Of a stretch of 64,000 nt of DNA, positions 1 through 64,000 are shown one piece after another. The DNA comes from a virus (taxonomy: Duplodnaviria; Heunggongvirae; Uroviricota; Caudoviricetes). Every line of letters starts with the position of its first letter. Within the stretch, counting starts at the first letter, position 1. The stretch is from the IMG/VR virus record IMGVR_UViG_3300022660_000063, positions 1 to 64,000 of that record; one strand, given 5' to 3'. The translations under genes and the position numbers were made by a program. A model generated the notes under the pieces. It saw only the letters and a program-made list of their open reading frames with translations. It had not been told where the DNA came from and did not search any database.

Positions 1-22
1 GGAAGACAACTAAAAGTGTTAG

Positions 23-706
23 ACCAGATATAACCAACACTTAAAAGCATCTGAAATATATGCTCAAGAACATAGAAATCTATCATTACTTTATGAGGCA
101 ATTAATAAATATGGTAAGTGTAATTTCGGTGTCGAGACAATTGACACTGCCTCTACTATAGAAGAGTTAAATAAGAAAGAGATTTATTGAATAAAGTTTT
201 ATAGAGACTCATTTGGCAAAGAGTTTTGTTACAATATGGCATCGGGTGGAGATGGTGGGGATACAAACTCTGGCAAGACCCAATCAAAGGAATGGATAGC
301 TAAACGCTTGGCTAGTAGAGAAACTTATGATGTATCAGATGAAACTCGTGAGAAACAAAGACTAGCACATTTAAATCAAGTACCTTGGAATAAAGGCAAG
401 AAAATGTCAGCAGAGTATTGTGAGAAATGTAGAGAACGGAGTAAAGGTAACACTAATCATTTAGGGCATAAAGCAACTGAATTACAGAGAAAGCGTATGA
501 GTGACTCACATAAAGGTCAGATACCTTGGAATAAAGGTTTGAAGGGGTGTATTACCCAGTCAGAAGAAACAAAGAAAAAACGAGCAGATAAATTAAGAGG
601 GACTATTGGTATTAATGATGGCACCAAAAATACTCGAGTACCTAAAGAATACTTAGACAAGTATTTAAATGCAGGATGGTCGATTGGTTGATTAAAGAAA
701 AAATAG
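23..706 (+). CDS. GIY-YIG homing endonuclease, C-terminal part of catalytic domain plus NUMOD3-type DNA-binding repeats; 5' partial, possible frameshift near pos 20-30; two in-frame TGA (188-190, 689-691) read as Trp
   Basis: Translation gives '...LLYEAINKYGKCNFGVETIDTASTIEELNKKEIY[TGA=W]IKFYRDSFGKEFCYNMASGG', matching the I-TevI-like motif 'E.fWI..l....GYNi'. Two 'HxxSEETKxK / IPWNKG' NUMOD3-like repeats follow. ORF 236..691 continues through TGA to TAG at 704-706. Confidence 0.6.
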
Positions 707-1218
707 TATTTAATTCTAATCAAATAAAAGTTAAAGAGAGATTAGAAGAATCTTTAAGTAGCAGCAAACTAAATTTAAGTGAATACAATATAAAAGATAT
801 TTTGATAAATAACCCAGATTTATATAGAATATTATATGATGCTAGAATAGATAAGTATATGATAGGTAATTCATATGATATAATACATAGAGATTTAATA
901 ATAGATGCTTATAAGAAAGGTTATTATGAAAGTCAAAAAGATTTCATAGAAACTTTTGGCGCTATTGATAACTATATTGAAATAGGTTTAGATGGTTATT
1001 ATAATAAAGAGTTAGTAAATGAAACCATTGAACCTTTTATGTATCCGTTAGTATTTATTCCAAAAGGTAAAGAAGAAGAGATAGACATAGAAGCTGCTGA
1101 TGGTTATATAGAATTATTTGAATATGATTTTGGATATATCTTATCAAGAGAGAATGATTTTAGAGGAACAAGTTTGTATGATATATTAGTAGAACTAGTG
1201 TCAACTAAATACTTATAA
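676..1218 (+). CDS. hypothetical protein
   Basis: 180-aa ORF with no recognised motif; start uncertain, overlaps the homing-endonuclease 3' end. Confidence 0.4.
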   Translation: MVDWLIKEKIVFNSNQIKVKERLEESLSSSKLNLSEYNIKDILINNPDLYRILYDARIDKYMIGNSYDIIHRDLIIDAYKKGYYESQKDFIETFGAIDNYIEIGLDGYYNKELVNETIEPFMYPLVFIPKGKEEEIDIEAADGYIELFEYDFGYILSRENDFRGTSLYDILVELVSTKYL

Positions 1219-1249
1219 ACTGTATAATATATTAAGGAGATAAGAAAAG

Positions 1250-1969
1250 ATGATTAGTAATGATAAAAATTATATTAAAGAAATCGTAACAGATTTAGAA
1301 AAGCTTTCTAACAGATGTGATGAGGTAGATGTTAGAAAGAACAATGAAGCAGTTAGAGAAACAGTTGTTGAATTAAAACAAACTTTAAGAGAAAGTAAAA
1401 ATGGTGTAGGATTAGCTGCTCCACAAATTGGTAAAAAAGAAAGAATATTTGTAATCAATTTTAATGGGGATATTAGAGCATTTATCAACCCAATTATAAC
1501 TCAAACAAAAGGTATGAGTATTAATAGAGAGGGATGTTTAAGTTTACCAGGTAAAGAATATTTAGTGCCAAGATACAATCAAATTGAAGTTATGTACCAA
1601 ACTGCATTAGGTAAACCAGAGTCAAGAAGAATGGTTGGTATGGCTGCTTATGTATTCCAACATGAATTAGATCATTTAGAAGGCATCACACTTGCTGATA
1701 TTGGTCTTGAAGTTGGAGAAGATTTTGATAATGCTACTGATGAAGAAAGACAGCAAATTGTTGAGATGTATTTAGAATCTTTAGATTTGAAAAGAAAAGA
1801 ATTACAAAAAGAAATTGAAGAGGACCCAGAGTTAAAACAAACTGCAGATGCAATTGATTTTATGACTAAAGTACAAAAAGGTGAAGTTCAAGTAGAAGTA
1901 AATCAAGTAGATAATGAAACTCATGGACAAATTGCTGATAAAGTAGCTGAAGGGTTAAAAGAAGAATAA
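1250..1969 (+). CDS. def: peptide deformylase with acidic C-terminal extension
   Basis: Motifs GVGLAAPQIG, EGCLSLPG and QHELDHLEG (the three PDF signature motifs); RBS AAGGAG upstream. Confidence 0.85.
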   Translation: MISNDKNYIKEIVTDLEKLSNRCDEVDVRKNNEAVRETVVELKQTLRESKNGVGLAAPQIGKKERIFVINFNGDIRAFINPIITQTKGMSINREGCLSLPGKEYLVPRYNQIEVMYQTALGKPESRRMVGMAAYVFQHELDHLEGITLADIGLEVGEDFDNATDEERQQIVEMYLESLDLKRKELQKEIEEDPELKQTADAIDFMTKVQKGEVQVEVNQVDNETHGQIADKVAEGLKEE

Positions 1970-2502
1970 TGCAGTATTTTATTAGTGATACACATTTCTT
2001 CCATGAAAATGTAATTAGAATTTGTAATAGACCTTTTATAGATTTAGAAAGAATGCATGCGGTTCTAATACATAATTGGAATAAAAAAGTAAAACCTGAA
2101 GATGAGATTTATATATTAGGTGATTTATCTTACAAATGTCCAAATGGTGGTTATCAGCAGTTATTTACTTTAATTAAAAACTTAAATGGTAAGAAACATT
2201 TAATAATAGGCAATCATGATAGTAAATGGTTAAAAAGCTATAATAATCAATGTAAAGAAAAACTGTTTGAATCTATACAAATGTATAAAGATATCTATGA
2301 TGACAAAAATAGAAGAATTATAATGTTCCACTATCCTATAGAAGATTGGGATGGAATGTATAGAGGTAGTTATCATTTATATGGACATGTGCATAATGCA
2401 GATAATGGGTATAAAGTTATTCCAAATAGATTTAATGTTGGCGCAGATGTAATAGATTTTGAACCTAAAACACTTGATGAATTGATAGAAATAAACAAAT
2501 AA
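1969..2502 (+). CDS. calcineurin-like metallophosphoesterase (candidate RNA-end phosphatase/phosphodiesterase)
   Basis: DTHFFH, ILGDLSYK, IIGNHDSKW and YHLYGHVHN motifs (MPE blocks D-x-H, GD, GNHD, GHxH). Confidence 0.7.
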   Translation: MQYFISDTHFFHENVIRICNRPFIDLERMHAVLIHNWNKKVKPEDEIYILGDLSYKCPNGGYQQLFTLIKNLNGKKHLIIGNHDSKWLKSYNNQCKEKLFESIQMYKDIYDDKNRRIIMFHYPIEDWDGMYRGSYHLYGHVHNADNGYKVIPNRFNVGADVIDFEPKTLDELIEINK

Positions 2503-2535
2503 AATTGAAGTTTTAAATACTTCAATTTTTTATTT
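2501..2535 (+). terminator. intrinsic terminator hairpin
   Basis: aaaattgaag / cttcaatttt perfect 10-bp stem, 9-nt loop, followed by a T-run. Confidence 0.5.
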
Positions 2536-2538
2536 AAC

Positions 2539-2550
2539 TGCTAAATTTAT
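2539..2550 (+). promoter_or_regulatory. TGCTAAATTTAT motif (candidate late promoter element), copy 1
   Basis: One of 5 copies of this 12-mer; here 26 nt upstream of the ATG of a fiber-like gene. Confidence 0.4.
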
Positions 2551-2576
2551 TAGATGATAAATCAAGGAGACTTTAA

Positions 2577-3824
2577 ATGAATAATAGAATAAGATTAGCA
2601 AGAGGGACTTCAGATAAAAGAAAAGCAAGTGACTTAGAAATAGTCCCAGGTCAATTATTTTTCGAGACTGACACGAATTTATTATATTCAACTACCAACA
2701 ATAAAAACACCCCTCTTAAAAATGCTACAAGTATTTATAATAAAAATTTTATAGTATCTCTAGATAAACCTATACATCAAGATAATTTTGATATGTGGGC
2801 TAGTTTTAATTCTATAATAGATTCTTTTATAGGGGATTGGATTGGAGAAACAGTTGTATCTTCTACTAGAACAGATTTTATTAAATTTAAATATAACAAC
2901 GCAGGTCAAGTATATTTCAATATAAGTTGGAATGGATATTATGGTCATACTATTTTAGTAGATGATTCAAATCCTCCAATTTATTTTAAAACAGAAACTA
3001 ATAAGTTGATATTTCATTTTAAATTTACTCACCCACAGACTACCCTTACATATTATGGTAGATTAACTTTAAGTTCTGTTTCAGATAATGAGTCAATAAA
3101 TGCCTTATACGAATATGATAACCCAATAAATGGTTGGGAATCTATACTTAATTTAAATTTACTTAAACAAGAAGAAGATATAGAAGGCGATTTTGCGAAT
3201 TTAGATTATTCTAAACCAGTTGCATTAATGTATAAATACAATGAGGACTATGTAAATTATGTGCCAGAATTGGCAACTAATGTTGTAAATGCAATAAGGA
3301 ATAATGATGGAGAAAACAAAAGCTTAACTCTAAATAAAAATATATTGAATATAAATAATGCACCTTTAACTAACTATGATTATGACACAACAAACATACC
3401 TTATACAACATTATTATACACATTAGATTCTAGAGATGGTAATTATACCCCAGCAACTTTTTCTGATAATTTATACATAAAATTAGGTCAGTATGAGAGT
3501 CTTAATATTGAATTGATGATTAGAAGTACTTATACTTCTAATGGTGAATCTTTTACTTCCACGCATAAATTATCTTTTGATAATATAAATACTAGCACCT
3601 TTAGTTCAAGTTCTGTTTTAATACATAGTTACAATGAGGGAAATCAACTTATATCCTATATATTTACATGTAGATTATATGATTATGATTCAGCAACTGG
3701 CACTTATAGAATTGATTTTGGTCATGATGCTGGAACATTGATTTGGAAAAATACAAGTGCTTCATCAGACTACACAAATACAATTTCGATAGATTCAAGC
3801 TCAGTTAAAAGAGTATTTAAATAA
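2577..3824 (+). CDS. tail-fiber-like protein (conserved phage fiber N-terminal motif)
   Basis: N-terminus 'RIRLARGTSDKRKASDLEIVPGQLFFETDTNLLY' matches the widespread fiber N-terminal motif (RGT..w...n.vL..GElg.eTDT..l); remainder Asn/Thr/Ser-rich. Confidence 0.5.
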   Translation: MNNRIRLARGTSDKRKASDLEIVPGQLFFETDTNLLYSTTNNKNTPLKNATSIYNKNFIVSLDKPIHQDNFDMWASFNSIIDSFIGDWIGETVVSSTRTDFIKFKYNNAGQVYFNISWNGYYGHTILVDDSNPPIYFKTETNKLIFHFKFTHPQTTLTYYGRLTLSSVSDNESINALYEYDNPINGWESILNLNLLKQEEDIEGDFANLDYSKPVALMYKYNEDYVNYVPELATNVVNAIRNNDGENKSLTLNKNILNINNAPLTNYDYDTTNIPYTTLLYTLDSRDGNYTPATFSDNLYIKLGQYESLNIELMIRSTYTSNGESFTSTHKLSFDNINTSTFSSSSVLIHSYNEGNQLISYIFTCRLYDYDSATGTYRIDFGHDAGTLIWKNTSASSDYTNTISIDSSSVKRVFK

Positions 3825-4411
3825 TGAACAAGATACAATTAAATGGAATAATAAAAAATATAGAATATTCTCATTATATACAAGATATAGAATTTTATAA
3901 AGCTAATCTAATAACTAGAAGAGAAAATGGAAAAGAAGATATTATAAATTTAAAATTTAAAAAGTTTTCAAACCCATATAAAGAAAATCAAGAAATATCT
4001 ATTCTAGGTAATATTAGAACTTTTAATAGACAAGAAGAAGATAGAAATAAAGTAGAATTATTTGTATTTACTTATTTTGATGAAGCAGAAGAAAGTCCTA
4101 ATAATCTCGCATACATAGATGGTAGAATATGTAAAAAGAATAATTTAAGAAAAACATCATCTGGAAAAGATGTTTTAGATTTTATATTAGCAAACAATAT
4201 AGAAAATAATGGGCAAGTATTAAATGTATATTTACCTTGTGTTGCATGAGGGAAGTGTGCTAAGGCATTAAATAAATTAAATGTTGGGGACAAGATTTTA
4301 ATTCAAGGTCAATTACAATCGAGAGAGTATAAAAAGAGATTAACAGAAACTGATTATGAGATACGAGTTTGTCATGAACTGAGTGTAAATACTTTTGAAA
4401 CTTTACAGTAA
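3824..4411 (+). CDS. ssb: single-stranded DNA-binding protein (OB fold) with in-frame TGA=Trp at 4247-4249
   Basis: ORF 3824..4249 continues in frame through TGA: '...LPCVA[W]GKCAKALNKLNVGDKILIQGQLQSREYKKRLTETDYEIRV...'. This matches SSB 'CVtWrrqAEn....kKGs.v.v.GrLqtR.Y', whose Trp is invariant. Confidence 0.8.
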
Positions 4412-4517
4412 AAAGTTTACATAGGAGTTTACTATATTCTTTTTATTCTAAAAGGATTAATAAAATAAATATACTACTAAGTTTACATTAATAGTAAACT
4501 ATTAAGGATAATTTAAG

Positions 4518-4892
4518 ATGGAATTTAAATATTATTATGTACAAACATATTCAGATACACTAAATATAGAAAATTTGGGTAATTGTTTTATAGAGGCGTT
4601 CAGTGATAAAGGTGTTAAAGTATATTTATGGATAAGAACAGAATTAGGCTTTTCTAAAATACTTGAAGCTGGCCCTTATATAGATGATGGGAATATACCT
4701 TGCAAAGTTTGTGATATATCATTCTTTCAAACAGAGTTCTCCGAATCAAAGATAATAAAGAGAATTCAGAGTTTTTTGAATATGCCAAGGTATGCTATAA
4801 CTCAAGCATTTGATAAACAAGAAGAATATTCGGAAGAAGAGAAATTTCAAAAACTGTATAATATTATAAATTATATGGAGAAAGAAAACTAA
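4518..4892 (+). CDS. hypothetical protein
   Basis: 124-aa ORF, RBS present, no motif recognised. Confidence 0.4.
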   Translation: MEFKYYYVQTYSDTLNIENLGNCFIEAFSDKGVKVYLWIRTELGFSKILEAGPYIDDGNIPCKVCDISFFQTEFSESKIIKRIQSFLNMPRYAITQAFDKQEEYSEEEKFQKLYNIINYMEKEN

Positions 4893-5095
4893 TGCAAGAA
4901 GAAATAATAAGAGATTTTTATGGTAAAATTATAGGTTATATTCAAACTGATGATAAAGGAAATAAAGTCATAAGAGATTTTTATCGTAGGATACTTGGTA
5001 GATATGATAAAGCATCTAATGTTACAAGGGATTTTTATGGTAGGATAATTGCTAGAGGGGATCAAGCTTCTGGCCTATTGTATAGAGGAAAATAA
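4892..5095 (+). CDS. small protein with three 'RDFYG(K/R)II' repeats
   Basis: Triple internal repeat RDFYGKIIGYI / RDFYRRILGRY / RDFYGRIIARG. Confidence 0.4.
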   Translation: MQEEIIRDFYGKIIGYIQTDDKGNKVIRDFYRRILGRYDKASNVTRDFYGRIIARGDQASGLLYRGK

Positions 5096-5586
5096 TGAGA
5101 TTTTTAAGAGAAAATTCAAACATAGCTTTATATCAAGAAATTTTAAATTTATTTGATAATCAAATAAGCTTTGGTTATTTTGGTGGGGCTGCTTATATAC
5201 TGAAGGATGGTGAATATTTAAATATAGAGGAAGGATCTCACATGTGAGTAGATGATTTTCTTTATGATAATAATTTAATAGAGACTTCACCATTCGAACT
5301 AGACAAACTTATTCTTATAGACGATTTTAATTGCATAAGAGTAAATGATGGAGTATTAACAGATTCAGATCCTTACATAGAATTACCTACGAAATTACCT
5401 ACTTATTCTCAACTAGATACGTTAGAAAATTGGCTGACTAAATATCCTATTATATGAATAGGTATTAGAGGAGATAGAAAAGCTGGTAAGTATTTTAATA
5501 CAAAAGATATTTTACCAGAAGATATTATAAAAAAGATAAAAAGATATTATAGTTCTGGTATATTATACGAGAATTATAAGATATAA
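5095..5586 (+). CDS. hypothetical protein (163 aa), visible only when TGA is read as Trp (two in-frame TGA at 5245 and 5455)
   Basis: ATG at 5095 overlaps the previous stop (TAATG); continuous reading frame to TAA 5584-5586 with RBS-like GAGG upstream. In standard code this is a gene-free gap in an otherwise gapless region. Confidence 0.5.
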
Positions 5587-5610
5587 ATTCAAAGAAAAGG
5601 AGATATAGTA

Positions 5611-5668
5611 GTTCTTATGAACATTTAAAACGTTTATAAGAACTATTTTATTCACTGTATAAATCATA
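5611..5668 (+). promoter_or_regulatory. hairpin plus extended -10 (TGTATAAAT) upstream of nrdD
   Basis: Inverted repeat agttcttat...ataagaact followed by cactgTGtATAAAT. Confidence 0.35.
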
Positions 5669-5680
5669 AGGAGGATATCA

Positions 5681-8600
5681 ATGCAAATTATAAAACGAGA
5701 TGGATCAAAGCAAAAATTTGATGAGTATAAAATATGGAAAGCAATATTAGGTTGTTTTGAAGATTGTTGTCCTAAAGGTGAGTATGTTAATGATGGTGTG
5801 ATAACAGAATTAACAAATAAAGTAACACAACAATTAGATAAAAGAAAAAATTATACTGTAGAACAAATTCAAGATATTGTAGAACTAACTTTGATGGAAG
5901 CTAATAAATATGAACAAGCAAAAGCATACATAGAATATAGACAATTACATAAACTAGCTAGAAATAGTTATACTGAACTAATGAATAAAGTTAAAGCTAA
6001 ACTAGAAGCAAAGAATGTAGAAAATTCAAATGCAAACCTAGATGAAAATACTTTCAGTGGAAGAGAGAAAGAAGCATTTGGAACTATATTAAAAGAATAT
6101 GCACTTAATAATTTAGTATCAGAAACTACTAGAAATAATCATATTAATAATGAAATTTATATACATGATTTAGATGCTTATGCAAGTGGTATGCATAATT
6201 GTTTATCAATTCCTTTAGATGATTTATTAGCAAAAGGATTTAAAGTTAAACAGACAGATATAAGACCTGCTGGAACAGTAAATACAGCGATGCAATTGTC
6301 AGCTGTTATAATGCAATTACAAAGTTTATGTCAATTTGGTGGTGTATCATATACTCACTTTGATTGGTCAATGGTCCCTTATGTAAGAAAGAGTTTTTAT
6401 AAACATTATAAAGAAGGATTATATTGGTTCGGTAATGAAAAGTATTTAGAAGGAATTACAAAAGAAACTTCTATAATTGACGAAAAATATAAACTAAATC
6501 AAGATGCTTATGAATATGCTATGAGACAAACTGAAAAAGAAACACATCAAGCAGTTGAAGCATTATATCACAATTTAAATTCATTACAATCAAGAAGTGG
6601 ACAACAACTACCATTTAGCTCTATAAATTATGGAACTTGCACTTTACCAGAAGGTAGAATGATAACAGAAGAATTGTTAAATGTATCTATTGAAGGTTTA
6701 GGAAAATATCATAGAACAAGTATATTCCCTTGTGGTATATTCCAGTGCATGAAAGGTGTTAACAGAAAACCGGGCGATCCAAATTATGACTTATTTAAGT
6801 TAGCATTAAAATCAACTTCAAAGAGATTGTATCCAAATTATGCCTCAGTTGATTGGAGTGGTAATGCAGGTTACGATGTAAATGATCCAAAAACATATTT
6901 TAGTACAATGGGTGCTTTGAGTGGTCATGAACATCTAACAGTTAAAATAGGAAATGAAGAACCTATTGACTTATCTATCAGAGACTTATTTGATTATTGT
7001 AAAACAGATGATTTACAAAATTATAAGAAAACACAGATTTGGTATAACAGAGAAAAATTAAATGAAGAGCCTTTAGGTAGACATTATCAAGAAAAATCTG
7101 GATTACCTAATCTACCAGGTGTTTATTCAATAACTTATTTACCAGAAGATGTCACATATATTGGAAGTTCAAGTTCTATTTCTAGAAGATGCGCTGAGCA
7201 TAAATGTGCTATAGGCAAAACAGGTGGGATTGATGCAGGAATAAATTTTGGGGATATTGATACAGCTAATTATGAATTTAAAGTATTAGAAATAACTGAA
7301 GATTATAAAGAAGCTGAAAACCTTTATATTCAAAAGAATGCAAATATAAATCCTAGAGGAACAGATAAGAAATATTATAAGTTAATTACTCAAAAATCTA
7401 GGCATAGAGTATATGATAGACCTGTATTTAAAGTTGATTTGAGTAAAAAACAAGAATTGATTGATTTATCTGAATTTGATATTAAAGTATTAGATAGAGA
7501 TAATAAATGGGTAAAGATCAAACATATCTTTAAAAATGATAAATTAAATACTCCGTATATGATGCATATCTATTACAAAGAATACGATAAAGAATATTGT
7601 TTGTCTTGTACTGAAGATCACCCTCTATGGACAGGAGATAAATTTACAAGAGCAGATCAATTAAAAATAGGTGATAAACTTTATAGAGCTGATAATTTAG
7701 AGTTAGAAATAACTGATATATGTTGGCATTGGGAAGCAGTTGATAGCTACGATATAGGTACTGAAACTGGTTCATTTATAGGTTCAGATATTATAATGCA
7801 TAACTGTAGAACTGCAAATGGTTGGGATATTAATGGTTTAAAACAACAAAAAGATGGTAGAGGAAATATTGCACCTACTACTATTATATTACCAACAATA
7901 GCAATGAAATCTAAAGAATGTACAAGAGCTTCAGAAGAATCAGATATAGATGTATTTATGAGATTACTTGAATGTAAAATAAATGAAGCAAAAGACTCTT
8001 TGATAGAAAGATTTGAGCATATCTGTAGCCAATCACCTAAATCAGCCCCATTTATGTATGAAAATAACACAATGGCTGGTTATATTCCAGAAGAAGGAAT
8101 TAGGAGTGCTTTAAAACATGGAACATTAGTTATAGGTCAATTAGGTCTTGCTGAATGTTTACAAATATTAATTGGAAAAGACCATACTACAAAAGAAGGT
8201 ATGGAACTTGCTAAAAAGATAGAACAATTATTTAAAGATAAATGTGCTTATTTTAAAGAACAATATAAATTAAATTTTGGTGTTTATTATACTCCTGCAG
8301 AATCTTTATGTAAAACTGCTATGACTAAATTTAAAGAAAAATATGGTATTATTCCAAATATATCTGATAGAAAATATTTTACTAATTCAATGCATGTTCC
8401 AGTATACCATAACATAAATGCTTTTGATAAAATAGATATTGAAAGTCAATTAACAGGTTATTCTTCAGCTGGGTGTATTACTTATGTAGAATTAGATTCA
8501 TCTTCAATTCATAATATAGAAGCTATTGAAAAATTAGTTAATTATGCTATGGATAAAGATATACCTTACTTTGCTATAAACGTACCAAATGATGTTTGTA

Positions 8601-8776
8601 TGGACTGCGGACATCAAGAAGAAATGAATGATAAATGTCCAGAATGTGGTTCAGATAATATTGAAAGATTAAGAAGAGTTACAGGATATGTTTCTACAGA
8701 TTATCATAATTTTAATGAAGGTAAGATAGCGGAAGTAGAAGATAGAGTCAAACACACAGGAGTTCCTATTGAATAA
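5681..8776 (+). CDS. nrdD: anaerobic (class III) ribonucleoside-triphosphate reductase, interrupted by an in-frame intein
   Basis: 1031 aa (about 300 aa longer than typical). C-terminal glycyl-radical motif 'RRVTGYVSTDY' and Cys4 Zn site 'CMDCGH...CPECG'; internal intein/endonuclease segment (see next feature). Confidence 0.9.
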   Translation: MQIIKRDGSKQKFDEYKIWKAILGCFEDCCPKGEYVNDGVITELTNKVTQQLDKRKNYTVEQIQDIVELTLMEANKYEQAKAYIEYRQLHKLARNSYTELMNKVKAKLEAKNVENSNANLDENTFSGREKEAFGTILKEYALNNLVSETTRNNHINNEIYIHDLDAYASGMHNCLSIPLDDLLAKGFKVKQTDIRPAGTVNTAMQLSAVIMQLQSLCQFGGVSYTHFDWSMVPYVRKSFYKHYKEGLYWFGNEKYLEGITKETSIIDEKYKLNQDAYEYAMRQTEKETHQAVEALYHNLNSLQSRSGQQLPFSSINYGTCTLPEGRMITEELLNVSIEGLGKYHRTSIFPCGIFQCMKGVNRKPGDPNYDLFKLALKSTSKRLYPNYASVDWSGNAGYDVNDPKTYFSTMGALSGHEHLTVKIGNEEPIDLSIRDLFDYCKTDDLQNYKKTQIWYNREKLNEEPLGRHYQEKSGLPNLPGVYSITYLPEDVTYIGSSSSISRRCAEHKCAIGKTGGIDAGINFGDIDTANYEFKVLEITEDYKEAENLYIQKNANINPRGTDKKYYKLITQKSRHRVYDRPVFKVDLSKKQELIDLSEFDIKVLDRDNKWVKIKHIFKNDKLNTPYMMHIYYKEYDKEYCLSCTEDHPLWTGDKFTRADQLKIGDKLYRADNLELEITDICWHWEAVDSYDIGTETGSFIGSDIIMHNCRTANGWDINGLKQQKDGRGNIAPTTIILPTIAMKSKECTRASEESDIDVFMRLLECKINEAKDSLIERFEHICSQSPKSAPFMYENNTMAGYIPEEGIRSALKHGTLVIGQLGLAECLQILIGKDHTTKEGMELAKKIEQLFKDKCAYFKEQYKLNFGVYYTPAESLCKTAMTKFKEKYGIIPNISDRKYFTNSMHVPVYHNINAFDKIDIESQLTGYSSAGCITYVELDSSSIHNIEAIEKLVNYAMDKDIPYFAINVPNDVCMDCGHQEEMNDKCPECGSDNIERLRRVTGYVSTDYHNFNEGKIAEVEDRVKHTGVPIE
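6914..7804 (+). mobile_element. intein (about 297 aa) inside NrdD carrying a GIY-YIG endonuclease domain
   Basis: Block A-like 'ALSGHEHLTVKIGNEEPIDLSIRDL' and block B-like 'TEDHPLWTGDKFTRADQLKIGDKL'. Block F/G 'SYDIGTETGSFIGSDIIMHN' followed by Cys+1 'CRTANGW'. In between lies 'GVYSITYLPEDVTYIGSSSSISRRCAEHK' (GIY-YIG). N-terminal boundary is approximate (Ala1 at 6914 or Ser1 at 6920). Confidence 0.6.
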
Positions 8777-8813
8777 AATATTAAATTGATTTATTAAATC
8801 AATCTTAGCAGGA

Positions 8814-9398
8814 ATGTTTATAGGGATAGGCTGTTTAGCCTATCTATCATCTCCTGATAAAATAGTGGGTGCTTTCTTATTTACTGTAGGATTATTTGTT
8901 ATACTTACTTTTAAATTAAATTTATTCACAGGTAAGATTTGTTATGTTATAGAAAAGAAAAATTATTTAGAAGTAGTTATAACTTTACTTGGTAATTTTA
9001 TAGGAACATTATTACTAGCTTTAATGTGTAGAGCTACACGGTTAATTAATCTAATAGAGTATGCAAATGCAATATGTGAAATCAAATTAAGTGATTCCTA
9101 TATAAGTTTATTTATACTCGGAATTTTATGTAACATATTAATTTATATAGCGGTAGAAGGATACAATAAGTTCAAAGATATAAGAGGTATTTTATCTCTT
9201 TTCTTTGGAGTTATTATCTTTGTAGTTATAGGATTAGAACACTGTATTGCAGACATGTTTTACTTTAATTTTACTTTTATATATTCTTGAGAGGTATTAT
9301 TAAGATTATTAATTATAGTTTTAGGAAACGGTATAGGTGGAATAAGTATAAGATATTTATTTAGGAGACGTAATGAAATTTTTAAAGGAAGAGATTAA
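8814..9398 (+). CDS. formate/nitrite transporter (FNT, FocA/NirC-like) channel, compact 6-TM form; in-frame TGA=Trp at 9288-9290
   Basis: FNT signatures 'GAFLFTVGLFVILTFKLNLFTG', 'GILCNILIYIAV', 'IGLEHCIADMFYF' (FEHsIANMF) and, after the TGA, 'LGNGIGG' (LGNIVGG). Start uncertain: in-frame upstream sequence '..NWFIKSILAG' continues the TM1 pattern. Confidence 0.75.
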
Positions 9399-9945
9399 TA
9401 ATTTATACCACGCATATCATGGATCTAATGCAGAATTCGACAGATTTGAGCAGCAATTCATTGGAGCTCATGCATTAGGGCATGGATTTGGCTTTTACTT
9501 TACAGACGAAATTAATCAAGCTAAAAGTTATGGTGATTATGTTATAGAAGCAGATTTATTAATTAGAAAACCATTTTCAGATGACAGTATAACTATAGCT
9601 AAAAATCAAGTTAAAAATTATATTAGAAAATATGTAGATCCTATTGGAAAAGATTATTTATCTAACTATGGTTGGTATGAAGATGAAGGTTATGAAAATG
9701 TTTTAAATAATTGTGTAGAATCTTTATTTGCATATAACAATAGTGATAATGATATTATTAGTGAAATATTGTTTAATGTACAAAATAAATATACTGATGA
9801 AGCTTATGATGCTATATTTGAAATATTTGGAAAAGATGGAATTATATATCAAGGCTTTTCTGGCTGGCAAGGCGAACCTTTAACAAATTATTTAGTTTAT
9901 AGCAATTCACAAATATTAAATAAGAAAAAAATTAAGGTGAGATAA
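9373..9945 (+). CDS. PARP-like ADP-ribosyltransferase domain protein (H-Y-x class; catalytic Glu apparently replaced)
   Basis: 'LYHAYHGSNAEF....GHGFGFYFTDEINQAKSYG....TNYLVYSNSQI' parallels the PARP catalytic signature (HGS ... G.GiYFA ... KS.gY ... [E]YiVY) seen in ORF 21008..22177, but with Asn in place of Glu. Confidence 0.5.
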   Translation: MKFLKEEINNLYHAYHGSNAEFDRFEQQFIGAHALGHGFGFYFTDEINQAKSYGDYVIEADLLIRKPFSDDSITIAKNQVKNYIRKYVDPIGKDYLSNYGWYEDEGYENVLNNCVESLFAYNNSDNDIISEILFNVQNKYTDEAYDAIFEIFGKDGIIYQGFSGWQGEPLTNYLVYSNSQILNKKKIKVR

Positions 9946-9946
9946 T

Positions 9947-10399
9947 ATGAGATATCAACAAATTTTAGATTGCTCTATTGCAGATGGTGAAGGTGTCAGA
10001 GTTGTTTTATTTGTTACAGGCTGTTCACACTACTGCAAAGGCTGTCACAATCCAGAATGTTGGGACGAGACACGAGGTAAACTATTTACAGAAGAAACCA
10101 AACAAAAATTATTTGAATTATTAGATAGAGATTACATAGATGGGATTACATTTAGTGGTGGGGATCCATTTTATCCAGGAAACAGAGATGAAATTGTAGC
10201 TCTAACAAAAGAGATAAAAGAAAAATTTCCTAGTAAAACTATTTGGTTATATACTGGTTATTTGTATGAAGACATGAAAAACTTTGGTGTATTAAATTAC
10301 ATAGACGTTTTAGTGGATGGGAAATTTGAACAAGATAAAAGAGATATTACATTACCATTTAGAGGTTCCAGCAATCAAAGAATAATAAGATTAAATTAA
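9947..10399 (+). CDS. nrdG: anaerobic RNR activating protein (radical SAM)
   Basis: 'GEGVRVVLFVTGCSHYCKGCHNPECWD' (CxxxCxxC) and 'FSGGDPFY'; immediately follows nrdD. Confidence 0.85.
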   Translation: MRYQQILDCSIADGEGVRVVLFVTGCSHYCKGCHNPECWDETRGKLFTEETKQKLFELLDRDYIDGITFSGGDPFYPGNRDEIVALTKEIKEKFPSKTIWLYTGYLYEDMKNFGVLNYIDVLVDGKFEQDKRDITLPFRGSSNQRIIRLN

Positions 10400-10408
10400 T
10401 GTATTAAA

Positions 10409-10443
10409 AGATAGAGAAATCAGTTTACTTCTCTATCTTTTTA
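10409..10443 (+). terminator. intrinsic terminator after nrdG (stem agatagagaa/ttctctatct plus T-run)
   Basis: Perfect 10-bp inverted repeat with the -35 TTTACT in the loop, followed by TTTTT. Confidence 0.55.
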
Positions 10444-10452
10444 TTATATAAT
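10424..10452 (+). promoter_or_regulatory. sigma-70-like promoter P1 (TTTACT, 17 bp, TATAAT)
   Basis: -35 tttact 10424-10429, 17-nt spacer, -10 tataat 10447-10452. Confidence 0.6.
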
Positions 10453-10475
10453 ATATGATATAAAGAGGTGTTAAT

Positions 10476-10808
10476 ATGTTTATAGAAAAAGTAGAATTTA
10501 AACAAGATATAGCTTATGTATATGTAGCAGGATGTAGTAATAATTGCAAGCAATGCAGAAAGTCACCGCCAAAAGATAATAAGAATTTTAAGTATTTAGA
10601 TATTAAAAATACATTAATATCACAAATAAATAATAATGATATCTGTCAAGTTATAATAACAGGTAATGACCCTTTATATTGCGGTAATAAAAAAGATTTA
10701 CAAGATTTTGTGAGATCAATTTCTGTATTTAAGATCTCTATTATAAGCAAATATAATACTAACTGGTTTAACAATGAGAAACATATTGAGATTGTTTCAA
10801 ATGAATAA
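10476..10808 (+). CDS. short NrdG-like radical-SAM paralog (C-terminally truncated or degenerate)
   Basis: 'VAGCSNNCKQC' CxxxCxxC and 'ITGNDPLY' (compare nrdG FSGGDPFY); only 110 aa. Confidence 0.45.
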   Translation: MFIEKVEFKQDIAYVYVAGCSNNCKQCRKSPPKDNKNFKYLDIKNTLISQINNNDICQVIITGNDPLYCGNKKDLQDFVRSISVFKISIISKYNTNWFNNEKHIEIVSNE

Positions 10809-10882
10809 TTTTATATAAATATATTCAAAATCGGTTTGCTTTTTGTTAATGATAGTATATAATTATAATATAGGAGGTTAAC

Positions 10883-11260
10883 GTGATAAAATATAATATG
10901 AATCCAAAAGGCATAAAAGCTGGTGACTGTGTTATTCGTGCGATAGCTTATTCTCTAGATCAAACCTGGGAAGAAACCTATGATGATCTCTGCAAACTTG
11001 GAATGAAGATGAAAAGAATGCCGAATGAAAAACAAGTGTATGAAAAATACTTAGAACAAAAAGGTTGGGTAAAGCATAAGCAACCTAGAACATCATTTAA
11101 TACAAAATATACTGTATTTGAATTTATAGAGTATCAGATGGAGAGAAAAGCTATTATTTCAGTCGCTAATCATTTGACATGCGTCGATAATTTTGAATTA
11201 GTAGATACATGGGATTGTTCTAGAAAATCAATTGGTAATTATTGGACAAAGGAGGACTAA
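10883..11260 (+). CDS. hypothetical protein (GTG start)
   Basis: AGGAGG 5 nt upstream of GTG; 125 aa, no recognised motif. Confidence 0.4.
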   Translation: MIKYNMNPKGIKAGDCVIRAIAYSLDQTWEETYDDLCKLGMKMKRMPNEKQVYEKYLEQKGWVKHKQPRTSFNTKYTVFEFIEYQMERKAIISVANHLTCVDNFELVDTWDCSRKSIGNYWTKED

Positions 11261-11689
11261 ATGAAAAAACCTAGAGTGCTAGATGCTTATTTAAAAGAAT
11301 ATCAAAGAAAATTAAAAGAAGCTAGAGCTAATAAAAAAAGAAATAAAGATAAGCTATTTACTTTAACCGAAACTTCAATACAAACTATATTGCAAAATAA
11401 TATAAAAATTAAATATCCAGAGATTTCATTTAAAGTAGATAAATCTATATCCACTAATAGTTATTACATAATGTTCTTTTATGGTGATAGATATGTAACA
11501 ACAAGAATTAGTGATCATGAATCAAGAGTAGGGGCATTAGGAATCGTAGTTACACCTGATACAACTAAGAAAGAAGTTATTCAAGTTTTAGAGCAGCGCG
11601 TCATTGATTTAAAGTATAAATATAAAGCACATTTATTTAATAAATTTAAAGAAATAGAAAAGGAAAGAATATGAAAAAACAATACATAA
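11261..11689 (+). CDS. hypothetical basic protein; annotated TGA (11672) readable as Trp, extending 5 codons
   Basis: RBS AAGGAGG; ORF ends at TGA, then continues W-K-N-N-T-TAA. Confidence 0.4.
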
Positions 11690-11831
11690 TATCTTTTATA
11701 GATATTAATACAGGTTTACTAAGTTTTAATAAAAAATATGAATCCAACAGTAAGAAAGAAGCTTGTATTAAATTTAAACAAGATTATCCATATTGCCAAA
11801 TTATTACTGTATCTAAAATAGAGGTGAGTAA

Positions 11832-12134
11832 ATGAAATTAAAAGATTTAGAAAGACTTCTTAGAGGTAGCGTGAAATTTAAATTGCAAGCTAGAGTAGAA
11901 GATAGAATAGAAACATTAGATGAGGTATTAATTTATGAAATTAAATATTTGCCTTCTGGATTATTAAAAAGAGAAGTATTACAGATAGATTTAGATACTA
12001 ATGTGATTTTCTTGGATAAAATAAATGAAGAGGAGGCAGTCAAGAGATATGTAGAAATTGATTCTTTGCAATCTGTAGATGATTATAAAGAAAGTTTTTT
12101 AAATATTAAATATGAAGATTCTAATTTAATTTAA
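11832..12134 (+). CDS. hypothetical protein
   Basis: 100-aa ORF with RBS. Confidence 0.35.
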   Translation: MKLKDLERLLRGSVKFKLQARVEDRIETLDEVLIYEIKYLPSGLLKREVLQIDLDTNVIFLDKINEEEAVKRYVEIDSLQSVDDYKESFLNIKYEDSNLI

Positions 12135-12148
12135 GGAGATAAGAGAAA

Positions 12149-13195
12149 ATGAAAATTATATTCATTATTTTACCATTAATTTTATTAGCAGTAGGAATAA
12201 CTTGGGCTTGTTTTTCTGCTAAGAATTTGAAAGGACAAAAAGAAGTTGATACTCAAGTTGCTGAATATATTAGAGGAAAAAAGACAGTTACATATATTAA
12301 GAAACCAAAACTAATTCAATTGATTGCATCAAGCATACTTGCACTTGTAAGTTTCTTTGTGCTCATCATAGTACCAGGTAGCTATCATCAGATTGAAGCA
12401 GGACAAGTAGCTGTAGTAAAGATTTGGGGTGAAGCTAAAGAAGTTAGAACTCCAGGAATGCATTTTGATTTTTGGTTAAGTCATAAGTACGAAATTTATG
12501 ATACAAAAGTTCAACAGTCGACTATTCAAACACAGGCATATTCTAGTGATGGACAAACGATGGATATTGAGTTAGTAATTCAATTTCAAATTCAACAAGA
12601 AAATGCAATGAAAATAGCAACTAATTATGGTGGTCTTGAAATGCTACAATCAAGAATTGAAACAGTTGCTAATGAGAAAATGAAAAGTGTGTTATCTCAA
12701 AAATCCGCAATGAAAATAATTGAAACAAGAGCAACTGTATCACCAGATGTAGAAGAATCGATTAGAGCCGCAATTACAAACGACTATTATGTTAATATCA
12801 CAAGTGTTGTATTAACAGATATTAGTTTTAGTGATGCTTTTGAAAAAACCGTAGAAGATAAGATGATTGCAGAACAAGAAAAAATCAAAGCAGAGTATGA
12901 AAAAGAAAAAGCAATTATTCAAGCAGAACAACAACTAGAGGTTGCTAAAAAAGAAGCTGAAGCATTATTAGAAAAAGCAAAGAAAGAAGCTGAATCAGAG
13001 TTAGTACTTGCACAAGCAGAGGCAGAAGCTCTTGAAATAATGAATGCAACTTGGAATACTTTAACAGCAGAAGTTAAAGAAGCAATTTTAACTCAAATGG
13101 CGATAGACAAATGGGATGGTAAGTTACCTGAAACATTAGTAGGGGATGAATTCCTTAAAGAATTGTTAGGTTATATTGGAGGTTCAAATGCTTAG
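12149..13195 (+). CDS. SPFH/band-7 (HflC/stomatin-like) membrane protein
   Basis: N-terminal TM, 'GQVAVVKIWGEAKEVRTPGMHF' SPFH core, and a long Ala/Glu/Lys coiled-coil tail typical of HflK/C. Confidence 0.7.
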   Translation: MKIIFIILPLILLAVGITWACFSAKNLKGQKEVDTQVAEYIRGKKTVTYIKKPKLIQLIASSILALVSFFVLIIVPGSYHQIEAGQVAVVKIWGEAKEVRTPGMHFDFWLSHKYEIYDTKVQQSTIQTQAYSSDGQTMDIELVIQFQIQQENAMKIATNYGGLEMLQSRIETVANEKMKSVLSQKSAMKIIETRATVSPDVEESIRAAITNDYYVNITSVVLTDISFSDAFEKTVEDKMIAEQEKIKAEYEKEKAIIQAEQQLEVAKKEAEALLEKAKKEAESELVLAQAEAEALEIMNATWNTLTAEVKEAILTQMAIDKWDGKLPETLVGDEFLKELLGYIGGSNA

Positions 13196-13330
13196 TGCAT
13201 TATTCATAGTATCAGTATGGGTAACTTCTTGCCCACTTTGGTTTAGTATATTAGCTACTTGTTTGTGTGGACTTGACATATTAGCTGATGTTATAAAAGA
13301 TCATAAAGATAATTAATAATTTATACAAAA

Positions 13331-13364
13331 AGAATGAAATTTAGTTTACTTTTCATTCTTTTTA
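13331..13364 (+). terminator. terminator hairpin agaatgaaa...tttcattct plus T-run
   Basis: Perfect 9-bp stem with the -35 in the loop, then TTTTT. Confidence 0.55.
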
Positions 13365-13373
13365 TTATATAAT
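13345..13373 (+). promoter_or_regulatory. promoter P2 (TTTACT, 17 bp, TATAAT)
   Basis: tttact 13345-13350; tataat 13368-13373. Confidence 0.6.
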
Positions 13374-13404
13374 AATATTGTATAATAAATTTAGGAGGTA
13401 TTTT

Positions 13405-13806
13405 ATGACATTATTAGATTCTATAAATGGAGTAAATGTGATTGATGCTCATTATGCTTGGGGCAATCCTTATTACTGTAAATTAAATTTAGAGAATGGT
13501 GAAACTGTTACAATAACTACCGAAGAAGAGTTTAAAATTTTAAAACAAAAAGAAGAGGCTTTAATAGCAGAAAGAAAAGAAAAAGAAAGACTTGAGTGGA
13601 TAGAGCGAGAAAGAAATAGACCAATAGAATTTGGTCAGTATGTAATGTATGTTAGCTATAAGGATGGCTCTGGTAATGTTTTTGCTAGACATATTGAAAA
13701 AGATGAAATTGTTACTGAAAATTCAATAATGGCAGAACTTGAACTTGAATATGGTAAAAAAGTTAGCAATATTGATTTAGTTCCATTTTCAGAGATGGGG
13801 GATTAG
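13405..13806 (+). CDS. hypothetical protein
   Basis: GGAGG RBS then ATG 13405 (the track ORF 13378 starts upstream inside the promoter). Confidence 0.45.
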   Translation: MTLLDSINGVNVIDAHYAWGNPYYCKLNLENGETVTITTEEEFKILKQKEEALIAERKEKERLEWIERERNRPIEFGQYVMYVSYKDGSGNVFARHIEKDEIVTENSIMAELELEYGKKVSNIDLVPFSEMGD

Positions 13807-13808
13807 TA

Positions 13809-14897
13809 ATGTCTAATATAGATGAAGTAAGAACTCTAGCCAAATTAGTTGCTGATAAAATTAGAAAGGATAAATGTATGTTGAATATAAAAGAAATAAT
13901 AAGTAAACCTGAGTATAGATGGCTAGAAGAATATAAAGATAGATTATGCTTCTTAGTTATATCAGGTTCTCATGGATATGGTACTAATGTAGAAGGTAGT
14001 GATATTGATATAAGAGGAGTTATGCTACCCACTAAAGATGAATTGATTGGGTTAAAAACTTTTAAACAAAGAGAAGATTCGAGCACAGACACAACTATTT
14101 ATGAGTTTAATCAATTTATCAAACTTGCTATGGCAAATAACCCAAATGTGATTGAAATGTTAGGTTTCAAACATTATCTTATATTTAATGAAATTGGGCA
14201 TGACTTACTTGATAGTTTACCTTTATTATTAAGTAAAAAATGTTATCAAACATTTAATGGTTACGCAGTAGCGCAATTAAGAAAAATTGAAAATGCTTTA
14301 GCAAGTACTGAATATACTGAAGAAGAAAAAGTAAAACATATAAAGCAAACAATGGATGTTGCTATGATGAAACTATCTGAATCAAACAAATTATTTGCAG
14401 ACGGCTGTATAAATGTTACTGCAGATTTAGATAAACTTTATATTGACTGTAATATAAAACAAGCACCAATAGACCTAGTAAGAAGTTCTTTAAATGATAT
14501 ATTAACTATAGAAAAAAGTTATAATAAAATAAATCAAAGAAATACTAAACCAACTATGGAAAAATTGAATAAACATTGCATGCACTTATTTAGACTAATC
14601 ATAACTTGTTGTGAGATACTAGAGAAAGGTGTATTAAATTCTTATAGAGAAGATGATAGGGATTTTCTATTGGATATCAGAAATGGTAAGTTTATAAAAG
14701 ATGGTCATTTAACAGCAGAATTTACAAATACTTTAAATGGATTAAATAAAAGATTACAATTAGCAGAGAGACATTCTACATTGCAAAAAACACCTAATTA
14801 TGATGAATTGAATAAATTTGTCACCGATGTAAACAGTAAAGTTATAACTGATACTGTATTAAAATACAAAGAACCATTGGAGGAGATCATACTATAA
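13809..14897 (+). CDS. Pol-beta-superfamily nucleotidyltransferase domain protein
   Basis: 'LVISGSHGYGTNVEGSDIDIRGVM' (GS-x9-DxD minimal NTase motif) with a downstream acidic 'TDTTIYEF'; rest is helical. Confidence 0.55.
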   Translation: MSNIDEVRTLAKLVADKIRKDKCMLNIKEIISKPEYRWLEEYKDRLCFLVISGSHGYGTNVEGSDIDIRGVMLPTKDELIGLKTFKQREDSSTDTTIYEFNQFIKLAMANNPNVIEMLGFKHYLIFNEIGHDLLDSLPLLLSKKCYQTFNGYAVAQLRKIENALASTEYTEEEKVKHIKQTMDVAMMKLSESNKLFADGCINVTADLDKLYIDCNIKQAPIDLVRSSLNDILTIEKSYNKINQRNTKPTMEKLNKHCMHLFRLIITCCEILEKGVLNSYREDDRDFLLDIRNGKFIKDGHLTAEFTNTLNGLNKRLQLAERHSTLQKTPNYDELNKFVTDVNSKVITDTVLKYKEPLEEIIL

Positions 14898-15442
14898 TGA
14901 AAGTAGAAATTTTAAAACATCCAACCAAAGAAGATTGGAGATATGTTCGAAAATGTACGCTCAACACGGTAGGTAAAACATCTACAAAAGATGCAACGGA
15001 TGCTTGGAAAGTAAAATTACTTATGGCAGAACATTCACCTATAAGAGAATTATGGTTTGGTATTAAAATGGAGATACCTTATTATGTATCAGTTCATCTT
15101 GTAAGACATCATATTGGGGTTAATCATTATGTGCAAACACAAAGAGATGATAGAACAAATGATGCAACACCAAGAGCAGAAAAACCACAAGGTGCGATTG
15201 TATCTCATATTATGTCCATCAATGCACAAGAACTATTATTCTTGGCTCATAAAAGATTATGTAACCAAGCCTCACCTGAAACAAGAGATGTAGTAAAAGA
15301 AATCTGCAGACAAGTAATTGAGGTCAATCCAGAGTTCAAAGATTTACTTGTTCCACTTTGTGCATATAGAGGAGGCGTGTGCACAGAATTTAATCCATGT
15401 GGTTATAATAAAAAATTTCAAAATAGAGGTACCGAAAAATAA
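14897..15442 (+). CDS. ThyX-like (flavin-dependent thymidylate synthase family) protein with divergent motif
   Basis: 'HSPIRELWFGIKMEIPYYVSVHLVRHHIGVNHYVQTQRDDR' aligns to ThyX 'HeTPFEh..FtF.v.aPiFVarq.fRHRi.sYnE.SgRY'; RHR->RHH, S-x-R-Y->T-Q-R-D; 181 aa. Confidence 0.5.
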   Translation: MKVEILKHPTKEDWRYVRKCTLNTVGKTSTKDATDAWKVKLLMAEHSPIRELWFGIKMEIPYYVSVHLVRHHIGVNHYVQTQRDDRTNDATPRAEKPQGAIVSHIMSINAQELLFLAHKRLCNQASPETRDVVKEICRQVIEVNPEFKDLLVPLCAYRGGVCTEFNPCGYNKKFQNRGTEK

Positions 15443-15633
15443 TGGAGCAGAAGTTTTATGGGCAAGAGTGCTATTTCTGTGGAGGAGATTGTAAACATCA
15501 GATATTTGCAACTCCAGATGGTAGAATTTGTTGTAAAGAATGTGCAAATAAATTACAAAAAGGTGAGATGAGTTTAGATCCTAATGTAATAATATTATCT
15601 AAAGATGAATATGAAATAAAAGATTTTGAGTAA
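15442..15633 (+). CDS. small zinc-ribbon protein
   Basis: CYFCGGDC...CCKEC cysteine pairs. Confidence 0.4.
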   Translation: MEQKFYGQECYFCGGDCKHQIFATPDGRICCKECANKLQKGEMSLDPNVIILSKDEYEIKDFE

Positions 15634-15648
15634 ACTAATGAAAAATAG

Positions 15649-15677
15649 TTTACTTTTCTTTTTCAATAATATATAAT
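15649..15677 (+). promoter_or_regulatory. promoter P3 (TTTACT, 17 bp, TATAAT) preceded by inverted repeat GTAAACTA..TAGTTTAC
   Basis: tttact 15649-15654; tataat 15672-15677; inverted repeat 15630-15637 / 15646-15653. Confidence 0.6.
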
Positions 15678-15704
15678 ATTTATAATTAAAGGAGGAAAAT
15701 AAAT

Positions 15705-15899
15705 ATGTTTCATGATAATTATAAAGTATACCAAACAGGTTTTGGTGAATATGGGGTAGAGGTAGAGTTTTGGAATTTCATTAGTGAGAAAGTAGAAACT
15801 CTTAACTTTGATAAATTAAATGAAGAACATTTAAATAAATTGATTGATTTATTAACCAAACTTGATTTTGATGATAGAACACCAGATAAAGGAGAATAA
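15705..15899 (+). CDS. hypothetical small protein
   Basis: AGGAGG RBS; 64 aa. Confidence 0.4.
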   Translation: MFHDNYKVYQTGFGEYGVEVEFWNFISEKVETLNFDKLNEEHLNKLIDLLTKLDFDDRTPDKGE

Positions 15900-15902
15900 T
15901 AT

Positions 15903-16463
15903 ATGAATTATGAATATAAAGATGAAAATATATATTTAAAATTGATAGAGGGTAATATCTATCGAGTAAAAGATAATAAAGATGTTAAATTAACAGAAGG
16001 CTATCATATACCTTATTTTACTTTTATAACAGAATTTGATGATAAATTATATTTTAAATATGATGAAAAATCATTTTATTATGATAAAAAATATAATATA
16101 ATTTATTTTGAATCTAAAAATAAGTTTATCTATAAAATAAATGGTAAAGATGTATCAAAAGAACAATTTGAAATTGAATTTCAAAAGCGGGTAGAAACTT
16201 ATATACCTTACAGTGAATATTGGCCAAAGAAAGAAGATTTAAGAAAAAACTTGCAAGAGCGTAGGGAGATGTGGTTTCCAACCTATGATAAAAGATATAA
16301 AGATAAGTTAGTTATTATCGATAAAGATTACTTTATGGCATGCGAAGAAGAGATACTTGAAATTGCAAATCTTGTAGAAGAAAATGAATATGATCCAGAA
16401 GATAATGATTCACTTAGAATTGCTATTGCATTATGGAATGCAGGATATAGAAAAGGAGAGTAG
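15903..16463 (+). CDS. hypothetical protein
   Basis: 186 aa, Lys/Tyr-rich; RBS present. Confidence 0.4.
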   Translation: MNYEYKDENIYLKLIEGNIYRVKDNKDVKLTEGYHIPYFTFITEFDDKLYFKYDEKSFYYDKKYNIIYFESKNKFIYKINGKDVSKEQFEIEFQKRVETYIPYSEYWPKKEDLRKNLQERREMWFPTYDKRYKDKLVIIDKDYFMACEEEILEIANLVEENEYDPEDNDSLRIAIALWNAGYRKGE

Positions 16464-16464
16464 T

Positions 16465-16815
16465 ATGAAAAAGAAAGGAAGATGCTGTTTTTGCAATGTT
16501 GAATATGATAATTATGGAAATGACATAAGACCATTAATTACTACTTCTGGAGATAGATGTTGTGATAAATGCAATGTATTAATTGTAATTCCAAATAGAA
16601 TTAAATTCTGGTTTACAGACATGTATATGTATGTTATTAAAAATAGAGATACAGGTGAATTTATAAATGAGTATGGTTTAGGTACAAATTACACTAATAT
16701 TGCAGATCCTACTGTATTAAAATTTAAAACAGAAGAAGATGCTCAACATCATATCGATATTGACCAATTATTTAATTGTGAAATTGTTAGATTAATTGTA
16801 AGAGAGGACGATTAA
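16465..16815 (+). CDS. Cys-rich (zinc-binding) hypothetical protein
   Basis: ATG 16465 after GGAGAG; 'CCFCNVEY...CCDKCNV'. Confidence 0.4.
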   Translation: MKKKGRCCFCNVEYDNYGNDIRPLITTSGDRCCDKCNVLIVIPNRIKFWFTDMYMYVIKNRDTGEFINEYGLGTNYTNIADPTVLKFKTEEDAQHHIDIDQLFNCEIVRLIVREDD

Positions 16816-16816
16816 T

Positions 16817-18088
16817 ATGGAGATAAAATTACCAAAATATGTTGAATTACTAATAAACATGTTAAATGAAAATGGTTATGCAGCATATGCAGTTGGTGGC
16901 GCTATTAGAGATTCTATATTAGGTATTGAACCAAAAGATTGGGATATAGCAACAAGTGCTTTACCTGCTGAAACAAAGAAACTATTTGAAGATAATAGTT
17001 TTCACAAGAGTGATATGGATATTTATTTTAAAGTTATTCCAACAGGAGAAAAATATGGCACTATGACTATTGAAGTTATAGAAAAATATAAATTAAATAA
17101 ATATGAACATCTTGCAGGTATTTATGAAATAACCACATTTAGATATGATAGCGATTACACTGATGGTAGAAGACCAAATAATGTAACTTTTGGTGAATCT
17201 ATTATAGATGATTTAGATAGAAGAGATTTTACTATGAATGCTATTGCTTATAACCCATTAGTAGGTATAGTAGACCCACATAATGGTGTTGAAGATATTA
17301 AAAATAAAATAGTTAAAGCAGTAGGAGACCCACAGGTTAGAATAAAAGAAGATGCTTTGAGAATTTTAAGGGGCATTAGATTTGCTTGTAAGTATAATTT
17401 TGAGTTAGAGAATGCAACAAGCAATGTTATAGCGGGTACTGGTAGTCTCTTAAAGAATGTATCAAAAGAAAGAATTACTGAAGAAGTTAAGAAGATATTA
17501 GAATATTCAAAAGGTAATTCTGAAACTTTAAATTCAACAATAGAAACACTAGCAGAGATATTTGAGATACCTCAAAACAAAGTAAGTAAATGGGGTAGTA
17601 ACCAGGTCATCATAGATATAGATAATGACAACCCACCTATGTTAAAGTTGTATTCAATATTGAATAAGTATAAGTCAATGATAGATGCAGAAATTTGGAT
17701 GAGGTTATATAAATATAGTAACCAACAAATCAAAGAGGTTATTAGCTATTATAAGATGTCAAAGTTTATGGAAGATGTTCAGCAACAAGATATTGTCCTA
17801 ACAATCAAGCAACTATTCAATAAATTTGAACATGCATACGTATGCAAGTATTTGGGTATTTACACAAAAATAGAAGGAATAGATTTGTCAGAAATTACAA
17901 GTCAACCATATAGATTACAAGACTTGGCAATAGATGGGCACTTTCTTCAATCTACATTTGATATAAGTGGTGAGAAGATAGGTAAGGTTCTTAATTTCTT
18001 ATTAGGCAAAGTTATGGAGAATTCCCAACTAAACACAATAGAAACTTTATCTGAAATTACAAGGAGATACTTAAATGGAGAAAATTAA
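16817..18088 (+). CDS. cca: CCA-adding tRNA nucleotidyltransferase / poly(A) polymerase family
   Basis: Head-domain motifs 'AVGGAIRDSILG', 'DWDIAT' and 'RRDFTMNAIAY'. Confidence 0.8.
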   Translation: MEIKLPKYVELLINMLNENGYAAYAVGGAIRDSILGIEPKDWDIATSALPAETKKLFEDNSFHKSDMDIYFKVIPTGEKYGTMTIEVIEKYKLNKYEHLAGIYEITTFRYDSDYTDGRRPNNVTFGESIIDDLDRRDFTMNAIAYNPLVGIVDPHNGVEDIKNKIVKAVGDPQVRIKEDALRILRGIRFACKYNFELENATSNVIAGTGSLLKNVSKERITEEVKKILEYSKGNSETLNSTIETLAEIFEIPQNKVSKWGSNQVIIDIDNDNPPMLKLYSILNKYKSMIDAEIWMRLYKYSNQQIKEVISYYKMSKFMEDVQQQDIVLTIKQLFNKFEHAYVCKYLGIYTKIEGIDLSEITSQPYRLQDLAIDGHFLQSTFDISGEKIGKVLNFLLGKVMENSQLNTIETLSEITRRYLNGEN

Positions 18089-18485
18089 GATATATGCTGA
18101 TGGTGCTTGTAGAGGAAATCAATTTGCAGAAAACATAGGTGGTTATGGGATAGTGCTTCAGTACCAAGATCAATATAAAGAACTAAAAAATGCTTTTCGA
18201 AATACAACTAATAATAAAATGGAAATTTTATCTGTGATAGAAGGGTTAAAAGCATTAAAAGTATATGATATTCCTATTGAAGTATATTCAGATAGCCAAT
18301 ATGTAGTTAGTACAATTAATTTAAATTGGAATAAAAAAGCTAATTTAGATTTATGGGAAGAACTGTATACATATATAAATAAATTTAAAGATATTAGATT
18401 CATAAAAGTAAAAGGACACTCAGATAATGAATTTAATAACAGGGCAGATAAATTAGCAAATGAAGCTATGGATGCTTTAAAATAA
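18075..18485 (+). CDS. rnhA: ribonuclease HI
   Basis: 'IYADGACRGNQ', 'MEILS', 'YSDSQY', 'GHSDNEFNNRADKLA' (DEDD plus His). Confidence 0.85.
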   Translation: MEKIKIYADGACRGNQFAENIGGYGIVLQYQDQYKELKNAFRNTTNNKMEILSVIEGLKALKVYDIPIEVYSDSQYVVSTINLNWNKKANLDLWEELYTYINKFKDIRFIKVKGHSDNEFNNRADKLANEAMDALK

Positions 18486-18498
18486 AAGGAGAGAACAA

Positions 18499-19056
18499 AT
18501 GATCTATAATAGCATTTATTTGAATAAAAAACATGAAAAAGTTTGTAAGGAATTCTATAAAAGGTTTGCTTACGGTGAACAATATTTAAGTTTGAATCAT
18601 ATTGGTGAAATAGAAGAGATGCCTAGAGATTATTATTGGCAAGAAAGAGAGGTATATAATATAATATTACCTTATATAAATTTACTTAAAAATAAAGGGG
18701 TAAAGGATAAAGATTTATATGGCAGATATGGATTTGTATCTCTAGTATATAACCTACAAGTAGCTTATAATAAAGTTAAAAATAATGCTTTAACAATTAT
18801 AAATAGATATGCTTTCCCAACTGCTCTAATAGAAGATGGTTCAGTTGATATCGATAGCTTAGAAGAAGAGGGATTAGCTCCAGGGAAAATCTTAGTTTAT
18901 AGACAAGGTGCTCAAAAACCAGATACTAGTCAGGATTTCTTAAAAACAGATATTTTATTTTCATTATCTACTTATGAAGAGCACCTGGAAACTGAAATGC
19001 GTAAAATGTATGATTTATTCTTAGAAGGATGGTATAAAAACAATGAGAAAATATAA
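18499..19056 (+). CDS. hypothetical protein
   Basis: 185 aa with RBS. Confidence 0.4.
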   Translation: MIYNSIYLNKKHEKVCKEFYKRFAYGEQYLSLNHIGEIEEMPRDYYWQEREVYNIILPYINLLKNKGVKDKDLYGRYGFVSLVYNLQVAYNKVKNNALTIINRYAFPTALIEDGSVDIDSLEEEGLAPGKILVYRQGAQKPDTSQDFLKTDILFSLSTYEEHLETEMRKMYDLFLEGWYKNNEKI

Positions 19057-19681
19057 TAAAATTGAAGCAATTTATGCAAGAGATGAAGAAACTAAAAAGA
19101 CTATAGATAAATATAGAAACCCAACTATAGAATTTTTAAAAGATTTAACTTGGCAATTTACTGAAAAAGTGGATGGTACTAATGTTAGAGTTCATTGGGA
19201 TGGTCATAAAGTAACGTTTGGTGGAAGAACAGATAATGCATCAATGCCTGCATTTTTAGTAAATAGACTAAATGAATTATTCGGTGGTAATGCTAATGAA
19301 GAACTATTTGAACAAAAATTTGGTGAAATGGAAGTAACCTTATATGGTGAAGGATATGGACCTAAAATTCAATCAGGTGGAGCTTATAGAAATGATGTAG
19401 ATTTTATTTTATTTGATGTTCAAATAGGAGATAATTATCAACCAAGAGAATCTGTAGAAGATATAGCGAATTACTTTAAATTAGATATTGTACCTATTTT
19501 ATTTGAAGGTCCATTAAGTAGAGGGATCAACTATGTTAAAACAGAAAGAAGAAGTGCTATAGCAAAGAATGGGCACTTGATTGAAGGACTTGTTGCAAGA
19601 CCTAAATTTGAATTGAAAGATAGATGCGGGAATAGAATTATTGTTAAAATAAAATATGAAGATTTAAAGGATATATTATAA
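19043..19681 (+). CDS. minimal ATP-dependent RNA ligase (Rnl2/Rnl5-like nucleotidyltransferase)
   Basis: Motif I 'EKVDGTN', III 'FILFDV', IV 'EGLVAR', V 'RIIVKIK'; 212 aa. Confidence 0.65.
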   Translation: MRKYNKIEAIYARDEETKKTIDKYRNPTIEFLKDLTWQFTEKVDGTNVRVHWDGHKVTFGGRTDNASMPAFLVNRLNELFGGNANEELFEQKFGEMEVTLYGEGYGPKIQSGGAYRNDVDFILFDVQIGDNYQPRESVEDIANYFKLDIVPILFEGPLSRGINYVKTERRSAIAKNGHLIEGLVARPKFELKDRCGNRIIVKIKYEDLKDIL

Positions 19682-19682
19682 T

Positions 19683-19892
19683 ATGAAACAGTTTATTAGA
19701 AATAAGACTTTTGAAACAAACTCAAGTTCTACTCATAGTTTAACTTTGGATAACCATAATAAAATAACAGATCTACTATATGAAGCTATAAACAAAATTG
19801 AAAGTATAGATAGTATGGATGAAGTATATGCAATTCTTGGATTAATGAAACGAGCAGAACGTTTATTACTAGATAATTTAGGAGATTATTAA
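19683..19892 (+). CDS. member A (short, 69 aa) of the 'MKQxIRNxTFETNSSSxHSL' paralogous family
   Basis: N-terminus MKQFIRNKTFETNSSSTHSL. Confidence 0.5.
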   Translation: MKQFIRNKTFETNSSSTHSLTLDNHNKITDLLYEAINKIESIDSMDEVYAILGLMKRAERLLLDNLGDY

Positions 19893-19894
19893 AT

Positions 19895-20767
19895 ATGAAA
19901 CAACTTATTAGAAATTCAACCTTTGAAACAAATAGCAGTTCAATGCATAGTTTAGTTATATCTAAGAAAGTTAAACCTTACTCAGTTAGTGATAAATCAT
20001 TGCACTATTATGGCAATGATTTTGAACTATTTGGATGTTGTGATACTCATTCTTTTGGAAGAACACCTTTTGAAGTTTTATCTAGTCCAAAAGATAAACT
20101 AAGATATTATGTAGCACATTATGTAGGTTTCAAAAAAGAAAAAGAAAGGTTAAAAGAAGTTGAAGATCTTGTTTATGAGCTTACAGGATGTTCTAGGGAG
20201 AAAATAAAATTATATTGTGAAGAAGAATACCCTTGGAAAAAGAAACCAGAAAAATCTTATGGATATGCTGGTATAAATGACACAGGCGAAGATGTATTTG
20301 ATTATATTGAAAAGAATAATATATCTTTGAGAGAATTTATCCTTGACCCTAGGTACACTGTTATTGTAGATGGTGATGAATACCAAGAGTTTAAAAAATT
20401 ATTTAAAAAAGGTATTATTGATTTAGATAATATAGATTATATATCTAGTGGTAAGCATTTTTGGATTGATGATATTAAAACATTTAGTCTATATTACATT
20501 AATAGATTTGTAAATGATGATGTTTATAATGAATTTATGGAAGAGATAGATAATTATAATAATGAATTTATAAAATGTATTGAAATAGAAGATGAAGAGG
20601 ATGTTGATATAAATCAATCAGCTATGATAACATTTGCATCAGTATTAGAATGTTTTAAGCATTTAACTTATGGCAGAAATATACCAATCAAACTTATTCT
20701 TAAAACTCATTCACTAGATGATTTTAAACCAATATTAAAATATATAAGTTTAGAAGTTGATAATTAA
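19895..20767 (+). CDS. member B (290 aa) of the 'MKQxIRNxTFETNSSSxHSL' family
   Basis: N-terminus MKQLIRNSTFETNSSSMHSL, then unrelated acidic C-terminal region. Confidence 0.5.
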   Translation: MKQLIRNSTFETNSSSMHSLVISKKVKPYSVSDKSLHYYGNDFELFGCCDTHSFGRTPFEVLSSPKDKLRYYVAHYVGFKKEKERLKEVEDLVYELTGCSREKIKLYCEEEYPWKKKPEKSYGYAGINDTGEDVFDYIEKNNISLREFILDPRYTVIVDGDEYQEFKKLFKKGIIDLDNIDYISSGKHFWIDDIKTFSLYYINRFVNDDVYNEFMEEIDNYNNEFIKCIEIEDEEDVDINQSAMITFASVLECFKHLTYGRNIPIKLILKTHSLDDFKPILKYISLEVDN

Positions 20768-20800
20768 TTATCAACTTTTTTATTTTTCTGTTAAAATTAG

Positions 20801-20829
20801 TTTACTTTTTAATCATAATCTTATATAAT
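20801..20829 (+). promoter_or_regulatory. promoter P4 (TTTACT, 17 bp, TATAAT)
   Basis: tttact 20801-20806; tataat 20824-20829; preceded by ttaaaa/ttttaa hairpin and a T-run. Confidence 0.6.
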
Positions 20830-20853
20830 ATTTATAATTAAAAGGAGTAGCTA

Positions 20854-21009
20854 TGGTAGTAGTAAAAGAATCTTATAATATAAATAATGAATTAGAACTT
20901 AATATATGTTCTACTTTTCTGTATATTTTATATAAAGATAAGATAAACAAAGGTTTAGCAAATATCACATTTGAAAATAATATTTTATATTACAGGGAGA
21001 TTGTATAAT
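20854..21009 (+). CDS. possible small ORF (51 aa)
   Basis: AAGGAG RBS then ATG; fills the gap between P4 and the PARP gene. Confidence 0.3.
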
Positions 21010-22177
21010 GAATAAAAAGTTAATATGTGTTACACCTAACAATAATAATAAGTTTTACAATATGACAGATCTCGGTGACGGTACTTTCGAAGTTGAATAT
21101 GGAAGAGTTGGAGCTACAAGTGTAAAAACTTCTTACTCTATGTCTCAATGGGATAAAAAATACAATGAAAAAATAAAGAAAGGGTATGTTGATATAAGTG
21201 AATCTTTATCTCAAGACATTAAAAAAGCTTCTTTAAAGATAGATGATAAAGATGTTAAAGATTTAATTTCATTTCTTATGAGTTGTGCAAAACAGTCTAT
21301 CAAATCAAATTATGAAGTATCACTGGACTCAATTTCAGATATTCAAATAAATAAAGTCCAAGAAATATTAGACGAGTTGAATGACTTGGATTTAACAAAA
21401 TTACCTTATAATATTATAAATAACTATCTTCAAAAGGTGTATACAACTATACCAAGAAAAATGTATGATACAAGAGCTTTTTTCTTAAAACCTAATTACA
21501 CTAAACAAGAATTTATAGAATTATTACAAGAAGAACAAAATAAACTCAACACACTTAAATCACAAGTTAATTTGAATACCCAATCTAATAAAATTGAAGA
21601 TATAACATTAGAAACACTTGGGTTTGATTGTAGATTAGCAACGCAAGAAGAAAGAGAATTTATAGCTGCCAATACTGATTTTAGAGTTAATAATCAAAAA
21701 ATATTTAGAGTTACAAATCATGAAACTGAGAAAGTATTTAATCCAGATAATCTTAAAACAAGACTTTTATATCATGGAAGTAGAAATGAGAATTATCTAA
21801 GCATTATGCAAACAGGGTTAAAAATTAGACCTAAGGGTGTTGTCTTAACAGGTTCGATGTTTGGTAATGGTATATATGCAGCTAATAAAGCAAGAAAAAG
21901 CATTGGTTATACATCATTAAGAGGTAGTTATTGGGCATCTGGCTCAAGTAATAAAGCTTATCTAACTATATTTGAATTTGCTACAGGTCAAGAATGGCGA
22001 ATTTTAGATAATGAAAGTTATAAATCTTGGATGGGCAGGATTACTGAAGATCAAGTTAAATCACAAAAATGTAATTCAGTATTTGCTAGAGGTGGTGCTG
22101 ATTTAAGAAACGATGAATATATTGTATATAATAGTAATCAATGTACTATTAGATATATAATTGAAATAAATAATTAA
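21008..22177 (+). CDS. poly(ADP-ribose) polymerase-like protein (WGR domain plus PARP catalytic domain, H-Y-E triad)
   Basis: N-terminal WGR-like 'FYNMTDLGDGTFEVEYGRVGATSVKTSY...KIKKGY'. C-terminal 'LLYHGSRNENYLSIMQTGLKIRP', 'GSMFGNGIYAANKARKSIGY', 'NDEYIVYNSNQ'. Confidence 0.8.
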   Translation: MNKKLICVTPNNNNKFYNMTDLGDGTFEVEYGRVGATSVKTSYSMSQWDKKYNEKIKKGYVDISESLSQDIKKASLKIDDKDVKDLISFLMSCAKQSIKSNYEVSLDSISDIQINKVQEILDELNDLDLTKLPYNIINNYLQKVYTTIPRKMYDTRAFFLKPNYTKQEFIELLQEEQNKLNTLKSQVNLNTQSNKIEDITLETLGFDCRLATQEEREFIAANTDFRVNNQKIFRVTNHETEKVFNPDNLKTRLLYHGSRNENYLSIMQTGLKIRPKGVVLTGSMFGNGIYAANKARKSIGYTSLRGSYWASGSSNKAYLTIFEFATGQEWRILDNESYKSWMGRITEDQVKSQKCNSVFARGGADLRNDEYIVYNSNQCTIRYIIEINN

Positions 22178-22191
22178 GGAGATATGATATT

Positions 22192-22656
22192 ATGTTAATA
22201 GTTTTATTTTTAATTTCTGTAGGTATACTTATATCAGGTTTGTTAGTATATAAACTAACAGATTATGGAGATGAAAATCCATATAGTTATATAGGTATTA
22301 TTTTAGGCATTCTTTTATCGCTTGGTGCTTTTGTAACACTTATAGTAGGTGGGATAACTATATCAGAAAGTAGTATTATTGATGATAAAATACAAATGTA
22401 CACTGAGGAGAATACAAATATCGAAACAACTATCACAGCTACAGTAGAGAAATATCTTGAGCACGAATTAAACATATTTGATAGTTTACAAGGTGAAGAC
22501 ATACAAACGCTATTGGTAGTATACCCAGAAATTAATAGCAATGAGCTTGTTAAAGCACAAATAGAAGTGTTTATAGATAACAATAACAAAATAAAAGAAT
22601 TAAAAGAACAAAAACTAAATATTCAAGTTTGGAAATTTTGGGTTTATTTTGGATAG
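22192..22656 (+). CDS. membrane protein (2 TM)
   Basis: Two hydrophobic helices at the N-terminus. Confidence 0.45.
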   Translation: MLIVLFLISVGILISGLLVYKLTDYGDENPYSYIGIILGILLSLGAFVTLIVGGITISESSIIDDKIQMYTEENTNIETTITATVEKYLEHELNIFDSLQGEDIQTLLVVYPEINSNELVKAQIEVFIDNNNKIKELKEQKLNIQVWKFWVYFG

Positions 22657-22666
22657 GAGGAGAGAA

Positions 22667-23306
22667 AATGAGATCTATTTTAATTAGTATTAAACCTGAA
22701 TGGGTTGAGAAAATATTTACCGGTAAGAAAATTCTTGAAATCAGAAAATCAATCCCAAAATGCAATCTGCCTTGTAAAGTTTATATTTATTGTACTCAAT
22801 CTACTAAGTATGCTTTTTATCATATTAAAGATGAAAGATTCATGTTATATAAAGGTACTGGAAAGCAAGTAAATGGTAATTTGAGTTGCGGTACAAAATT
22901 AAATGGTAAAGTAGTTGCAGAATTTACATTGCATGATATTGAAACTATTGATAGAGATTATAATGATTGGCTACCAAAAAGAATGTATGATATAATGCCA
23001 AGTCAATTAGAGGCATCTTGTTTAACTGAAGAGCAACTAGATAATTATGGTAAAGGTAAAACTTTATACGCATGGTGTATAGATGATTTGAAAATTTATA
23101 AACAACCAAAAGCGTTAAATGAATTTAAAAAAGACTTAGATTGTGATGATTATCCTTGCAATAAAAATAGTGATTGTAAATATAACTATTATGACACAAG
23201 TGAAGGTTGTTGGGCTTGTGGGATCGACTTTGATGGTGCAAATTGTATTTATAAACAAATAAATAAAGCCCCACAAAGCTGGTGTTATGTAGAGGAGATT
23301 AAGTAA
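22667..23306 (+). CDS. ASCH-domain protein with Cys-rich C-terminus
   Basis: 'SIKPEWVEKIFTGKKILEIRK' and 'GKGKTLYAWCIDDLKIYKQP' ASCH/PUA-like pattern; ATG 22667 after GGAGGAG. Confidence 0.55.
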
Positions 23307-23307
23307 C

Positions 23308-24042
23308 ATGTATGATTATGAAGATTATTATAGAGAACCATCAGAGATAGAAGATTTATTTAATGAGTATTCAGCAAAATTACAAACAATGTTAAAGAAT
23401 GAGATTGTAAATAATGCTAAGAAATATGATGTAAATAAAGATGAAGTTAAAACTATGATGATGGTTGCGAATGGACTTAAAGAAGAGTATGAAAAGAAAC
23501 TTGAAGATTTTGATAATGAAATAAGTAAAGCAGCCCAAGAACAACATAATAAATGGTTAGAGAAATTACTCCACACTGATATTAAAGTTGGTGATACTGT
23601 TTATAAGATATATTCAAATGGGTATACTTATCTAACTTGTCCTTATTGTGAAAATGGAAAAGTTGCAGTCACTTTAGGTAATAGAATAGAATCTGTTGAT
23701 TGTCCTATTTGTAAAAATTATAGACCATCTCTACCTAAATATGAGTATAAAAAAGTTAGAGTAAGACAATTAAGTATGACTCTCACTTGTTCAGATAAGA
23801 ATGAAAAAGCTACTCCTTATGTTGATAATTGGGTAGATACATCTAATTATCCTTTTAATAAATTCCAATGTAATTGGTGCATTAGAGATGAGAATTGGGA
23901 CACTTTAACATCTGATAGAACTGCAAAAACAGAAGAACAGGCAAAACTACTTATTACTCATATTAAAGAAGAAGCAATAAGTAAATTAGAAGAAAAATAT
24001 GGTAAAGATAAAGTTCAAGATATGTTAAAGGAGATTGAATAA
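23308..24042 (+). CDS. hypothetical protein with zinc-ribbon motifs
   Basis: CPYCENGK...CPICKN and CNWC. Confidence 0.4.
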   Translation: MYDYEDYYREPSEIEDLFNEYSAKLQTMLKNEIVNNAKKYDVNKDEVKTMMMVANGLKEEYEKKLEDFDNEISKAAQEQHNKWLEKLLHTDIKVGDTVYKIYSNGYTYLTCPYCENGKVAVTLGNRIESVDCPICKNYRPSLPKYEYKKVRVRQLSMTLTCSDKNEKATPYVDNWVDTSNYPFNKFQCNWCIRDENWDTLTSDRTAKTEEQAKLLITHIKEEAISKLEEKYGKDKVQDMLKEIE

Positions 24043-24043
24043 A

Positions 24044-25360
24044 ATGGTTTTAAAAGTATTTGAAGAATTTGTAAATGAAATTAACTCTAGTAATTCTAGA
24101 TTATATAAAGAAGCTGTGTTAGATAAATATAAAGAAAATGAATATGTAAAACAAATAGTTCATTTTATATTCAACCCCTATATTGTCACAGGTATCTCAA
24201 AAAAGAAAATAGATAGAATTAAATCTTCATTTATAAGTAAAGAAGATATACCAGAAACTTATGATATATTTGACTTACTTAATTATGTTAAGTTGAATAA
24301 CACTGGTTCAGATTCAACTTTAATTGAAGTCTTAAAATGTGCTATGTCTAATAAAGATTATTCTGAACTTATATTTAAAATAGTTTCTAAAGATATTAAA
24401 TTGGGTATTCAATCAACAACTATAAATAAAATTTGGGGTGATAATTTTATACCTTGCTTCGACGTGATGTTAGCACAAAAATATTTTGACAATCCAGATA
24501 AACTTGTTCCAGAAGGGATTCAATTTATTTTGACTCCAAAGTTAGATGGTGTCAGATGTGTTTTAATTAACGATGGTTTTTCAGGTGCAAAATTCTTTTC
24601 CAGACAAGGTCAGTTAATAGAGCAATTGATAGAACTTGAAGAAGAAGCAAAACAGTTACCTATGGGTTATGTATATGATGGTGAACTACTGTTAGATAAC
24701 AAAGATAATTTAGAGAGTAAAGATTTATATAGGGCAACTGTAAAAGTTACTAGTGCAGATAAAGAAAAAACTAATCTTATATTCAATGTTTTTGACATGA
24801 TTCCAATTACAGATTTTCAAAATGGTTATTGTAATGCGCCTGCATCTTTAAGAAAAGAGCAATTATTAAAACAATTTACTTTTATGAAATTACCTCATAT
24901 AGTTGACGTTCCTATCTTATATTATGGTGATGATAAACAGGTTATTACTGAACAATTAGATATTATAACAGCTGCTGGAGGTGAGGGTGTCATGATTAAT
25001 ATTGCAGATGCCCCTTATGAATGTAAAAGAAGCAAAGGCTTACTTAAAGTTAAGAAAATGCAAACCTGCGATGTTAAAGTTGTTGGTATGGAAGAAGGTA
25101 CAGGAAAAAATAAAGGTAAACTTGGAGCATTAAAGATTGAATTTATTGGTCCTGATGGGTTTACTTATCAAAATGATGTAGGTTCGGGTTTGACTGATGA
25201 GGATAGAGAGTATTATTGGGATAACCCAGATAAAATTTTAAATAAAATAATTGAAATACAATATTTTGAAATATCAGCCAATCAACAAGGTACTTTTGGA
25301 TTAAGGTTTCCTGTATTCAAGTGGATAAGAGAAGATAAGACTGATATATCAATGTATTAA
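24044..25360 (+). CDS. ATP-dependent DNA ligase
   Basis: Motif I 'TPKLDGVRCV', III 'FNVFDM', IV 'EGVMIN', V 'LLKVKK'. Confidence 0.8.
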   Translation: MVLKVFEEFVNEINSSNSRLYKEAVLDKYKENEYVKQIVHFIFNPYIVTGISKKKIDRIKSSFISKEDIPETYDIFDLLNYVKLNNTGSDSTLIEVLKCAMSNKDYSELIFKIVSKDIKLGIQSTTINKIWGDNFIPCFDVMLAQKYFDNPDKLVPEGIQFILTPKLDGVRCVLINDGFSGAKFFSRQGQLIEQLIELEEEAKQLPMGYVYDGELLLDNKDNLESKDLYRATVKVTSADKEKTNLIFNVFDMIPITDFQNGYCNAPASLRKEQLLKQFTFMKLPHIVDVPILYYGDDKQVITEQLDIITAAGGEGVMINIADAPYECKRSKGLLKVKKMQTCDVKVVGMEEGTGKNKGKLGALKIEFIGPDGFTYQNDVGSGLTDEDREYYWDNPDKILNKIIEIQYFEISANQQGTFGLRFPVFKWIREDKTDISMY

Positions 25361-25371
25361 AGGGGGTTATT

Positions 25372-25710
25372 ATGGAATATATTTCAAAGAAAGACTGGGA
25401 GTGGATAAGTGACCGTTTTTTAACAGGTTGGGACTTTATTTTTAGTAATGGTGTTATATCTATTAAATGTGATAAGTTTACGAAAACTTACCCAAGAGAT
25501 GGGAAATATGTAACATTAGATATTCATTACTTGCATTTACATGATTTATACATAGATGCAAGTTCTAAAGAGAATATTGAATATATTTGTAATGAACTCC
25601 ATAAGTCTAATTCAAAGAAAACATATTTAAAACTTATAAAGAAAAATTTAGTTTCAAAGTATAGTTTCTTTTGTTTATATGAATTAAATCAATTGGGTTT
25701 ATTGGATTAA
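25372..25710 (+). CDS. hypothetical protein
   Basis: 112 aa with RBS. Confidence 0.4.
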   Translation: MEYISKKDWEWISDRFLTGWDFIFSNGVISIKCDKFTKTYPRDGKYVTLDIHYLHLHDLYIDASSKENIEYICNELHKSNSKKTYLKLIKKNLVSKYSFFCLYELNQLGLLD

Positions 25711-25739
25711 ACTGTATAATTATATAGGAGAATTTATAT

Positions 25740-26288
25740 ATGCATAAATTTACAAGAAATTATGTTTTTGGTAGAGTAGAGTATGTAATAGACCATTTAG
25801 ATACCTCTAAAAGTTCTATGCATATGGATATTGACTATGAATATACTCGAATGTTGATAGAGGAAGAAAAGAATCATAGGTGCACCCAAATATGGAGTGT
25901 TATATTTCTTATAATCTCTGTAGCTTTATCAGTTTTAAATGGCGTTTGTTTAAGTGCAGAGTCATACACCACTTTACTTGCTAATGTTATAGCAGCAATT
26001 ATAGAAACAATATTTGTTTTATTAAGTTTTGTATTGATAGTTTATGCTGGCTGTAATTTGGATGAGGATTCCAATATACGGAAATTAGAAGATTTGTATA
26101 CTATGACTGATGCAGGACTTGCTCAATTTTTGAAAGCAAAAGAAGAATATGAGTTAAAAGAAAAAGCAAAGAATGATTTAAAAGCAGATAAATTAATAAC
26201 AGTATACGATACACTAGATTCTGAATTAAGTAGACAGAGAAAACTTAAAATAATATCAAGTATTATAAAAGAAATGGAGAATGAATAA
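25740..26288 (+). CDS. membrane protein with coiled-coil tail
   Basis: Two TM helices then a charged helical region. Confidence 0.4.
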   Translation: MHKFTRNYVFGRVEYVIDHLDTSKSSMHMDIDYEYTRMLIEEEKNHRCTQIWSVIFLIISVALSVLNGVCLSAESYTTLLANVIAAIIETIFVLLSFVLIVYAGCNLDEDSNIRKLEDLYTMTDAGLAQFLKAKEEYELKEKAKNDLKADKLITVYDTLDSELSRQRKLKIISSIIKEMENE

Positions 26289-26882
26289 ATGAAACAAACT
26301 ATAAGATTAGAAACATTTGAGACTAATAGTTCAAGTTATCATAGCTTAGCCATTATTAAACAAAGTAAAGAAACTAAAAATGCAAGAGAAATAATTCCAG
26401 GACAAGATTTAGAGATAACAAGTAAAGTTTCTAGAAGGACAATGGGGTGGACAAGCTCATATCAATTTACCGCAAGAAGTACTTTTGATAAAGCACAAAC
26501 CTTGTTAAGATTTATTGCATCAGAAGTAGATGATCAATGTGATGAAATAGTAAAAGAATCAGAGTATACTAACTATGACGAGCCTAAATATTTAGAAGAT
26601 TATTATGATAGTAAAGGTTGTCATCACATAAAAACAAATCCAAAAAGATGTGATTATGAACTTAGAAGAAAACTTATGGATGAAAGATTTTATGAAGTAC
26701 CTTTAATCAAAGCATTTGTGAATGCAATAAAGAAATATATCGGTGAAGATAAACAAGTAATTATTCCAGAAAAAAGAGATTTAGAGCATCTGTATGATGA
26801 AGGTAAAGGATTAGATGATTTATTAATGATTCCAAGCTACGAACTTAAAAATGTAGAATTACTCACAAAGAAATTTTATTAA
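26289..26882 (+). CDS. member C (197 aa) of the 'MKQxIRNxTFETNSSSxHSL' family
   Basis: N-terminus MKQTIRLETFETNSSSYHSL. Confidence 0.5.
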   Translation: MKQTIRLETFETNSSSYHSLAIIKQSKETKNAREIIPGQDLEITSKVSRRTMGWTSSYQFTARSTFDKAQTLLRFIASEVDDQCDEIVKESEYTNYDEPKYLEDYYDSKGCHHIKTNPKRCDYELRRKLMDERFYEVPLIKAFVNAIKKYIGEDKQVIIPEKRDLEHLYDEGKGLDDLLMIPSYELKNVELLTKKFY

Positions 26883-26966
26883 ATAATATTTGACCCAGAT
26901 TATATACTGCAAGAAGATTGTGAAAGTAATGAATAATAAAATTTAAAGTAAACTAGTTAAAATTAG

Positions 26967-26995
26967 TTTACTTTTTCTTTTTATTGATATATAAT
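26967..26995 (+). promoter_or_regulatory. promoter P5 (TTTACT, 17 bp, TATAAT) with inverted repeat GTAAACTA..TAGTTTAC
   Basis: tttact 26967-26972; tataat 26990-26995; inverted repeat 26948-26955 / 26964-26971. Confidence 0.6.
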
Positions 26996-27028
26996 ATTAA
27001 TGTATATATAAATAAAGGAGAAAAAACT

Positions 27029-27336
27029 ATGTTAGATGCAGCATACATAAAAATAAACATTATACATTGCATAAAGATTCTTATGCTAATAATGGTTCAT
27101 TAGCGGTATTTTTATCAGATAACAAGGAAATGATAGCAGTATTAACAGTAAATATAGATGCTAGTGATTGTATAGGTGATGAAGCATGTGCTTATATAGA
27201 TACTAACAATATCCCATGGGTTGAGGATTTTTTACAAGAGAATAAAATAGCTTATCCGACAGGTGAGTATGGATTTAGTGGGTTCTGTGCTTACCCTTTA
27301 TATAGATTTGATTTAAGTAAACTCGAGGAGGTTTAA
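27029..27336 (+). CDS. hypothetical protein; apparent frameshift in an A5 run (27048-27052) between the RBS-proximal ATG 27029 and the long ORF 27067..27336
   Basis: AAAGGAG then ATG 27029 opens a 23-codon ORF; one extra A in the run would fuse it to the 89-aa ORF in the neighbouring frame. Confidence 0.35.
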
Positions 27337-27340
27337 TAAT

Positions 27341-27658
27341 ATGGATAGAACATATGTAGTATGTCAAGAATGGGATTATTACGATAAACATGAAAAATGT
27401 GTGATAACATATACATCTGCTGATATTGAAGATTATGATGGTTACAATATGATAGGACATAAAGGTTTTGAAGGATGTAGTATTGACATATATCCAACAT
27501 TAGAAGAAGCTATAATTAAGTCTCATTTTAATCCACAGGCTATTGATTTTCAACTAGATGAAAAAGATTTAATAGAAGCAAAAGATATAATTTCAAGATA
27601 TGATTGGAGTTATGAAAAAGGATTAATTAAAAAAGGAGATGAAGATGCAATTAACTAA
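27341..27658 (+). CDS. hypothetical protein
   Basis: GAGGAGG RBS; 105 aa. Confidence 0.4.
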   Translation: MDRTYVVCQEWDYYDKHEKCVITYTSADIEDYDGYNMIGHKGFEGCSIDIYPTLEEAIIKSHFNPQAIDFQLDEKDLIEAKDIISRYDWSYEKGLIKKGDEDAIN

Positions 27659-27998
27659 AGAATCAATATTAATAGATACCCAACCAGGTTTTGCTTTTAT
27701 GCTTCATTATAACTGGGAAAAAGGAGTTATCTGGTTATCTAAGAATAGTTCCAAGAGTAAAAAAGTTAGATTAACTACAAAAGATGTTTATATAAGTGAA
27801 GGTGAAAAGGATAAATTTTATAGATCTAGAACTGGATACGGTCCTGATGTCGAACTAGGTTTGCTTAAACCTTGTTCTTATATAACCAAAAAAGATAATG
27901 AAAATATATTTAATTATTGGGTAAAATTTATGTATGATAGATATATGAATCTTAAACACAAGCAAGAAGTTATAGATAAAGGAGTTTATAATGGATAA
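27645..27998 (+). CDS. hypothetical protein
   Basis: Second ATG (27645) has proper RBS spacing. Confidence 0.4.
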   Translation: MQLTKESILIDTQPGFAFMLHYNWEKGVIWLSKNSSKSKKVRLTTKDVYISEGEKDKFYRSRTGYGPDVELGLLKPCSYITKKDNENIFNYWVKFMYDRYMNLKHKQEVIDKGVYNG

Positions 27999-28081
27999 AT
28001 ATTTAGATAAAGTAGAGAAGAATGGTTCTTTCAAGAAAAATTATTTTCTTGAAAAAGTAGAATTATATGAGGAGGAAGAAA

Positions 28082-29236
28082 ATGCTTAAAACTATTCAAT
28101 TTATGAAGAGTCATGAAAATTGGAGAGAGTTGCTACAAGCTGCTCCTTATAATTTATTCATAAACGAAGATGAAAATTATGTATTATTAAAATATAATCA
28201 AATAAACTCAGATTTTAATGAAGATATATGCAGAGAATGTAGAGGTCTTATTATAGACAAAAATATTTTAGAGCCAGCAGCTTTATCTTTCTATAAATTT
28301 TTTAATGTCCAAGAAAGTTTTGCTGATAAGATAGACTGGGATAGTGCAAAAGTATTAGAAAAAGTAGATGGATCTAAGATGCTTGTGTGGTATGATGATT
28401 ACTTACATAAATGGAGGGTGTCTACTTCAAGTGAATTAGATGCAAGTAATGCTCCTGTTGGAGACTTTGGAATATCTTTTAGAGATTTATTTGACAGAGC
28501 TCTCTCAAATTATACTTTTCCAAACAATTCTTCTATGTTTGAATGCTTGAATAGATTATACTGCTATACATTTGAATTAGTAACTCCAGAATCTAGAGTA
28601 GTTGTTCCATATAGAAAAGATGCTTTATACTTGATTGGCGTAAGATGCAAATTCGCATTTGAAGAGTTAGATCCAAATTCTCTTGAGTTGAGTAAATTTA
28701 TTAAAACTCCAAAACAATTTCCTTTTCAAAATTTAAAAGAATGCTTGAATAGAGTAGAATATATGGGCTATGATGAAGAAGGATTTGTTGTAGTAGATAA
28801 ATATTGGAAAAGAATTAAGATTAAATCACCTGCATACGTAGCTGCACATTATTTAAAAAATAATGGAGTTAATTCAAGAGCAAAAATTCTTTCAATTATA
28901 GAAAAGAATGAGCAATCAGAATTTTTAGGACTATTCCCAGAATATACTGATTTATTTAATGAAATAGAAACTAAATATAAAGAAATGCAAAATAAAATAT
29001 ATGATGCTATTGATGATATGTTATTTAAAAGTAATACTTTCCTCTATGAAAATGAAAAAGAAAAACGAAAAGAACTAGCTAATTATATTTTAACTGAACA
29101 TAAAGACTTATCAGGGTTTCTATTTAAATATTTAGATATAGACCCAATAGAATATTTTATAAAGCAAGAATGGAAAGAATTATCTAAAGATAAGAAAATG
29201 AATTTATTAGGTTATAAATTAGAAAAAGAAGATTAA
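28082..29236 (+). CDS. RNA ligase 1 (T4 RnlA-like)
   Basis: 'ECRGLIID' (T4 ECRGIMF), 'KFFNVQES' (KFFNLNENP) and motif I 'EKVDGSKML' (TKEDGSLVS); GAGGAGG RBS then ATG 28082. Confidence 0.75.
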   Translation: MLKTIQFMKSHENWRELLQAAPYNLFINEDENYVLLKYNQINSDFNEDICRECRGLIIDKNILEPAALSFYKFFNVQESFADKIDWDSAKVLEKVDGSKMLVWYDDYLHKWRVSTSSELDASNAPVGDFGISFRDLFDRALSNYTFPNNSSMFECLNRLYCYTFELVTPESRVVVPYRKDALYLIGVRCKFAFEELDPNSLELSKFIKTPKQFPFQNLKECLNRVEYMGYDEEGFVVVDKYWKRIKIKSPAYVAAHYLKNNGVNSRAKILSIIEKNEQSEFLGLFPEYTDLFNEIETKYKEMQNKIYDAIDDMLFKSNTFLYENEKEKRKELANYILTEHKDLSGFLFKYLDIDPIEYFIKQEWKELSKDKKMNLLGYKLEKED

Positions 29237-29264
29237 AAATTTTAAAGTAAACTATGAAAATTAG

Positions 29265-29293
29265 TTTACTTTTTTATTATAATATTATATAAT
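29265..29293 (+). promoter_or_regulatory. promoter P6 (TTTACT, 17 bp, TATAAT) with inverted repeat GTAAACTA..TAGTTTAC
   Basis: tttact 29265-29270; tataat 29288-29293. Confidence 0.6.
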
Positions 29294-29321
29294 ATAAATA
29301 TAATTAAGTAGGAGATATAAT

Positions 29322-29750
29322 ATGTTTGAATATGCACCAGATATTAAAGTCGGAGATGTATTTACTAGAATTGATAAAAATGGTAAAGTTTGGAAAGCTG
29401 AAGTTATTAACAGAACAGAGTATTTTGTTGATGTTAAGAAAACTCAACAATACCAAATTAAAGTATGTGATGTTGAACCAATAAGACAAAGGAGATTTTA
29501 TAATAGTACTTGGCATTCTAAGGATGTTGGCGGTGTGTTTCATTATGAAGATGCTGAACCTACTTCTGAAAGGGCTCAAATAAATATTGAATATGAAGAG
29601 TATGAGACAGGTGAAATAGAAGAAAGTATATGGGGTACATATAAGAAAACCGCAAAAAGACCTACTGGTAAATATTTTATAGCTATTAAAGAAGATTATA
29701 GCAAATATTCACAATATGATAAATTATATTTTATAGATAAAAGGAGTTAA
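29322..29750 (+). CDS. hypothetical protein
   Basis: RBS present; 142 aa. Confidence 0.4.
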   Translation: MFEYAPDIKVGDVFTRIDKNGKVWKAEVINRTEYFVDVKKTQQYQIKVCDVEPIRQRRFYNSTWHSKDVGGVFHYEDAEPTSERAQINIEYEEYETGEIEESIWGTYKKTAKRPTGKYFIAIKEDYSKYSQYDKLYFIDKRS

Positions 29751-29751
29751 T

Positions 29752-30129
29752 ATGTTAAATAAAATTTGGAAAGTAAAAGGAAATGAGATCAACACAGTAG
29801 CAGAAGTTAAAGATGCTATATATGGTATCATTCTAGAGAATAAATTTGGATCTAGTGTTTATGATAAAGAATTAATTACCGGTTATAAATTCTCTTATTC
29901 AGATGAAGAGATATTTAATAAATTAAATGATTTAAAATTGAATTATAAAATATTTGCTTTAAAGGAAATAAAACGACCTGCAATATTCACAGAAGAGATA
30001 GATAATATCATAAATGATATCGTAATTGAGAATAAAGATGAATTAGAAGAGTATTCGATTACTGAAACAAATATGGATAATCTACTTAAAAAGTTAAAAG
30101 AAAAATTGGACATTAAATTAAAGGAGTAG
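29752..30129 (+). CDS. hypothetical protein
   Basis: RBS present; 125 aa. Confidence 0.4.
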   Translation: MLNKIWKVKGNEINTVAEVKDAIYGIILENKFGSSVYDKELITGYKFSYSDEEIFNKLNDLKLNYKIFALKEIKRPAIFTEEIDNIINDIVIENKDELEEYSITETNMDNLLKKLKEKLDIKLKE

Positions 30130-30134
30130 TAAAT

Positions 30135-32066
30135 ATGATAAATGAATTAAATGAAATATTTGAAGCATATTTAAAGGCTACTGGAAAAGATCCTACAGAT
30201 AATTCTATTAGGTTTGGTGTTGAAAGTGATGCTCTTTGCCATAAAGCAAAAAATTATTTAGATATAGATAATACTGGACTATTAAGTGTATTAACTATGA
30301 GAGAAGCTTACAAATCTTTTATTAAAGAACATTACTATACTATTGAAGAATTACTTGATGGTAATTGGTATGAAGAAAAGAAAAAATTTGTTCATGTTGA
30401 ATATTTATTGAATTCAGGTAAAGCCGGAGAAGTGTACCATAAATTCATAGATTTAATCATTAAACATGCTTCAGTGTTAGGTAAAAATTATACAGAAGAA
30501 GATATTGAATCTATTAAAAAGATAGAAAATATCATAACTAAAGCTATTGAAAAGTTTAATAATAAATATTCTTTTAAGCATGAGAAATTTAGTGAAGGTG
30601 AAATTAAAATAAATAAAAATGTAACAATACTCCCTAGATTATATAGATTTCAACATTTAAAATTATTTGTAGATAAAATGAAAAATGCAAGTGAAGATAA
30701 TTTTATATGTATGGCTTTGATAGATAGAACAAACGAAAAGATTGAAGATGAATACTATGATAATAACTTAGATTCTTTCTTTGCTTTTGGTTTTAAGAAT
30801 AATGGTGTCGTATGGGTAGTATCAGATAGGGTAACTTATGATAGTCCTGAAGGTGCTTTTAAGTCTAGAAACCCTGGCAGAGCTATGAGAGATAAGATAG
30901 ACTATGATTGGTTACCTTATTATAAATTAGATAAGATAAAGCAATCAAATGAGCATGTGAATCAAGTATTATTACCTTTTAATGATAACGCAAAAGAAAG
31001 TGGCTATAATATAGTTGATCTATTTGATGATGAAGGTGTTATATATTCTACTTTAATAATGACTTTAATTTACAACAAATATTTCTGCAATTCAATAGAA
31101 GAAAACTTTAATAGGAAATACTTCTCGTCTGAAGTAAAATTATTACCACTCAATGATTCTAAAGCTTTAGTATCTTCTAATGAGCTACAGTTGCCTATTC
31201 TTCCGAATAATATCAAAGCAGATACTTATATCTATGAAGGTAAATCATATTCAAATTCATTATTTGATTATTTAATTGATCAATACCCATTAAAAACAGA
31301 ATTACCTATATTAAAAAGTTTTATTGGAGATAAGGAAACAGCTGAAAAATATATCTGGTGGAATATCAGAAAACAACAAAAGGATCATATAGAAGCTTGT
31401 TTAAAAGAGCAAGATAACTATGAAGGGCGTAAAAAATTAGAAGACTGGCACCAAAATAATATTTCTAAAAATATTAAATCCATAGTTAAAATAATGATAG
31501 AAACACCTGATAGAGATGGGTTTAAAGATAACTATAAGAATAGTTATTCTAACAATAATCAAGATAATAGAAAAATGTTTTGGGAAGCATTTAGAGATAA
31601 TGACGATTTAAATACTTATAGTTTAAAAACTTTTGAAAATGAGCATAAACAATCTTTTGCTAGATATGATGGTTATACTGAAACTGACTATGGTAATATT
31701 TACTATAGTTTATATGGTACGAGAAATTATATTTGGTTTGCTAATGACAATGATAGAAAGTACTGTGAAATAGAATTAATATTAAGAAGCCATAGCGATT
31801 TAGAAAAATTTTTTAATATAACAAATGAAGAAATACCTCAGGTACTGAGAAAACATTTTTATTCTAGATCTAGTGCATGTACATTATATTCATGGAAACC
31901 TTATACTGGAAATAGTATTTTAGAATTTACTGATCCAATGAATGAGATAAAAGATCCATTTGAAGATTTTGGGTGTCATATAAGTATAGTATTATCTAAA
32001 TCAAAATTAAAAGAGTTAAAAAGAAAAATTCAGATAAAAGCTCATGAAATTAATTTACTTTTATAA
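30135..32066 (+). CDS. large hypothetical protein (643 aa)
   Basis: Long ORF with RBS; no motif recognised. Confidence 0.45.
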   Translation: MINELNEIFEAYLKATGKDPTDNSIRFGVESDALCHKAKNYLDIDNTGLLSVLTMREAYKSFIKEHYYTIEELLDGNWYEEKKKFVHVEYLLNSGKAGEVYHKFIDLIIKHASVLGKNYTEEDIESIKKIENIITKAIEKFNNKYSFKHEKFSEGEIKINKNVTILPRLYRFQHLKLFVDKMKNASEDNFICMALIDRTNEKIEDEYYDNNLDSFFAFGFKNNGVVWVVSDRVTYDSPEGAFKSRNPGRAMRDKIDYDWLPYYKLDKIKQSNEHVNQVLLPFNDNAKESGYNIVDLFDDEGVIYSTLIMTLIYNKYFCNSIEENFNRKYFSSEVKLLPLNDSKALVSSNELQLPILPNNIKADTYIYEGKSYSNSLFDYLIDQYPLKTELPILKSFIGDKETAEKYIWWNIRKQQKDHIEACLKEQDNYEGRKKLEDWHQNNISKNIKSIVKIMIETPDRDGFKDNYKNSYSNNNQDNRKMFWEAFRDNDDLNTYSLKTFENEHKQSFARYDGYTETDYGNIYYSLYGTRNYIWFANDNDRKYCEIELILRSHSDLEKFFNITNEEIPQVLRKHFYSRSSACTLYSWKPYTGNSILEFTDPMNEIKDPFEDFGCHISIVLSKSKLKELKRKIQIKAHEINLLL

Positions 32067-32110
32067 GTAATTATTGTATAATATAAATAATTAATAAGGA
32101 GATTATAAAA

Positions 32111-32581
32111 ATGGATAAAGAATTCGAAAAACAGTTAGAGGATTTTTATCAAGGTTATAGGGATAGAGCCAACTGGCCTTTGTGCGATGGGATACGGGTT
32201 GACGACCTTGCAAGAGACACCGCCAAATTTTTTAAAAAATTTAAAAGCGTGCAATTTACTAATACTAAAGATGAGCAAATTAAAAGAAGAATTGCTATCT
32301 ATGAAAAACAATTTATTGAGCAAACCAATGAGAATTACGAACTCAAACAACAACTTGCAGAGAAAGAAAAAGAGTTTAATTGGCTACATCAAAAGTTTGC
32401 AAAATTTGTAGAAAGCAACCAAGATAAAATCTCATTCGCAGTAGAGCGAATTAAAAATTTAAAATCGTTGATATTAAATAGCTGGCGAAAGAATTATTGT
32501 AACTTATTTTTAGACGATATTGAAGAAATAATCGACAACCAAGTAGAACAACTCAAAAAGGAGATGATGAAAAGTGAGTAA
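32111..32581 (+). CDS. coiled-coil hypothetical protein
   Basis: Heptad-rich; RBS present. Confidence 0.4.
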   Translation: MDKEFEKQLEDFYQGYRDRANWPLCDGIRVDDLARDTAKFFKKFKSVQFTNTKDEQIKRRIAIYEKQFIEQTNENYELKQQLAEKEKEFNWLHQKFAKFVESNQDKISFAVERIKNLKSLILNSWRKNYCNLFLDDIEEIIDNQVEQLKKEMMKSE

Positions 32582-33062
32582 ATGTGTTAAATGCGGAAAT
32601 GAAATTTTAACAGGAGATATCCATTGGGAAATGGGCTTATGTAACAACTGTTATAATGAATTATATAAAGACCATAAAACTCATATTAGTTTGGATAATA
32701 TGTGGTTGAAACTTGCTCAAGATTTTAGAGATGAGAACGAAAAATTGCAAGACAAGGTAACCGACCTAGAAGCAAAACTAGTATTGAAATCTTCATTTAG
32801 TAAGTTTACATTATCTGACGAGTTATATAAATTATATATAAATTTGGAAAGAGAATATACAAAATCAAGCCAAGAAATTGCTGAGAGAGGTAAAGAAATT
32901 GAAAAATTAAGAGTTATGTTAGATACCTCTTTAACAAAACTCCATAAAGCAAGGAGGAAAATAAATAGAGTATTATTGAAAATAGCTAAATTTGAAGCCG
33001 AATTAGATAATTATACTATACAAAATGAAACTTTCTTAAAGAGAGGCAATCAGCATGAATAA
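32574..33062 (+). CDS. zinc-ribbon plus coiled-coil hypothetical protein (GTG start)
   Basis: CVKCGN...CNNC. Confidence 0.35.
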   Translation: MSKCVKCGNEILTGDIHWEMGLCNNCYNELYKDHKTHISLDNMWLKLAQDFRDENEKLQDKVTDLEAKLVLKSSFSKFTLSDELYKLYINLEREYTKSSQEIAERGKEIEKLRVMLDTSLTKLHKARRKINRVLLKIAKFEAELDNYTIQNETFLKRGNQHE

Positions 33063-34035
33063 AGATATAAAAATAATAGGATTAGACATAGCAGAAGATA
33101 GGTTACCTAAACTGGTTGTGATGTGTGGTTTGCAAGGTTCCGGTAAATCAACTATTGCAGAAGAATTGAGTTTGAAATATAACATGATTGTATTATCTAG
33201 TGATAAATTAAGAAAAGAATTTCCAGATGAGAACAATGAATTTATTTTTAGACGCTTATATAATCAAGCAAATATAGCTTTGAAACAAGGATTAAATGTT
33301 ATCCTAGATGCAACTAATATTACAATTAAATCTAGAAAACAAATATTTTTAAATATAAAAGAACCTTGTAAAAAGATTTGTTACATAGTAAACACGCCTT
33401 ATGAAGTATGTATAGAAAGAGTTAAAAAAAGAAATGAAGATATAAATTCTCATCAAGTTCCATTAGAAGTGGTTAGAAGATATTTAGAATCTTTTGAAGT
33501 ACCTTTTTATGAAGAAGGATGGGACAACATATTACTGTATAATATTATAGGGCATAATGAGTCTGTAGAAAATTTTAATAATATGATGAAATCTGCATTT
33601 GGATTTGACCAACATAATAAACATCATACTCAATTATTACATGAACATTTAGAATCGGTTGCTAATCAATTATATGATATAGATAATGTTTTATATGAAG
33701 CAGGATTATTACATGATATAGGCAAACTTGATACGCAGACATATAAAGAAAATGACCCTAATGCACATTACTATAATCATGCCAATGTTGGTGCTTATAA
33801 AGTATTATGTAATTATATGTCTTGGTATATGATAGAACAATTAGGAGAAGATTATCCTAAATATGATACTACATTAGATATAGTATTTTACATAAATTAT
33901 CATATGCATATGTATAATATTAAAACTGAAAAATCTGAAAGGAAGTGGAGACAAGTATTTGGGGATATAAAATTTAATAATTTAAAATTGTTAAATGAAG
34001 CTGACCAATTTAATCATAGTAAGGAGATAAAATAA
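33055..34035 (+). CDS. polynucleotide 5'-kinase (T4 Pnk-like P-loop) fused to an HD phosphohydrolase domain
   Basis: Walker A 'MCGLQGSGKST' and 'ILDATNITIKSRKQ' (Pnk-like); C-terminal 'HHTQLLHEHL....GLLHDIGKL....YNHANVGAY' HD motifs. Confidence 0.75.
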   Translation: MNKDIKIIGLDIAEDRLPKLVVMCGLQGSGKSTIAEELSLKYNMIVLSSDKLRKEFPDENNEFIFRRLYNQANIALKQGLNVILDATNITIKSRKQIFLNIKEPCKKICYIVNTPYEVCIERVKKRNEDINSHQVPLEVVRRYLESFEVPFYEEGWDNILLYNIIGHNESVENFNNMMKSAFGFDQHNKHHTQLLHEHLESVANQLYDIDNVLYEAGLLHDIGKLDTQTYKENDPNAHYYNHANVGAYKVLCNYMSWYMIEQLGEDYPKYDTTLDIVFYINYHMHMYNIKTEKSERKWRQVFGDIKFNNLKLLNEADQFNHSKEIK

Positions 34036-34703
34036 TGACAGATTTGGAAATGAAGAAATTAGCAGAATGTACAAGAGAAGAATTAATTGATATAATTATC
34101 AGTATGGATAAACAATTAGAATCAAATAATTCTTTAAAAGAAAGTATTGCAAGAGGAATTAAAGAAGGTTTAACACCACCTAATACTTTAGATATAAAAG
34201 ATGGGCAAATTTATGTGAAAAGCAATAATGATTGGTCTTTCCAAGATTGTAGTTATGCAGTCACTTCTCAATTAGATGAATTTAAAAGACTTGCAAAAGA
34301 AGCTCAAGAAATAAATAAAGAAATAGATTTTGTTATTAAAGATAAATTTTTAAATTATAAATTTATTAGCGGTAAAGATGATAGATTTAAAATAGGTAAG
34401 TTAGAAGTCTTAGACCCATTTAATGTAACTGACACAGAAATTAATGCACGAAAAGAAACATTAAAAAATTTAAAGTTATTAATGTCTGCTTACAAATTAG
34501 GTTTTGATGATTTTGCAAAAAATAACTATTTTATTGCTTATACTCATTTCAAAGAAATAATAAAAGAATCTAAATTAAAAGAGAAACATAAAGAAGATAT
34601 TTTGAATAAAGCTTGGAAAGATTATGCTAATTATTGGGATCTTTATAATACGCCTATATATGTAAATATTGATACCACAAAAGAGGGTTCTGTGAATGAA
34701 TAA
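34035..34703 (+). CDS. hypothetical protein
   Basis: 222 aa with RBS. Confidence 0.4.
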   Translation: MTDLEMKKLAECTREELIDIIISMDKQLESNNSLKESIARGIKEGLTPPNTLDIKDGQIYVKSNNDWSFQDCSYAVTSQLDEFKRLAKEAQEINKEIDFVIKDKFLNYKFISGKDDRFKIGKLEVLDPFNVTDTEINARKETLKNLKLLMSAYKLGFDDFAKNNYFIAYTHFKEIIKESKLKEKHKEDILNKAWKDYANYWDLYNTPIYVNIDTTKEGSVNE

Positions 34704-34929
34704 AGACCAAGAATTGCTAATGAAGATAATGTTTGATAAACAACTTTCAAAAAGAGATGATAAAACTATTTTAGAAAGCATTAAAACTGAGATAAAATCA
34801 GAAGAATTAAAATTAGAAGATACTTCGTACAATTCTGCTTTTTCAGCTGGTTGGATACTCGGTTCTATCCATACATATCATAAAGTAGAAGAAATATTGG
34901 ATAAATGATTGAAAGGTTTATAAAAAGAT
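34696..34929 (+). CDS. hypothetical small protein; TGA at 34906 readable as Trp, extending 7 codons
   Basis: ORF continues ...DKW LKGL then TAA. Confidence 0.35.
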
Positions 34930-35075
34930 ATAAAATTTTTAAAAAGGAATTAATTATGATAGAAGGGTTACTAATTCTTATAGCGACATTATTATTTTTT
35001 TTAGTTGCGATTATTTTAGTAAAATATTAACTAAGGAATTAATATTATTAAAAATAACAAGGAGAAATTAATAAA

Positions 35076-35630
35076 ATGAATCAAAAAATTAGAAATAATA
35101 CATTCGAAACAAATAGTTCATCTATTCATAGCTTAGCAATTTGCAAAACGGATAAAACAGATACCCAGTTTGAATTATTAGCTTCAGAATATGAAGTAAA
35201 TATTCCATTGGAAAATTTTGATTATGATATGATACTAGATGAGCCTTATGATATATTATCATATTTATATAGTTACTCGGTAGTATCTAAATATTGGAAG
35301 CTATATGATCTAATTATCAAAACTTTTCCAAATTGCATTTTTGAAAAACCTAGATATGATTTGCCTTGGAATAGTAAAAAAGGTTATTGTAATGATAGAT
35401 CTATAATAAGTTTTTGTGATGTTATAAATTGTCATATGGCACCATTATTAGAAAAAAATGCGCAAGAATATATTTTAGATCATCTTGCAAAAGTTGTTTT
35501 TTCAAGTAAAATATGTATAATGAGAGATCTAAATTTTGGTAATTATATAGATGAAAGAGATGATATAATTGACAAAGAAAAATATAAAAAAGAAAATTTT
35601 GAAATAATATTTGATGAAGAAGAATTTTAA
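35076..35630 (+). CDS. member D (184 aa) of the 'MKQxIRNxTFETNSSSxHSL' family
   Basis: N-terminus MNQKIRNNTFETNSSSIHSL. Confidence 0.5.
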   Translation: MNQKIRNNTFETNSSSIHSLAICKTDKTDTQFELLASEYEVNIPLENFDYDMILDEPYDILSYLYSYSVVSKYWKLYDLIIKTFPNCIFEKPRYDLPWNSKKGYCNDRSIISFCDVINCHMAPLLEKNAQEYILDHLAKVVFSSKICIMRDLNFGNYIDERDDIIDKEKYKKENFEIIFDEEEF

Positions 35631-35658
35631 ATAATTCTTCTTTTTTAATGAAATTTAG

Positions 35659-35687
35659 TTTACTTTTTATTTTGTATAATATATAAT
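35659..35687 (+). promoter_or_regulatory. promoter P7 (TTTACT, 17 bp, TATAAT)
   Basis: tttact 35659-35664; tataat 35682-35687 (an extended -10 TGTATAAT also lies at 35673-35680). Confidence 0.55.
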
Positions 35688-35711
35688 ATGGATGATTAAA
35701 TAGGAGGTATT

Positions 35712-35921
35712 ATGGTAGTTACATGCAAAGTAATTAGTCTATTCAAGACAAGCAAAGAAGATAGAATGTTTATACCAGAGAAAGATTTTAGTTTTGAAGA
35801 CTTGATTAGATGGGTTTATAGGAATTGCCCAGGAGAAAGAAAGATAATAATTGAAGATAATTGTGTTCAAGCGCATTATGAAGAGCGTGTGGAACTGTAT
35901 TATATAAGAGAAGGAGAATAA
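35712..35921 (+). CDS. hypothetical small protein
   Basis: AGGAGG RBS; 69 aa. Confidence 0.4.
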   Translation: MVVTCKVISLFKTSKEDRMFIPEKDFSFEDLIRWVYRNCPGERKIIIEDNCVQAHYEERVELYYIREGE

Positions 35922-35922
35922 T

Positions 35923-36951
35923 ATGTTTAAAGATGTAATAGAAGAATTAGGATTAACTGAAGAACAACTTAAAGACAAAGAAATTTGTAATTTTGCTATG
36001 CAATATGCATATAGAAAACAACAAGGAGATTGGATTCAATTTAAAAATGGAAATGGTATCTGCGAGATAAATAGAAAAGATGGAACACAAATAACTACTG
36101 TTTTATCAGATGAAGAATTTAAAGCAGATTTTCCACTTAATTGTGATATGTCTATATCTGAAAGATGTAACATGGGTTGTAAATTCTGTTATTTGGAGTG
36201 TACACCAAATGGTAAAGAAGCTAACATTAAAAAATTTATTGAAGATAAAAATAGTTTCTTATACTCTTTGCACCCTGGCACTGAATTGGCAATTAATGGT
36301 AATGAACCTTTACATGAAGATTTAGATTTATTATTAGAATTTTGTAAAGAAAGAGACATACTTGCAAATTTAACTGTTAATGAAATTACTTTGATGAGAA
36401 ATAAAGAAATTATCGAGAAATGGTTAGATGATAGTTATATTCATGGTATTGGTGTTAGTCCATCTACTTACACACAAAATATGATTGATTGGTGTAAAGA
36501 ACATTCAACATCTGTTATTCATACTATTGCAGGTATAACCACAGCAGAGCAATATAACCAATTGAAAGACCAGGGTTTAAAGATACTTATTTTAGGGTAT
36601 AAAGAATTTGGTAGAGGTGTAGATTACAATTTATTTTTAGGAGACAAAGTTTCTAAAAATATCAAATGGTTAAAAGAAAATATATTAGATTTAACTGAAC
36701 ATTTTGAAGTAACATCTTTTGATAACTTAGCTATCGAACAACTTGAGATGAAAGGGAAATTAAGTGAGAAAACATGGTCATCTTTTTATAGAGGAGATGA
36801 AGGTTCACATACAATGTATATAGATTTAGTTAATGAAACTTTTGCTAAAAATAGCATTCAATCAAGAAGTAATCATTATAAATTAAAAAATAATATAAAT
36901 GAGATGCTTGAAATCGTTCAATGCCCTGAATTAAATCAAATTTGGAGATAA
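35923..36951 (+). CDS. radical SAM domain protein
   Basis: 'CNMGCKFCYLEC' CxxxCxxC cluster about 85 aa from the N-terminus; 342 aa. Confidence 0.65.
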   Translation: MFKDVIEELGLTEEQLKDKEICNFAMQYAYRKQQGDWIQFKNGNGICEINRKDGTQITTVLSDEEFKADFPLNCDMSISERCNMGCKFCYLECTPNGKEANIKKFIEDKNSFLYSLHPGTELAINGNEPLHEDLDLLLEFCKERDILANLTVNEITLMRNKEIIEKWLDDSYIHGIGVSPSTYTQNMIDWCKEHSTSVIHTIAGITTAEQYNQLKDQGLKILILGYKEFGRGVDYNLFLGDKVSKNIKWLKENILDLTEHFEVTSFDNLAIEQLEMKGKLSEKTWSSFYRGDEGSHTMYIDLVNETFAKNSIQSRSNHYKLKNNINEMLEIVQCPELNQIWR

Positions 36952-36952
36952 T

Positions 36953-37414
36953 ATGACTATATATGAAATTCGCGATGATAAGAAGTATTACAAAAATAAT
37001 AAACATGTTAGCAAAAAATCTGTTTTAGAAGCATTAAAACCATATCAATTAGCCAAATTAAATGAAAATAAAATTTGTAAAGTTAGAGATAAACAAGAGC
37101 AGCTTGTCTCACAACAGAAAACATATCAAGATTCAATCAAACAGCCTAATATTAATAAATTTACTGTAAATGAATTAAAACCTAGAGAATTAAAGATTAT
37201 TGAAAAAGTAAAATCTAAATATAAAGTAGAGAGGATATTTTACATAAGAAAGGGATATCAAGATGAGTTATGGAGAAAGAATCCAAAAGGATATTGGAAC
37301 TTTGTTTGCATACTATCTAATACTCTAGAACTAACAGTTAATAAGGCGATTCTAGAAGATATAAAAATGCAGAAAAAAGAAGCGTCTAAAATTAATAAAG
37401 AAAGTGCATTCTAG
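36953..37414 (+). CDS. hypothetical basic protein
   Basis: 153 aa. Confidence 0.4.
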   Translation: MTIYEIRDDKKYYKNNKHVSKKSVLEALKPYQLAKLNENKICKVRDKQEQLVSQQKTYQDSIKQPNINKFTVNELKPRELKIIEKVKSKYKVERIFYIRKGYQDELWRKNPKGYWNFVCILSNTLELTVNKAILEDIKMQKKEASKINKESAF

Positions 37415-37426
37415 GAGATTTATTGT

Positions 37427-37750
37427 ATGATTACATATTTTAACAAAACTTTTAAGCAGTTCACTGTTGGTGATAAGATTGATGTAAGTATTATCGCTTA
37501 TGAGATATCTGAGGAAGATATGATTAAATTAAGTCAAGAACAATCTATAAGTTATGAGCCATTGAAAATAGGATTAATTGCTAAAGAATGTGATAATCTG
37601 ATTGACTTAGCAGTAGATAATATTGAGGATGGAAGAATAATTGAGGGTGGTTTGACATCAGAGGGTAAATTTATGTTAAATCAGTATATAGTACACAAAG
37701 GCTTAAATGAATTTTTAAAGATGAAACAGCTAGGAGGGTCTAATGAATAA
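37427..37750 (+). CDS. hypothetical protein
   Basis: 107 aa with RBS. Confidence 0.4.
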   Translation: MITYFNKTFKQFTVGDKIDVSIIAYEISEEDMIKLSQEQSISYEPLKIGLIAKECDNLIDLAVDNIEDGRIIEGGLTSEGKFMLNQYIVHKGLNEFLKMKQLGGSNE

Positions 37751-37853
37751 AGAAGAATTATTAGCAATGAGTGATATATCAATATTTTACTAGTATCTTG
37801 CATTAGGAAATGTAATTACATTTAATAATGGTCTTGCAGATTTTGAATTAACT

Positions 37854-38090
37854 ATGACAGAAAGTCCATATTTTAGAGTATTGGCAAGAAACATGAACTA
37901 TCCAGAATTTGAACCTTATGTATATGATGATATGTTATATGTAGGGAATGTACTTGGTATTATTGATTATTTAAAGCGACAACCTAGTACTATAAATCCA
38001 CACCTAAAAGAAGATAATAGATGGAATGAAATTAAAACTATTGTTGGAATGACAGTAGGTCTAAATGAATTTAATTATAAAAAGAGGTAG
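37854..38090 (+). CDS. hypothetical protein
   Basis: 78 aa; weak RBS. Confidence 0.3.
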   Translation: MTESPYFRVLARNMNYPEFEPYVYDDMLYVGNVLGIIDYLKRQPSTINPHLKEDNRWNEIKTIVGMTVGLNEFNYKKR

Positions 38091-38092
38091 AT

Positions 38093-38263
38093 ATGTGTTG
38101 GTTCTGTAAACATAAATATAAGATTATAAAAGTAGTGCAAGTTTATGATGATGATTTTAATCATTGGTTAAAAACAAATAATACAAAAAATGATTTACCA
38201 ATATATCATAAGTATGTTCTTCAATGTGTAAACTGCGGTAAACTTAAAACTAAAAAAGTATAA
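38093..38263 (+). CDS. small zinc-ribbon protein (57 aa, below ORF-track threshold)
   Basis: MCWFCKHK...CVNCGK; ATG overlaps the previous stop (TAGATATG). Confidence 0.35.
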   Translation: MCWFCKHKYKIIKVVQVYDDDFNHWLKTNNTKNDLPIYHKYVLQCVNCGKLKTKKV

Positions 38264-38566
38264 AAAAGTAAACTCCAGTGTAAACCTTACTTAAATAATT
38301 AAAGTTTGCTACAAAGCTTCTATATAAGCGCTTATATAAATATATTATAGAGACTTAAAGTCTCTATAAATAATATTAATATATATAATATATGCTTGAT
38401 ATAGATTGATTATGATAGCTATAGCGCAGCAAAAATTATGAAAAATAATATTTATGTAAACTCTAAACGAGTTTACAGCGCTAAAATTAAAAAATTTAAT
38501 CCAAACAGAATTTAATTTCAAAAGTTTTAGCTAAATTTATCGTAAAGAGGAGATACTAGAAGATAG
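38264..38566 (+). promoter_or_regulatory. palindrome-rich intergenic hub between early and late-type regions
   Basis: Perfect palindromes tatataagcgcttatata (38321-38338) and tatagagactt-a-aagtctctata (38346-38368). Inverted repeat gtaaactc-taaac-gagtttac (38456-38476). Four GTAAAC direct repeats at 38228-38285. AGCTAAATTTAT motif at 38529-38540. Confidence 0.5.
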
Positions 38567-40036
38567 ATGAATGCAATAGCTAGAATATATGGTAATAGTA
38601 AACATCCAGATATAAGTGGAGAAGTTAAATTTACCCAGTTGGACGATAAAGTAAAAATTACAGCTGATATAAAAGGATTACCAAAATCAACTTTCTTAGG
38701 ATTTCATATACATGCTAAAGGTAATTGCTCAGGAGATGAGCAAGATGAATTTAAAGATGTAGGTAAGCATTACAATCCAGATAGAAAAAGACATCCAAAT
38801 CATAAAGGTGATTTATCTTCTATAAATACATCAACCGGAAAAGTTCATATAGAACAAGAAACAGATAGATTTACAGTCGATGAAATCATTGGAAAAGCAA
38901 TTATATTGCATTCACAGAGAGATGATTTTACAAGTCAACCAGCAGGTGATGCTGGAGATAAGATAGCATGTGGAGTGATAAGAGAAATGAAATTATTAGA
39001 AAATGAATCAAAAAATCCTTTAAAAGATGCAGAAGAATTTGCTAAAAAGCATCAAAAAGGATTAGGAGCATTTGTTAAGTTGAACGCTGGTAATGTAGAA
39101 AAAGGGATAGCAACATTTAATAAAAATATGGGATCTAGTGAAACAAGTACATCTAGCACAGCTATGAGTGAAAGCATAGAATATAAAGGAATTGAATTAA
39201 CTTCAAATAATAAAGAAGAATCAAAAGAAGATATAATAGATAATTTATCAGGCATTGTTGATGATATAGTAAGGGCTGGTTATTTTAACTATTCTGATAT
39301 AATTAGAGTAGAAGAAGTTATAGATGAAAAAACCTTTGATAACTCGCATTTAATTATAACAACGAAAGATGAAGGACCTAAATTATTTACATATGTTGGT
39401 GGTAGGCTGTACAACTACGAACCAAGAGAATATATTAATAGGGGAGTTGAATCAAAGATGAATATCAGAGAAGAATTAAATAAGATTGATATGGATACTT
39501 GCGAAACCGATTTAGTTAATATGTATGAAGCTTGTAAGTTAACAAATGAGGATAAAAAACAAATAGTCGCATTGTTGCAAGAAAATAAAGTAGAAGATCT
39601 AAATAAATTTTTAGAATCTAAATTATTTGAAGATGAACTTGATCCTGAAACATTAGATGAAAATGATTATTCTGAAGAAGATTTAAAAATGTTTGCTAAT
39701 ATGATTAGAGTAAATAGTCCGCGTTTTAGAGGTGATCCATATCCTCCATTCGCAGAAACAAAGATAAATGAATCTAATATCCCAGATAATATGAGATTTA
39801 AAATGTGGGATAGTGAAGTTACAAGTGATGATGTTATCGAATTTACTTGGATAACTCAAGGAGAGTTTACAACTGAAGATTCAGAAATGTTTATAAAAGA
39901 AATAAAAAGAGCTATTAATGCTTTAATAGACAGTTCTAGATTCGATCAACCATTTACTCTTGCCCTAGAAGTAAGATCAAGATCAGGATATGAAAATGGG
40001 CATTTAGTGATAGATTTAGATTTTAACCGAGAATAA
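38567..40036 (+). CDS. Cu/Zn superoxide dismutase (SodC) domain fused to a 350-aa C-terminal region of unknown function; no signal peptide
   Basis: 'GFHIHAKGNC', 'GKHYNP', 'RKRHPNHKGDL', 'AIILHSQRDD' and 'GDAGDKIACGVI'. These reproduce every Cu and Zn ligand position of SOD1/SodC (H46, H48, H63, H71, H80, D83, H120); the R143 equivalent is Lys. Confidence 0.8.
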   Translation: MNAIARIYGNSKHPDISGEVKFTQLDDKVKITADIKGLPKSTFLGFHIHAKGNCSGDEQDEFKDVGKHYNPDRKRHPNHKGDLSSINTSTGKVHIEQETDRFTVDEIIGKAIILHSQRDDFTSQPAGDAGDKIACGVIREMKLLENESKNPLKDAEEFAKKHQKGLGAFVKLNAGNVEKGIATFNKNMGSSETSTSSTAMSESIEYKGIELTSNNKEESKEDIIDNLSGIVDDIVRAGYFNYSDIIRVEEVIDEKTFDNSHLIITTKDEGPKLFTYVGGRLYNYEPREYINRGVESKMNIREELNKIDMDTCETDLVNMYEACKLTNEDKKQIVALLQENKVEDLNKFLESKLFEDELDPETLDENDYSEEDLKMFANMIRVNSPRFRGDPYPPFAETKINESNIPDNMRFKMWDSEVTSDDVIEFTWITQGEFTTEDSEMFIKEIKRAINALIDSSRFDQPFTLALEVRSRSGYENGHLVIDLDFNRE

Positions 40037-40045
40037 GGAGGTTGA

Positions 40046-40858
40046 ATGAAATTTTTATCAAATTCAACAAAAATAAAATGCATCGTGGCCAGTGTTTTAA
40101 CTGGCCTTGCATTCATTACTTTAATAATGCTAACAAGTTTATTAACAGTTACATTTGAAAGTAAATTGACTATGACTTTTATATACACAATAAGTTTAAT
40201 GTTAATTTTACTTATTTGGCAAGGTATATTACAAATAAATGTATTTACTGATTATAAAGCTAAACGAAATTATCTATGTGCAGATGGTATATTAACCTTA
40301 TGTATGGGTGCTTTAATAATTATAAGCGGTATATTATTAAGTGTATTGCAATTAGATAAAATAATGCATGGTATATTTATAGGTACTTCAGACATAAGAA
40401 TATTCTTAACTTGTTTTCTTTCAGTTATAGGTATATGGAAAATATTTGTTACAATTAGAAGTATAAAAGAAAAACATTTCAATTGGTGGTGTGAATTATT
40501 ATTTAGTATATTATGGATTGGATTAGCAATTACTTGTTTATTAACAATGTTTATAAGTTCACAAGCACTGCTTTGGATTATGATTTCAATTGCTTGGGCT
40601 TTAATAGTTCTTACAATATTCTATATGCTTTATAGTTATGTAATTAAAAAACCAGACTACTTAGAAACAGAAGAAGCTATAAAAGAATTAGAAGAACAAA
40701 TGGAAGAAGAACAAGCAAAGAAAGATAAAAATCAAAAAATAACTTCTTCATTTAGACTTCAAGATAAGTTAAGAAAGTTAAAAGAATTGAAAGATAACAA
40801 TTTAATAACAGAAGAAGAATATAATCAAAAGAAAAATCAATTATTAGATACTTTGTAA
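40046..40858 (+). CDS. polytopic membrane protein with C-terminal SHOCT-like motif
   Basis: About 6 TM helices; C-terminus 'KLKELKDNNLITEEEYNQKKNQLL'. Confidence 0.45.
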   Translation: MKFLSNSTKIKCIVASVLTGLAFITLIMLTSLLTVTFESKLTMTFIYTISLMLILLIWQGILQINVFTDYKAKRNYLCADGILTLCMGALIIISGILLSVLQLDKIMHGIFIGTSDIRIFLTCFLSVIGIWKIFVTIRSIKEKHFNWWCELLFSILWIGLAITCLLTMFISSQALLWIMISIAWALIVLTIFYMLYSYVIKKPDYLETEEAIKELEEQMEEEQAKKDKNQKITSSFRLQDKLRKLKELKDNNLITEEEYNQKKNQLLDTL

Positions 40859-40872
40859 GGAGAGAAGAATAA

Positions 40873-41265
40873 ATGGCACTATCAAATATAATCAGCAAAA
40901 TAACTTTAGGGGAATGGTTACAAACAGATTCAGATAATTTTAATTACTGCTATCTAATAGCAATTAAGGGTACTAAACAAGAAGGTGATACTATAGATCC
41001 TAAAGATGTTAGAAGAATAACTTTTGAATTAGGTATCGATTGCGGTATAAGTCAAAAACCTTTAACTATTCAAAGATTTACAATTAACTTTAATGATGAA
41101 ATATCGCCTAATAATGAATTAAACGATATAGCTAGAGGTGTTAGATTAACTAATATACCAAATGAATTTTATATTAAAGTTGTTTCAGTAGATGATGGTA
41201 AGAAAGAAATAGCTGAAGGTACTGTTGCTATAGAAATTAATATGAATTCAATGCAATTAGTTTAA
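40873..41265 (+). CDS. hypothetical protein
   Basis: 130 aa with RBS. Confidence 0.4.
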   Translation: MALSNIISKITLGEWLQTDSDNFNYCYLIAIKGTKQEGDTIDPKDVRRITFELGIDCGISQKPLTIQRFTINFNDEISPNNELNDIARGVRLTNIPNEFYIKVVSVDDGKKEIAEGTVAIEINMNSMQLV

Positions 41266-41303
41266 AAAATTAAAATAGGAGCAGGTTATTTAATCTAATA
41301 ACC

Positions 41304-41315
41304 TGCTAAATTTAA
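41304..41315 (+). promoter_or_regulatory. TGCTAAATTTAA motif copy, preceded by hairpin gcaggttat..ataacctgc
   Basis: Perfect 9-bp inverted repeat 41281-41289 / 41298-41306; motif ends 25 nt upstream of ATG 41341. Confidence 0.4.
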
Positions 41316-41340
41316 TGTATAAAATAAGGAGAATATAATA

Positions 41341-41952
41341 ATGATGGGTATCATATTTCCAATAATAGTTAATTTAGTATTAGTTAGTGTATTTGTATCA
41401 TCTATACTAATTGGTAAGAAACTTGGATGGAAAGCAAGTTTAGTGAATTTATTCATAACAGTTGGTTCGCTTATAGGTGGTTATTATCTTTCCAAAATAG
41501 ATTTCTTTACAAATATACATGCTACTTATTTATCAATATTAAGTGACTTAATGTTTAAAGTAACTTTTGCAAGTTTGTTTGCAACTATTGTATATGTTAT
41601 TGAAGTTATAATTAGTGTTATAATATATAGAAAGAAAAATTTAATTAAAGCAGAAGTTTTAAATACTGCTAAGATAAAAAGAGCAAAAGCAATAGATAAA
41701 AAAGTAGAAAAACTAATTAAAAAACAAGAAAGACAAGCTGAAAAAGTAAATAGAGTTTATAGAAAATTAACTACTAAATCAAGAGTATTTGGTGCTTTAA
41801 TCTGTGTTTTAACAGGTTTATTACTTACTTGTACTTCTTACGTAGGTATAAAAGCAATATGTATCTATGCCCAAGATAAAACTCAAGTTGAATGGTTAGA
41901 TGAGGGTTATATCTATACTTTACCAGGTCAATTGGATAAAGTAATTAAATAA
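41341..41952 (+). CDS. membrane protein
   Basis: Multiple TM helices plus a basic helical segment. Confidence 0.4.
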   Translation: MMGIIFPIIVNLVLVSVFVSSILIGKKLGWKASLVNLFITVGSLIGGYYLSKIDFFTNIHATYLSILSDLMFKVTFASLFATIVYVIEVIISVIIYRKKNLIKAEVLNTAKIKRAKAIDKKVEKLIKKQERQAEKVNRVYRKLTTKSRVFGALICVLTGLLLTCTSYVGIKAICIYAQDKTQVEWLDEGYIYTLPGQLDKVIK

Positions 41953-41964
41953 GGAGAATATAAA

Positions 41965-43689
41965 ATGATATTGAATGAAAATATAGGACTTGCTCCAGTA
42001 GAGAAAGAAGATCATGGTGAAGTTGATCAAACTTATGCAGCTGCTATCAGAGATATAGAAAAAGCAGAAAAAAAGAAAGCAGAGTTCACTAAAATACAAG
42101 CAGAACCTAAACATGATGAAAAACCAAAAAATCCTAAAATGGTTAGTGGTGCAAAGAAAATGCATTTAGATGAAAGTTTGTTTGAAGATATTTTAGATGA
42201 AAAGAAAGAGAAAACTAAAGAAGATATATTAGATGATTTATATGATGAATTACGTAAAGCTAAATATCTAGTTAACGCAGATCCAATTGGCTATAGGATA
42301 GGAAAGAGACAACCTGAAGGTCAGATACAACTTAGTAGAAAAGATAAATCATACGAATTTATAAAAGATGAAAAAGATCTTGATGATGCTAAAGCAATCG
42401 TAGATAAGTATGGCTTTAAGTATTATGTTAAATCAACATTAGGTATACCTTCTCTTTATATAGACACTGAAAGCTTAGAAGAAGAAATATATAGCACTTC
42501 TGGCGCAGCCGGCAAAGAAATGTCTTTTGATATAAAAGATGATGGAACTATCGTAATATATGATGGTGATAAAATAGTTAAGCAAAGCAAAACAAATCCA
42601 ACATATGCTAAACAAGTTTTAAAAGATTTGGGGTTTAAAGAAAAAGAAATTATTAAAGAAGATATTAATAATTTAGAAAAAGAATTTACTATTCATTATA
42701 ATAGAGAGGGATTTGAATATGGTGGATATGGTGCAGTAAGAGTTAAAGCTTCTAATGAAAAAGAAGCTAAAGAGAAATTCTTAGATGAGAAACCCGATAA
42801 AGATATTGAAATAACTTCTGTAAGACCAACTGAAAATGAAGATATTAGAAAAGGTATCAGATTGTTAGAAGATACTGAGATAGTTAAAGAATCTTTTGAA
42901 GACTTCTATGCTCAATTTGATATTAGACCTGAAAGAAAAATAAAAGAAGTTTACGCAGAAATATCCCCAGAAGAATTTCAATTAGATAAAATACACCCAA
43001 CAAAAACTATCGCTGATATATGGTCAGAAATGCAATCAGGAGAAGATTTTTATAGAATAGCTTCAGAAGATGGAGAAGGCTTCGATAGCGCAGTAAGAGA
43101 AGGCATATTTGAAATTATATCTAAAGCTTTTAAAATCCCATATGATACAGTTTATTTAACTTGGAGAAATGGTGGCAAGTTAGAAGAATCTTTTGAAGAT
43201 GAACAAAAAGCGGCAGAAGAAAGAGCGAGAGAAGAGACTATTAAAAAAATGGTTAAAGAAAGAGAAGAAGGTTCTCTCGGTGACAGAATTGAAGCTGCAG
43301 AATTAGAACAAGAATTAAAAGAAGATTATACTGATGGAACTACTATCGAGGATGGGGGTGAAATAACACCAGATTCAATTCAACCAGGTCCAGAAGCAGG
43401 ATTAGCAGCTGAATTAACTAAACTAATTAAAGAAGAATGAGACGCAATTCAAGATTATAATGATGCTATAGTAGCAGCAGAATTAGAAGGTTATCATGAT
43501 ATTGCAAAAGTATTTAAAGATATAGTTAATGAAGAAATGAACCATGTAGGCATGCTTGAAACTTCTTTAAGCACAATATCTCCTAATACCCAGACTATAG
43601 AAGACGGAGAAGCAGAAGCTTCTGATATATTAAATGAAATACCTCACGAAGTTATGGATGAAGACCCTGAAGAAGGTATGCATTATTAA
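41965..43689 (+). CDS. large acidic protein (574 aa) with in-frame TGA=Trp at 43438; C-terminal ferritin-like 'EExxH' segment
   Basis: ORF 41965..43440 continues through TGA: '...LIKEE[W]DAIQDYNDAIVAAELEGYHDIAKVFKDIVNEEMNHVGMLE...' to TAA 43687-43689. Confidence 0.5.
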
Positions 43690-43711
43690 TATTTAAAAGG
43701 AAGATAAGAAT

Positions 43712-44137
43712 ATGGAAATATTTGGATGGATTATGTTAGCTTTATTAGCAGCATTTGGAATATTTATTTTAGTTTTATTTGTTATTCCATTTATTGTAAG
43801 CGAAAGTAAAGCACTTGGTTATAAAATTAAAAAAGCAGTTCAAGATAAAAGAGAAGATATTGATAAAAGATCTGAAGCAAGAAAACATAGAGATGAAATT
43901 AAACGTCAAAGAGACTTTGAACTTGCTGATAAAAAACTAGATGCAAAACTTTTGAAAGTTGACAAACAAATAGAATTGCATAATAAAAAATTAAAACTTG
44001 CTAATGAACTAAAAGATGCAACTAAATCAAGAAAAGAGATTTTAAGAAAAGAAAATACACTTAAACATGTAGAAGAACCAATATACGCAGTTCCAGAAGA
44101 AGATGAAGCTTCAGAAGTTAAAGATATAGAAGAATAA
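43712..44137 (+). CDS. membrane-anchored charged coiled-coil protein
   Basis: N-terminal TM then a Lys/Glu/Asp-rich helix. Confidence 0.4.
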   Translation: MEIFGWIMLALLAAFGIFILVLFVIPFIVSESKALGYKIKKAVQDKREDIDKRSEARKHRDEIKRQRDFELADKKLDAKLLKVDKQIELHNKKLKLANELKDATKSRKEILRKENTLKHVEEPIYAVPEEDEASEVKDIEE

Positions 44138-44145
44138 TTAGTAAA

Positions 44146-44178
44146 GAAGCTATTGATTTAAATATAGCTTCTTTTATT
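44146..44178 (+). terminator. intrinsic terminator
   Basis: aagaagctat / atagcttctt 10-bp stem then a T-rich tail. Confidence 0.55.
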
Positions 44179-44191
44179 TTAAGGAGATAGT

Positions 44192-45058
44192 ATGTCATAT
44201 AATTTATTACTTGATACAAAATTTGAAAACGATCAATGAAAATTTATAAACTGCAGATATGAAAATGGCAAACTTACTTCTAGTTCAAAAATATTTGGTA
44301 TTGAACAAGAATTGATTTTACCAGATCTAACAAAATTATATTTCAGATGTAATTATATGACTGCTTCGAAAGATATCACAGAAGTTAAGATAGGCATACT
44401 TAATAAAAATACTTTGGATATAGATAAACGTTTCCCAAAATATTTAAAATGGAATAATATATCAGTCATAGATTACAGCAAGCAAGAGAAAATAAAAGTA
44501 CATCTAATATTTGAGTCTACAGAAGATATCAACGAAGTATATATAAAAGAACCAATATTAGTAGATTTAAATTATTTACATAAATCTACATGGTTAAAAA
44601 TAATACTAGATAGAACTATAAATTATCTACCTGGCTATTCATATAAAAATGAGTATAAAGAATTACAATTAACTGAAAATAATACTGATTTTAATGTGCT
44701 AAATAGAGAACAAGCTAAAATAGGTTTAATAATTAAAGAAAGTGAAAATAAAGAAGTTACTTTAAATGCTAAATTTATTAGTAATAGGTATTATCTCGTT
44801 AAACTAGATTTTGAAGAAATAAATCAATTAGGTAACCTTTATTTCAAATATGGTTTTTTGAAATCAACTAGAATAAAAGATCAAATATATTTAGTGTTTA
44901 AAGCTAGAGAAAATGAAGACTTAAAATTAATAATTGAACCTAATTCAGAATTATCTTACTGGTTAAATATAAAACATCTGATGATAATTGAGATAACGAA
45001 ATTAAAATTATTAAGAGAAGATATAATAAATCTTCCATATATTGAAGGAGACGCATAA
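44192..45058 (+). CDS. hypothetical protein (288 aa) with in-frame TGA=Trp at 44237
   Basis: AAGGAG RBS then ATG 44192; 'MSYNLLLDTKFENDQ[W]KFINCRY...' joins in frame to track ORF 44312..45058. Confidence 0.5.
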
Positions 45059-45927
45059 TGCAATTTAAAAAATTATTAGAAGATATTAACGACGGGTGGG
45101 AGTTAGAAGATAACTATGATGTTGATTTAAATGTATTAGATGACATGAATAGTTTTATCTATGAGATAAGAAATACTATAAGAGGCGCATATACTAAAGC
45201 AACTACTTATAAAGAATTAGCTACATATATTAGAAATGATCTAATACAGCCGTTAGAATACTTAGCTCAAGATATTGAAAATATAAAAGAAAATGATATA
45301 GATGAATCATTAAAAGAATCTAACGAGGAAATAGAAGATATATCTTATTTAATATTCGATAGTACATACGGCAATAAAGAAGTAGAAGAATTAGATGTTT
45401 CATCCCTTAGTGAAGTAGATCATTATTATAAACTAATTAAAACAGTCAATGAAGCTGAAAAATTTAATTATCACTCAGATTACTGAGGTTATGATGAAGA
45501 TTATCAAGAACAAAATACTGAATTAATAAAGGCTTTAAGTCCTTTTATAAATAAAACTGTTGAAATTGAATATGAAGATGGTTATATAAGAGGTAAACTT
45601 TTAGGTATAGCGATTGATAGACAATATAATAGTATAAGTCACACTAAGGTTATCTTAGATACAATCGAAGAAGTAGCAGAAGAATCTCTAAATGAAACAG
45701 CTGAATTAGATAAAAAAGTATCTATATTAAGAAAGAAAATAAGTATGCTAGATGATAAGGGCTATAAAGAAGGATATGATAAAGTAATAATATCTAACAA
45801 TATAAAAGATACCATTGAAAATCATTTAACAAGATATAAAGATGAGTTAGCAAAAATTTATGATAGTGAAGAATTCTTCGAAGAAGATAAATTAGATTTA
45901 GATGAAGCGCATGGGTTAAAGGAGTAA
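45058..45927 (+). CDS. hypothetical acidic protein (289 aa) with in-frame TGA=Trp at 45484
   Basis: Track ORFs 45058..45486 and 45745..45927 are in the same frame and continuous, with no other stop: '...NYHSDY[W]GYDEDYQEQ...'. Confidence 0.55.
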
Positions 45928-45929
45928 GA

Positions 45930-48182
45930 ATGAAATTATTAAAAGAAGCTGTTGCAGCTAGTAGCACAGAAGAGATAATAGATAGAGTTAGTAAAGCGTT
46001 AGCTGATGCAAGAATTTATCCAGATATTTGGCCTACAGGCAAAGATTCATTCGCAGTATCTATCAGTTGGGGAGATTGGAAACATGATCATTTGTATGCT
46101 GATAAAATAATTGAAGATACTTTAGGTGATATAGATTTCAGTATTGAAAAAGAAGTCACTGAAGAAGATGGTTCTGATACTTATAGTGCTATTCACAATG
46201 TTACTATTTATCCACCTAAAGCTAATTTAGATGAATTAGAAGAAGATATCGATACTATGCCATCAATGGAACATACTTTATATGTTCTTCATAATATAAT
46301 AGGTTGGGAAAGAGATTATTCGCCTAAAGACCTATCAGACGTAAAAGCAGTAGCTGCTGCATGTCATATCTATGACCCAGATTATTCTACACAAGAATTT
46401 TTAGAAGCCATAGAATATTATGATTTATTTGACGATGAAGGTAATGTAATTAGTGAATTAAATGAAGATATAAATGCTCCTTTATATCATTATAGCGACA
46501 CTGAATATAAAGTAGGTGATATTATAAATAAAACTTACAAATTAAGCTCTGAAGTTATTGATGCTTATAAAGATCAATTAAATTTAGATCCTGAACATCT
46601 CATACATATGCTTGATCATAAAGATGAAGATTATGCTAATACTTATAAATATTGTTATGAAGTAGAAGCTCCTGAAACAAGAAAAGCTAAAATGGATTTT
46701 TGCCCAGTACTATGCCAAGATTACTTAGACAGAATAAATAAAAAATACTTGCCAGAAGAGATAGCTAAAGAATTTGCTAAGATGTATGCTGGTTATGAAC
46801 AAAATTCTAGCTTATTAACTTTACTTGGATTAGAACCTTCTGATAAAGAAGAATTCATAGCTGATAGCAATGTTAAAGTAATCAGAAAATGCGATGAAAG
46901 TTTAACAGAAGATATAAATATAGTTTCTTTAAAACAAGAAATTAAACAAGCTGTAAGAGAGAGGTTCTCAGGTTTAGATGAAGAAGATTATAATGATTTA
47001 ATTGGAGATTATCTTTATGTAGATATTATTCCAATTAATAATTTTCAAACAAGGGTGGAAGTTAGAGCACAGTTGCCTTACACTCAAATGGATAAATTAG
47101 CAAATAAGTTAGACTTAATTATCCAAAAATATGATGACAGCGCTTATTTTGATCATGAAGATCTTGGAATTATAACTGCTTATTTAAAAACAGATGCTTA
47201 TAGAAAATGGCATAAAAAAGAAGATGTTGAATTATTAGAAGCTCTATCTATTGAAGATGCAAAAAGAAAAATAGATCAATCTCCTTATCAAATAACTATT
47301 AAAGCAGAAGCAGAAGATGAATTTAAAGATTTTCTATTATCAAAAAATATTTCATTTATAATTGACGATCATTTAACTGCATATGGAAAACACGGTAAAA
47401 ATTCTACTTTTCATTTAAAATATCCTAAGCATAAAGATTTAACAGAAGATACTCATTTAATTAATTCATATTATATAGTAGATTCAGATGGTGAAATTAA
47501 AGGTGATAATTTAACTAGGGAAGAAGCTAGAGAATTAACTAATAAATTAAAAGAAACTGCAGAAGATTATATTTATGTAACTAGAAACGCCACTTATGAA
47601 GTAGAAGGAAGCACAGAAACTGATTTCGAAGATATCATTGATGTAGACATACATGGTTCGGAATTTATTGTTCATAAAGATCTATTTAAATTATTTAGTA
47701 ACAAATTGCAAGAAGGTAGAGCAGACATCTATACTCAATTAGAAGATGAGTATTTTACAGCTTTATCTAGAGCCGAAGAGAAAGGAATCGTTACATTTAC
47801 TGTAGACAAAGATGGCGAACAAGAAGATGAATTTGATTCATTTGATGCTGCTGTTGAATATGCTAAAGAAATAGGTAAAGATAAAATACATGTAAGCAGT
47901 TTTGGTGAATGCTATGGTGCATATTGTGATGGTGAATATGAAGAGCACGATGAACATGTTCTTGATTTAAATAGAAATATAGTTGAAAAACTTATTCAAT
48001 CATCTTCAGAAGAAGCATTTAAGAAAAATGTAGAAACAGAAATAGAAGCAGGTAAAGATCCAAAACAAGCAGTTGCTATAGCACATTCAGTTAAAGAAAA
48101 GAATGAAGATATAGGTGAAGAAACAATTATCTCGGATGAAGATTTTTATAATATAGATGATGATCCAGATATTAGATTATAG
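45930..48182 (+). CDS. large acidic protein (750 aa)
   Basis: Long Asp/Glu-rich ORF with RBS; no motif recognised. Confidence 0.45.
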   Translation: MKLLKEAVAASSTEEIIDRVSKALADARIYPDIWPTGKDSFAVSISWGDWKHDHLYADKIIEDTLGDIDFSIEKEVTEEDGSDTYSAIHNVTIYPPKANLDELEEDIDTMPSMEHTLYVLHNIIGWERDYSPKDLSDVKAVAAACHIYDPDYSTQEFLEAIEYYDLFDDEGNVISELNEDINAPLYHYSDTEYKVGDIINKTYKLSSEVIDAYKDQLNLDPEHLIHMLDHKDEDYANTYKYCYEVEAPETRKAKMDFCPVLCQDYLDRINKKYLPEEIAKEFAKMYAGYEQNSSLLTLLGLEPSDKEEFIADSNVKVIRKCDESLTEDINIVSLKQEIKQAVRERFSGLDEEDYNDLIGDYLYVDIIPINNFQTRVEVRAQLPYTQMDKLANKLDLIIQKYDDSAYFDHEDLGIITAYLKTDAYRKWHKKEDVELLEALSIEDAKRKIDQSPYQITIKAEAEDEFKDFLLSKNISFIIDDHLTAYGKHGKNSTFHLKYPKHKDLTEDTHLINSYYIVDSDGEIKGDNLTREEARELTNKLKETAEDYIYVTRNATYEVEGSTETDFEDIIDVDIHGSEFIVHKDLFKLFSNKLQEGRADIYTQLEDEYFTALSRAEEKGIVTFTVDKDGEQEDEFDSFDAAVEYAKEIGKDKIHVSSFGECYGAYCDGEYEEHDEHVLDLNRNIVEKLIQSSSEEAFKKNVETEIEAGKDPKQAVAIAHSVKEKNEDIGEETIISDEDFYNIDDDPDIRL

Positions 48183-48194
48183 AGAGATTTTATA

Positions 48195-48722
48195 ATGAAT
48201 TATATAAAAGATATTAGATTAAAAGAAGATTCTGCATATGCAGGAATCATTGAAATCCCTAAAGGGACAAACAGTAAATATGAATTAGTTGAACCTAATA
48301 ATGATCATGTAATCTGCGTAAGGAAAGTAATAGGAAAATATCCATTTTATTATGGATGTTTTCCAGAAACTTTTGCTGGAGATGGTGACCCATTGGATAT
48401 GATATTATTATCTAACAAGCAAAGAGGCATTTTAGATATTGTTTCAGTTCAGCCGATAGGAGTTATTAAAACAATTGATGATGGTGAAGTTGATGATAAA
48501 GTATTAGTTATTGCAAACGATGAACCAATCGATCATATAGATAAATTAGAAAAGAAGACTTTAAAATTTCTTAAGAGATATAAAGGTAAAAAATCTAATA
48601 TGATATTAGATGAAACCATATATGATGCTATAGAAGCTATTAAAATAATAAATCAAGCAAACAAGAATTATAAAGAAAAATTTAGTAAAGTAAATTCTAA
48701 TAAAAATTTATCTAGCTTTTAG
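48195..48722 (+). CDS. ppa: inorganic pyrophosphatase (family I)
   Basis: 'IIEIPKGTNSKYE', 'YGCFPETFAGDGDPLDMILL' and 'DDGEVDDKVLVI' match the Ppa active-site pattern. Confidence 0.75.
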   Translation: MNYIKDIRLKEDSAYAGIIEIPKGTNSKYELVEPNNDHVICVRKVIGKYPFYYGCFPETFAGDGDPLDMILLSNKQRGILDIVSVQPIGVIKTIDDGEVDDKVLVIANDEPIDHIDKLEKKTLKFLKRYKGKKSNMILDETIYDAIEAIKIINQANKNYKEKFSKVNSNKNLSSF

Positions 48723-48732
48723 GAGATTATAA

Positions 48733-49038
48733 ATGAAATTTTTAAGAGAAGACTTTGGAGAATCGGAAGAATTAAATACTTTTGTATCTCAAATAGAAAG
48801 AAGATTTAGAAAATACTATGAAGTTACTTTATCTTTAAATGGTAATGTAAGTAGAAGATATTTTGCTTTTGAAGAAGCTGCTAGAAAATACTATGATGGA
48901 TTAGTTAAAGAAGCTCAAGCAGATATAGAATATTATGATGGAGCAAATATAGAATTTAAAGCAGTAGAAGTATTAAGAGATGAAGAAGAATTAGATTCTA
49001 TATTAATAGATAAAGAAGAAAATTTTGAAGAAGTATAA
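48733..49038 (+). CDS. hypothetical acidic protein
   Basis: 101 aa. Confidence 0.35.
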   Translation: MKFLREDFGESEELNTFVSQIERRFRKYYEVTLSLNGNVSRRYFAFEEAARKYYDGLVKEAQADIEYYDGANIEFKAVEVLRDEEELDSILIDKEENFEEV

Positions 49039-49051
49039 AGGAGAGTAAGTA

Positions 49052-49540
49052 ATGCCAAATATGTTTTCAAATTACGAAAATATACCAGACATGTATATAC
49101 CAAGTAATAGACCTACTTGCCCACCTCCAGAAAAATGTTGTCCAAATTTAGACCTATGTAAACCAACAAGACCTTATTATGCTGATTATGATATAGAAGG
49201 TAATTTAGTTGGTTATTGGTGGTATTATGGCAATACTTTTGACTTAGAATTTAATATAGAAGGTGAAATTACAGTTGAAGGAAGCCTTCAATGGTCTCCA
49301 ATAGATGAATTTATAGATGGAAAATTAGTTACTATGAATTTATATAATTTTAGAAGAGAGATTATATACACACAGGTAATTAAAGCAACATCTAGTAAAG
49401 TAATTTTTTCTATAGATCAAGAGTTATCTAATAAATTAGTTAGAGGAGTTTATTATTGCTCTCTAAGTATAAGTGATGAAAAATTAGGTTTTGACCAAAC
49501 AGTTCTTCAAATGGAAGATTGTGTGCTAAATGTTAAATAA
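49052..49540 (+). CDS. hypothetical protein
   Basis: 162 aa with RBS. Confidence 0.4.
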   Translation: MPNMFSNYENIPDMYIPSNRPTCPPPEKCCPNLDLCKPTRPYYADYDIEGNLVGYWWYYGNTFDLEFNIEGEITVEGSLQWSPIDEFIDGKLVTMNLYNFRREIIYTQVIKATSSKVIFSIDQELSNKLVRGVYYCSLSISDEKLGFDQTVLQMEDCVLNVK

Positions 49541-49549
49541 GGAGGTAAG

Positions 49550-50065
49550 ATGGAACCAATAAGAATTAGAGCTAAATTATCTGCTTATACAAAAGGTCTT
49601 ATACCTACTAAAGTTAGTCAATTAGATAATGATGAAAACTTTGTAAAAGACCTAGATGAATCTCAATCAAACAATCTTTATTATGTGAGAGTTAGAGAAC
49701 CTAATTCTACAGAAGGTAAATGGGTTCAGATAAATAGTGATTCATTTGGTGATGAAATTAAACTTTTAGAAAAATCTGGCTTAATACTTGACAAAGAAGG
49801 TAATGTAGCTAAGTTAAAAATAGATCAATACATTTTATCTCAAGAAGAGTTTAATAGATTATCTAAATTAGATGATAATGCTACATATTATGTGTATGAA
49901 AACACACCTGATTTATATATAAATGGTGGAACAGCTTTTTCTGATGGCGGCAATGAATATGTTGATTTAAGTCAATATGGGTTAGAGATAAGTGGTGGTA
50001 GAGCAGATTCAATTTTTGAATTAGAATTATTGCCAATAAATGCTAAAGGAGTATATAATGGATAA
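49550..50065 (+). CDS. hypothetical protein
   Basis: 171 aa, AGGAGG RBS. Confidence 0.4.
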   Translation: MEPIRIRAKLSAYTKGLIPTKVSQLDNDENFVKDLDESQSNNLYYVRVREPNSTEGKWVQINSDSFGDEIKLLEKSGLILDKEGNVAKLKIDQYILSQEEFNRLSKLDDNATYYVYENTPDLYINGGTAFSDGGNEYVDLSQYGLEISGGRADSIFELELLPINAKGVYNG

Positions 50066-50681
50066 AAAAATAACTAAAATAATATTCAGACAAGATGATA
50101 TTGCTAATATGAAAGATGTTGTATTAGCAAAAGGTGAGCCAGCTATTGCTTTTAATGGAACTACTTATGACTTTAAAATAGGTGATGCTATTCATACTTT
50201 TGAAAATTTACCAGTTATAAAAACAGACCATGTTATAACAGAGCCAATTGAAGATGGTGAATACTTAAGAAAGAAACAAGGAGATATTTATTCTTGGGTT
50301 ACAATAGAAGATTCAAGAAAGACATTAGCGGACTTGTTAGTACAACCTTATGGTGAAGAATTAGATATGGGTTATAATATAATTGACTCATCAAATACAA
50401 CTAGAAGAGTATTTGGCATTAGAAAATCATTCATAGTAAGCATAAATGCAAATCAAAAAGTTACAAATGAAATAACATCTGATACATATTCTATTATAGA
50501 ATGTGGTGGATATGTAGTAGCAGGCAATGATGGCAGGGTTAGTGTAACATCTGGTTCAGATTTATGTAAATCAGAGATATATGTAACACCTGAAAATAAA
50601 TTAGATATATCTACTGTAACAAAATGTGATAGATTAGATAATTTAATAGATGTTTGGGTATTATATACAAAAGTTCAATAA
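50058..50681 (+). CDS. hypothetical protein
   Basis: ATG 50058 after GGAG. Confidence 0.4.
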   Translation: MDKKITKIIFRQDDIANMKDVVLAKGEPAIAFNGTTYDFKIGDAIHTFENLPVIKTDHVITEPIEDGEYLRKKQGDIYSWVTIEDSRKTLADLLVQPYGEELDMGYNIIDSSNTTRRVFGIRKSFIVSINANQKVTNEITSDTYSIIECGGYVVAGNDGRVSVTSGSDLCKSEIYVTPENKLDISTVTKCDRLDNLIDVWVLYTKVQ

Positions 50682-50816
50682 TGACAATAGAAGAACAAAT
50701 ATATAAAGCAAATAGAATAAGATTAGATATACTCTTAGAGGCTAAAGAAATAACCTTAGATGAATATTATTATCAACTTAATATAAATAATAAAAAACTT
50801 TATAAAGAGGCCTAAA
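50682..50816 (+). CDS. possible small ORF (44 aa) followed by terminator
   Basis: ATG directly after TAA; followed by a weak hairpin and TTTTTT (50806-50832). Confidence 0.25.
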
Positions 50817-50830
50817 AAGCTTCTTTTTTA

Positions 50831-50842
50831 TTGCTAAATTTA
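50831..50842 (+). promoter_or_regulatory. TGCTAAATTTAT motif copy upstream of the tail-fiber cluster
   Basis: Exact 12-mer. Confidence 0.4.
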
Positions 50843-50936
50843 TTGATAATTAAAATAAAGCTTGTTGAACTAGAGATAGTTACTGTATAGCGAAAATTAA
50901 AATTGAATAAATTCAGCCTATTTTATATAGGTAATT

Positions 50937-50975
50937 TTTGCTATAATATCTTACTATCTATCACAAGTAGATGTA
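50937..50975 (+). promoter_or_regulatory. extended -10 promoter TGCTATAAT plus downstream palindrome cttactatcta..tagatgtaag
   Basis: tttttGCTATAAT followed by a near-perfect inverted repeat overlapping the likely transcript start; 30 nt upstream of gene 51006. Confidence 0.4.
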
Positions 50976-51005
50976 AGATATTTTTTATTTTATAACGAGG
51001 AAATA

Positions 51006-52784
51006 ATGGGAATAGTTAAAAAAGTAGACAACCAAATAAAAGAGATTGCTAATAAATCAGTAATAGACCACAGTCAACTATCAAATAGAAATGCTTACGG
51101 TGCTCATAGCATAGATGCTATTAGAAAATTACCAGAGAAATTAACTTCTTTAAAAGATAAAGATACTTATTTAGACACTAAAATTGATGCAGAGATCACT
51201 AGTAGAATAGAAGCAGATAATGTACTTCAAACAAATATAAACCTCGAAGAAGCTGCTAGAATTGCTAAAGATTCAGAGATTGAAAGAAAAGCAAAACAAA
51301 TAAATATAGAAGAAATTAATGGTACAGGTAAATTAAGGTTTTATAACTATGGTAGGGAAAATCATGGCGTAGAAATACAAGCTGGGTTTTTACCAGATAA
51401 TGATACTCTTGAATTAGTAGGCGAAGAAGAGAATAAAAAACTTGCTTTAAAAGGTGTATATGTAGATGGTAAGACTATAGTTGGTACTGGTGCAAGACCT
51501 TTTGATGTTCATGTAGAAGATAAAGAAATAGATTCTTCTTCTATAATATCTTTTGAAATAGATACTATCAAATTTATAGAAAAAATTCATGATTTTAACA
51601 TGCATATTAAGAATGGATCTGAGATTCAACTTCAATATGTAGACGCTGCGGATACTGGTAAACTACAAACTTCACAAACAGCGGATACTTTACATATAAC
51701 AGCAGTCCCTGAATTAGTAATTACAGATGGTACTTTAGATATATCAAATTCCCCAACTTGGAAATTATTAAATATAGATGTAATAGCTACTGCGAATGAA
51801 TTTGGATTAACTATTGAAGGAACTCCAGTAGTAAATGATATTATTTCATTCATTATTTATACTGGTGAAAATGAATTACAAGCAGTTGCAATAGGTGATC
51901 CAACTGGAGTAATTACACCTTCAGATGTGAGAGAATTGCAGGCGGATAATGAAGTTAATACTGAAAATATAAATGAATTATTTCAAAGGGTAGATGCGAT
52001 AGAAGGTGTTGGAGGATATTTAAATCCTTATGATTTTGATACAACAACTCCAGATCTACCAACTGATAATATAGTATTAGATTCTGAAGGTAATTATGAT
52101 GCATCAGCATCTACATTAAGTGAATTAACACAATATGCTTTAGACCAAATAACTAGTATAGATGACCCAAGAGAAATATGGAATGGTACTCGTGTTACTA
52201 ACTTAGAAGACAATCATACTTGGATTTTAAATAATAATTATCCAAATGATTTTAGTTGGACAGATTTAGGTCAAGCATTGGTAGGAGTAGCAACTACAGA
52301 AACATTAGGTGTTGTTAGATCTTCTACAGAAAATCTAAAGATAAATGTTGATTTAAATGGTGAGATGTCAGTTAATAATTTAGGAGATAAATTATCTGAT
52401 ATAGAATCAAACTTAAATTATTTGATTGTGCAAACACTTTTAGAAAGAAATGCTTTAACAAATAAATATGATGGACTAAAAGTATATGTTAGAGATAATG
52501 ATATAACTTATTTATATCAAAATAATGCTTGGATTCAAGAAAACAATTATATAAATTCAGATAAAGCAAAAGTAGATAAAATAATAACTTCTGGTAGTGG
52601 TAATAGTTATTTATCAGATGATGGTACTTATAAAGAAATAATAATTCCAGAAGTAGAATTAGATGATATAACAATCACTAGAAATAATGAAAATAAATTA
52701 CAATCAATTGCAATGACGAATGGCACAGATGTGATTGATTATAACATTTTATATCAAGCAATAAGTACTAACTGGGAGGTATAG
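51006..52784 (+). CDS. tail fiber protein (coiled-coil N-terminus; C-terminal domain shared with 58548..59705)
   Basis: C-terminus '...ITITRNNENKLQSIAMTNGTDVIDYNILYQAISTNWEV' versus '...TTITRNNSDSIQAVGLTNGSVNLTCDNIYDALASDWEV'. Confidence 0.55.
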   Translation: MGIVKKVDNQIKEIANKSVIDHSQLSNRNAYGAHSIDAIRKLPEKLTSLKDKDTYLDTKIDAEITSRIEADNVLQTNINLEEAARIAKDSEIERKAKQINIEEINGTGKLRFYNYGRENHGVEIQAGFLPDNDTLELVGEEENKKLALKGVYVDGKTIVGTGARPFDVHVEDKEIDSSSIISFEIDTIKFIEKIHDFNMHIKNGSEIQLQYVDAADTGKLQTSQTADTLHITAVPELVITDGTLDISNSPTWKLLNIDVIATANEFGLTIEGTPVVNDIISFIIYTGENELQAVAIGDPTGVITPSDVRELQADNEVNTENINELFQRVDAIEGVGGYLNPYDFDTTTPDLPTDNIVLDSEGNYDASASTLSELTQYALDQITSIDDPREIWNGTRVTNLEDNHTWILNNNYPNDFSWTDLGQALVGVATTETLGVVRSSTENLKINVDLNGEMSVNNLGDKLSDIESNLNYLIVQTLLERNALTNKYDGLKVYVRDNDITYLYQNNAWIQENNYINSDKAKVDKIITSGSGNSYLSDDGTYKEIIIPEVELDDITITRNNENKLQSIAMTNGTDVIDYNILYQAISTNWEV

Positions 52785-54134
52785 ATGGGAAGAATACTTA
52801 ACAAAAGCCCTCTTAGCAATAAACTTTTTAGTTTAGAATCGGTAAACTTTGTTACTACAGCTAAAGTTTCTACAGGCACTTATTTATGCCGCGCAGTTGA
52901 TATTGACGGGACAGTTTTAAAAGAAGAATGGCTTAATACTGGAGACATTTTTACTTTGCCTGCCTTACCAACTAATCATGATAGATTAGTTGCAACCGGT
53001 TGGGTGAGCTCATGTCCTGATTTAGACCAAGCAGGAACCTCGACAGTTGTAACTAAAAGAGATATAATGGCTGGACCAGTTTATGAAACTAAGAGCGGAA
53101 TGGTTGAAGTAATAGTTGAAATAACTGAAGATATTGCTCCTAATATAGAAACTGAGGGACACACAGTTACTGTAAATTTTAACGGTACTAAATATTGGGA
53201 TTACGAGGGAGATAAAACCATTACTGACACCACTAACACTCATACTTATTATTCATATGGGACTTATATTATCGCGATTGAGGGAGCAACAGGATATGAT
53301 AGTACAGAATATATATTGTCATCACATGCTATAAGAAAATTGTATTTTACATCGAGTGATAATGGGCCAGAAACTTTAATGAACATAGGTCATCGCTATA
53401 ATTGTTCAAATTTAACAGAACTATCATTGGGAGCAAAGATAAAAAGTCATATAACTGGTCACTTTAATTATGTATTTCCGAAAGCGGTTATATATCCCGC
53501 TGGATTGGAGTCTTTTCAAAACATTTTAACGAATGCTAATGACCTAGTTATTCCATCTACGGCAGTTTTTACACTTTCTGCTAATATCGCACCATCGGGC
53601 ATTATCAAATACCCCACATTAGTATTTGATAAATGTAATACGACTGGTCACTATTTGCGATTAGCATCTATAAGAAATTCTGTTGCAAGGCTTAATTGGC
53701 CTAGAGAAAACTATGGGACAGACTCTATACTACAAACTCTCACTGAAGGAACTCATATAGTTGACTTGGGTTGTATTACAAGTGTGCCAGCGATAAGTTT
53801 TTCACCAGATGAGACTCTTGTTTTTCCTGCTACAGTAACTAGTTTGTACGCTAGTACACAATTCCGAAATTGTTATAATTTAACAAAAATTATATTTGAA
53901 GGTGATATAACTGATGTCGGTAGCACTCCTTTTAATTACTTAGAGAGAATTCAAATTATAGACTTTTCTAAAAATACAGTGGTTCCAACCTGTTCTAGTT
54001 TTAGTGATACATATCTATCAACCAATTATAAAATTATTGTACCAGATAGTTTATATGATGAATGGATTTCTACCGCTCCATGGAATATTGTTGCAAATCA
54101 TATCTATAAGAAAAGTGAAATAAATTATAGTTAA
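52785..54134 (+). CDS. BspA-like leucine-rich-repeat protein (putative receptor-binding/adhesin), locally higher GC
   Basis: Repeats such as 'NCYNLTKIIFEGDITDVGSTPFNYLERIQIIDFSKNTVV' fit the BspA/TpLRR pattern. Confidence 0.45.
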   Translation: MGRILNKSPLSNKLFSLESVNFVTTAKVSTGTYLCRAVDIDGTVLKEEWLNTGDIFTLPALPTNHDRLVATGWVSSCPDLDQAGTSTVVTKRDIMAGPVYETKSGMVEVIVEITEDIAPNIETEGHTVTVNFNGTKYWDYEGDKTITDTTNTHTYYSYGTYIIAIEGATGYDSTEYILSSHAIRKLYFTSSDNGPETLMNIGHRYNCSNLTELSLGAKIKSHITGHFNYVFPKAVIYPAGLESFQNILTNANDLVIPSTAVFTLSANIAPSGIIKYPTLVFDKCNTTGHYLRLASIRNSVARLNWPRENYGTDSILQTLTEGTHIVDLGCITSVPAISFSPDETLVFPATVTSLYASTQFRNCYNLTKIIFEGDITDVGSTPFNYLERIQIIDFSKNTVVPTCSSFSDTYLSTNYKIIVPDSLYDEWISTAPWNIVANHIYKKSEINYS

Positions 54135-54225
54135 ATTTTCAATCATAAGCTCTATAACATGTAAAGTCATTTTACAGCATATTTATAAAAGTGTTATATA
54201 TAAAATTAATTAAAAAGGTAAAATA

Positions 54226-54543
54226 ATGGAACAATTAAATAAACAAGCTTGGGTAGGAACAAAGGAAAAATTCTTACAACTAGCAGAAATAGAAACAAAT
54301 AAATCTTATTACATAACCGACTTAGCTACATTTGGAATAAGTAGTGCTGATATGGAACTAGCAACATCTACTGAAGCTTCTTTATATGATGTGGGTAGTA
54401 TATTTATTTGTTATGATGATGGCATATATTTAAGTGGGCATGTTTACAAGTTCACTGGTAATAGTTGGGAAGATATAAGCTATGCATACACTAAATCAGA
54501 AATAGATGCATTATTACCAAAAGCAGTTATAGTGGAGGATTAG
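54226..54543 (+). CDS. small fiber-module protein, paralog of the N-terminus of 63208..
   Basis: 'WVGTKEKFLQLA...SSADMELATSTEASLYDVGSIFICYDDGIYLSGHVYKF' versus 'WYGTKAQYLALS...SNADMELATTIESSLYKTGDVFICKDSGTYLQGHIYKF'. Confidence 0.5.
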   Translation: MEQLNKQAWVGTKEKFLQLAEIETNKSYYITDLATFGISSADMELATSTEASLYDVGSIFICYDDGIYLSGHVYKFTGNSWEDISYAYTKSEIDALLPKAVIVED

Positions 54544-54548
54544 GATAA

Positions 54549-56183
54549 ATGCCAATATATTTTAATAATAATAAAGTTGGAGCGGCTTTAGAGTTAAAAA
54601 ATTTACAAGAAAAAACTGTTACTGAAAATAATATAACAGTTACTCCAGACCCTGGTTATAATGGTTTATCTTCTGTTGATGTAAATATTGTTACTGGTGA
54701 TTATAATATAGACCAAATCATAGATGGCGATGAATGTGAACTTATTATTTCTACACCAACTGGAGATATAACTATTGATCTACCTGAAGCGTTTGCAAAT
54801 ATGACAACCTTATATTATTTTATTGTAAATAAAGATACGATTTTAATTAGCAGTAATATAACTGATATCGGCGTTTGGGTATATACTGTAAGTACTAACA
54901 CGATTGAACAAAAATATACTATTGGTTCTAGTTGGCGATATTTCCAGATGGTAGGTAACGATTGTTTAATTGGAGGAAATATCTCGTCTTCTGTCGGAGT
55001 ATTATTATTTAATAACACTACCAAAACAATAGAACTAAACTATGCATCAGGATATCATTGGGACACTTTTAAGATAATAGATAATGATTGCTTTATTAGC
55101 AATAGTCTTAATCATAGTGGTTATGGAGTAGGGCTTTTGCTATACGATAGTGCTACAAAAACAATTGAACTAAAACATCCATCAGGATATCACTGGGATA
55201 AGTTTACTGAAATAGGCGATGATGTTTTAATTAGTGGATTATATGCTACTGGAATTTTACTTTATAATAAAATAACAAAGACCTTAGAACAAAAGTATAC
55301 AAACTTTCTAAATTGGAATCATTTTTATGTAGATGGTAGCAATTGTTGGATTGGAAATGATACGGCTGATACAGGAATATTATTTTATGATGGTTCAATT
55401 AAAACAATTGAACAAAAATACGATATCGGTGCTTGGGCTTATTTTCAAAAGATTGGCGATGATGTTTTAATTGGTGGCAGGTCTAGAAATGGTATTTTGT
55501 TATACGATGGAATAGATAAAAGCTTTATTCAAAAATATACTAGCAGTGATGATTGGTATTTGTTTACTCCAGTTAATAATGATGTTGTAATAAGTTGTAG
55601 TTCTACAGGAATATTATTATATGATGGAGCCACTAAAACAATTGAACAAAAATATACTATTGGTTCTTATTGGCAATATGTTCAAGTTGTCGGTAATGAT
55701 GTTTTACTTTGTAGTGCTACAACTAATACTGGTGTGGTAGTCTATGATGGTTTGACTAAAACTATAACTCAAAAATACACTAGCGGTGCTTGGCTATATT
55801 TTCAAATTGTAGGTAATGATTGTTTAATTGCTACAACAACTGCTAATGCTGGGCTTTTACTATATGATAGTATATTAAAAGAAATAAGTAAAATATATAG
55901 TAGGGAAACTGGTTGGAGAAATTTTAAATTAGTGGGTAATGATTGTTTAATTGGCTCTTCGGGTAGATATGGTACGGATGGGCGAGGACTTTTATTATAC
56001 AATAGTGATACTAAAACAGCAACGATATTAAACAGCCAATTTAGCTTATGGAATACGTTTATAGAAGATGGTGATAACTGTTATATTGAGTCAAGCAATA
56101 AGTCTTTAAACCCATATATAATCTATTATAATGCTACAACAAAAACTGCCAAATTCGCAAAATACTATATAGGGAAGGTGTAA
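54549..56183 (+). CDS. beta-propeller-like repeat protein (about 12 repeats of roughly 40 aa), tail fiber/receptor-binding candidate
   Basis: Repeating 'GILLYDGxTKTIEQKYTxGxxWxxFQxVGNDVLIG'; C-terminus 'AKFAKYYIGKV' shared with 56362..57990. Confidence 0.5.
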   Translation: MPIYFNNNKVGAALELKNLQEKTVTENNITVTPDPGYNGLSSVDVNIVTGDYNIDQIIDGDECELIISTPTGDITIDLPEAFANMTTLYYFIVNKDTILISSNITDIGVWVYTVSTNTIEQKYTIGSSWRYFQMVGNDCLIGGNISSSVGVLLFNNTTKTIELNYASGYHWDTFKIIDNDCFISNSLNHSGYGVGLLLYDSATKTIELKHPSGYHWDKFTEIGDDVLISGLYATGILLYNKITKTLEQKYTNFLNWNHFYVDGSNCWIGNDTADTGILFYDGSIKTIEQKYDIGAWAYFQKIGDDVLIGGRSRNGILLYDGIDKSFIQKYTSSDDWYLFTPVNNDVVISCSSTGILLYDGATKTIEQKYTIGSYWQYVQVVGNDVLLCSATTNTGVVVYDGLTKTITQKYTSGAWLYFQIVGNDCLIATTTANAGLLLYDSILKEISKIYSRETGWRNFKLVGNDCLIGSSGRYGTDGRGLLLYNSDTKTATILNSQFSLWNTFIEDGDNCYIESSNKSLNPYIIYYNATTKTAKFAKYYIGKV

Positions 56184-56185
56184 TA

Positions 56186-56359
56186 TGGAAATATATTTAA
56201 TTAACAACGAAACAAATGAAATAATACAAATATATCAAAATGTTGAAAAATGGGGTTATAACTTCGTTGAGTATAAGAATAATGGTATGCGTGGCAAAAT
56301 TTATTGTGATATGGAGACTGAACATTTTTCAGATACAAAACCAGAAATAATGGAGTAGT
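56186..56359 (+). CDS. possible small ORF (57 aa)
   Basis: ATG right after TAA; fills the gap between the two repeat-protein paralogs. Confidence 0.3.
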
Positions 56360-56361
56360 AA

Positions 56362-57990
56362 ATGATAACAGATTTAAATAAAAAAGTTAAAAAGATAACA
56401 GTAGATGGCGTTACAATGGAGCTTAAACCTAAAGTTCTCGGTGGTGATTATAACCTTGAAAGTGTACTTTTAGAAGATGGTACTCAAAAAATGGTTGCTA
56501 CTTTTGTTGGTACTGAAGGTCAGGAGATTGAAGTTGAGCTACCTGAAGAGTTCCAATCAGAAGGTAGTTATGGCATTGTTACATTTATATATAAAAATAC
56601 TATATTGATGAGTACTACTTCAGCTGATGTTGGATTATGGGTTTATAATATAGACACTGATAAATTTACTAAATTAAGGAATGAGGCTCAATGGAATTCA
56701 TTTTATGAAGTATCAGATGGGGTTTTATTATCTAGTAAGTCTTCAAATACGGGTCTACTTCATTTTGATGGTATAAACTTAACTCAAATAGAAGGTTCTT
56801 CAAGTTATTATAATATTAATATTGGGCATACTCTTAAAAATGGAGATTATTTATTTAGTTCTCAAAATTTACAAAATGTAGGTTTATGTTATTATAATAA
56901 TGAAACAAAAACATTAACTCATATTGGTTCAGATACAGTAAATAATTTTTATGAATTAGAAAATGGTGATACTTTATGCTCTTATAGTTCATCTGCAAGT
57001 ATTGGTTTATGGTTGTTTGATTTTAATTTAAAAATAGCGACAGAATTAGACTCTATGATAGCTAGATTAACTTGGACACCGCTATCTGATGGTAATTTAG
57101 TCGGTACAAGTTCTATTTCAGGTGCTGCTGGTGGTTTGCTAGTATATTATAAAGAAACCAAAACTACAACTAGATTTCTAACAGCCAACTATGCAGATCA
57201 AACTGAGTTCACAGTAGTGAAACCTCTATTAAATGGGGATTTTATAGTAAGTAGATCAAACTCAAATACTCAAGGTGTTTATTTATATAAAGCGAATGAT
57301 ATGACTTTTAATAAAATATTTGAAGAAGGTTATAATTTTAATAGTTGCACAGTATTAGAAAGTGGTAACGCAATAATCAGCAGTAGTTCTTCAAATGTTA
57401 AAGGGATTTATTTTTATAATAATACCAACAATACTATAAGTCAAATATATCAAGATGGATATGGTTACAGTAATCGACATGTAGTATCAAGTGACTTGTT
57501 GTTGCTATCTAATTCAAGTTCATATTATGGGACAGGTTTGTTTTTATATGATGATAGTACTAATACTATTACTCCTCTATTAACAGATGAGTATAACATG
57601 TATGGGTTAAACACAAAAAATGGTGCATTAATAGAGCAATATAATGGTTCAAAGATTTGGTTTTTTAACAAAACATCTAAAGAACTTAATGTATTGCTAG
57701 AGGTGTCAACTTATGCTAATATATTTGATAATTTAATCAAGCCTAATGAAAATATTATATTATTCAATACTAACAGCGTATATTCAGCACCATTATTTCT
57801 ATACAATGAAAGTGAACATAGTATAGAAAGATTATTAACTAGTTCAGGTAGTCAGTTAGATAGATACTTTATCAAAGATAATCTTGTTAATCTATGGTCA
57901 AGTAAAAAGAGTAGTCAACCAAAAACATTCGAATATAATATTGATACTAATACAATAAAACTAGTAAAATACTATATAGGAAAAATATAA
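56362..57990 (+). CDS. beta-propeller-like repeat protein, paralog of 54549..56183
   Basis: Similar roughly 40-aa repeats and C-terminus 'IKLVKYYIGKI'. Confidence 0.5.
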   Translation: MITDLNKKVKKITVDGVTMELKPKVLGGDYNLESVLLEDGTQKMVATFVGTEGQEIEVELPEEFQSEGSYGIVTFIYKNTILMSTTSADVGLWVYNIDTDKFTKLRNEAQWNSFYEVSDGVLLSSKSSNTGLLHFDGINLTQIEGSSSYYNINIGHTLKNGDYLFSSQNLQNVGLCYYNNETKTLTHIGSDTVNNFYELENGDTLCSYSSSASIGLWLFDFNLKIATELDSMIARLTWTPLSDGNLVGTSSISGAAGGLLVYYKETKTTTRFLTANYADQTEFTVVKPLLNGDFIVSRSNSNTQGVYLYKANDMTFNKIFEEGYNFNSCTVLESGNAIISSSSSNVKGIYFYNNTNNTISQIYQDGYGYSNRHVVSSDLLLLSNSSSYYGTGLFLYDDSTNTITPLLTDEYNMYGLNTKNGALIEQYNGSKIWFFNKTSKELNVLLEVSTYANIFDNLIKPNENIILFNTNSVYSAPLFLYNESEHSIERLLTSSGSQLDRYFIKDNLVNLWSSKKSSQPKTFEYNIDTNTIKLVKYYIGKI

Positions 57991-58002
57991 GGGAGATAAT
58001 AA

Positions 58003-58515
58003 ATGAGTAATTTAGACACGACAACACCAATAAGCGAGTTTGAAGTAGATGGTGTTAGTATACCTTTAAGCTCAAAAATAGATATATTAAAAACTGATAC
58101 TTCAACTATTCCAGAAATATATAATTTATTACAAACAAAATTTAATGAAAACAAATCCGTAAGTTTTACTTTAAAATATATTGGGTATACATTAGGTGCA
58201 AGTGTGCCATCATACGGATATGACCCAAATGTAATGGAAATAGAGCCTTATAACATTAATTTACAATTATTAAATGATACTCAAAGAACATATCTTCCTT
58301 GTAAAGTAATAGGTATTTCAAATTCAAGAATACAGTGCCCTTTTGAAACTATTGATGCAGTAGGGTCATTTGAAATAGCAGAAAATAACATTTATGGATT
58401 ATCACTTAATTATCAACATGTAGTAAGTGAAAAATATGCTATTGGTTGTGATTTTAATGAACTTGCATTATCAAGTAGTGATAGAAATTATGGGTTAAGT
58501 ATACTTAGTTGTTAG
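58003..58515 (+). CDS. hypothetical structural protein
   Basis: 170 aa, GGGAG RBS. Confidence 0.4.
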   Translation: MSNLDTTTPISEFEVDGVSIPLSSKIDILKTDTSTIPEIYNLLQTKFNENKSVSFTLKYIGYTLGASVPSYGYDPNVMEIEPYNINLQLLNDTQRTYLPCKVIGISNSRIQCPFETIDAVGSFEIAENNIYGLSLNYQHVVSEKYAIGCDFNELALSSSDRNYGLSILSC

Positions 58516-58522
58516 AGATATC

Positions 58523-58534
58523 TGCTAAATTTAT
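58523..58534 (+). promoter_or_regulatory. TGCTAAATTTAT motif copy
   Basis: Exact 12-mer 13 nt upstream of ATG 58548. Confidence 0.4.
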
Positions 58535-58547
58535 TAAGGAGAAAATA

Positions 58548-59705
58548 ATGACTCAAAATTTTAAAGGAATAGTAAGACTATCTAATGAAAATTATTTAAC
58601 ATTATCTACAACAGGAACTCTTACCTTAAAAGATGGTTCTACTTTAACATTTGACCCAACATCTACTTTATATATAACACCAGATTCAACTATTGATTTT
58701 ACTCAAGAAGATAAAGATAAAGTAGAAGTTATAGATATATCTGGAGATGGTACTCAATTTTTATCTAATGATGGTAGTTATAAAACCATTAGTGGGGTAG
58801 AAGTAATAACAGGTACACGTTCAAATCCTGTAAATTGTAAAAACCTAGAAATAAATAAATTATATAATGTACAAGGTTATATAGTAGGGACATCTTCTCA
58901 AAGTAATCCTACTTATATTATAGATAATTCTCTATTTATTTTTAGATTAGATAGTACTAGTCTAGTTTCATTTAATTATATTTATTCTATTAATGGGTTT
59001 AATCGATGTTTAGGTGGTTCATCATATTTTGATATCAATGAGAATGGATATATGACTAGCGGAGGTTCTGGTTGCGCAATAAATATGTTTAATGGAAAGT
59101 ATGGTGAAAATAATATTATGATCTATGCTCCAACTTCAAGTGGTATTACAGGACAGGTATTGCAATCGAATGGCTCTAGTGCTGCACCAACCTGGATAGA
59201 CTTGCCAGATGCTTTACTACAATTAAATGGTACCGAAGATACTCCTATTAATTTATACAATGATTTAGAAGTAAATAAATTATATTCGATAAGTGGAGTT
59301 ATTTATAACTCAGATAATAATCTAACAGCAAATGATTCAATATTAACTTACAAGACAAATACCAATTTATTGTATTTAATTGGTGGAAAAATAGATTTGT
59401 TAACAAATGAGTTATCATTCCAACCAAATTACTTTACAATAGCAGAAGTAGAAGCTACAGGAGAAATAAGTACACATCAATCTAGTATTGCTCCAGTTAA
59501 TTCAGGGACATCTGGTCAAGTACTAACAAGTAACGGCCCAGATCAAGAACCAACTTGGGAAAATAGTTCTTCTGTAAATATAGACAACACAACTATAACA
59601 AGAAATAACTCGGATAGCATTCAAGCAGTTGGCTTAACAAATGGGTCCGTAAATCTAACTTGTGATAATATCTACGATGCCCTAGCAAGTGACTGGGAGG
59701 TGTAA
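58548..59705 (+). CDS. tail fiber protein sharing C-terminal domain with 51006..52784
   Basis: AAGGAG RBS; C-terminal 'ITRNN...NIY.A...WEV' domain. Confidence 0.5.
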   Translation: MTQNFKGIVRLSNENYLTLSTTGTLTLKDGSTLTFDPTSTLYITPDSTIDFTQEDKDKVEVIDISGDGTQFLSNDGSYKTISGVEVITGTRSNPVNCKNLEINKLYNVQGYIVGTSSQSNPTYIIDNSLFIFRLDSTSLVSFNYIYSINGFNRCLGGSSYFDINENGYMTSGGSGCAINMFNGKYGENNIMIYAPTSSGITGQVLQSNGSSAAPTWIDLPDALLQLNGTEDTPINLYNDLEVNKLYSISGVIYNSDNNLTANDSILTYKTNTNLLYLIGGKIDLLTNELSFQPNYFTIAEVEATGEISTHQSSIAPVNSGTSGQVLTSNGPDQEPTWENSSSVNIDNTTITRNNSDSIQAVGLTNGSVNLTCDNIYDALASDWEV

Positions 59706-59706
59706 A

Positions 59707-59931
59707 ATGGGACAAGTTATAGTAAAAAGTCCATCTTCTGGAAGTACCTTTAATCTTATGTCATGTGTTTCAATGGGAGATATGACATTTAAAGATGCTG
59801 TTCAATTTTATGATATGACTTTTAAATTATATAAAACAAATTACACGATAAATGAACAGGATTATTCAGAAGAAAATTTAGAAGAATTATCCAGTATTTT
59901 ATCTACATTAGCATTTGGAGGAAATAATTAA
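59707..59931 (+). CDS. small hypothetical protein
   Basis: GGGAGG RBS then ATG 59707. Confidence 0.35.
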   Translation: MGQVIVKSPSSGSTFNLMSCVSMGDMTFKDAVQFYDMTFKLYKTNYTINEQDYSEENLEELSSILSTLAFGGNN

Positions 59932-59932
59932 T

Positions 59933-61243
59933 ATGACAATGACAGCAAGTCAACTTTTTAAAGTTACATCAATTTTAGAAACTGCAAGACAAGATGGCGT
60001 TAAGAATTTAAAAGCAAAAGGTATAACTATTCCAGATAGTTCAAGTATTCCTGCTATTATTGGTAATATAAACAATATAACAGGTCAAACTATCATAAAT
60101 ACTACGGAATTAAAAGCAACTGGGGATAGAATAATTACAGCAGCAGACCTACCTAATACAACTTTTACTTTGTACAAAGATGATAGTTTACTACAAACAC
60201 TAACAAATGCTGATGAAGCTTATGTGGTAGCGTTTTCAGTTACTGATGATGGTGAGTATATAATAAAAGCAACCAGAGATTCTGAAGAAAAATGGCAAAA
60301 TAGTATCAATGTACAAGGTGTTGGTCAATACAAATGCACTATGAAATACTATAATGAAGTAACTAAATCTGCAATAGGTAATTACATACCAACTTATAAA
60401 TCTTTAAAATATACATGGGAAGAATTGCAGGAAATTTCTGAAGCAGGATTTGGAGAATATGTATTTGAATTTGATGGATTTGAATACATGCAAACTAATT
60501 TTATGGCTAAAGGAGCAACAAGTGAATATAGCAGAGCTTATTTAGTGCATATAGATGAAGAAAATAACTTAATATTTTGTTATTATAATTTCAATAGCAC
60601 ATATAAAATGTTTAATACATCTGGAACAAATAGTAATGGTATATCTTGGATGGGATGCATACCAAGAACAAATTCATTACCAGCAGGCGCTACTCAATAC
60701 ATATATGATTGGACAGTTACTGATTCAACAAATGGTACATATTATAAATACGAAATAGAAGCTTCTACATTTGTTCCTGTATTATTACCAGATGAGTACA
60801 ATAATGAAACAAAATATTACAAGAAAACAGAAATTGCTGAAGATGGTGTGTTCTTAGCTTCATTAAAAGAACAATTAGGAACAGTTAGCCCAAGATTAAA
60901 AAATATCAAAACATGGCAAGGTTGTGGTGCTGGGGTTACAGTGAGCACAGATGATTTAATATTAACAACTCAAGATTATATGTGGCTACCTAGTGATAGC
61001 AATATATTTGGTGACACTAAGAGATTTGATGATTACTCTAAATTCTGGCTTGAAGGAGAAACATTTAAAGCATTTAAGAATTATAACGAGATATTATTTA
61101 GATTCTCAAGTAGTGCTAGATGGCTTAGATCCCCTTACGTTCCCTCTTCTTCGAACTATTTCTGTACTTGGTACATCCATGGTTATTCGTCCAACACCAA
61201 TATGACGACTAGTTTTTCTGTTCCTCTCTGCTTTTCAATCTAA
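59933..61243 (+). CDS. DGR target (variable) protein, receptor-binding candidate; VR occupies the last about 35 codons
   Basis: C-terminus '...SPYVPSSSNYFCTWYIHGYSSNTNMTTSFSVPLCFSI' corresponds codon-for-codon to TR 'YPYVNSSSNNFCNWNNNGYSNNNNMTNSNYVPL' (AAY codons in TR). Confidence 0.75.
   Translation: MTMTASQLFKVTSILETARQDGVKNLKAKGITIPDSSSIPAIIGNINNITGQTIINTTELKATGDRIITAADLPNTTFTLYKDDSLLQTLTNADEAYVVAFSVTDDGEYIIKATRDSEEKWQNSINVQGVGQYKCTMKYYNEVTKSAIGNYIPTYKSLKYTWEELQEISEAGFGEYVFEFDGFEYMQTNFMAKGATSEYSRAYLVHIDEENNLIFCYYNFNSTYKMFNTSGTNSNGISWMGCIPRTNSLPAGATQYIYDWTVTDSTNGTYYKYEIEASTFVPVLLPDEYNNETKYYKKTEIAEDGVFLASLKEQLGTVSPRLKNIKTWQGCGAGVTVSTDDLILTTQDYMWLPSDSNIFGDTKRFDDYSKFWLEGETFKAFKNYNEILFRFSSSARWLRSPYVPSSSNYFCTWYIHGYSSNTNMTTSFSVPLCFSI
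61132..61236 (+). repeat. DGR variable repeat (VR)
   Basis: About 105 bp; 17 mismatches to TR, every one at a TR adenine. Confidence 0.8.
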
Positions 61244-61256
61244 TAATCTAAATAAT

Positions 61257-61278
61257 CTGTTCGCCGAAAGGTGAACAG
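61257..61278 (+). promoter_or_regulatory. hairpin with GAAA tetraloop immediately 3' of VR (DGR target-recognition stem-loop)
   Basis: ctgttcgcc-gaaa-ggtgaacag: 9-bp stem (one G-T pair). Confidence 0.6.
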
Positions 61279-61303
61279 TGAGTATATAAAAGGAAATTTT
61301 AAC

Positions 61304-61699
61304 ATGGTTCCATCGTATATGAGAACATTAAGTAAAACTCAATATGTTTATGAAAGTGTTATGCTTAGAAAATTAGTAGCAAGCACTATTGTTAATAAAT
61401 TCTCTAAAAAATATACTTTCTATGGGCTACAATCAACATTTAAATTAATAGATAGAGTTATGCAATGTTGCGTACTTGCTAATCAATGTGATTTGACAAC
61501 AAGTTTTGAAAAACGAAGAGAATTATTGACAGAAGCTCTACACACTTTAAATTTATTCTCTATTGAATTTGAATGCATATTGGAGTATAATAATACTATC
61601 ACAGATGGAATGCTTAATAAGATATTTGAAAAAACTGACTACCTAGAAAAATTAATTAAAGGTGTTATAAACTCGGATAAGAAACGAGTTTCAAAATAA
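61304..61699 (+). CDS. avd: DGR accessory variability determinant (Avd-like, 131 aa)
   Basis: Small basic helical ORF between VR and TR, the canonical position and size for Avd; AAGGA RBS. Confidence 0.6.
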   Translation: MVPSYMRTLSKTQYVYESVMLRKLVASTIVNKFSKKYTFYGLQSTFKLIDRVMQCCVLANQCDLTTSFEKRRELLTEALHTLNLFSIEFECILEYNNTITDGMLNKIFEKTDYLEKLIKGVINSDKKRVSK

Positions 61700-61721
61700 C
61701 ATTGGTGTGCGGTTGATTATA

Positions 61722-61826
61722 CCCTTACGTTAACTCTTCTTCGAACAATTTCTGTAATTGGAACAACAATGGTTATTCGAACAACAACAATATGACGAAT
61801 AGTAATTATGTTCCTCTCTGATTTTA
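61722..61826 (+). repeat. DGR template repeat (TR)
   Basis: Non-coding copy of VR, rich in AAC/AAT. Confidence 0.8.
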
Positions 61827-61979
61827 CTTAAATAATGCCAGACATAGTAGATATTTATTGAAACCGGCTAAATTAATAAAAGGAACCGCACTTCCATAGC
61901 AATTAAAAGCTAAAAATAAAAACCTCCTAATATATTTTACTCAAGATTAGGAGTAACTAATATTACATAGGAGATTATA

Positions 61980-62993
61980 TTGAAAAATAAAACTTTTAAA
62001 GAAGTTTTTACATATAAAAATTTATTGGTTTGTGCTAATCTATGCTTTAGAAATGTTAGATGAAAGCAAAGCATCCAAAATTTTGAAATTCAAAAGCATA
62101 GATTAGTAAATAGAATATTTAGACAATTGCATGCTGGGAGTTACAAATCACCTGGATACTTTGAATTCACTAAAAGCTGCAGAGGAAGAACTAGAAATAT
62201 AAAAGCTGCACATATTAGTGAAAGAATTGTACAAAAATGCTTATGTAGATATTACTTAAACAATCTACTCGGAAGATCCTTAATATATGATAATGGAGCT
62301 ACAATAAATGGTAAAGGCTATATATTTACTTTAGATAGATTATTTGTACATTTAAATAAATACTATAAAAGATATCATACTAATGAAGGTTATATATTAA
62401 AGATAGATTTTAGCAAATATTTTGATAATATAGATCATAATATTCTATTAAGTAAAGCAAGAAATTATATAAAAGACGATAAGATATATAATCTGTATAA
62501 ACATTTTATAGAGAAAGCCAGTAGAGAGAAAGGAATAGCATTAGGAAGCGAAATTTCGCAGATAAATTCTTTGTTCTATGTTAATGAGTTAGATCATTTA
62601 ATCAAAGAAAAATTACATATTAAATTTTATGGTAGATATGTAGATGATTGTTATCTGATATGCAGTAGTAAAGAAGAATTAAAAAACTGTCTGCGAGTAA
62701 TATACGAAGTTTGTAATAAATTAAAAATAATTATAAATAAAAATAAGACAACTATCAGTAAATTAAAACAATTTACTTGGTTAAAAATTCAATTCCGTTT
62801 ACAATCTAATGGTAAAATAACAAATAAAAATTCATATAAAACTCGAAAGAACTTATTTAGAAAAGAGAAATACCTTAGATCAAAATATGGGATAAATAGC
62901 AACCAATACACCAATTATAAAGGTTCATTTGAAGGTTATATAAAGGAGTATATACATGTTCAAGGTAAAAGACGAAATAAAAATACCTTTTAA
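61980..62993 (+). CDS. DGR reverse transcriptase (337 aa; TTG start, in-frame TGA=Trp at 62061)
   Basis: RT motifs 'ILKIDFSKYFDNIDHNIL' (A/2), 'GIALGSEISQINSLFYVNELD' (B') and 'YGRYVDDCYLI' (C, YxDD). The N-terminal 'FKEVFTYKNLLVCANLCFRNVR[W]KQ' DGR-RT-like region is reached only by reading through the TGA; AGGAG sits 7 nt upstream of TTG 61980. Confidence 0.8.
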
Positions 62994-63204
62994 AAATATA
63001 TCTAATAATATATTAGCAAATGGTAATGAATTAACATTAATTGATAATGAGGGTACTTTTATTTATACAAACAATAAGTGGTACTTGAGTAACGAATACG
63101 TTAATAATATGTTTATGGGTTATGGATTCAAACCTAACTTCTCTCTAGAAACTAAAATTGAGAAAGAAGGCTTTGACGACATATTCGAAGAAATTAAGGA
63201 GTAG
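62956..63204 (+). CDS. small hypothetical protein
   Basis: 82 aa, overlaps the RT 3' end. Confidence 0.35.
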   Translation: MFKVKDEIKIPFKNISNNILANGNELTLIDNEGTFIYTNNKWYLSNEYVNNMFMGYGFKPNFSLETKIEKEGFDDIFEEIKE

Positions 63205-63207
63205 TAA

Positions 63208-64000
63208 ATGAAAGTTCTTAATAAAGCAGATTGGTATGGTACAAAAGCTCAATATTTAGCTTTATCTTCTATTGATTCAAGTAAAAAATATTTTATAATA
63301 GATTTACCTAATTATAGTATCTCTAATGCGGATATGGAATTAGCTACAACCATAGAATCTAGTTTATACAAGACAGGAGATGTGTTTATATGTAAAGATT
63401 CTGGCACCTACTTGCAAGGACATATATATAAATTTAATAAAGATACAACAAGCTCTAACTGGATAGATATTTCAAGTAGTATTGGTGCTACAGGGAGTTC
63501 CTCATTAGTTTCAGATAGTGGTCAATTAACCTTTAGCGTTGATTCGGTATCAGATGTAGCATATTTAAAAAGTAATAAACCATTGCATATAGGTGAAGGA
63601 GCTACTGACTTAAGTTTAGATTGTGATACTTTTCAAGTATTCACTGAAGATGGATGGAATTGGGAAAGTACAATAACAGATGAAAATGGGGATGAAGATA
63701 CTGCTAGATTCTCATTCCAGATGGGAAATATAACTTTATCTAATAGTAATCAGGGTGTGCATTTAAATAAAGCAACAGACCAAATAATTCTTCAAGCTAG
63801 TTCTATTAGAGCAAATACAAGTACAGCTGATTTAGGTACTTCCGCTTTACCTTGGAATAATATATATGGTAAAACTATCTACCAAAATGGTCAACAAGTT
63901 GCAACAAAAGCAGAGGCTGCTTTATATAAGCATAATGTCTCAATAAATGGCACAAATGATTCTGGCCAACAAATAAATGCTAGAGTAGTTGGTTTAAATA
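63208..64000 (+). CDS. tail-fiber-module protein, 3' partial (runs off window); N-terminus paralogous to 54226..54543
   Basis: AAGGAG RBS; open frame to the window end. Confidence 0.5.
   Translation, partial: MKVLNKADWYGTKAQYLALSSIDSSKKYFIIDLPNYSISNADMELATTIESSLYKTGDVFICKDSGTYLQGHIYKFNKDTTSSNWIDISSSIGATGSSSLVSDSGQLTFSVDSVSDVAYLKSNKPLHIGEGATDLSLDCDTFQVFTEDGWNWESTITDENGDEDTARFSFQMGNITLSNSNQGVHLNKATDQIILQASSIRANTSTADLGTSALPWNNIYGKTIYQNGQQVATKAEAALYKHNVSINGTNDSGQQINARVVGLN

Follow-up and report, generated by a model that had tools for sequence, protein, structure and literature searches.

Does TGA end genes in this phage, or is it read as tryptophan? The window, by which we mean the whole 64-kb stretch of DNA that was analysed (GC 27.8%), comes from a phage genome of 154 kb. 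The original prediction held that TGA is decoded as Trp, with at least 14 in-frame TGA codons at conserved Trp positions.

Stop usage and in-frame TGA codons

Checking the frames of the ORFs, we found 13 in-frame TGA sites in 10 genes, all on the plus strand, and thus fewer sites than had been counted. The sites that had been named (the TGAs of Table 1 other than 8787) were indeed all located in frame in plus-strand ORFs, and we added TGA 8787, at codon 7 in the formate/nitrite transporter (FNT) family gene if translation starts at TTG 8769. The genes concerned are those for SSB, a homing endonuclease, the FNT protein and the reverse transcriptase (RT) of a diversity-generating retroelement (DGR), together with small unassigned genes. 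Three more in-frame TGAs turned out not to be genic: 34693 lies just 5' of the ATG/SD start at 34696, and 61714 and 61819 are found inside the non-coding DGR template repeat.

Among 84 non-overlapping genes, 69 end with TAA, 15 with TAG and none with TGA, and TGA stops are absent from the flanks of 8.7 kb and 9 kb as well. In frame we counted about 13 TGA, no TAA and no TAG, while the two off-frames contain 261 and 1180 TGA. This is different in the control TR-TP2, a standard-code phage of similar GC, in which TGA ends 10 of 101 long ORFs. Seven ORFs called with table 11 have a TGA end, and all seven stay open in frame past it. Calculated from the off-frame stop density (0.094 per codon), TAA/TAG-free runs of 35, 53, 82 and 146 codons beyond the TGA are expected with p ~0.03, 0.005, 3e-4 and 5e-7, the last three belonging to SSB (TGA 4247), the 574-aa gene and the 289-aa gene. 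The claim that every TGA-terminated ORF extends cleanly goes too far, for three extensions of only four codons are without weight (p ~0.6 each). All 13 TGAs are kept in every other assembly of the phage that we compared. Because stop usage, in-frame counts, long extensions, the contrast to TR-TP2 and the agreement of the assemblies point the same way, we conclude that the pattern is beyond chance.

The three short extensions follow TGAs 689, 11672 and 34906, each of which lies five codons from its gene end. Such a position is occupied by 3 of 13 TGA but only 5 of 210 TGG codons (p = 0.007), and we believe that these three are probably former stop codons rather than Trp codons. In the 142-aa gene, the extension cannot be told from a genuine stop.

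Altogether, about 13 TGA stand against about 211 TGG codons, giving TGA a share of 5.8% of the Trp codons, close to the 5% estimated before. The expectation that some ten genes are mis-called under the standard code was borne out, since the public gene calls split or shorten the TGA-containing genes: the GIY-YIG gene appears as two pieces (79 aa and 151 aa), the 163-aa gene as a 50-aa fragment only, and the DGR RT is shortened to 288 aa.

Table 1. Features of the window and of its upstream flank, with the in-frame TGA codons.
Feature	Position	Strand	Remarks
GIY-YIG/NUMOD3 homing endonuclease gene	1..706	+	TGA 188-190 and 689-691
SSB gene, 195 aa	3824..4411	+	TGA 4247-4249 (codon 142)
163-aa gene, function unassigned	5095..5586	+	TGA 5245-5247 and 5455-5457
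FNT family gene, 209 aa	8769..9398	+	TGA 8787-8789 and 9288-9290
142-aa gene	11261..11689	+	TGA 11672-11674, 5 codons before gene end
tRNA nucleotidyltransferase (CCA-adding enzyme) gene	16817..18088	+	phrog_2244, E 8e-54
Small gene	34696..34923	+	start ATG 34696 with SD; TGA 34906-34908, 5 codons before end
574-aa gene	41965..43689	+	TGA 43438-43440 (codon 492)
288-aa gene	44192..45058	+	TGA 44237-44239 (codon 16)
289-aa gene	45058..45927	+	TGA 45484-45486 (codon 143)
DGR variable repeat	61129-61235	+	end of gene 59915-61243
DGR template repeat	61719-61825	+	non-coding
DGR reverse transcriptase gene, 337 aa	61980..62993	+	TGA 62061-62063 (codon 28)
tRNA(UCA), 94 nt	L003 4632-4725		~4 kb upstream of window, same genome

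Residues facing the TGA codons

Homology is found on both sides of the TGA in the SSB, FNT, RT, GIY-YIG, 163-aa and 289-aa genes. In the DGR RT, the column at TGA 62061 holds W in 116 of 116 aligned homologs (motif GVRWKxSxQ); its start TTG 61980 is preceded by GGAG, and the alignment with bRT (8ub7) begins at residue 8. The element is a DGR, the RT being accompanied by a template and a variable repeat of 107 nt that share 85% identity and mismatch almost only at template adenines. The GIY-YIG gene begins 49 nt upstream of the window start and lacks one base near position 21 in the window copy, while in L003, L004 and L005 its ORF is unbroken with TGA read as W (251 aa). Here the column at TGA 188 contains W in 95 of 120 homologs, Y in 11 and F in 5. 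The restoration of SSB across its TGA was confirmed by a Pfam SSB match that spans the codon (residues 97-184), and in the PDB structures of SSB this column holds W (5odp/5odn) or F.

Trp is not conserved at all sites. The FNT gene, with GGAG upstream of TTG 8769, matches Pfam Form_Nir_trans over residues 4-194 (E 1.6e-31), and alignments with PDB FNTs (residues 7-192) regain the predicted C-terminal LGNGIGG motif past TGA 9288; the columns facing its two TGAs are Y and variable. For the 163-aa gene, which has an SD (GAGG) upstream of ATG 5095, the alignment with three distant homologs covers residues 31-160 and hence both TGAs, with S/F/I at 5245 and Y/F at 5455. The claim of conserved Trp positions is therefore borne out for some sites only: Trp faces the TGA in the RT, mostly in the GIY-YIG gene and at TGA 45484 (see below), the residue is W or F for SSB, and 5245, 5455, 8787 and 9288 face aromatic or variable non-Trp residues in distant homologs. 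For TGAs 43438 and 44237, we found no homologs to align. The 574-aa gene, for which no homologs were found among GenBank phages, gives a weak ferritin/rubrerythrin-like match over residues 485-543 that spans its TGA, and the 288-aa gene has a strong SD (AAGGAG) before ATG 44192, whereas the table-11 start TTG 44312 is without an SD.

The syntenic relative L046 provides a codon-level comparison. Its homolog of the 289-aa gene (70% identity, residues 96-206) carries TGG at the codon that is TGA 45484 in the window, and nine window TGG codons in turn face TGA in L046, which shares the TGA at the position of 62061. We therefore conclude that both codons are synonymous in this lineage. L046 is far more strongly converted, with 47 sense TGAs in 23 genes against 21 TGG (69% TGA), and no TGA stops were found in it. 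The tail-like module at 48-64 kb of the window contains 1 TGA and 52 TGG, while the same L046 module contains 47 TGA and 21 TGG. Of 19 aligned L046 TGAs, 16 face W, F or Y and one faces Gly.

A tRNA(UCA) with two anticodon-type hairpins

The 64-kb window contains no tRNA genes. A search beyond it, as had been suggested, gave a tRNA(UCA) in the upstream flank with the Bacillus-type Trp identity elements A1-U72, G2-G5:C68-C71 and G73 (set taken from PMC9976931). It scores 38 bits against the Rfam tRNA model, which places the UCA hairpin as the anticodon arm. It folds as a five-armed molecule in which the loop CUUCAAA sits on the first anticodon-type hairpin, and a second one, a conserved duplicate of the tRNA-Trp anticodon hairpin with the loop U-CCA, forms the long variable arm. 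The phage also encodes a tRNA-Trp(CCA).

About 20 distinct versions of this tRNA(UCA) occur in large phage contigs. In this family, 98.8% of the cells are paired and 20 of 25 pairs show compensatory changes, a level reached by 0 of 500 shuffles. When the first or the second loop was left free in the search, it was always UCA or U-CCA, respectively. The tRNA of the window phage is the most deviant member (38 bits versus 48-60 in the family), with the mismatches G7.A66 and C10.A25 and no encoded CCA. Other phages with this family carry OLE and ROOL RNAs, an indirect hint at hosts that have TGA stop codons. We found no published description of such a two-hairpin tRNA(UCA), and the architecture may be a new form.

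The homolog columns, the codon exchange with L046, the family matches across TGA and the upstream tRNA(UCA) together support, at the sequence level, that TGA is read as Trp in this phage, as originally proposed.

Mechanism, host code and known systems

We hold it very probable that the full explanation combines Trp-reading of TGA, an own tRNA(UCA), a standard-code host and light recoding, to which help by the second hairpin of the tRNA may be added. The phage would no longer depend on TGA as a gene terminator, about ten Trp codons would have changed by drift from TGG into TGA, and a backup TAA or TAG would now stand four codons downstream of each of three former TGA stops. The putative decoder is the phage tRNA(UCA) with its Bacillus-type tRNA-Trp body, whose first hairpin would read UGA. 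The host TrpRS, its recognition perhaps aided by the second hairpin, would charge it with Trp, and the charged tRNA would compete with release factor 2 at UGA. Because the gene is without CCA, this end would be joined after transcription, and for the same reason the CCA-adding enzyme gene of the window is relevant. A standard-code host is most likely, and relative to it the phage would be recoded, standing at a light stage next to a heavily recoded close relative. Against this explanation, the TGAs are not gathered in late genes, where earlier descriptions of recoded phages place them, and the early-needed SSB carries one; the non-Trp residues facing 5245, 5455, 8787 and 9288 and the deviant tRNA copy of the window phage count against it as well. 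In about 84 kb of the 154-kb genome we found no TrpRS or RF1 gene; either could be encoded elsewhere in the genome.

Alternatively, the host itself could be a code-4 organism (Mycoplasma-type Bacilli) whose code the phage just follows. The lack of TGA terminators in the window would fit, as would the 69% TGA of L046, near the level of a Mycoplasma phage, and the only bacterial-genome match for the tRNA, an unclassified 'Bacilli bacterium' MAG. We nevertheless judge this unlikely. TGA is not the main Trp codon of the window, as would be expected for a code-4 host at low GC: Mycoplasma phage MAV1 (AF074945), which likewise reads TGA as Trp and stops only at TAA and TAG, has 50 TGA against 15 TGG (77%) at a GC of about 29%. 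MAV1 also needs no own tRNA, unlike the window phage, which brings both tRNA(UCA) and tRNA-Trp(CCA). In addition, phages of Thomasclavelia, whose code is the standard one, give the nearest DNA match, and published TGA-to-W gut phages were assigned to standard-code Firmicutes (10.1101/2021.08.26.457843). The earlier preference for a recoded phage over a Mollicutes phage thus appears to be the better reading.

In Bacillus, UGA shows some leaky reading as Trp, and TGA might here still be a stop that tRNA-Trp(CCA) reads through at a low level, or that yields truncated products. The over-represented C-terminal TGAs could act as such stops. This is quite improbable given a dedicated tRNA(UCA) encoded nearby, and truncation would cost SSB its OB-fold, the RT its N-terminus and the FNT protein its C-terminus; the sense TGAs of L046 are moreover beyond what leaky read-through could sustain.

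Even less credence is due to a residue other than Trp, be it Ser through charging by SerRS, Gly (code 25) or Sec. ARAGORN labels the tRNA 'SeC', and its long variable arm and G73 are also recognition features of SerRS (PMC5389517). However, the homolog columns are W or aromatic and never dominated by Ser, Gly or Cys, and the tRNA has a tRNA-Trp acceptor stem, a 7/5 branch (7-bp acceptor, 5-bp T-stem) and, in most family members, a class-I D-arm, its best Rfam family being tRNA and not tRNA-Sec. Code 25 was rejected, as no column is dominated by Gly and only the one L046 TGA faces it, and so was selenocysteine, since the columns are Trp and the 8/5 branch and 6-bp D-stem are absent (the D-stem has 3-4 bp). 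Assembly errors or decaying pseudogenes are refuted by the present data: one true single-base deletion exists in the window GIY-YIG gene, but the same 13 TGAs recur in assemblies from several samples, the frames run on past the TGA for as many as 146 codons, and only TGA interrupts, never TAA or TAG, which arise more easily in AT-rich DNA.

Code changes of this type, with TGA read as Trp, are already known from phages. Like members of the Borges et al. (10.1101/2021.08.26.457843) clades Jade, Sapphire and Agate, the phage is large and low in GC, is purged of TGA stops, has TGA in frame at Trp positions, encodes a suppressor tRNA for TGA and has close relatives that differ widely in their degree of recoding, and it fits their proposed route from stop depletion through tRNA gain to sense TGAs. 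Unlike in those clades, only about 6% of the Trp codons are TGA, these are found in accessory and early-type genes and are not concentrated in the structural/lysis block, and TrpRS and RF1 were not found within the 84 kb; the extra CCA-loop hairpin is not described there. Phage-borne suppressors with anticodon UCA and G73 are also known from a study in which 13 of 13 analysed phage tRNA(UCA) put in Trp in E. coli extract (PMC12636597); a second hairpin, present here, is unmentioned for them. Five-arm cloverleafs with a long variable arm are shared with class II tRNAs and with engineered tRNAs that have a pseudo-anticodon in this arm; for the engineered ones, Mukai 2020 (PMC7590224) showed that charging can be improved by a variable arm modelled on an anticodon arm if the synthetase has a matching anticodon-binding domain. 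Here the arrangement is natural and sits on a tRNA-Trp body with class-I D-arm, and the hairpin would have to serve an unmodified host TrpRS.

Many phage loci of the family have tRNA(UCA) directly before tRNA-Trp(CCA). Mycoplasma capricolum similarly has tRNA-Trp(UCA) and tRNA-Trp(CCA) genes in tandem, which arose by duplication, but in the phage family the duplication is also found within one tRNA, giving two anticodon-type hairpins per cloverleaf. One may tentatively speculate that the second hairpin is a natural 'pseudo-anticodon' arm that gives CCA to the host TrpRS, so that the UCA tRNA gets Trp, or that the molecule is a two-fold switch reading both UGA and UGG. Either possibility, if true, would be an undescribed phage route to a code change in a standard-code host without an own synthetase.

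TGA is a sense codon in the window phage

All twelve coordinates named in the original prediction turned out to be in-frame TGA codons, and we added one further site at 8787. In-frame TGAs are indeed present, but they amount to 13 sites in 10 genes and not to the claimed minimum of 14. We rejected 34693 as a sense TGA because this position lies upstream of the true gene start, as well as 61714 and 61819, which both fall inside the template repeat of the diversity-generating retroelement (DGR). Reading TGA through (table 4) gives 84 non-overlapping genes with a coverage of 93.8% of the window, compared with 90.9% under table 11. These genes end in TAA (69) or TAG (15) and never in TGA; in a control phage with the standard code and similar GC, about 10% of the long ORFs end in TGA. 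Neither TAA nor TAG interrupts any gene, even though off-frame TGAs number 261 in one frame and 1180 in the other. The long ORF extensions past TGA measure 35–146 codons, and it is very unlikely that these would stay open by chance at an off-frame stop density of 0.094 per codon. Additionally, the upstream starts of the reverse transcriptase (RT, TTG 61980), the 288-aa gene (ATG 44192), the formate/nitrite transporter (FNT, TTG 8769) and the 163-aa gene are preceded by a Shine-Dalgarno sequence, while none stands in front of the table-11 starts. The same 13 TGAs are present in every other assembly of the phage that we fetched, showing that they are not sequencing errors. TGA is hence a sense codon equivalent to TGG. 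Standard-code calling breaks 10 genes of the window, and the public gene calls show those breaks.

The window copy of the GIY-YIG endonuclease gene lacks one G at about 20–22 (GTGTT-AGACC versus GTGTTGAGACC in three other assemblies), and the reading frame is shifted at the N-terminus in this copy only. In the three other assemblies the endonuclease is intact, with 251 aa and two TGAs. We consequently dismissed the idea that the gene is a pseudogene, the frameshift being a one-base deletion private to the window copy.

Three TGAs, at 689, 11672 and 34906, lie five codons before the gene end; in each case exactly four sense codons separate the TGA from a TAA or TAG. Such terminal-zone positions are over-represented among the TGAs (3/13) versus the TGGs (5/210; Fisher p = 0.007), and the three sites are best read as former TGA terminators with a nearby backup stop, not as Trp codons by descent. 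The length of the extension is identical at all three.

Identity of the encoded amino acid

At the RT site (62061), all 116 aligned homologs carry W within the motif GVRWKxSxQ. At position 188 of the GIY-YIG endonuclease, W is present in 95 of 120 homologs, followed by Y (11) and F (5). Both sites were decided with these large homolog sets in place of structure alignments; the I-TevI alignment ended before the TGA column, and in the bRT alignment a gap adjoins it. For the single-stranded DNA-binding protein (SSB), compared through PDB alignments only, solved structures have W or F at the site, and the Pfam SSB match crosses the TGA. Homology of FNT is continuous over both of its TGAs, but the columns there are Y and variable. 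The 163-aa gene has three distant homologs whose alignments extend over its two TGAs; the residues in these columns are S/F/I and Y/F. The original prediction of Trp is supported, with the reservations that the description as conserved Trp positions applies to some of the sites only and that the three terminal TGAs stand apart. Gly, Ser, Cys and Sec as the encoded residue receive no support from the aligned columns. A homolog search with five concatenated TGA genes of unknown function, including the 163-, 142-, 288- and 289-aa genes, returned three homologs, all of the 163-aa gene. Searches of IMG/VR for related loci with SSB and with the 289-aa protein gave no relatives, and among GenBank phages the 574-, 288- and 289-aa proteins had no tblastn matches.

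The strongest evidence on the identity of the amino acid comes, at the level of codon alignments, from the related phage L046 (ENA ERZ28614111 scaffold_141, 148.9 kb), which is syntenic with the window at about 45–64 kb. Window TGA 45484 faces TGG in L046 within a 70%-identical stretch, while window TGA 62061 faces TGA. In the opposite direction, nine TGA codons of L046 stand opposite TGG in the window, and W, F or Y is the residue opposite 16 of the 19 L046 TGAs in the alignment. These alignments show that TGA and TGG exchange freely in the lineage, and we believe that TGA is very probably read as Trp in the window phage.

A tRNA(UCA) with a second hairpin

The search for a suppressor tRNA with a UCA anticodon was successful in the same genome, outside the window. 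An assembly that includes the DNA upstream of window position 1 (L003) encodes an array of 11 tRNAs including tRNA-Trp(CCA) ten kb upstream of the window (141–1352) and, apart from this array, a 94-nt tRNA(UCA) at 4632–4725, which ends about 4.0 kb short of window position 1. The acceptor of this tRNA has 7 bp and the T-stem 5 bp, and its best Rfam family is tRNA (38 bits), which led us to reject a tRNA-Sec identity; the ARAGORN label "SeC" derives from the anticodon only. In the Infernal alignment the UCA hairpin takes the place of the anticodon arm, and the remainder counts as a variable-region insert. The acceptor elements A1-U72, G2-C71, G3-C70, G4-C69 and G5-C68 together with G73 are all listed as elements for the Bacillus subtilis TrpRS (PMC9976931). 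A UCA tRNA with Trp-type features is thus encoded near the window. The sequence of its variable arm, AUAGGU-CUCCAAA-ACCUAU, nearly repeats a tRNA-Trp anticodon stem-loop, CCA anticodon included. All tRNAs of the array encode their 3' CCA, unlike tRNA(UCA), and the phage possesses a CCA-adding enzyme. A scan for promoters and terminators around tRNA(UCA) stayed at background level.

In pattern scans of IMG/VR, about 30 large phage contigs proved to have the same five-arm layout, with 20 distinct sequences. When the second loop was left free, 20 of 23 matches had the second hairpin, and all 20 of these carried U-CCA in a loop of 7 nt, the remaining three matches being ordinary tRNA(UCA). When the first loop was left free, UCA was found in 19 of 19 true members. 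Over the five helices, 98.8% of the cells are paired and both sides have changed in 20 of 25 pairs, a value that none of 500 shuffles reached. Compensation occurs in all five helices, including 4/5 pairs of the first and 3/4 of the second hairpin, and minimum-energy folds reproduce the same five arms. Selection thus acts on the second hairpin and on its CCA loop. Many of the family loci have a much higher coding density under table 4, the family member often adjoins an ordinary tRNA-Trp(CCA), and one copy is located on a "Bacilli bacterium" MAG contig. The copy of the window phage is the least regular one, with two mismatches and 38 bits versus 48–60 for the others, and this irregularity may go with the light use of TGA. 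Full-text searches of a library short of most subscription journals, together with the recoding papers, gave no published description of a five-arm tRNA(UCA) with a CCA pseudo-anticodon arm.

Among the phages with this tRNA family we also noted a ROOL RNA (L020, 8971–9618), a partial OLE RNA (L021, 7338–7576), tmRNAs (L009, L011, L017, L018 and L021) and, in two loci, a tRNA with the amber anticodon CUA (L014, 138–214; L016, 3898–3974).

Phage tRNA(UCA) inserted Trp in all 13 cases analyzed in E. coli extract (PMC12636597), and TrpRS normally reads the anticodon (PMC9976931). Neither a TrpRS (HIGH/KMSKS) nor a release factor (GGQ) turned up in motif scans of the tRNA loci and of the window with its flanks, which covered 84 kb of the 154-kb genome. 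We propose that the host TrpRS charges tRNA(UCA), that the CCA-loop arm would help the enzyme to recognise it, and that the tRNA would compete with RF2. TyrRS, the nearest relative of TrpRS, approaches its tRNA from the variable-arm side, which makes a contact of TrpRS with the CCA-loop arm conceivable. In an engineered case, a variable arm that copies the anticodon arm, as in the phage tRNA(UCA), raised charging by HisRS fused to the matching anticodon-binding domain (PMC7590224). Alternatively, the arm could belong to a tRNA with two states, able to read UGG as well as UGA, or it could shield the tRNA from a host nuclease. A role as SerRS determinant is contradicted by the Trp columns in the homologs.

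Genome, host and degree of recoding

The window is 99.9–100% identical to portions of metagenomic contigs of ~154.4 kb, such as Ga0187907_10000161, that stem from a number of JGI and ENA samples, which shows that it is a piece of a large phage genome. It has 27.8% GC, every credible gene lies on the plus strand, and neither a tRNA nor any Rfam family was detected within the 64 kb. The genes include an anaerobic ribonucleotide reductase with activase, DNA ligase, RNA ligase, a polynucleotide-kinase-like protein, a CCA-adding enzyme, peptide deformylase, leucine-rich-repeat proteins and a DGR, whose cassette of target, accessory gene, template and RT is complete (59915–62993). Such a gene set is consistent with a large phage whose host is a low-GC Gram-positive bacterium.

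Features of the window
Group	Feature	Coordinates	Strand	Remark
tRNA maintenance	CCA-adding enzyme	16817-18088		
tRNA maintenance	RNA ligase	28067-29236		
tRNA maintenance	Polynucleotide-kinase-like protein	33055-34035		
Host-like	Peptide deformylase	1250-1969		
Host-like	Formate/nitrite transporter	8769-9398		
Host-like	ART-PolyVal domain protein	9373-9945		
Host-like	Cu/Zn superoxide-dismutase-like domain	38567-40036		
Host-like	Inorganic pyrophosphatase	48195-48722		
Host-like	BspA-type leucine-rich-repeat proteins	52785-54134		
DGR	Target gene	start 59915	plus	variable repeat 61129-61235
DGR	Small accessory gene	61271-61699		
DGR	Template repeat	61719-61825		mismatches adenine-specific
DGR	RT	61980-62993	plus	
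Ribonucleotide reductase	NrdD	5681-8776		in-frame insertion at about 6911-7792

At the nucleotide level, GenBank phages match the window only in NrdD, and only in the case of two Thomasclavelia phages (77%). We discarded Thomasclavelia phage TR-TP2 as a comparison relative because NrdD, NrdG and ThyX are all that it has in common with the window. The insertion in the window NrdD, ~290 aa long, matches the GIY-YIG catalytic domain at 27.9 bits, which exceeds the cut-off, and Hint/intein-splicing domains weakly; judged by these domain matches, it is probably an intein carrying a GIY-YIG endonuclease. The nrdD of TR-TP2 is interrupted at the same place, there by an HNH endonuclease gene.

TGA accounts for ~5.8% of the Trp codons in the window, versus 77% (50 against 15) in the Mycoplasma phage MAV1 (29% GC), which supports the original prediction and speaks against adaptation of the phage to a code-4 host. 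We consider a standard-code Bacillota the likely host. Recoding of TGA to Trp is already established for phages that infect standard-code Firmicutes (10.1101/2021.08.26.457843), and the window is therefore a further case of a known phenomenon; the finding as first written is correct and useful for annotation, yet unsurprising to a specialist. In published recoded phages the recoded codons are concentrated in structural and lysis genes, unlike the TGAs of the window.

In the tail-like module, L046 uses 47 TGA versus 21 TGG (69% TGA, 23 genes), while the window has 1 versus 52, so that the lineage spans light to heavy recoding. The window phage (~6% TGA) and L046 are two stages of one lineage. 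This range agrees with a route that has been put forward for the recoded phages of the gut, in which TGA stops are lost at low GC, a suppressor tRNA is gained and sense TGA then spreads (10.1101/2021.08.26.457843). In the same study, suppressor tRNAs were detectable in only 35% of the TGA-recoded phages, and their charging was named an open question.

Table 4 is the proper annotation code for the genome of the window phage and its relatives. The two-hairpin tRNA offers a concrete hypothesis on how suppressor tRNAs are charged in standard-code hosts, which reporter and aminoacylation assays could test, and is a possible natural part for genetic-code engineering. Finally, the window phage and its relative provide a natural series for the transition from a stop to a sense codon.

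Follow-up and report, generated by a model that had tools for sequence, protein, structure and literature searches.

The motif TGCTAAATT of a TGA-recoded, T4-related phage as a candidate -10-only late promoter

Motif copies and the units behind them

The window analysed here, a stretch of 64,000 nucleotides, is part of a 154.5-kb phage genome that reads TGA as Trp; the nearest cultured phages by capsid protein have Bacillus, Listeria and Streptococcus as hosts. The 12-mer TGCTAAATTTAT occurs exactly four times in the window (at 2539, 44767, 50832 and 58523), always on the + strand, and two further + strand copies, at 38529 (AGC...) and 41304 (...TTTAA), differ from it by one mismatch (Table 1). 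An earlier note on this DNA had counted five copies: the repeat is real, but the copy at 44767 had been overlooked and the one placed at 50831 should read 50832.

Table 1 Motif copies and neighbouring sequence features (window coordinates)
Feature	Position	Strand	Score (bits)	Remarks
Terminator-like hairpin and T-run	2503..2536	+		Read from sequence; 9-bp stem AATTGAAGT/ACTTCAATT; closes the unit before copy 1
Copy 1 (TGCTAAATTTATTA)	2539..2552	+	20.5	26 nt before ATG of 2577-3824
Early/middle promoters GTTT[AG]C..-N-TATAAT (n = 8)	10423..35687	+		Separate from the motif class
Copy 2 (AGCTAAATTTATCG)	38529..38542	+	18.2	26 nt before ATG of SodC-fusion gene 38567-40036
Hairpin	41280..41307	+		3' arm is TGCT of copy 3; a compensatory G-C to A-T change keeps the stem in relatives
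Copy 3 (TGCTAAATTTAATG)	41304..41317	+	20.3	25 nt before ATG of 41341
Terminator-like hairpin and T-run	44143..44182	+		Closes unit 41341-44137
Copy 4 (exact)	44767..44780	+	20.5	Within ORF 44192-45058, 279 nt before gene 45058
Intrinsic-terminator-like hairpin and T-run	50804..50831	+		Abuts copy 5
Copy 5 (TGCTAAATTTATTG)	50832..50845	+	22.1	Best-scoring; 162 nt before gene 51006
Leader, 160 nt	50846..51005	+		Behind copy 5; conserved; folds well (z = -4.4)
Copy 6 (exact)	58523..58536	+	20.5	13 nt before ATG of 58548-59705

Copy 1, the sole copy in the early region, is preceded by a hairpin (2503-2527) with a T-run and stands before an orphan gene, 2577, with the SSB-like gene 3824-4411 next in the unit. 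Copy 2 heads the unit 38567-41265, and its A variant is kept at the orthologous site L010:319; copy 3 heads the unit 41341-44137 and is conserved at L010:4521 and L012:4273. Gene 44192 lies behind a terminator with no motif between, which counts against a promoter model. The host-recognition block 51006-58515 is headed by copy 5, which has orthologous copies at L010:15851 and L258:10411; at the place matching its upstream hairpin, L010 and L258 carry hairpins of other sequence. The leader behind copy 5 ends with a hairpin (50946-50981) and T-run just before the ribosome-binding site (RBS) of 51006, and possibly represents an attenuator or small RNA. Copy 6 heads a unit that runs into a diversity-generating retroelement (DGR). 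The spacing of 25-26 nt to an ATG, reported earlier for three copies, is confirmed for 2577, 38567 and 41341, with the RBS in between, and an RBS also lies within the shorter interval before 58548. As for the labels that the earlier note had given to these genes, the SodC fusion is borne out by a PHROG 1975 match and by Pfam Sod_Cu at 1e-31, and the product of 41341 shows hydrophobic stretches of the kind found in membrane proteins, with no family match; the fibre labels of 2577, 51006 and 58548 found no family support.

The expected number of exact TGCTAAATTTAT copies is 0.07 by dinucleotide shuffles, none of 100 of which reaches four, and 0.10 under a third-order Markov model, in keeping with the earlier estimate of far below one copy. 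The word ranks second among the over-represented long words of the window. When one mismatch is allowed on both strands, 7 copies are found against 3.4 expected, and 8 of 100 shuffles reach 7; this count alone is not significant, and the signal is carried by the exact copies together with strand bias and location. A weight-matrix scan over 82 kb of the genome (the window and about 9 kb on each side) returned 7 sites of at least 18 bits, the next best scoring 16.0 and those after it at most 14.3, and this gap makes the motif set discrete. The seventh copy lies to the right of the window (L003:13772, equal to window coordinate 65898). All seven are on the coding strand, and six are intergenic, in sequence that is roughly 9% intergenic. 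A terminator hairpin directly precedes three or four of the seven; hairpins of this kind, each followed by a copy, are those at 2503-2536 and 50804-50831 and those at L133:17272 and L003:13772.

A by-product of coding or duplication, or plain chance, might yield such a set: in A+T-rich DNA, GCT-AAA-TTT-ATT is the favoured string of codons for Ala-Lys-Phe-Ile, and the spread of duplicated fibre genes might have carried some copies along. Copy 4 fits this explanation, being in frame as N-A-K-F-I; it is conserved in L010, L012 and L258, the coding stretch around it is equally conserved, and the identical AKFI-coding word is present by chance inside genes of contigs that look like crAssphage. This copy could serve 45058-50681 as an internal promoter, or it could match by chance where those four residues are encoded. 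However, six of the seven copies are non-coding, the four exact copies far exceed expectation, and L133 and L189 independently have the motif in front of late genes; the flanks of the copies are unrelated to each other, so these are not duplicated segments. We find the explanation hardly credible: the present data strongly disfavour it for the set as a whole, and it applies at most to the copy at 44767.

Early and late territories

The early class of promoters, TAGTTTACTTTT-N13-TATATAAT, is of the -35/-10 type, with a strong -35 box and no TGn. Its eight copies (10423, 10834, 13344, 15648, 20800, 26966, 29264 and 35658) precede nucleotide-metabolism and RNA-repair genes and occur only at 10.4-35.7 kb; a scan of the window found none in the late block. 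Conversely, no motif copy falls in the early block of 10-36 kb, the copies being confined to 2.5 kb and to the region from 38.5 kb on, where they precede a host-recognition block of LRR, beta-propeller and DGR genes as well as orphan genes. Because the motif stands upstream of them, gene 2577 and the SodC fusion would be classed as late genes, as the earlier note had proposed.

The division into territories also bears on the idea that the motif acts in RNA, as an endoribonuclease processing site, as a leader element that raises or lowers the translation of late genes, or as a place where an antitermination factor loads onto long read-through transcripts. In favour of it, the motif is strand-specific and near ribosome-binding sites, several copies lie just behind hairpins, where cleavage or modification of a read-through transcript might occur, and a conserved structured leader with a terminator-like end follows the 50832 copy. 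Yet the spacing to the start codon varies between 4 nt (L133:3022) and 162 nt and is unfit for a translational operator or enhancer, and no secondary structure is conserved within the word itself. Moreover, the late block (38.5-66 kb) would then lack any recognisable promoter, given that no early-class site lies there and that sigma-70-like matches are at or below the shuffled level (104 vs 130). We consider a role in RNA unlikely.

Conserved architecture and its interpretation

In diverged relatives the core TGCTAAATT, with unrelated flanks, is found upstream of the genes for the gp13 neck protein, the tail sheath and tube, and the baseplate hub, and thus has the placement 5' of virion genes that marks T4-type late promoters. 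L133 carries five copies, one of which (L133:17272) precedes a homologue of T4 gp13, and in L189 an exact copy stands in front of the genes for tail sheath (phrog_23) and tube (phrog_4542), while a variant precedes a gene for the baseplate hub (phrog_150). Against the promoter model, L257, a fairly close relative, has no copy in 12 kb, including the orthologue of 50832. Portal_T4, Gp23, Peptidase_S77, gp13 and T4_baseplate occur in the wider group (L011, L134 and L136). None of the hallmark structural genes of T4 lies in the window itself, and the link to T4 runs via relatives that share one protein and the motif.

The copies have only about 14 bp in common and lack a -35 box; when 12 independent sites are aligned, conservation is confined to motif positions 1-14, with nothing upstream. 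Positions 2-9 (GCTAAATT) are invariant in these 12 tabulated sites and in three further L189 copies. Written as TGC-TAAATT, the motif has its G in all 15 sites and its T in 14 of 15, the hexamer is invariant, and so is the C one base before it (-13 in extended -10 numbering). Downstream of the hexamer, T-A-W-T-purine is conserved in 9-12 of 12 sites, and position 14, 5 nt after T9, is a purine in all 12; at T4-type late promoters, transcription begins some 6 nt past the box and requires DNA replication.

A short, highly conserved, intergenic motif that contains an 8-bp palindrome, TAAATTTA, could also be the site of a phage transcription regulator, an activator or repressor, beside weak and unrecognised promoters. 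The conserved part, however, is the asymmetric left 9-mer: the variants of L133 and L189 (TGCTAAATTATA, ...TTAAA, ...TTAAT and ...TTTTA) break the palindrome and keep TGCTAAATT, which fits a promoter-like signal without symmetry better than a dimer site. There is no inverted copy on the other strand, and the 13 nt before the start codon at 58523 and the 4 nt at L133:3022 leave no space for a separate -10 and leader. We regard a regulator site as very unlikely.

Strand, intergenic place, terminators, territory and the late genes of the relatives agree with one another, and the late-promoter reading put forward earlier is supported as far as sequence allows. We infer from these features the promoter identity of the motif, its late action, its start position and the factor that reads it. 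We propose that TGCTAAATT(T-A-W-T-R) is the promoter of late virion-gene units, -10-only and read via a phage-altered RNA polymerase, and give this proposal about an even chance of being right. A single -10-type element with no -35 box would be recognised after the early period by RNA polymerase whose specificity the phage has changed, most likely through a small sigma resembling T4 gp55, or through another phage sigma. Transcription is predicted to start a few bases downstream, at the invariant purine of position 14 or at position 15, and the mRNA leaders would be very short, with their 5' ends at the Shine-Dalgarno sequence or immediately upstream of it. Each copy would open one unit, and most units end in a hairpin terminator that lies shortly ahead of the next copy; the predicted units are 2577-4411, 38567-41265, 41341-44137, perhaps 45058-50681, 51006-58515, 58548 onward and one at about 65.9 kb. 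Two sites count against the promoter model: at 58523 the predicted start coincides with the first bases of the Shine-Dalgarno sequence, and L133:3022 would have almost no leader. The motif is conserved in a T4-related phage clade recoded to TGA=Trp, where it is most likely read as a -10-only late promoter. The consensus TGCTAAATT(TAWTR) has not been described before; the type of signal is itself expected and known.

In the search for candidate specificity factors, about 70 window ORFs were scanned with PHROGs and/or Pfam, and every ORF of 12 loci was compared with T4 gp55 by phmmer. Neither gp55 nor gp33 nor any other sigma turned up in the window, its 18 kb of flanks and the related loci, about 230 kb in total. 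Nor was a gp45 clamp homologue found among the about 70 window ORFs compared with PHROGs and/or Pfam, 82 kb of the 154.5-kb genome having been read.

The same function might be served by the host primary sigma, reading the motif as an extended -10 (TGn/-10) promoter, T-15 G-14 C-13 plus TAAATT; timing would then come from an AsiA-like phage anti-sigma that blocks -35 recognition, silencing the -35-dependent early promoters and sparing the TGn/-10 ones, or from replication-coupled effects. The TG stands exactly one base before the hexamer and T-12, A-11 and T-7 are kept, so that the register of TGnTAnnnT is exact. Promoters of the TGn/-10 type work without a -35 box and are not inhibited by AsiA, and in this way escape region-4 blockers (PMC2988021). 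Since the early promoters combine a strong -35 with the lack of TGn, the two classes would respond oppositely to such a blocker. The failure to find a phage sigma in the loci scanned points the same way, as does GGCTATAATTAGTG in the more distant relative L011, which has a perfect TATAAT and precedes the prohead protease gene and two other genes. On the other hand, ordinary TGn/-10 promoters are free at -13 and in the discriminator, whereas here C-13 is invariant and the TAWT-purine tail strongly conserved. The hexamer is off TATAAT at two of six positions in every copy, never rising above 4/6 and showing no drift toward the consensus, and an information content of about 20 bits is what dedicated phage signals typically have. 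Unlike extended -10 promoters, the motif is restricted to a single temporal or functional class of phage genes, and no AsiA-like gene was identified. We hold recognition by the host sigma to be possible, if somewhat unlikely.

Comparison with known promoter systems

The late promoters of SPO1, a Bacillus phage and thus a phage of low-G+C Gram-positive bacteria, whose early promoters resemble host sigma-A promoters, are read by the phage sigma gp34 with gp33 and are bipartite, with -35-like and -10-like boxes. A gene-class switch through replaced promoter specificity would be common to both phages, but the motif consists of one box, and a homologous sigma was not found in the scanned loci. In lambda, late control relies on the promoter PR', the terminator tR' and the antiterminator Q. 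The 50832 copy alone resembles PR', with a putative promoter, a short conserved structured leader, an intrinsic-terminator-like hairpin and a long structural operon; unlike in lambda, no Q-like gene or qut-like site was identified, and such a leader occurs at only one of the seven copies. A promoter for a single-subunit (T7/N4-like) phage RNA polymerase was rejected, only 9-14 bp being conserved here as against a block of about 18-23 bp that spans the start site; about 70 window ORFs scanned with PHROGs and/or Pfam gave no match to a phage RNA polymerase gene.

The late promoters of T4-type phages are 8-mers of the -10-only kind: TATAAATA in T4, at -13 to -6 and recognised by gp55 together with gp33 and the gp45 sliding clamp, and the variant CTAAATA in the Aeromonas phage Aeh1, from -12 (PMC1524935, PMC3184105). 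GCTAAATT matches TATAAATA at five of eight positions and the Aeh1 sequence at six of seven, with TG upstream and TTAT downstream as extras, and the motif shares the core (C)TAAAT with T4, and with Aeh1 including the C (PMC1524935, PMC3184105). Within the window, TATAAATA itself has no preference for late-gene upstream regions. The motif is as much like an extended -10 (TGnTAAATT) as it is like the T4 and Aeh1 sequences. The motif differs from the T4 type in its upstream TG dinucleotide, in having T for A after TAAAT, in its conserved tail and in its length of 12-14 bp against 8, and homologues of gp55, gp33 and gp45 were not found in the scanned loci. Like T4-type late promoters, it is a single short A+T-rich box of the -10 type with no -35, of which about 8-9 bp are very highly conserved, and it lies a few tens of nucleotides or less before virion genes, often behind terminators, in a T4-related group. 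The resemblance to T4-type promoters noticed earlier goes beyond likeness: relatives carry T4-type gp13 and more distant ones gp20, gp21, gp23 and baseplate genes, and Aeh1, a T4-type phage, is reported to use CTAAATA (PMC1524935).

Recurrence, placement and anatomy of the motif

In the window, TGCTAAATTTAT occurs in four exact copies, all on the + strand (2539, 44767, 50832 and 58523), against 0.07 expected from shuffles and 0.10 from a third-order Markov model; one-mismatch copies on the same strand lie at 38529 and 41304. An earlier note, made from the sequence alone, had proposed a late promoter from five copies and placed the chance expectation far below one. Both the recurrence and the expectation hold, but its position 50831 should read 50832, and it had overlooked the copy at 44767. 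With up to one mismatch on both strands, seven copies were observed against 3.4 expected, which is not significant alone. Among the over-represented long words of the window, TGCTAAATTTAT ranks second, after the -35 box of the early promoters. The motif scan that the earlier note had proposed as a check was performed over 82 of the ~154 kb of the genome (the window plus ~9 kb per side from source contigs). A 14-bp weight matrix returned seven discrete sites at 18–22 bits, followed by one at 16.0 and the remainder at or below 14.3. The seventh, at L003:13772 on the contig extending to the right (window-equivalent 65898), lies 19 nt before a 152-aa gene, behind which a 959-aa LRR protein is encoded. 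Of the seven sites, six are intergenic, vs ~9% of the sequence. The best sub-threshold match (16 bits, L007:4631, on the contig extending to the left) lies ~575 nt upstream of a tRNA-like gene with anticodon UCA.

Three copies were confirmed to lie 26, 26 and 25 nt upstream of a start codon; the distance is 13 nt for gene 58548 and 162 nt from copy 50832 to the next start. The fibre-like labels previously given to the downstream genes are not confirmed, as no family matches were found. Gene 2577 is an orphan whose homologue search returned only itself and whose AlphaFold model (pLDDT 34.5) is unusable. Cassette exchange was considered for this gene and rejected because strains differ by only 1–2 indels.

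To define the conserved part, we aligned 12 independent sites, seven of this genome and five of a diverged relative, L133. Only T-GCTAAATT-T-A-W-T-R is conserved, with positions 2–9 invariant, a purine at position 14 in 12/12 sites and no upstream box in the alignment. The internal palindrome TAAATTTA is not the conserved part; in the variants TGCTAAATTATA, TGCTAAATTAAA, TGCTAAATTAAT and TGCTAAATTTTA, no more than the nine left-hand bases persist. Since the flanks of different copies are unrelated, the copies are not duplicated segments. Hairpins stand directly 5' of copies 2539, 50832 and L133:17272, each followed by a T-run, and less clearly, with no T-run, at L003:13772. A further hairpin (41280–41307) overlaps the TGCT of its copy, and its stem is kept in two relatives by a G-C to A-T double change. 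An RNA-level signal, a regulator-binding site or chance are less likely readings; the motif probably represents, as judged from sequence, the promoter of late or virion units.

Conservation and turnover among related phages

No close relative was found among 50,697 deposited phages (INPHARED), and a protein-based search of IMG/VR gave no match. The clade is uncultivated, and related contigs were reached via the 750-aa protein encoded at 45930–48182. The parent genome (~154.5 kb) has been repeatedly assembled from animal-gut-type metagenomes, for example as JGI Ga0187907_10000161 (154,576 bp; the window is its segment 143882–79883, in reverse orientation), together with several near-identical strains. 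In three close relatives (L010, L012 and L258) the motif is kept at orthologous sites, including the A variant of 38529, and the terminator hairpins 5' of the 50832-equivalent sites differ in sequence. A scan of IMG/VR with the 14-mer gave 120 matches, all single chance ones. A metagenome scan with an 18-mer returned mostly ~95–100 kb human-gut contigs that look like crAssphage, in which the word encodes AKFI; its sole useful match was L189, a relative of L133.

L133, from a 138.5-kb contig, carries five copies in 22 kb, all on the + strand and intergenic, with unrelated flanks; one stands after a terminator and before a homologue of the T4 gp13 neck protein. L189 carries three. The exact one lies 61 nt 5' of a tail-sheath gene with a tail-tube gene behind it; of the two variants, one precedes a 60-aa gene and the other, at 27 nt, a baseplate-hub gene. 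In every case where the genes are recognisable, the motif therefore marks true late genes. L133 also contains a 2.37-kb segment (14931–17302) with stop codons throughout six frames, 36% G+C vs 29.5% around it and no Rfam match. This segment begins just after the variant TGCTAAATTAAT (14965) and a TGTGTATAAT box, ends at the strong terminator before the gp13 copy, and is a candidate for a very large phage non-coding RNA.

More distant members (L011, L134 and L136) encode a T4-type portal, prohead protease, gp23 capsid, gp13 and baseplate genes, and by capsid protein their nearest cultured relatives are Bacillus, Listeria and Streptococcus phages at ~44% identity. The motif is absent from these three; other -10-like words precede structural-region genes, namely GCATAATATAAATA, with the T4 consensus TATAAATA inside it, in L134 and GGCTATAATTAGTG in L011. 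Absence of the motif from 12 kb of a fairly close relative, L257, and the other words seen in L134 and L011 indicate that the signal turns over within the group. Just 3' of the L011 capsid gene, a group I intron (18940–19221; Rfam RF00028, 69.8 bits) adjoins a SegE-like GIY-YIG gene. For the major capsid gene of the window phage itself, a gp23 search seeded from L011 gave no match from a ~154-kb contig among the matches listed (120 of 253), and a tblastn comparison of all related loci with gp23, portal and protease as queries yielded gp13 in L133 alone.

Genome layout, early promoters and TGA recoding

The window has 27% G+C and all of its genes are on the + strand; an Rfam search of the window gave no match.

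Features of the window and their coordinates
Feature	Position	Remarks
Nucleotide-metabolism and RNA-repair genes	1–38 kb	NrdD/NrdG, DNA ligase, RNA ligases, CCA-adding enzyme, polynucleotide kinase, RNase H
Predicted early/middle promoters	10423, 10834, 13344, 15648, 20800, 26966, 29264, 35658	+ strand
Terminator-promoter cassettes	26940–26975, 29245–29275	-35 box is the 3' arm of the AAAGTAAACTA...TAGTTTACTTT hairpin
Genes almost without family matches	38.5–64 kb	SodC fusion, membrane proteins, large acidic proteins, LRR and beta-propeller-like proteins, two proteins with a common C-terminus, diversity-generating retroelement (DGR)
SodC fusion	38567–40036	Cu/Zn superoxide dismutase and long C-terminal region (874 aa in L012)
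Large acidic protein	41965–43689	L012 orthologue with faint Pfam Ferritin signal
Inorganic pyrophosphatase	48195–48722	Enzyme-like domain within putative late block
DGR	59915–62993	Inside the putative transcription unit headed by copy 58523
DGR target gene	59915–61243	C-terminal variable region
DGR Avd-like small gene	61271–61699	
DGR template-like non-coding stretch	from 61700	
DGR reverse transcriptase	62127–62993	PF00078
Genes split by standard-code calling	3824–4411, 5086–5586, 8739–9398, 41965–43689, 44192–45058, 45058–45927	

An early/middle class, TAGTTTACTTTT-N13-TATATAAT, is present at eight sites, all intergenic, from 10.4 to 35.7 kb and reads as a strong -35/-10 promoter. Often a terminator hairpin is joined to the promoter, its 3' arm doubling as the -35 box. 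No site of this class was found in the window from 38 kb on or on the other strand; its box is also present in the distant relative L134. The distribution of the TGCTAAATT motif is complementary to that of the early class, the sole exception being the copy before orphan gene 2577. At the early/late boundary, ~300 nt of non-coding sequence 5' of copy 38529 (38260–38566) are better conserved between the window and L010 than the adjoining sequence and are dense in palindromes and hairpins (TATATAAGCGCTTATATA, TATAGAGACTTAAAGTCTCTATA and GTAAACTCTAAACGAGTTTAC), with several GTAAAC/GTTTAC boxes; the stretch may be a control region or origin.

Two copies deserve separate description. Copy 44767 is conserved in four genomes, and its position suits driving 45058–50681. 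It encodes N-A-K-F-I within a coding stretch conserved throughout; neighbouring codons are as conserved as the motif, so a synonymous-site check is uninformative, and genes of the crAssphage-like contigs contain this codon string by chance. As a promoter, this copy is ambiguous. The 160 nt from copy 50832 to gene 51006 are near-identical in the window and L010, in contrast to the diverged neighbouring genes. This leader (50846–51005; fold z = -4.4) ends in a hairpin and T-run just 5' of the ribosome-binding site, and L257 has a different hairpin and T-run at the same position. It looks like an attenuator/antitermination element or a small RNA before the host-recognition operon.

Among the genes of the first 38 kb, NrdD (5681–8776) is interrupted between two conserved halves by ~300 aa (residues ~412–718) in which a GIY-YIG signal is faintly visible. 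This insertion, probably an intein or of homing-endonuclease origin, is the only window segment with nucleotide similarity to known phages (77%, Thomasclavelia phages). Three paralogues without family match (19895–20767, 26289–26882 and 35076–35630) have in common the N-terminal motif (F)ETNSSS[MYI]HSL. The enzyme-like proteins of the putative late block (SodC fusion, acidic protein and pyrophosphatase) may be packaged or injected.

We found that TGA encodes Trp: coding sequence continues in frame after each of the seven "TGA stops" in the window, and TGA codons of the window align with W (TGG) codons of relatives and vice versa (EEW/DAIQ and SDYW/GY, among others). Several genes are consequently split by standard-code calls. 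In-frame TGA codons lie at 4247–4249, 43438–43440, 45484–45486 and elsewhere, and occur also in L010 and L012. Twelve tRNA genes cluster at L007:367–1926, ~9.0–7.4 kb left of the window start. At L007:5205–5301, ~4.1 kb left of it, a 97-nt tRNA-like gene with anticodon UCA (labelled "SeC" by ARAGORN; 38 bits on the Rfam tRNA model) could be a TGA suppressor. Since it lies within 550 nt of non-coding sequence and has a DUF2828/DUF7788 gene as its neighbour, it may alternatively be a Y-RNA-like tRNA mimic.

The promoter reading and its reading factor

The best-supported reading is that of a -10-only late promoter. T4 late promoters consist of the 8-mer TATAAATA at -13 to -6, recognised by the small sigma gp55 through contacts confined to the -10 region (PMC3184105); the T4-type phage Aeh1, with a diverged gp55, uses CTAAATA starting at -12 (PMC1524935). 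If CTAAATT is aligned as the Aeh1 box, transcription would start at motif position 15, adjoining the invariant purine at 14, and leaders would be ~10–25 nt long; that of 58523 would begin on its Shine-Dalgarno sequence, and L133:3022 would be almost leaderless. TATAAATA itself is not supported as an alternative late promoter in the window: its 24 + strand copies mostly overlap early -10 regions or lie within genes.

The chances that a phage-specified factor reads the motif appear roughly even. The gp55-like late sigma for which the earlier note had suggested a search did not emerge: a T4 gp55 query found none in any locus searched, of this genome (82 of the ~154 kb) or of its relatives. Sigma, gp33, AsiA-like and RNA polymerase genes were likewise absent among the window ORFs scanned (PHROG and Pfam), and the "sigma" proteins annotated in Bacillus phage HSE3, whose annotations look doubtful, gave no match as queries. 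A host sigma could instead read the motif as an extended -10 promoter, since its nine bases (TGn + TAAATT) match one position by position. Promoters of that type dispense with -35 contact and escape inhibition by the T4 anti-sigma AsiA (PMC2988021); a region-4 blocker could therefore cause the early-to-late switch with host sigma alone. We regard this as rather unlikely, however: C is invariant at the "n" position and conservation extends into the tail 3' of the hexamer, which is unusual for primary-sigma promoters.

The -10-only late promoter could be part of a larger arrangement, which we put forward as distinctly doubtful: a gate built from an undescribed late-promoter specificity, a factor dissimilar to gp55 and two further layers, in a T4-related rumen/gut clade with TGA as Trp. 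Its reader would be a sigma or an RNAP-modifying factor without detectable gp55 similarity. One layer would be antitermination control of the host-recognition operon, as the terminator-ended leader 50832–51005 suggests, and the other the in-frame TGA codons in several putatively motif-driven genes. In L257, L134 and L011 the promoter specificity would have shifted, as these carry different -10-like words or lack them.

A late promoter of this sort would make it possible to map transcription in the late half of an abundant, uncultivated ~154-kb phage with almost no recognisable virion family. The genes behind it (orphan 2577, the SodC fusion, the large acidic proteins and the DGR-diversified receptor-binding block) can provisionally be classed as late or virion genes, and the motif offers a simple clade marker in metagenomes. 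The known range of -10-only late promoters would extend to a TGA=Trp branch whose nearest cultured capsid relatives infect Bacillus, Listeria and Streptococcus. The signal is not surprising in kind, as a promoter of this type is to be expected in phages with temporal classes and the kind is already known. The consensus itself is undescribed; a full-text literature search for GCTAAATTTA gave only unrelated primers and sequences, judged by title among the matches listed. Membership in the gp55-dependent family is not established, since the defining gp55 was not found in the loci searched. Among known systems, T4-type late promoters are the closest in kind, whereas the resemblance to extended -10 promoters is a formal one.

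Follow-up and report, generated by a model that had tools for sequence, protein, structure and literature searches.

A putative class 2 intein with a GIY-YIG nuclease domain in an unusual loop interrupts the anaerobic ribonucleotide reductase NrdD of a metagenomic phage

The window analysed here, a stretch of 64,000 nucleotides from the Caudoviricetes record IMGVR_UViG_3300022660_000063 (IMG/VR), encodes the anaerobic ribonucleotide reductase NrdD as a single uninterrupted frame of 1031 residues on the plus strand (5681–8776), with nrdG a short distance downstream. Matches to the Pfam and NCBIfam NrdD models fall into two stretches, breaking at residue 411 and restarting at residues 706–709, and an in-frame insert of 297 residues (6914–7804, plus strand) lies within the frame, flanked by Gly411 and Cys709. 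The N-extein (residues 1–411; 5681–6913, plus strand) comprises the ATP-cone and the first half of the catalytic barrel and ends in YFSTMG, as assigned through Pfam ATP-cone/NRDD, NCBIfam NrdD and alignment to the solved NrdD structure 8p23. The C-extein (residues 709–1031 and the stop codon; 7805–8776, plus strand), assigned through Pfam NRDD and Gly_radical and the same alignment, begins with Cys709, the +1 nucleophile, and carries the zinc-ribbon cysteines and the glycyl-radical motif RVTGY.

With the insert deleted, the resulting NrdD of 734 residues aligns to 8p23 without a gap over the junction (E 4e-124; atMGCRT), and the alignment to 9d3x is likewise gapless there. Furthermore, 58 intein-free alleles from related phage contigs match the spliced protein and read STMGCRTANG across the junction. 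Cys709 pairs with a cysteine of 8p23 (chain index 420, native Cys416) that is the radical-initiator cysteine of that enzyme (PMC11226230); the extein retains this residue together with the zinc cysteines and the glycyl-radical motif. The extein alignment to intein-free NrdD fixes both junctions, Gly411/Ala412 and Asn297/Cys709 (Asn297 in insert numbering). A sequence-only reading had proposed an intein at 6914–7804 in an NrdD about 300 residues too long; its coordinates and quoted motif strings are exact in the ORF, and the proposal is borne out by the length of the insert, its HINT fold (below), the gapless exteins and the 58 empty-site alleles. We consider it about 75% probable that the insert belongs to a family of mobile inteins not described before, its insertion point falling precisely at the Gly/Cys codon boundary of the conserved nrdD MGCR loop. 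Lineage-specific insertions are known in ribonucleotide reductases, and the segment might have been a native, permanent domain of this NrdD lineage rather than a splicing element. However, it breaks the radical-initiator cysteine loop, folds as HINT plus GIY-YIG, ends in His-Asn before Cys, is missing in the 58 close homologues and is present in an unrelated SNF2 helicase; this reading is refuted by the tests run, and we give it practically no weight.

The intein runs from Ala1 to His296-Asn297 (6914–7804; this and all following features on the plus strand). It starts with ALSGHEHL at nucleotide 6914 (NrdD residue 412), further motifs start at 7118 (GVYSITYL), 7610 (TEDHPLWT) and 7745 (SYDIGTETGS), and it ends in IIMHN at 7804, directly before the Cys codon at 7805–7807. 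The N-terminal HINT segment (intein residues 1–40; 6914–7033) holds block A/N1, ALSGHEHLTVKIG, two strands, a helix at 22–31 and a short strand at 38–40. A low-confidence linker (residues 41–68; 7034–7117; pLDDT 57–77), of variable length and gapped in the alignment of relatives (A2), leads to the GIY-YIG domain (residues 69–146; 7118–7351), with GVY (Tyr71), YIG (Tyr82), Arg92, His96, Glu135 and Asn146. A basic, poorly ordered linker (residues 147–180; 7352–7453; pLDDT 35–68), in which a DNA-binding module is not recognisable, leads back to the C-terminal HINT segment (residues 181–297; 7454–7804). The latter, assigned from profile matches to the inteins 8ubs and 6qaz and from invariant residues in A2, contains block B Thr233-x-x-His236 (7610–7621), block F with Asp280 at position 4 (7751–7753) and the end of block G, His296-Asn297 (7799–7804).

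The AlphaFold model of the insert (pLDDT 88.2, obtained with an input of 21 sequences; an input of 8 gave a poor model, pLDDT 62.6) shows a full HINT splicing fold formed from residues 1–40 and 181–297, and the best Foldseek matches of the predicted structure are all inteins. HINT and intein sequence models scored weakly on the single window sequence; the family profile and the predicted structure matched inteins strongly, the profile covering residues 29–147 of the NrdJ-1 intein 8ubs (E 1.1e-12) and also matching residues 14–128 of gp41-1 (6qaz). NrdJ-1 and gp41-1 are split mini-inteins of cyanophage-like type known from ocean metagenomes; their break lies at the canonical site, with an N-terminal part of 88–105 residues, they have Cys1 and their nuclease is a separate gene, whereas the window intein carries its nuclease in frame, in a different loop, and starts with Ala.

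The GIY-YIG model PF01541 scores 28.4 bits on the insert against a curated cut-off of 22.6, and the family profile matches I-TevI at 1.6e-7; the in-frame GIY-YIG domain of the sequence-only reading is therefore confirmed, as is its placement before block B (domain at 69–146, block B from Thr233). The nuclease occupies the loop that follows the first motif and helix, with residues 40 and 181 on either side, and the canonical endonuclease site is empty, with only ∼40 residues from block B to block F. Canonical bifunctional inteins (PI-SceI, PI-PfuI, PI-PkoII) instead carry a LAGLIDADG nuclease, which HNH replaces in some phage inteins, at a site preceded by the last N-terminal and followed by the first C-terminal splicing motif. 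All intein endonuclease domains known to Dassa et al. (2009) lay at that one site, and GIY-YIG nucleases were not known in inteins (PMC2677866).

With I-TevI and other phage GIY-YIG enzymes (1mk0/1ln0) the window intein shares the catalytic domain and its residue set, the Tyr, Tyr, Arg, His, Glu and Asn of the GIY-YIG fold. Those enzymes, however, are free-standing or intron-encoded and bear a C-terminal DNA-binding domain on a linker, whereas the window domain is tied into the intein at both ends, by linkers that are disordered in the AlphaFold model, and shows no DNA-binding module. Characterised GIY-YIG homing enzymes require such a module. A Pfam search for NUMOD, zinc finger or helix-turn-helix modules found none in the 21 contiguous family members and likewise none in the split members. 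Since a separate module is missing, target binding probably falls to the HINT domain together with the basic linkers.

Among 1.84 billion cluster representatives there were 44 matches, of which ∼20, at 23–70% identity, have the complete arrangement and interrupt NrdD at the same point. When the family profile was used in a word-indexed protein search, few members came up that the exhaustive search had missed. Free-standing GIY-YIG relatives are represented by P0053–P0087. Invariant in the 21 sequences of A2 are G69, Y71, Y82, G84, R92, H96, E135, T233, D235, H236, P237, D280, H296 and N297, and the equivalent of Cys709 is invariant in 21 relatives. A tblastn search of 50,697 GenBank phage records with the intein gave no match at E 1e-3, PHROGs contained no family matching it, and an intein of the GIY-YIG type with the nuclease at this position was not found described in searchable papers. 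The family is seen only in metagenomes; the relatives available as DNA have 55–64% protein identity, a divergence too great for dN/dS.

A 53%-identical copy of the intein lies in an SNF2 helicase at WTMG/CGKS, a look-alike site, and its presence in a different host gene shows recent movement. The nuclease is lost or degraded in several relatives (P0004-6, P0017, P0032, P0040 and P0046), and copies of this kind, nuclease-less or degenerate, fit decay within a homing cycle. These copies could also mean that the GIY-YIG domain has ceased to act as a homing nuclease, being in decay or serving folding or DNA binding while the intein persists vertically. The missing DNA-binding module would fit this, and the intein is absent from all 80 related IMG/VR nrdD loci, so its spread is not pervasive. 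Against it, the six residues of catalytic type show little or no variation across 21 sequences of 23–70% identity, all 21 members pass the GIY-YIG model, and the SNF2 copy has moved recently; we regard a loss of homing function as unlikely, though deserving some weight, and favour a putative nuclease activity of the intein.

Position 1 of the intein is Ala412 of the precursor (codon GCT, 6914–6916), and not the Cys, Ser or Thr required in class 1. The sequence-only reading had left Ala or Ser open for this non-canonical residue; it is Ala, as the spliced exteins align without a gap over the junction and match the intein-free alleles. Block B Thr and His, block F Asp, the terminal His-Asn and Cys+1 are all present. 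The WCT triplet of class 3, defined as Trp at block B position 12, Cys at block F position 4 and Thr at block G position 5 (PMC2807308), is absent: Leu238, Asp280 and Met295 occupy these positions, and a class 3 mechanism was rejected at all three. Trp239 lies one position off the class 3 Trp site, and the second clade does not conserve it. [quoted passage not shown] With Ala1, the remaining splicing residues in place and the triplet absent, the signature predicted for the NrdD intein is that of class 2 (KlbA-type), and T233, H236 and Cys709, a further test of class membership, agree with it. Of the class 2 or 3 mechanism suggested for an Ala start, the signature fits the class 2 half and not the class 3 half. 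Class 2 splicing was defined from five archaeal KlbA inteins, as of a 2009 survey (PMC2807308). Its prototype, KlbA of Methanocaldococcus jannaschii (2jnq), is a nuclease-free archaeal mini-intein with no particular sequence relationship to the window intein, several class 1 inteins outscoring it; the window family, unlike KlbA, also has Cys1 and Ser1 members.

Across ∼25 representatives position 1 is mostly Ala, with Cys in P0014, P0016, P0032 and the split forms and Ser in P0026. This Ala/Cys/Ser column anchors position 1 and shows an apparent loss of the nucleophile in lineages retaining all other features. The family tree, a crude neighbour-joining tree without support values, indicates the number and direction of Cys/Ala and split/fused switches only tentatively.

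Mutation of residue 1 abolishes splicing in standard inteins (PMC2807308), and all four split relatives have retained Cys1. Hence the window intein could be a relic rendered splicing-dead by a Cys1-to-Ala change, nrdD being a pseudogene or yielding cleaved fragments only, while the host, whose reductase can serve a phage, supplies NrdD. However, Ala1 occurs in most of the representatives, in both major clades and down to 23% identity, where the splicing and nuclease residues are invariant; the exteins are whole and have every catalytic motif, nrdG follows just downstream, and the identical protein is present on 22 metagenome contigs. A dead relic therefore seems improbable to us. Selection for splicing is argued here from conservation, since a phage nrdD is not necessarily essential.

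An active intein might alternatively use a nucleophile other than Cys+1, either through a start at Ser3 or through branching at an internal cysteine such as Cys232, as in class 3. The window copy does have Ser at position 3, and Ala1 members of its clade have a Cys before the block B Thr and a Trp three residues past the His (SCTEDHPLW), where the two Cys1 members of that clade have Ala and Tyr or Phe (ATEDHPFY, ATCDHPFF). However, position 3 is unconserved in relatives (S/A/G/D/M/R/F), a boundary shifted there would lengthen the catalytic loop by two residues, and the extein alignment gives Gly411/Ala412, for which Ser3 was rejected as the intein start. In the second clade Ala1 occurs but that cysteine does not (RITEDHPLH), no cysteine inside the intein is invariant among the A2 sequences, and the class 3 triplet is missing at three of three positions. 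A different nucleophile is thus very improbable, and direct attack by Cys+1 is preferred.

In the split relatives the intein is naturally interrupted after 38–43 residues, and its C-terminal part carries the nuclease as a fusion; the split state was verified in DNA at four loci (L008, L091, L093 and L094). A ribosome-binding site lies within the end of the reading frame of the N-terminal fragment, and linker residues 41–68 of the window intein correspond to the place of the stop codon, ribosome-binding site and start codon in these relatives. Each of the four split forms studied has kept Cys1, so giving up the nucleophile may be costly in certain settings. Atypically split inteins (the terminase intein of Dassa et al., 2009, PMC2677866; AceL-TerL and VidaL, PMC11923092; 6vgw, 6dsl) break after motif N1 and the first helix, which is the loop holding the GIY-YIG domain in the window. 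The window copy, however, is contiguous and its split relatives fuse the nuclease to the C-terminal fragment, whereas in atypically split inteins the nuclease is a separate gene.

A free-standing GIY-YIG/NUMOD3 endonuclease had also been claimed at 1–706 of the window. NUMOD3 motifs are indeed present, in an ORF at 236–691, but the part of this endonuclease lying in the window has no detectable GIY-YIG domain, and the frame upstream of this ORF has in-frame stops at nucleotides 11, 20 and 188. An alternative genetic code, considered for the TGA at 188 where I-TevI has Trp, was rejected for the window as a whole, since TGG use is normal, long ORFs are intact and a few ORFs do end in TGA.

Other elements also occur in phage nrdD. 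In other phages, group I introns and an unrelated intein occupy the inter-codon position at which the window intein lies. Rfam at the gathering threshold gave no match at six related loci, and Thomasclavelia phage TR-TP2 has a sub-threshold group I intron match (27.9 bits vs 50). I-TevII, encoded in the T4 nrdD intron, is a GIY-YIG enzyme able to target phage nrdD; that intron was considered for the same site and found not to share it, lying ∼110 codons upstream of MGCR.

Read from these motifs, NrdD would be translated as a nonfunctional precursor of 1031 residues, unable to work because 297 residues break the loop bearing the radical-initiator cysteine, and the intein would probably remove itself by the class 2 route. 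Cys709 (+1) would attack the Gly411-Ala412 peptide bond directly, helped by Thr233 and His236 of block B and Asp280 of block F, giving a branched intermediate; cyclisation of Asn297 would free the intein, and an S-to-N shift would restore STMG-CRT. The freed protein of 297 residues may then act as a homing endonuclease, its GIY-YIG domain cutting an intein-less nrdD near ACnATGGGn/TGy in co-infection, whereupon repair would copy the intein in.

The architecture most likely arose, we infer, from a free-standing GIY-YIG gene invading the intein frame in the loop after motif N1. This would have fractured nrdD, leaving an N-terminal intein fragment of 38–43 residues and a nuclease fused to the C-terminal fragment, a stage that the split relatives preserve; fusion of the two frames would have produced the contiguous intein, of which the window copy represents the fused stage. 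The combined scenario, in which GIY-YIG landing, splitting and fusion are joined by repeated nucleophile loss in fused lineages, as a second, phage-borne origin of class 2, and by the HINT domain taking over target binding, is put forward tentatively and as a whole is rather doubtful.

In both its GIY-YIG type and its nuclease site the element departs from the rules of Dassa et al. (2009), an arrangement common to ∼20 diverged lineages. Natural Ala1, Cys1 and Ser1 members at one site make it testable how an intein dispenses with its first nucleophile, and a nuclease anchored at both ends in a small fold could reveal a new mode of GIY-YIG targeting. Several mobile elements converge on one catalytic-site sequence in nrdD. 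Atypically split inteins are valued as protein labelling tools; their break point is the insertion loop described here, and contiguous, split and nuclease-less relatives allow comparison. If the proposed origin is true, the family records how inteins gain nucleases and how atypically split inteins arise.

The nrdD gene (5681-8776, + strand) is a single uninterrupted frame of 1031 amino acids, in which an insert of 297 amino acids (nt 6914-7804, + strand) separates two blocks matching the Pfam and NCBIfam NrdD models, the first ending at residue 411 and the second restarting at 706-709. The motif strings quoted in the sequence-only reading were all recovered in place. An alignment of the exteins to insert-free NrdD, which that reading had proposed, showed that the protein without the insert (734 aa) aligns over its full length, and without a gap across the junction, to two solved anaerobic reductases, 8p23 and 9d3x (E 4e-124 for Prevotella copri NrdD 8p23, with '...atMGCRT...' at the junction). 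The chain index of 8p23 runs four ahead of native numbering (glycyl-radical Gly711 is index 715), and the cysteine opposite Cys709, the first NrdD residue after the insert, is therefore native Cys416, named as the radical initiator and located at the tip of the loop that threads the barrel (PMC11226230). Hence the insert immediately precedes the catalytic cysteine, which doubles as the +1 splice residue. Both the zinc-ribbon cysteines and the RVTGY glycyl-radical motif are kept in the extein.

Analysed on its own, the insert passed the GIY-YIG model PF01541 (28.4 bits, cut-off 22.6), and the intein and HINT models scored under their cut-offs. Searched exhaustively with HMMER, 1.84 billion cluster representatives yielded 44 hits, and an alignment of 21 full-length relatives (A2) was used both as a profile against PDB sequences and as AlphaFold2 input. 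The profile matched the NrdJ-1 intein (columns 192-302; 8ubs, residues 29-147; E 1.1e-12), the gp41-1 intein (columns 186-303; 6qaz, residues 14-128; E 1.6e-4) and the I-TevI catalytic domain (columns 67-150; 1mk0; E 1.6e-7), with intein Arg92 and Glu135 aligned to the positions mutated in the I-TevI entries 1ln0 and 1mk0.

The AlphaFold2 model improved from a pLDDT of 62.6 with 8 sequences to 88.2 with A2 (pTM 0.84). From the N terminus it runs through the first HINT part (strands 7-12 and 18-21, helix 22-31, short strand 38-40) and a disordered linker to the GIY-YIG unit, which has strands at 69-75, 80-86 and 120-127 and helices at 89-103 and 131-141. Another linker, basic and likewise disordered (147-180), leads into the remainder of the HINT barrel (181-297). 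With only about 40 residues between blocks B and F, nothing occupies the canonical endonuclease site. The nuclease had been placed before block B, which is correct; more precisely, it follows motif N1 and the helix of that motif and precedes the next strand. The identity of these parts is assigned with high confidence.

Residue 1 of the intein is Ala (codon GCT). The sequence-only reading had allowed Ala or Ser, and the Ser start, at position 3, was rejected: this unconserved column holds S, A, G, D, M, R or F among the relatives, and the shifted boundary would lengthen the catalytic loop by two residues. At column 1 most family members have Ala, with Cys in three relatives (P0014, P0016 and P0032) and in all split forms, and Ser in P0026. 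By this column the register of the predicted start is confirmed, and the putative nucleophile is shown to have been given up in lineages retaining everything else. Across the 21 sequences, block B T233, D235, H236 and P237, D280 at block F position 4, H296 and N297 are invariant, every intein in the set terminates in His-Asn and has Cys as the next residue, and no cysteine within the intein is invariant.

Class 3 inteins lack an N-terminal nucleophile and carry Trp at block B 12, Cys at block F 4 and Thr at block G 5; class 2 inteins, at the time five archaeal KlbA orthologues, have neither nucleophile nor triplet, keep block B Thr7 and His10, and use Cys+1 to attack the N-terminal peptide bond directly (Tori et al., PMC2807308). 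The window intein has Leu238, Asp280 and Met295 at the triplet positions, and its signature is therefore that of class 2. A class-2/3 mechanism had been foreseen for an Ala start; the signature agrees with the class 2 half, and class 3 falls with the missing triplet. Because the assisting residues and the exteins are conserved in many Ala1 lineages, we infer, with a probability of roughly 60%, that the intein splices by the class 2 route.

Within the clade of the window intein, the Ala1 members all read ..(S/T/C)CTEDHPLW.. (A2 columns for intein residues 232 and 239), and the two Cys1 members have ..ATEDHPFY.. and ..ATCDHPFF.. there. In this clade, though not in the second, Ala1 is accompanied by Cys at block B 6 and Trp at 13, an association that may be mere ancestry in a small sample.

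Five kinds of family member were found. Contiguous nuclease-bearing inteins at the same NrdD site form about 20 clusters at the 50% level and are 23-70% identical to the window copy. The nuclease is lost or degraded in P0004-6 (191 aa, with a short remnant aligning to the nuclease region), P0017 (242 aa), P0032 and P0040 (~165 aa) and P0046 (222 aa). A copy in an SNF2-family helicase on a phage-like contig (L009 5439-6317, gene 5001-7787) has Ala1, is 53% identical and interrupts the P-loop at 'WTMG|CGKS', where the flanking DNA, ACAATGGGG|TGTGG, resembles the nrdD site, ACAATGGGT|TGTAG. Split forms were checked in DNA at four loci (L008, L091, L093 and L094). In all four, the upstream nrdD ends in '...MG|C...' and 38-43 intein residues before a stop codon, and three have a GGAGG or AGGAG ribosome-binding site within the end of this frame. 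The downstream gene opens with M-I-G-I-Y-K-I-T or M-S-C-G-I-Y, either at the stop codon or overlapping it, and encodes the GIY-YIG domain followed by the remaining intein and the C-extein of NrdD. The fifth kind comprises small free-standing GIY-YIG proteins akin to the intein nuclease domain (P0053-P0087).

Further oddities were seen among the relatives. On two short contigs the arrangement departs from the usual: on L007 (1-172), with an 88% identical C-terminal intein part, the intein homology begins directly past a stop codon, with unrelated sequence upstream, and on L006 (1-163) ORF P0009 joins a block A-like start to a GIY-YIG domain with no NrdD N-extein upstream; both are possibly nested elements, rearrangements or assembly artefacts. 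At L094 (genes 1-1709, 1702-2517 and 2501-5155), L001, L003 and L004, nrdD lies in several reading frames, with HNH or NUMOD genes between the fragments at L001 and L004, and P0019 has a second intein, with HNH and NUMOD3. In contrast to these extra elements, the window nrdD has a single intein only.

The nrdD position is a hot spot, interrupted in other phages by other sequences, among them non-coding ones that look like introns. In Thomasclavelia phage TR-TP2 (L010, PQ571310.1 28610-29557), which alone among GenBank phages shows nucleotide similarity to the window nrdD, the gene is annotated as two NrdD CDSs, the first ending '...YFST' and the second restarting 'GCRTANGW'; between them lie a gene for an HNH endonuclease and a group I intron match below threshold. 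Among 80 related nrdD loci in IMG/VR, a public viral contig collection, none contains the window intein and 17 lack a contiguous 'MGCR' (L064-L073, L075, L078-L080, L083, L086 and L090); here the break falls at or next to the Gly|Cys position, and non-NrdD sequence, mostly with stops, abuts 'CRTANG' upstream. In 4 of the 17, the upstream exon '...STMG' continues into unrelated sequence ('...STMG|KRKLQ...'), which puts the break between the codon for Gly and that for Cys. These IMG/VR interruptions look like introns, though none of them matched an intron model. An unrelated class 1 (Cys1) intein of ~290 aa occupies the same insertion point at L082 (about 4210-5079), starting CHAPGTKIIMSDG (CHAPGTKIIM...) and ending TVTHN|CRTANG. 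In T4, the nrdD intron with the gene for the GIY-YIG enzyme I-TevII is at a different site, ~110 codons upstream.

The exact 1031-aa protein occurs on 22 metagenome contigs, the largest of 154.6 kb. Peptide deformylase, phosphoesterase and nrdG genes neighbour nrdD (deformylase and nrdG also at L003), the G+C content is ~27%, and a large phage infecting a low-G+C anaerobe is the most likely source. Directly after nrdD lies an ORF of 158 aa of the formate/nitrite transporter family (8814-9290, + strand; PF01226, E 1.3e-24, model 35-206 of 240). The window NrdD aligns with the formate-dependent type, with 'GRGN' opposite the 8p23 stretch holding Asn435, which in P. copri replaces a third cysteine (PMC11226230); the channel fragment may be functionally tied to the adjoining NrdD. 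An ADP-ribosyltransferase of 'polyvalent protein' type (9373-9945, + strand; PF18760, E 4.4e-11) separates nrdD from the activase gene nrdG (9947-10399), which is followed by a 110-aa NrdG-like radical-SAM ORF (10476-10808, + strand; Fer4_12, E 5.7e-8) that may have arisen by duplication, be a remnant or serve as a variant activase.

At the window start, a free-standing GIY-YIG/NUMOD3 endonuclease had been read at 1-706. The NUMOD3 motifs are present (ORF 236-691 of an endonuclease-like frame at 1-691, + strand); the part upstream is not intact, with stops at nt 11 (TAA), 20 (TAG) and 188 (TGA), and the frame is probably a decaying free-standing homing endonuclease gene. The TGA falls within '..KKEIY*IKFY..', where I-TevI has Trp ('ENFWIKE'); TGA recoding, considered on this account, was unsupported for the window as a whole.

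Phage nrdD inteins were noted earlier in Clostridium phage c-st and Lactococcus phage 949 (PMC3653736), and thus an intein in nrdD is not new; in gut jumbo phages nrdD is commonly fragmented (PMC12880540). In the literature searched, which omits most subscription journals, we found no description of an intein with an in-frame GIY-YIG domain, of an intein nuclease at this loop after motif N1, or of any family of class 2 type apart from KlbA. Among non-canonical phage inteins, a 2025 survey names nucleases of the HNH, antisense LAGLIDADG, Vsr-like and endonuclease VII-like types; GIY-YIG appears in it only through reference to Dassa et al. The window intein had no tblastn match in GenBank phages and no match among PHROG families, and its family members carry no source-database names.

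In the 'fractured genes' of Dassa et al., the halves of a split intein are parted by a free-standing gene of GIY-YIG or Vsr-like type. The authors stated that GIY-YIG was not among the nucleases then known within inteins, and they placed every natural split site, together with 'all known homing endonuclease domains', in one region, except for one terminase intein broken past motif N1 (PMC2677866). The same break point was later termed an 'atypical' split site, with N-terminal fragments of ~15-25 aa (PMC11923092). The present family carries a nuclease at that exact loop, split or fused in frame. In a neighbour-joining tree of the shared core, built without support values, both major clades contain Ala1 inteins and have Cys1 forms at their base; one Cys1 form is nested, as is the Ser1 form, and the split L008 form groups basally in the second clade with a mini-intein that has Cys1. 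This suggests that the N-terminal nucleophile was lost more than once.

Within the nuclease, Gly69, Tyr71, Tyr82, Gly84, Arg92, His96 and Glu135 are invariant in A2 and Asn146 nearly so, and all 21 members pass the Pfam GIY-YIG model. Counting against active homing, no DNA-binding module was detectable in any member, and the intein is absent from all 80 related IMG/VR nrdD loci; the HINT domain and the basic linkers would bind the target DNA, much as in PI-SceI, whose splicing domain contributes in part to target binding. The target is likely the empty nrdD site, with the consensus ACnATGGGn|TGyCGnACn..AAtGG over 58 alleles. The observation as a whole is confirmed, and its interpretation is supported with refinements: the window intein is made of known parts, following known logic, in a new arrangement. 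The family fits the nuclease-acquisition route proposed by Dassa et al. (PMC2677866). The conserved nuclease, the ectopic SNF2 copy and the nuclease-less derivatives are what an active homing cycle leaves behind, and the window intein itself is, on this evidence of conservation and with moderate confidence, probably still homing.
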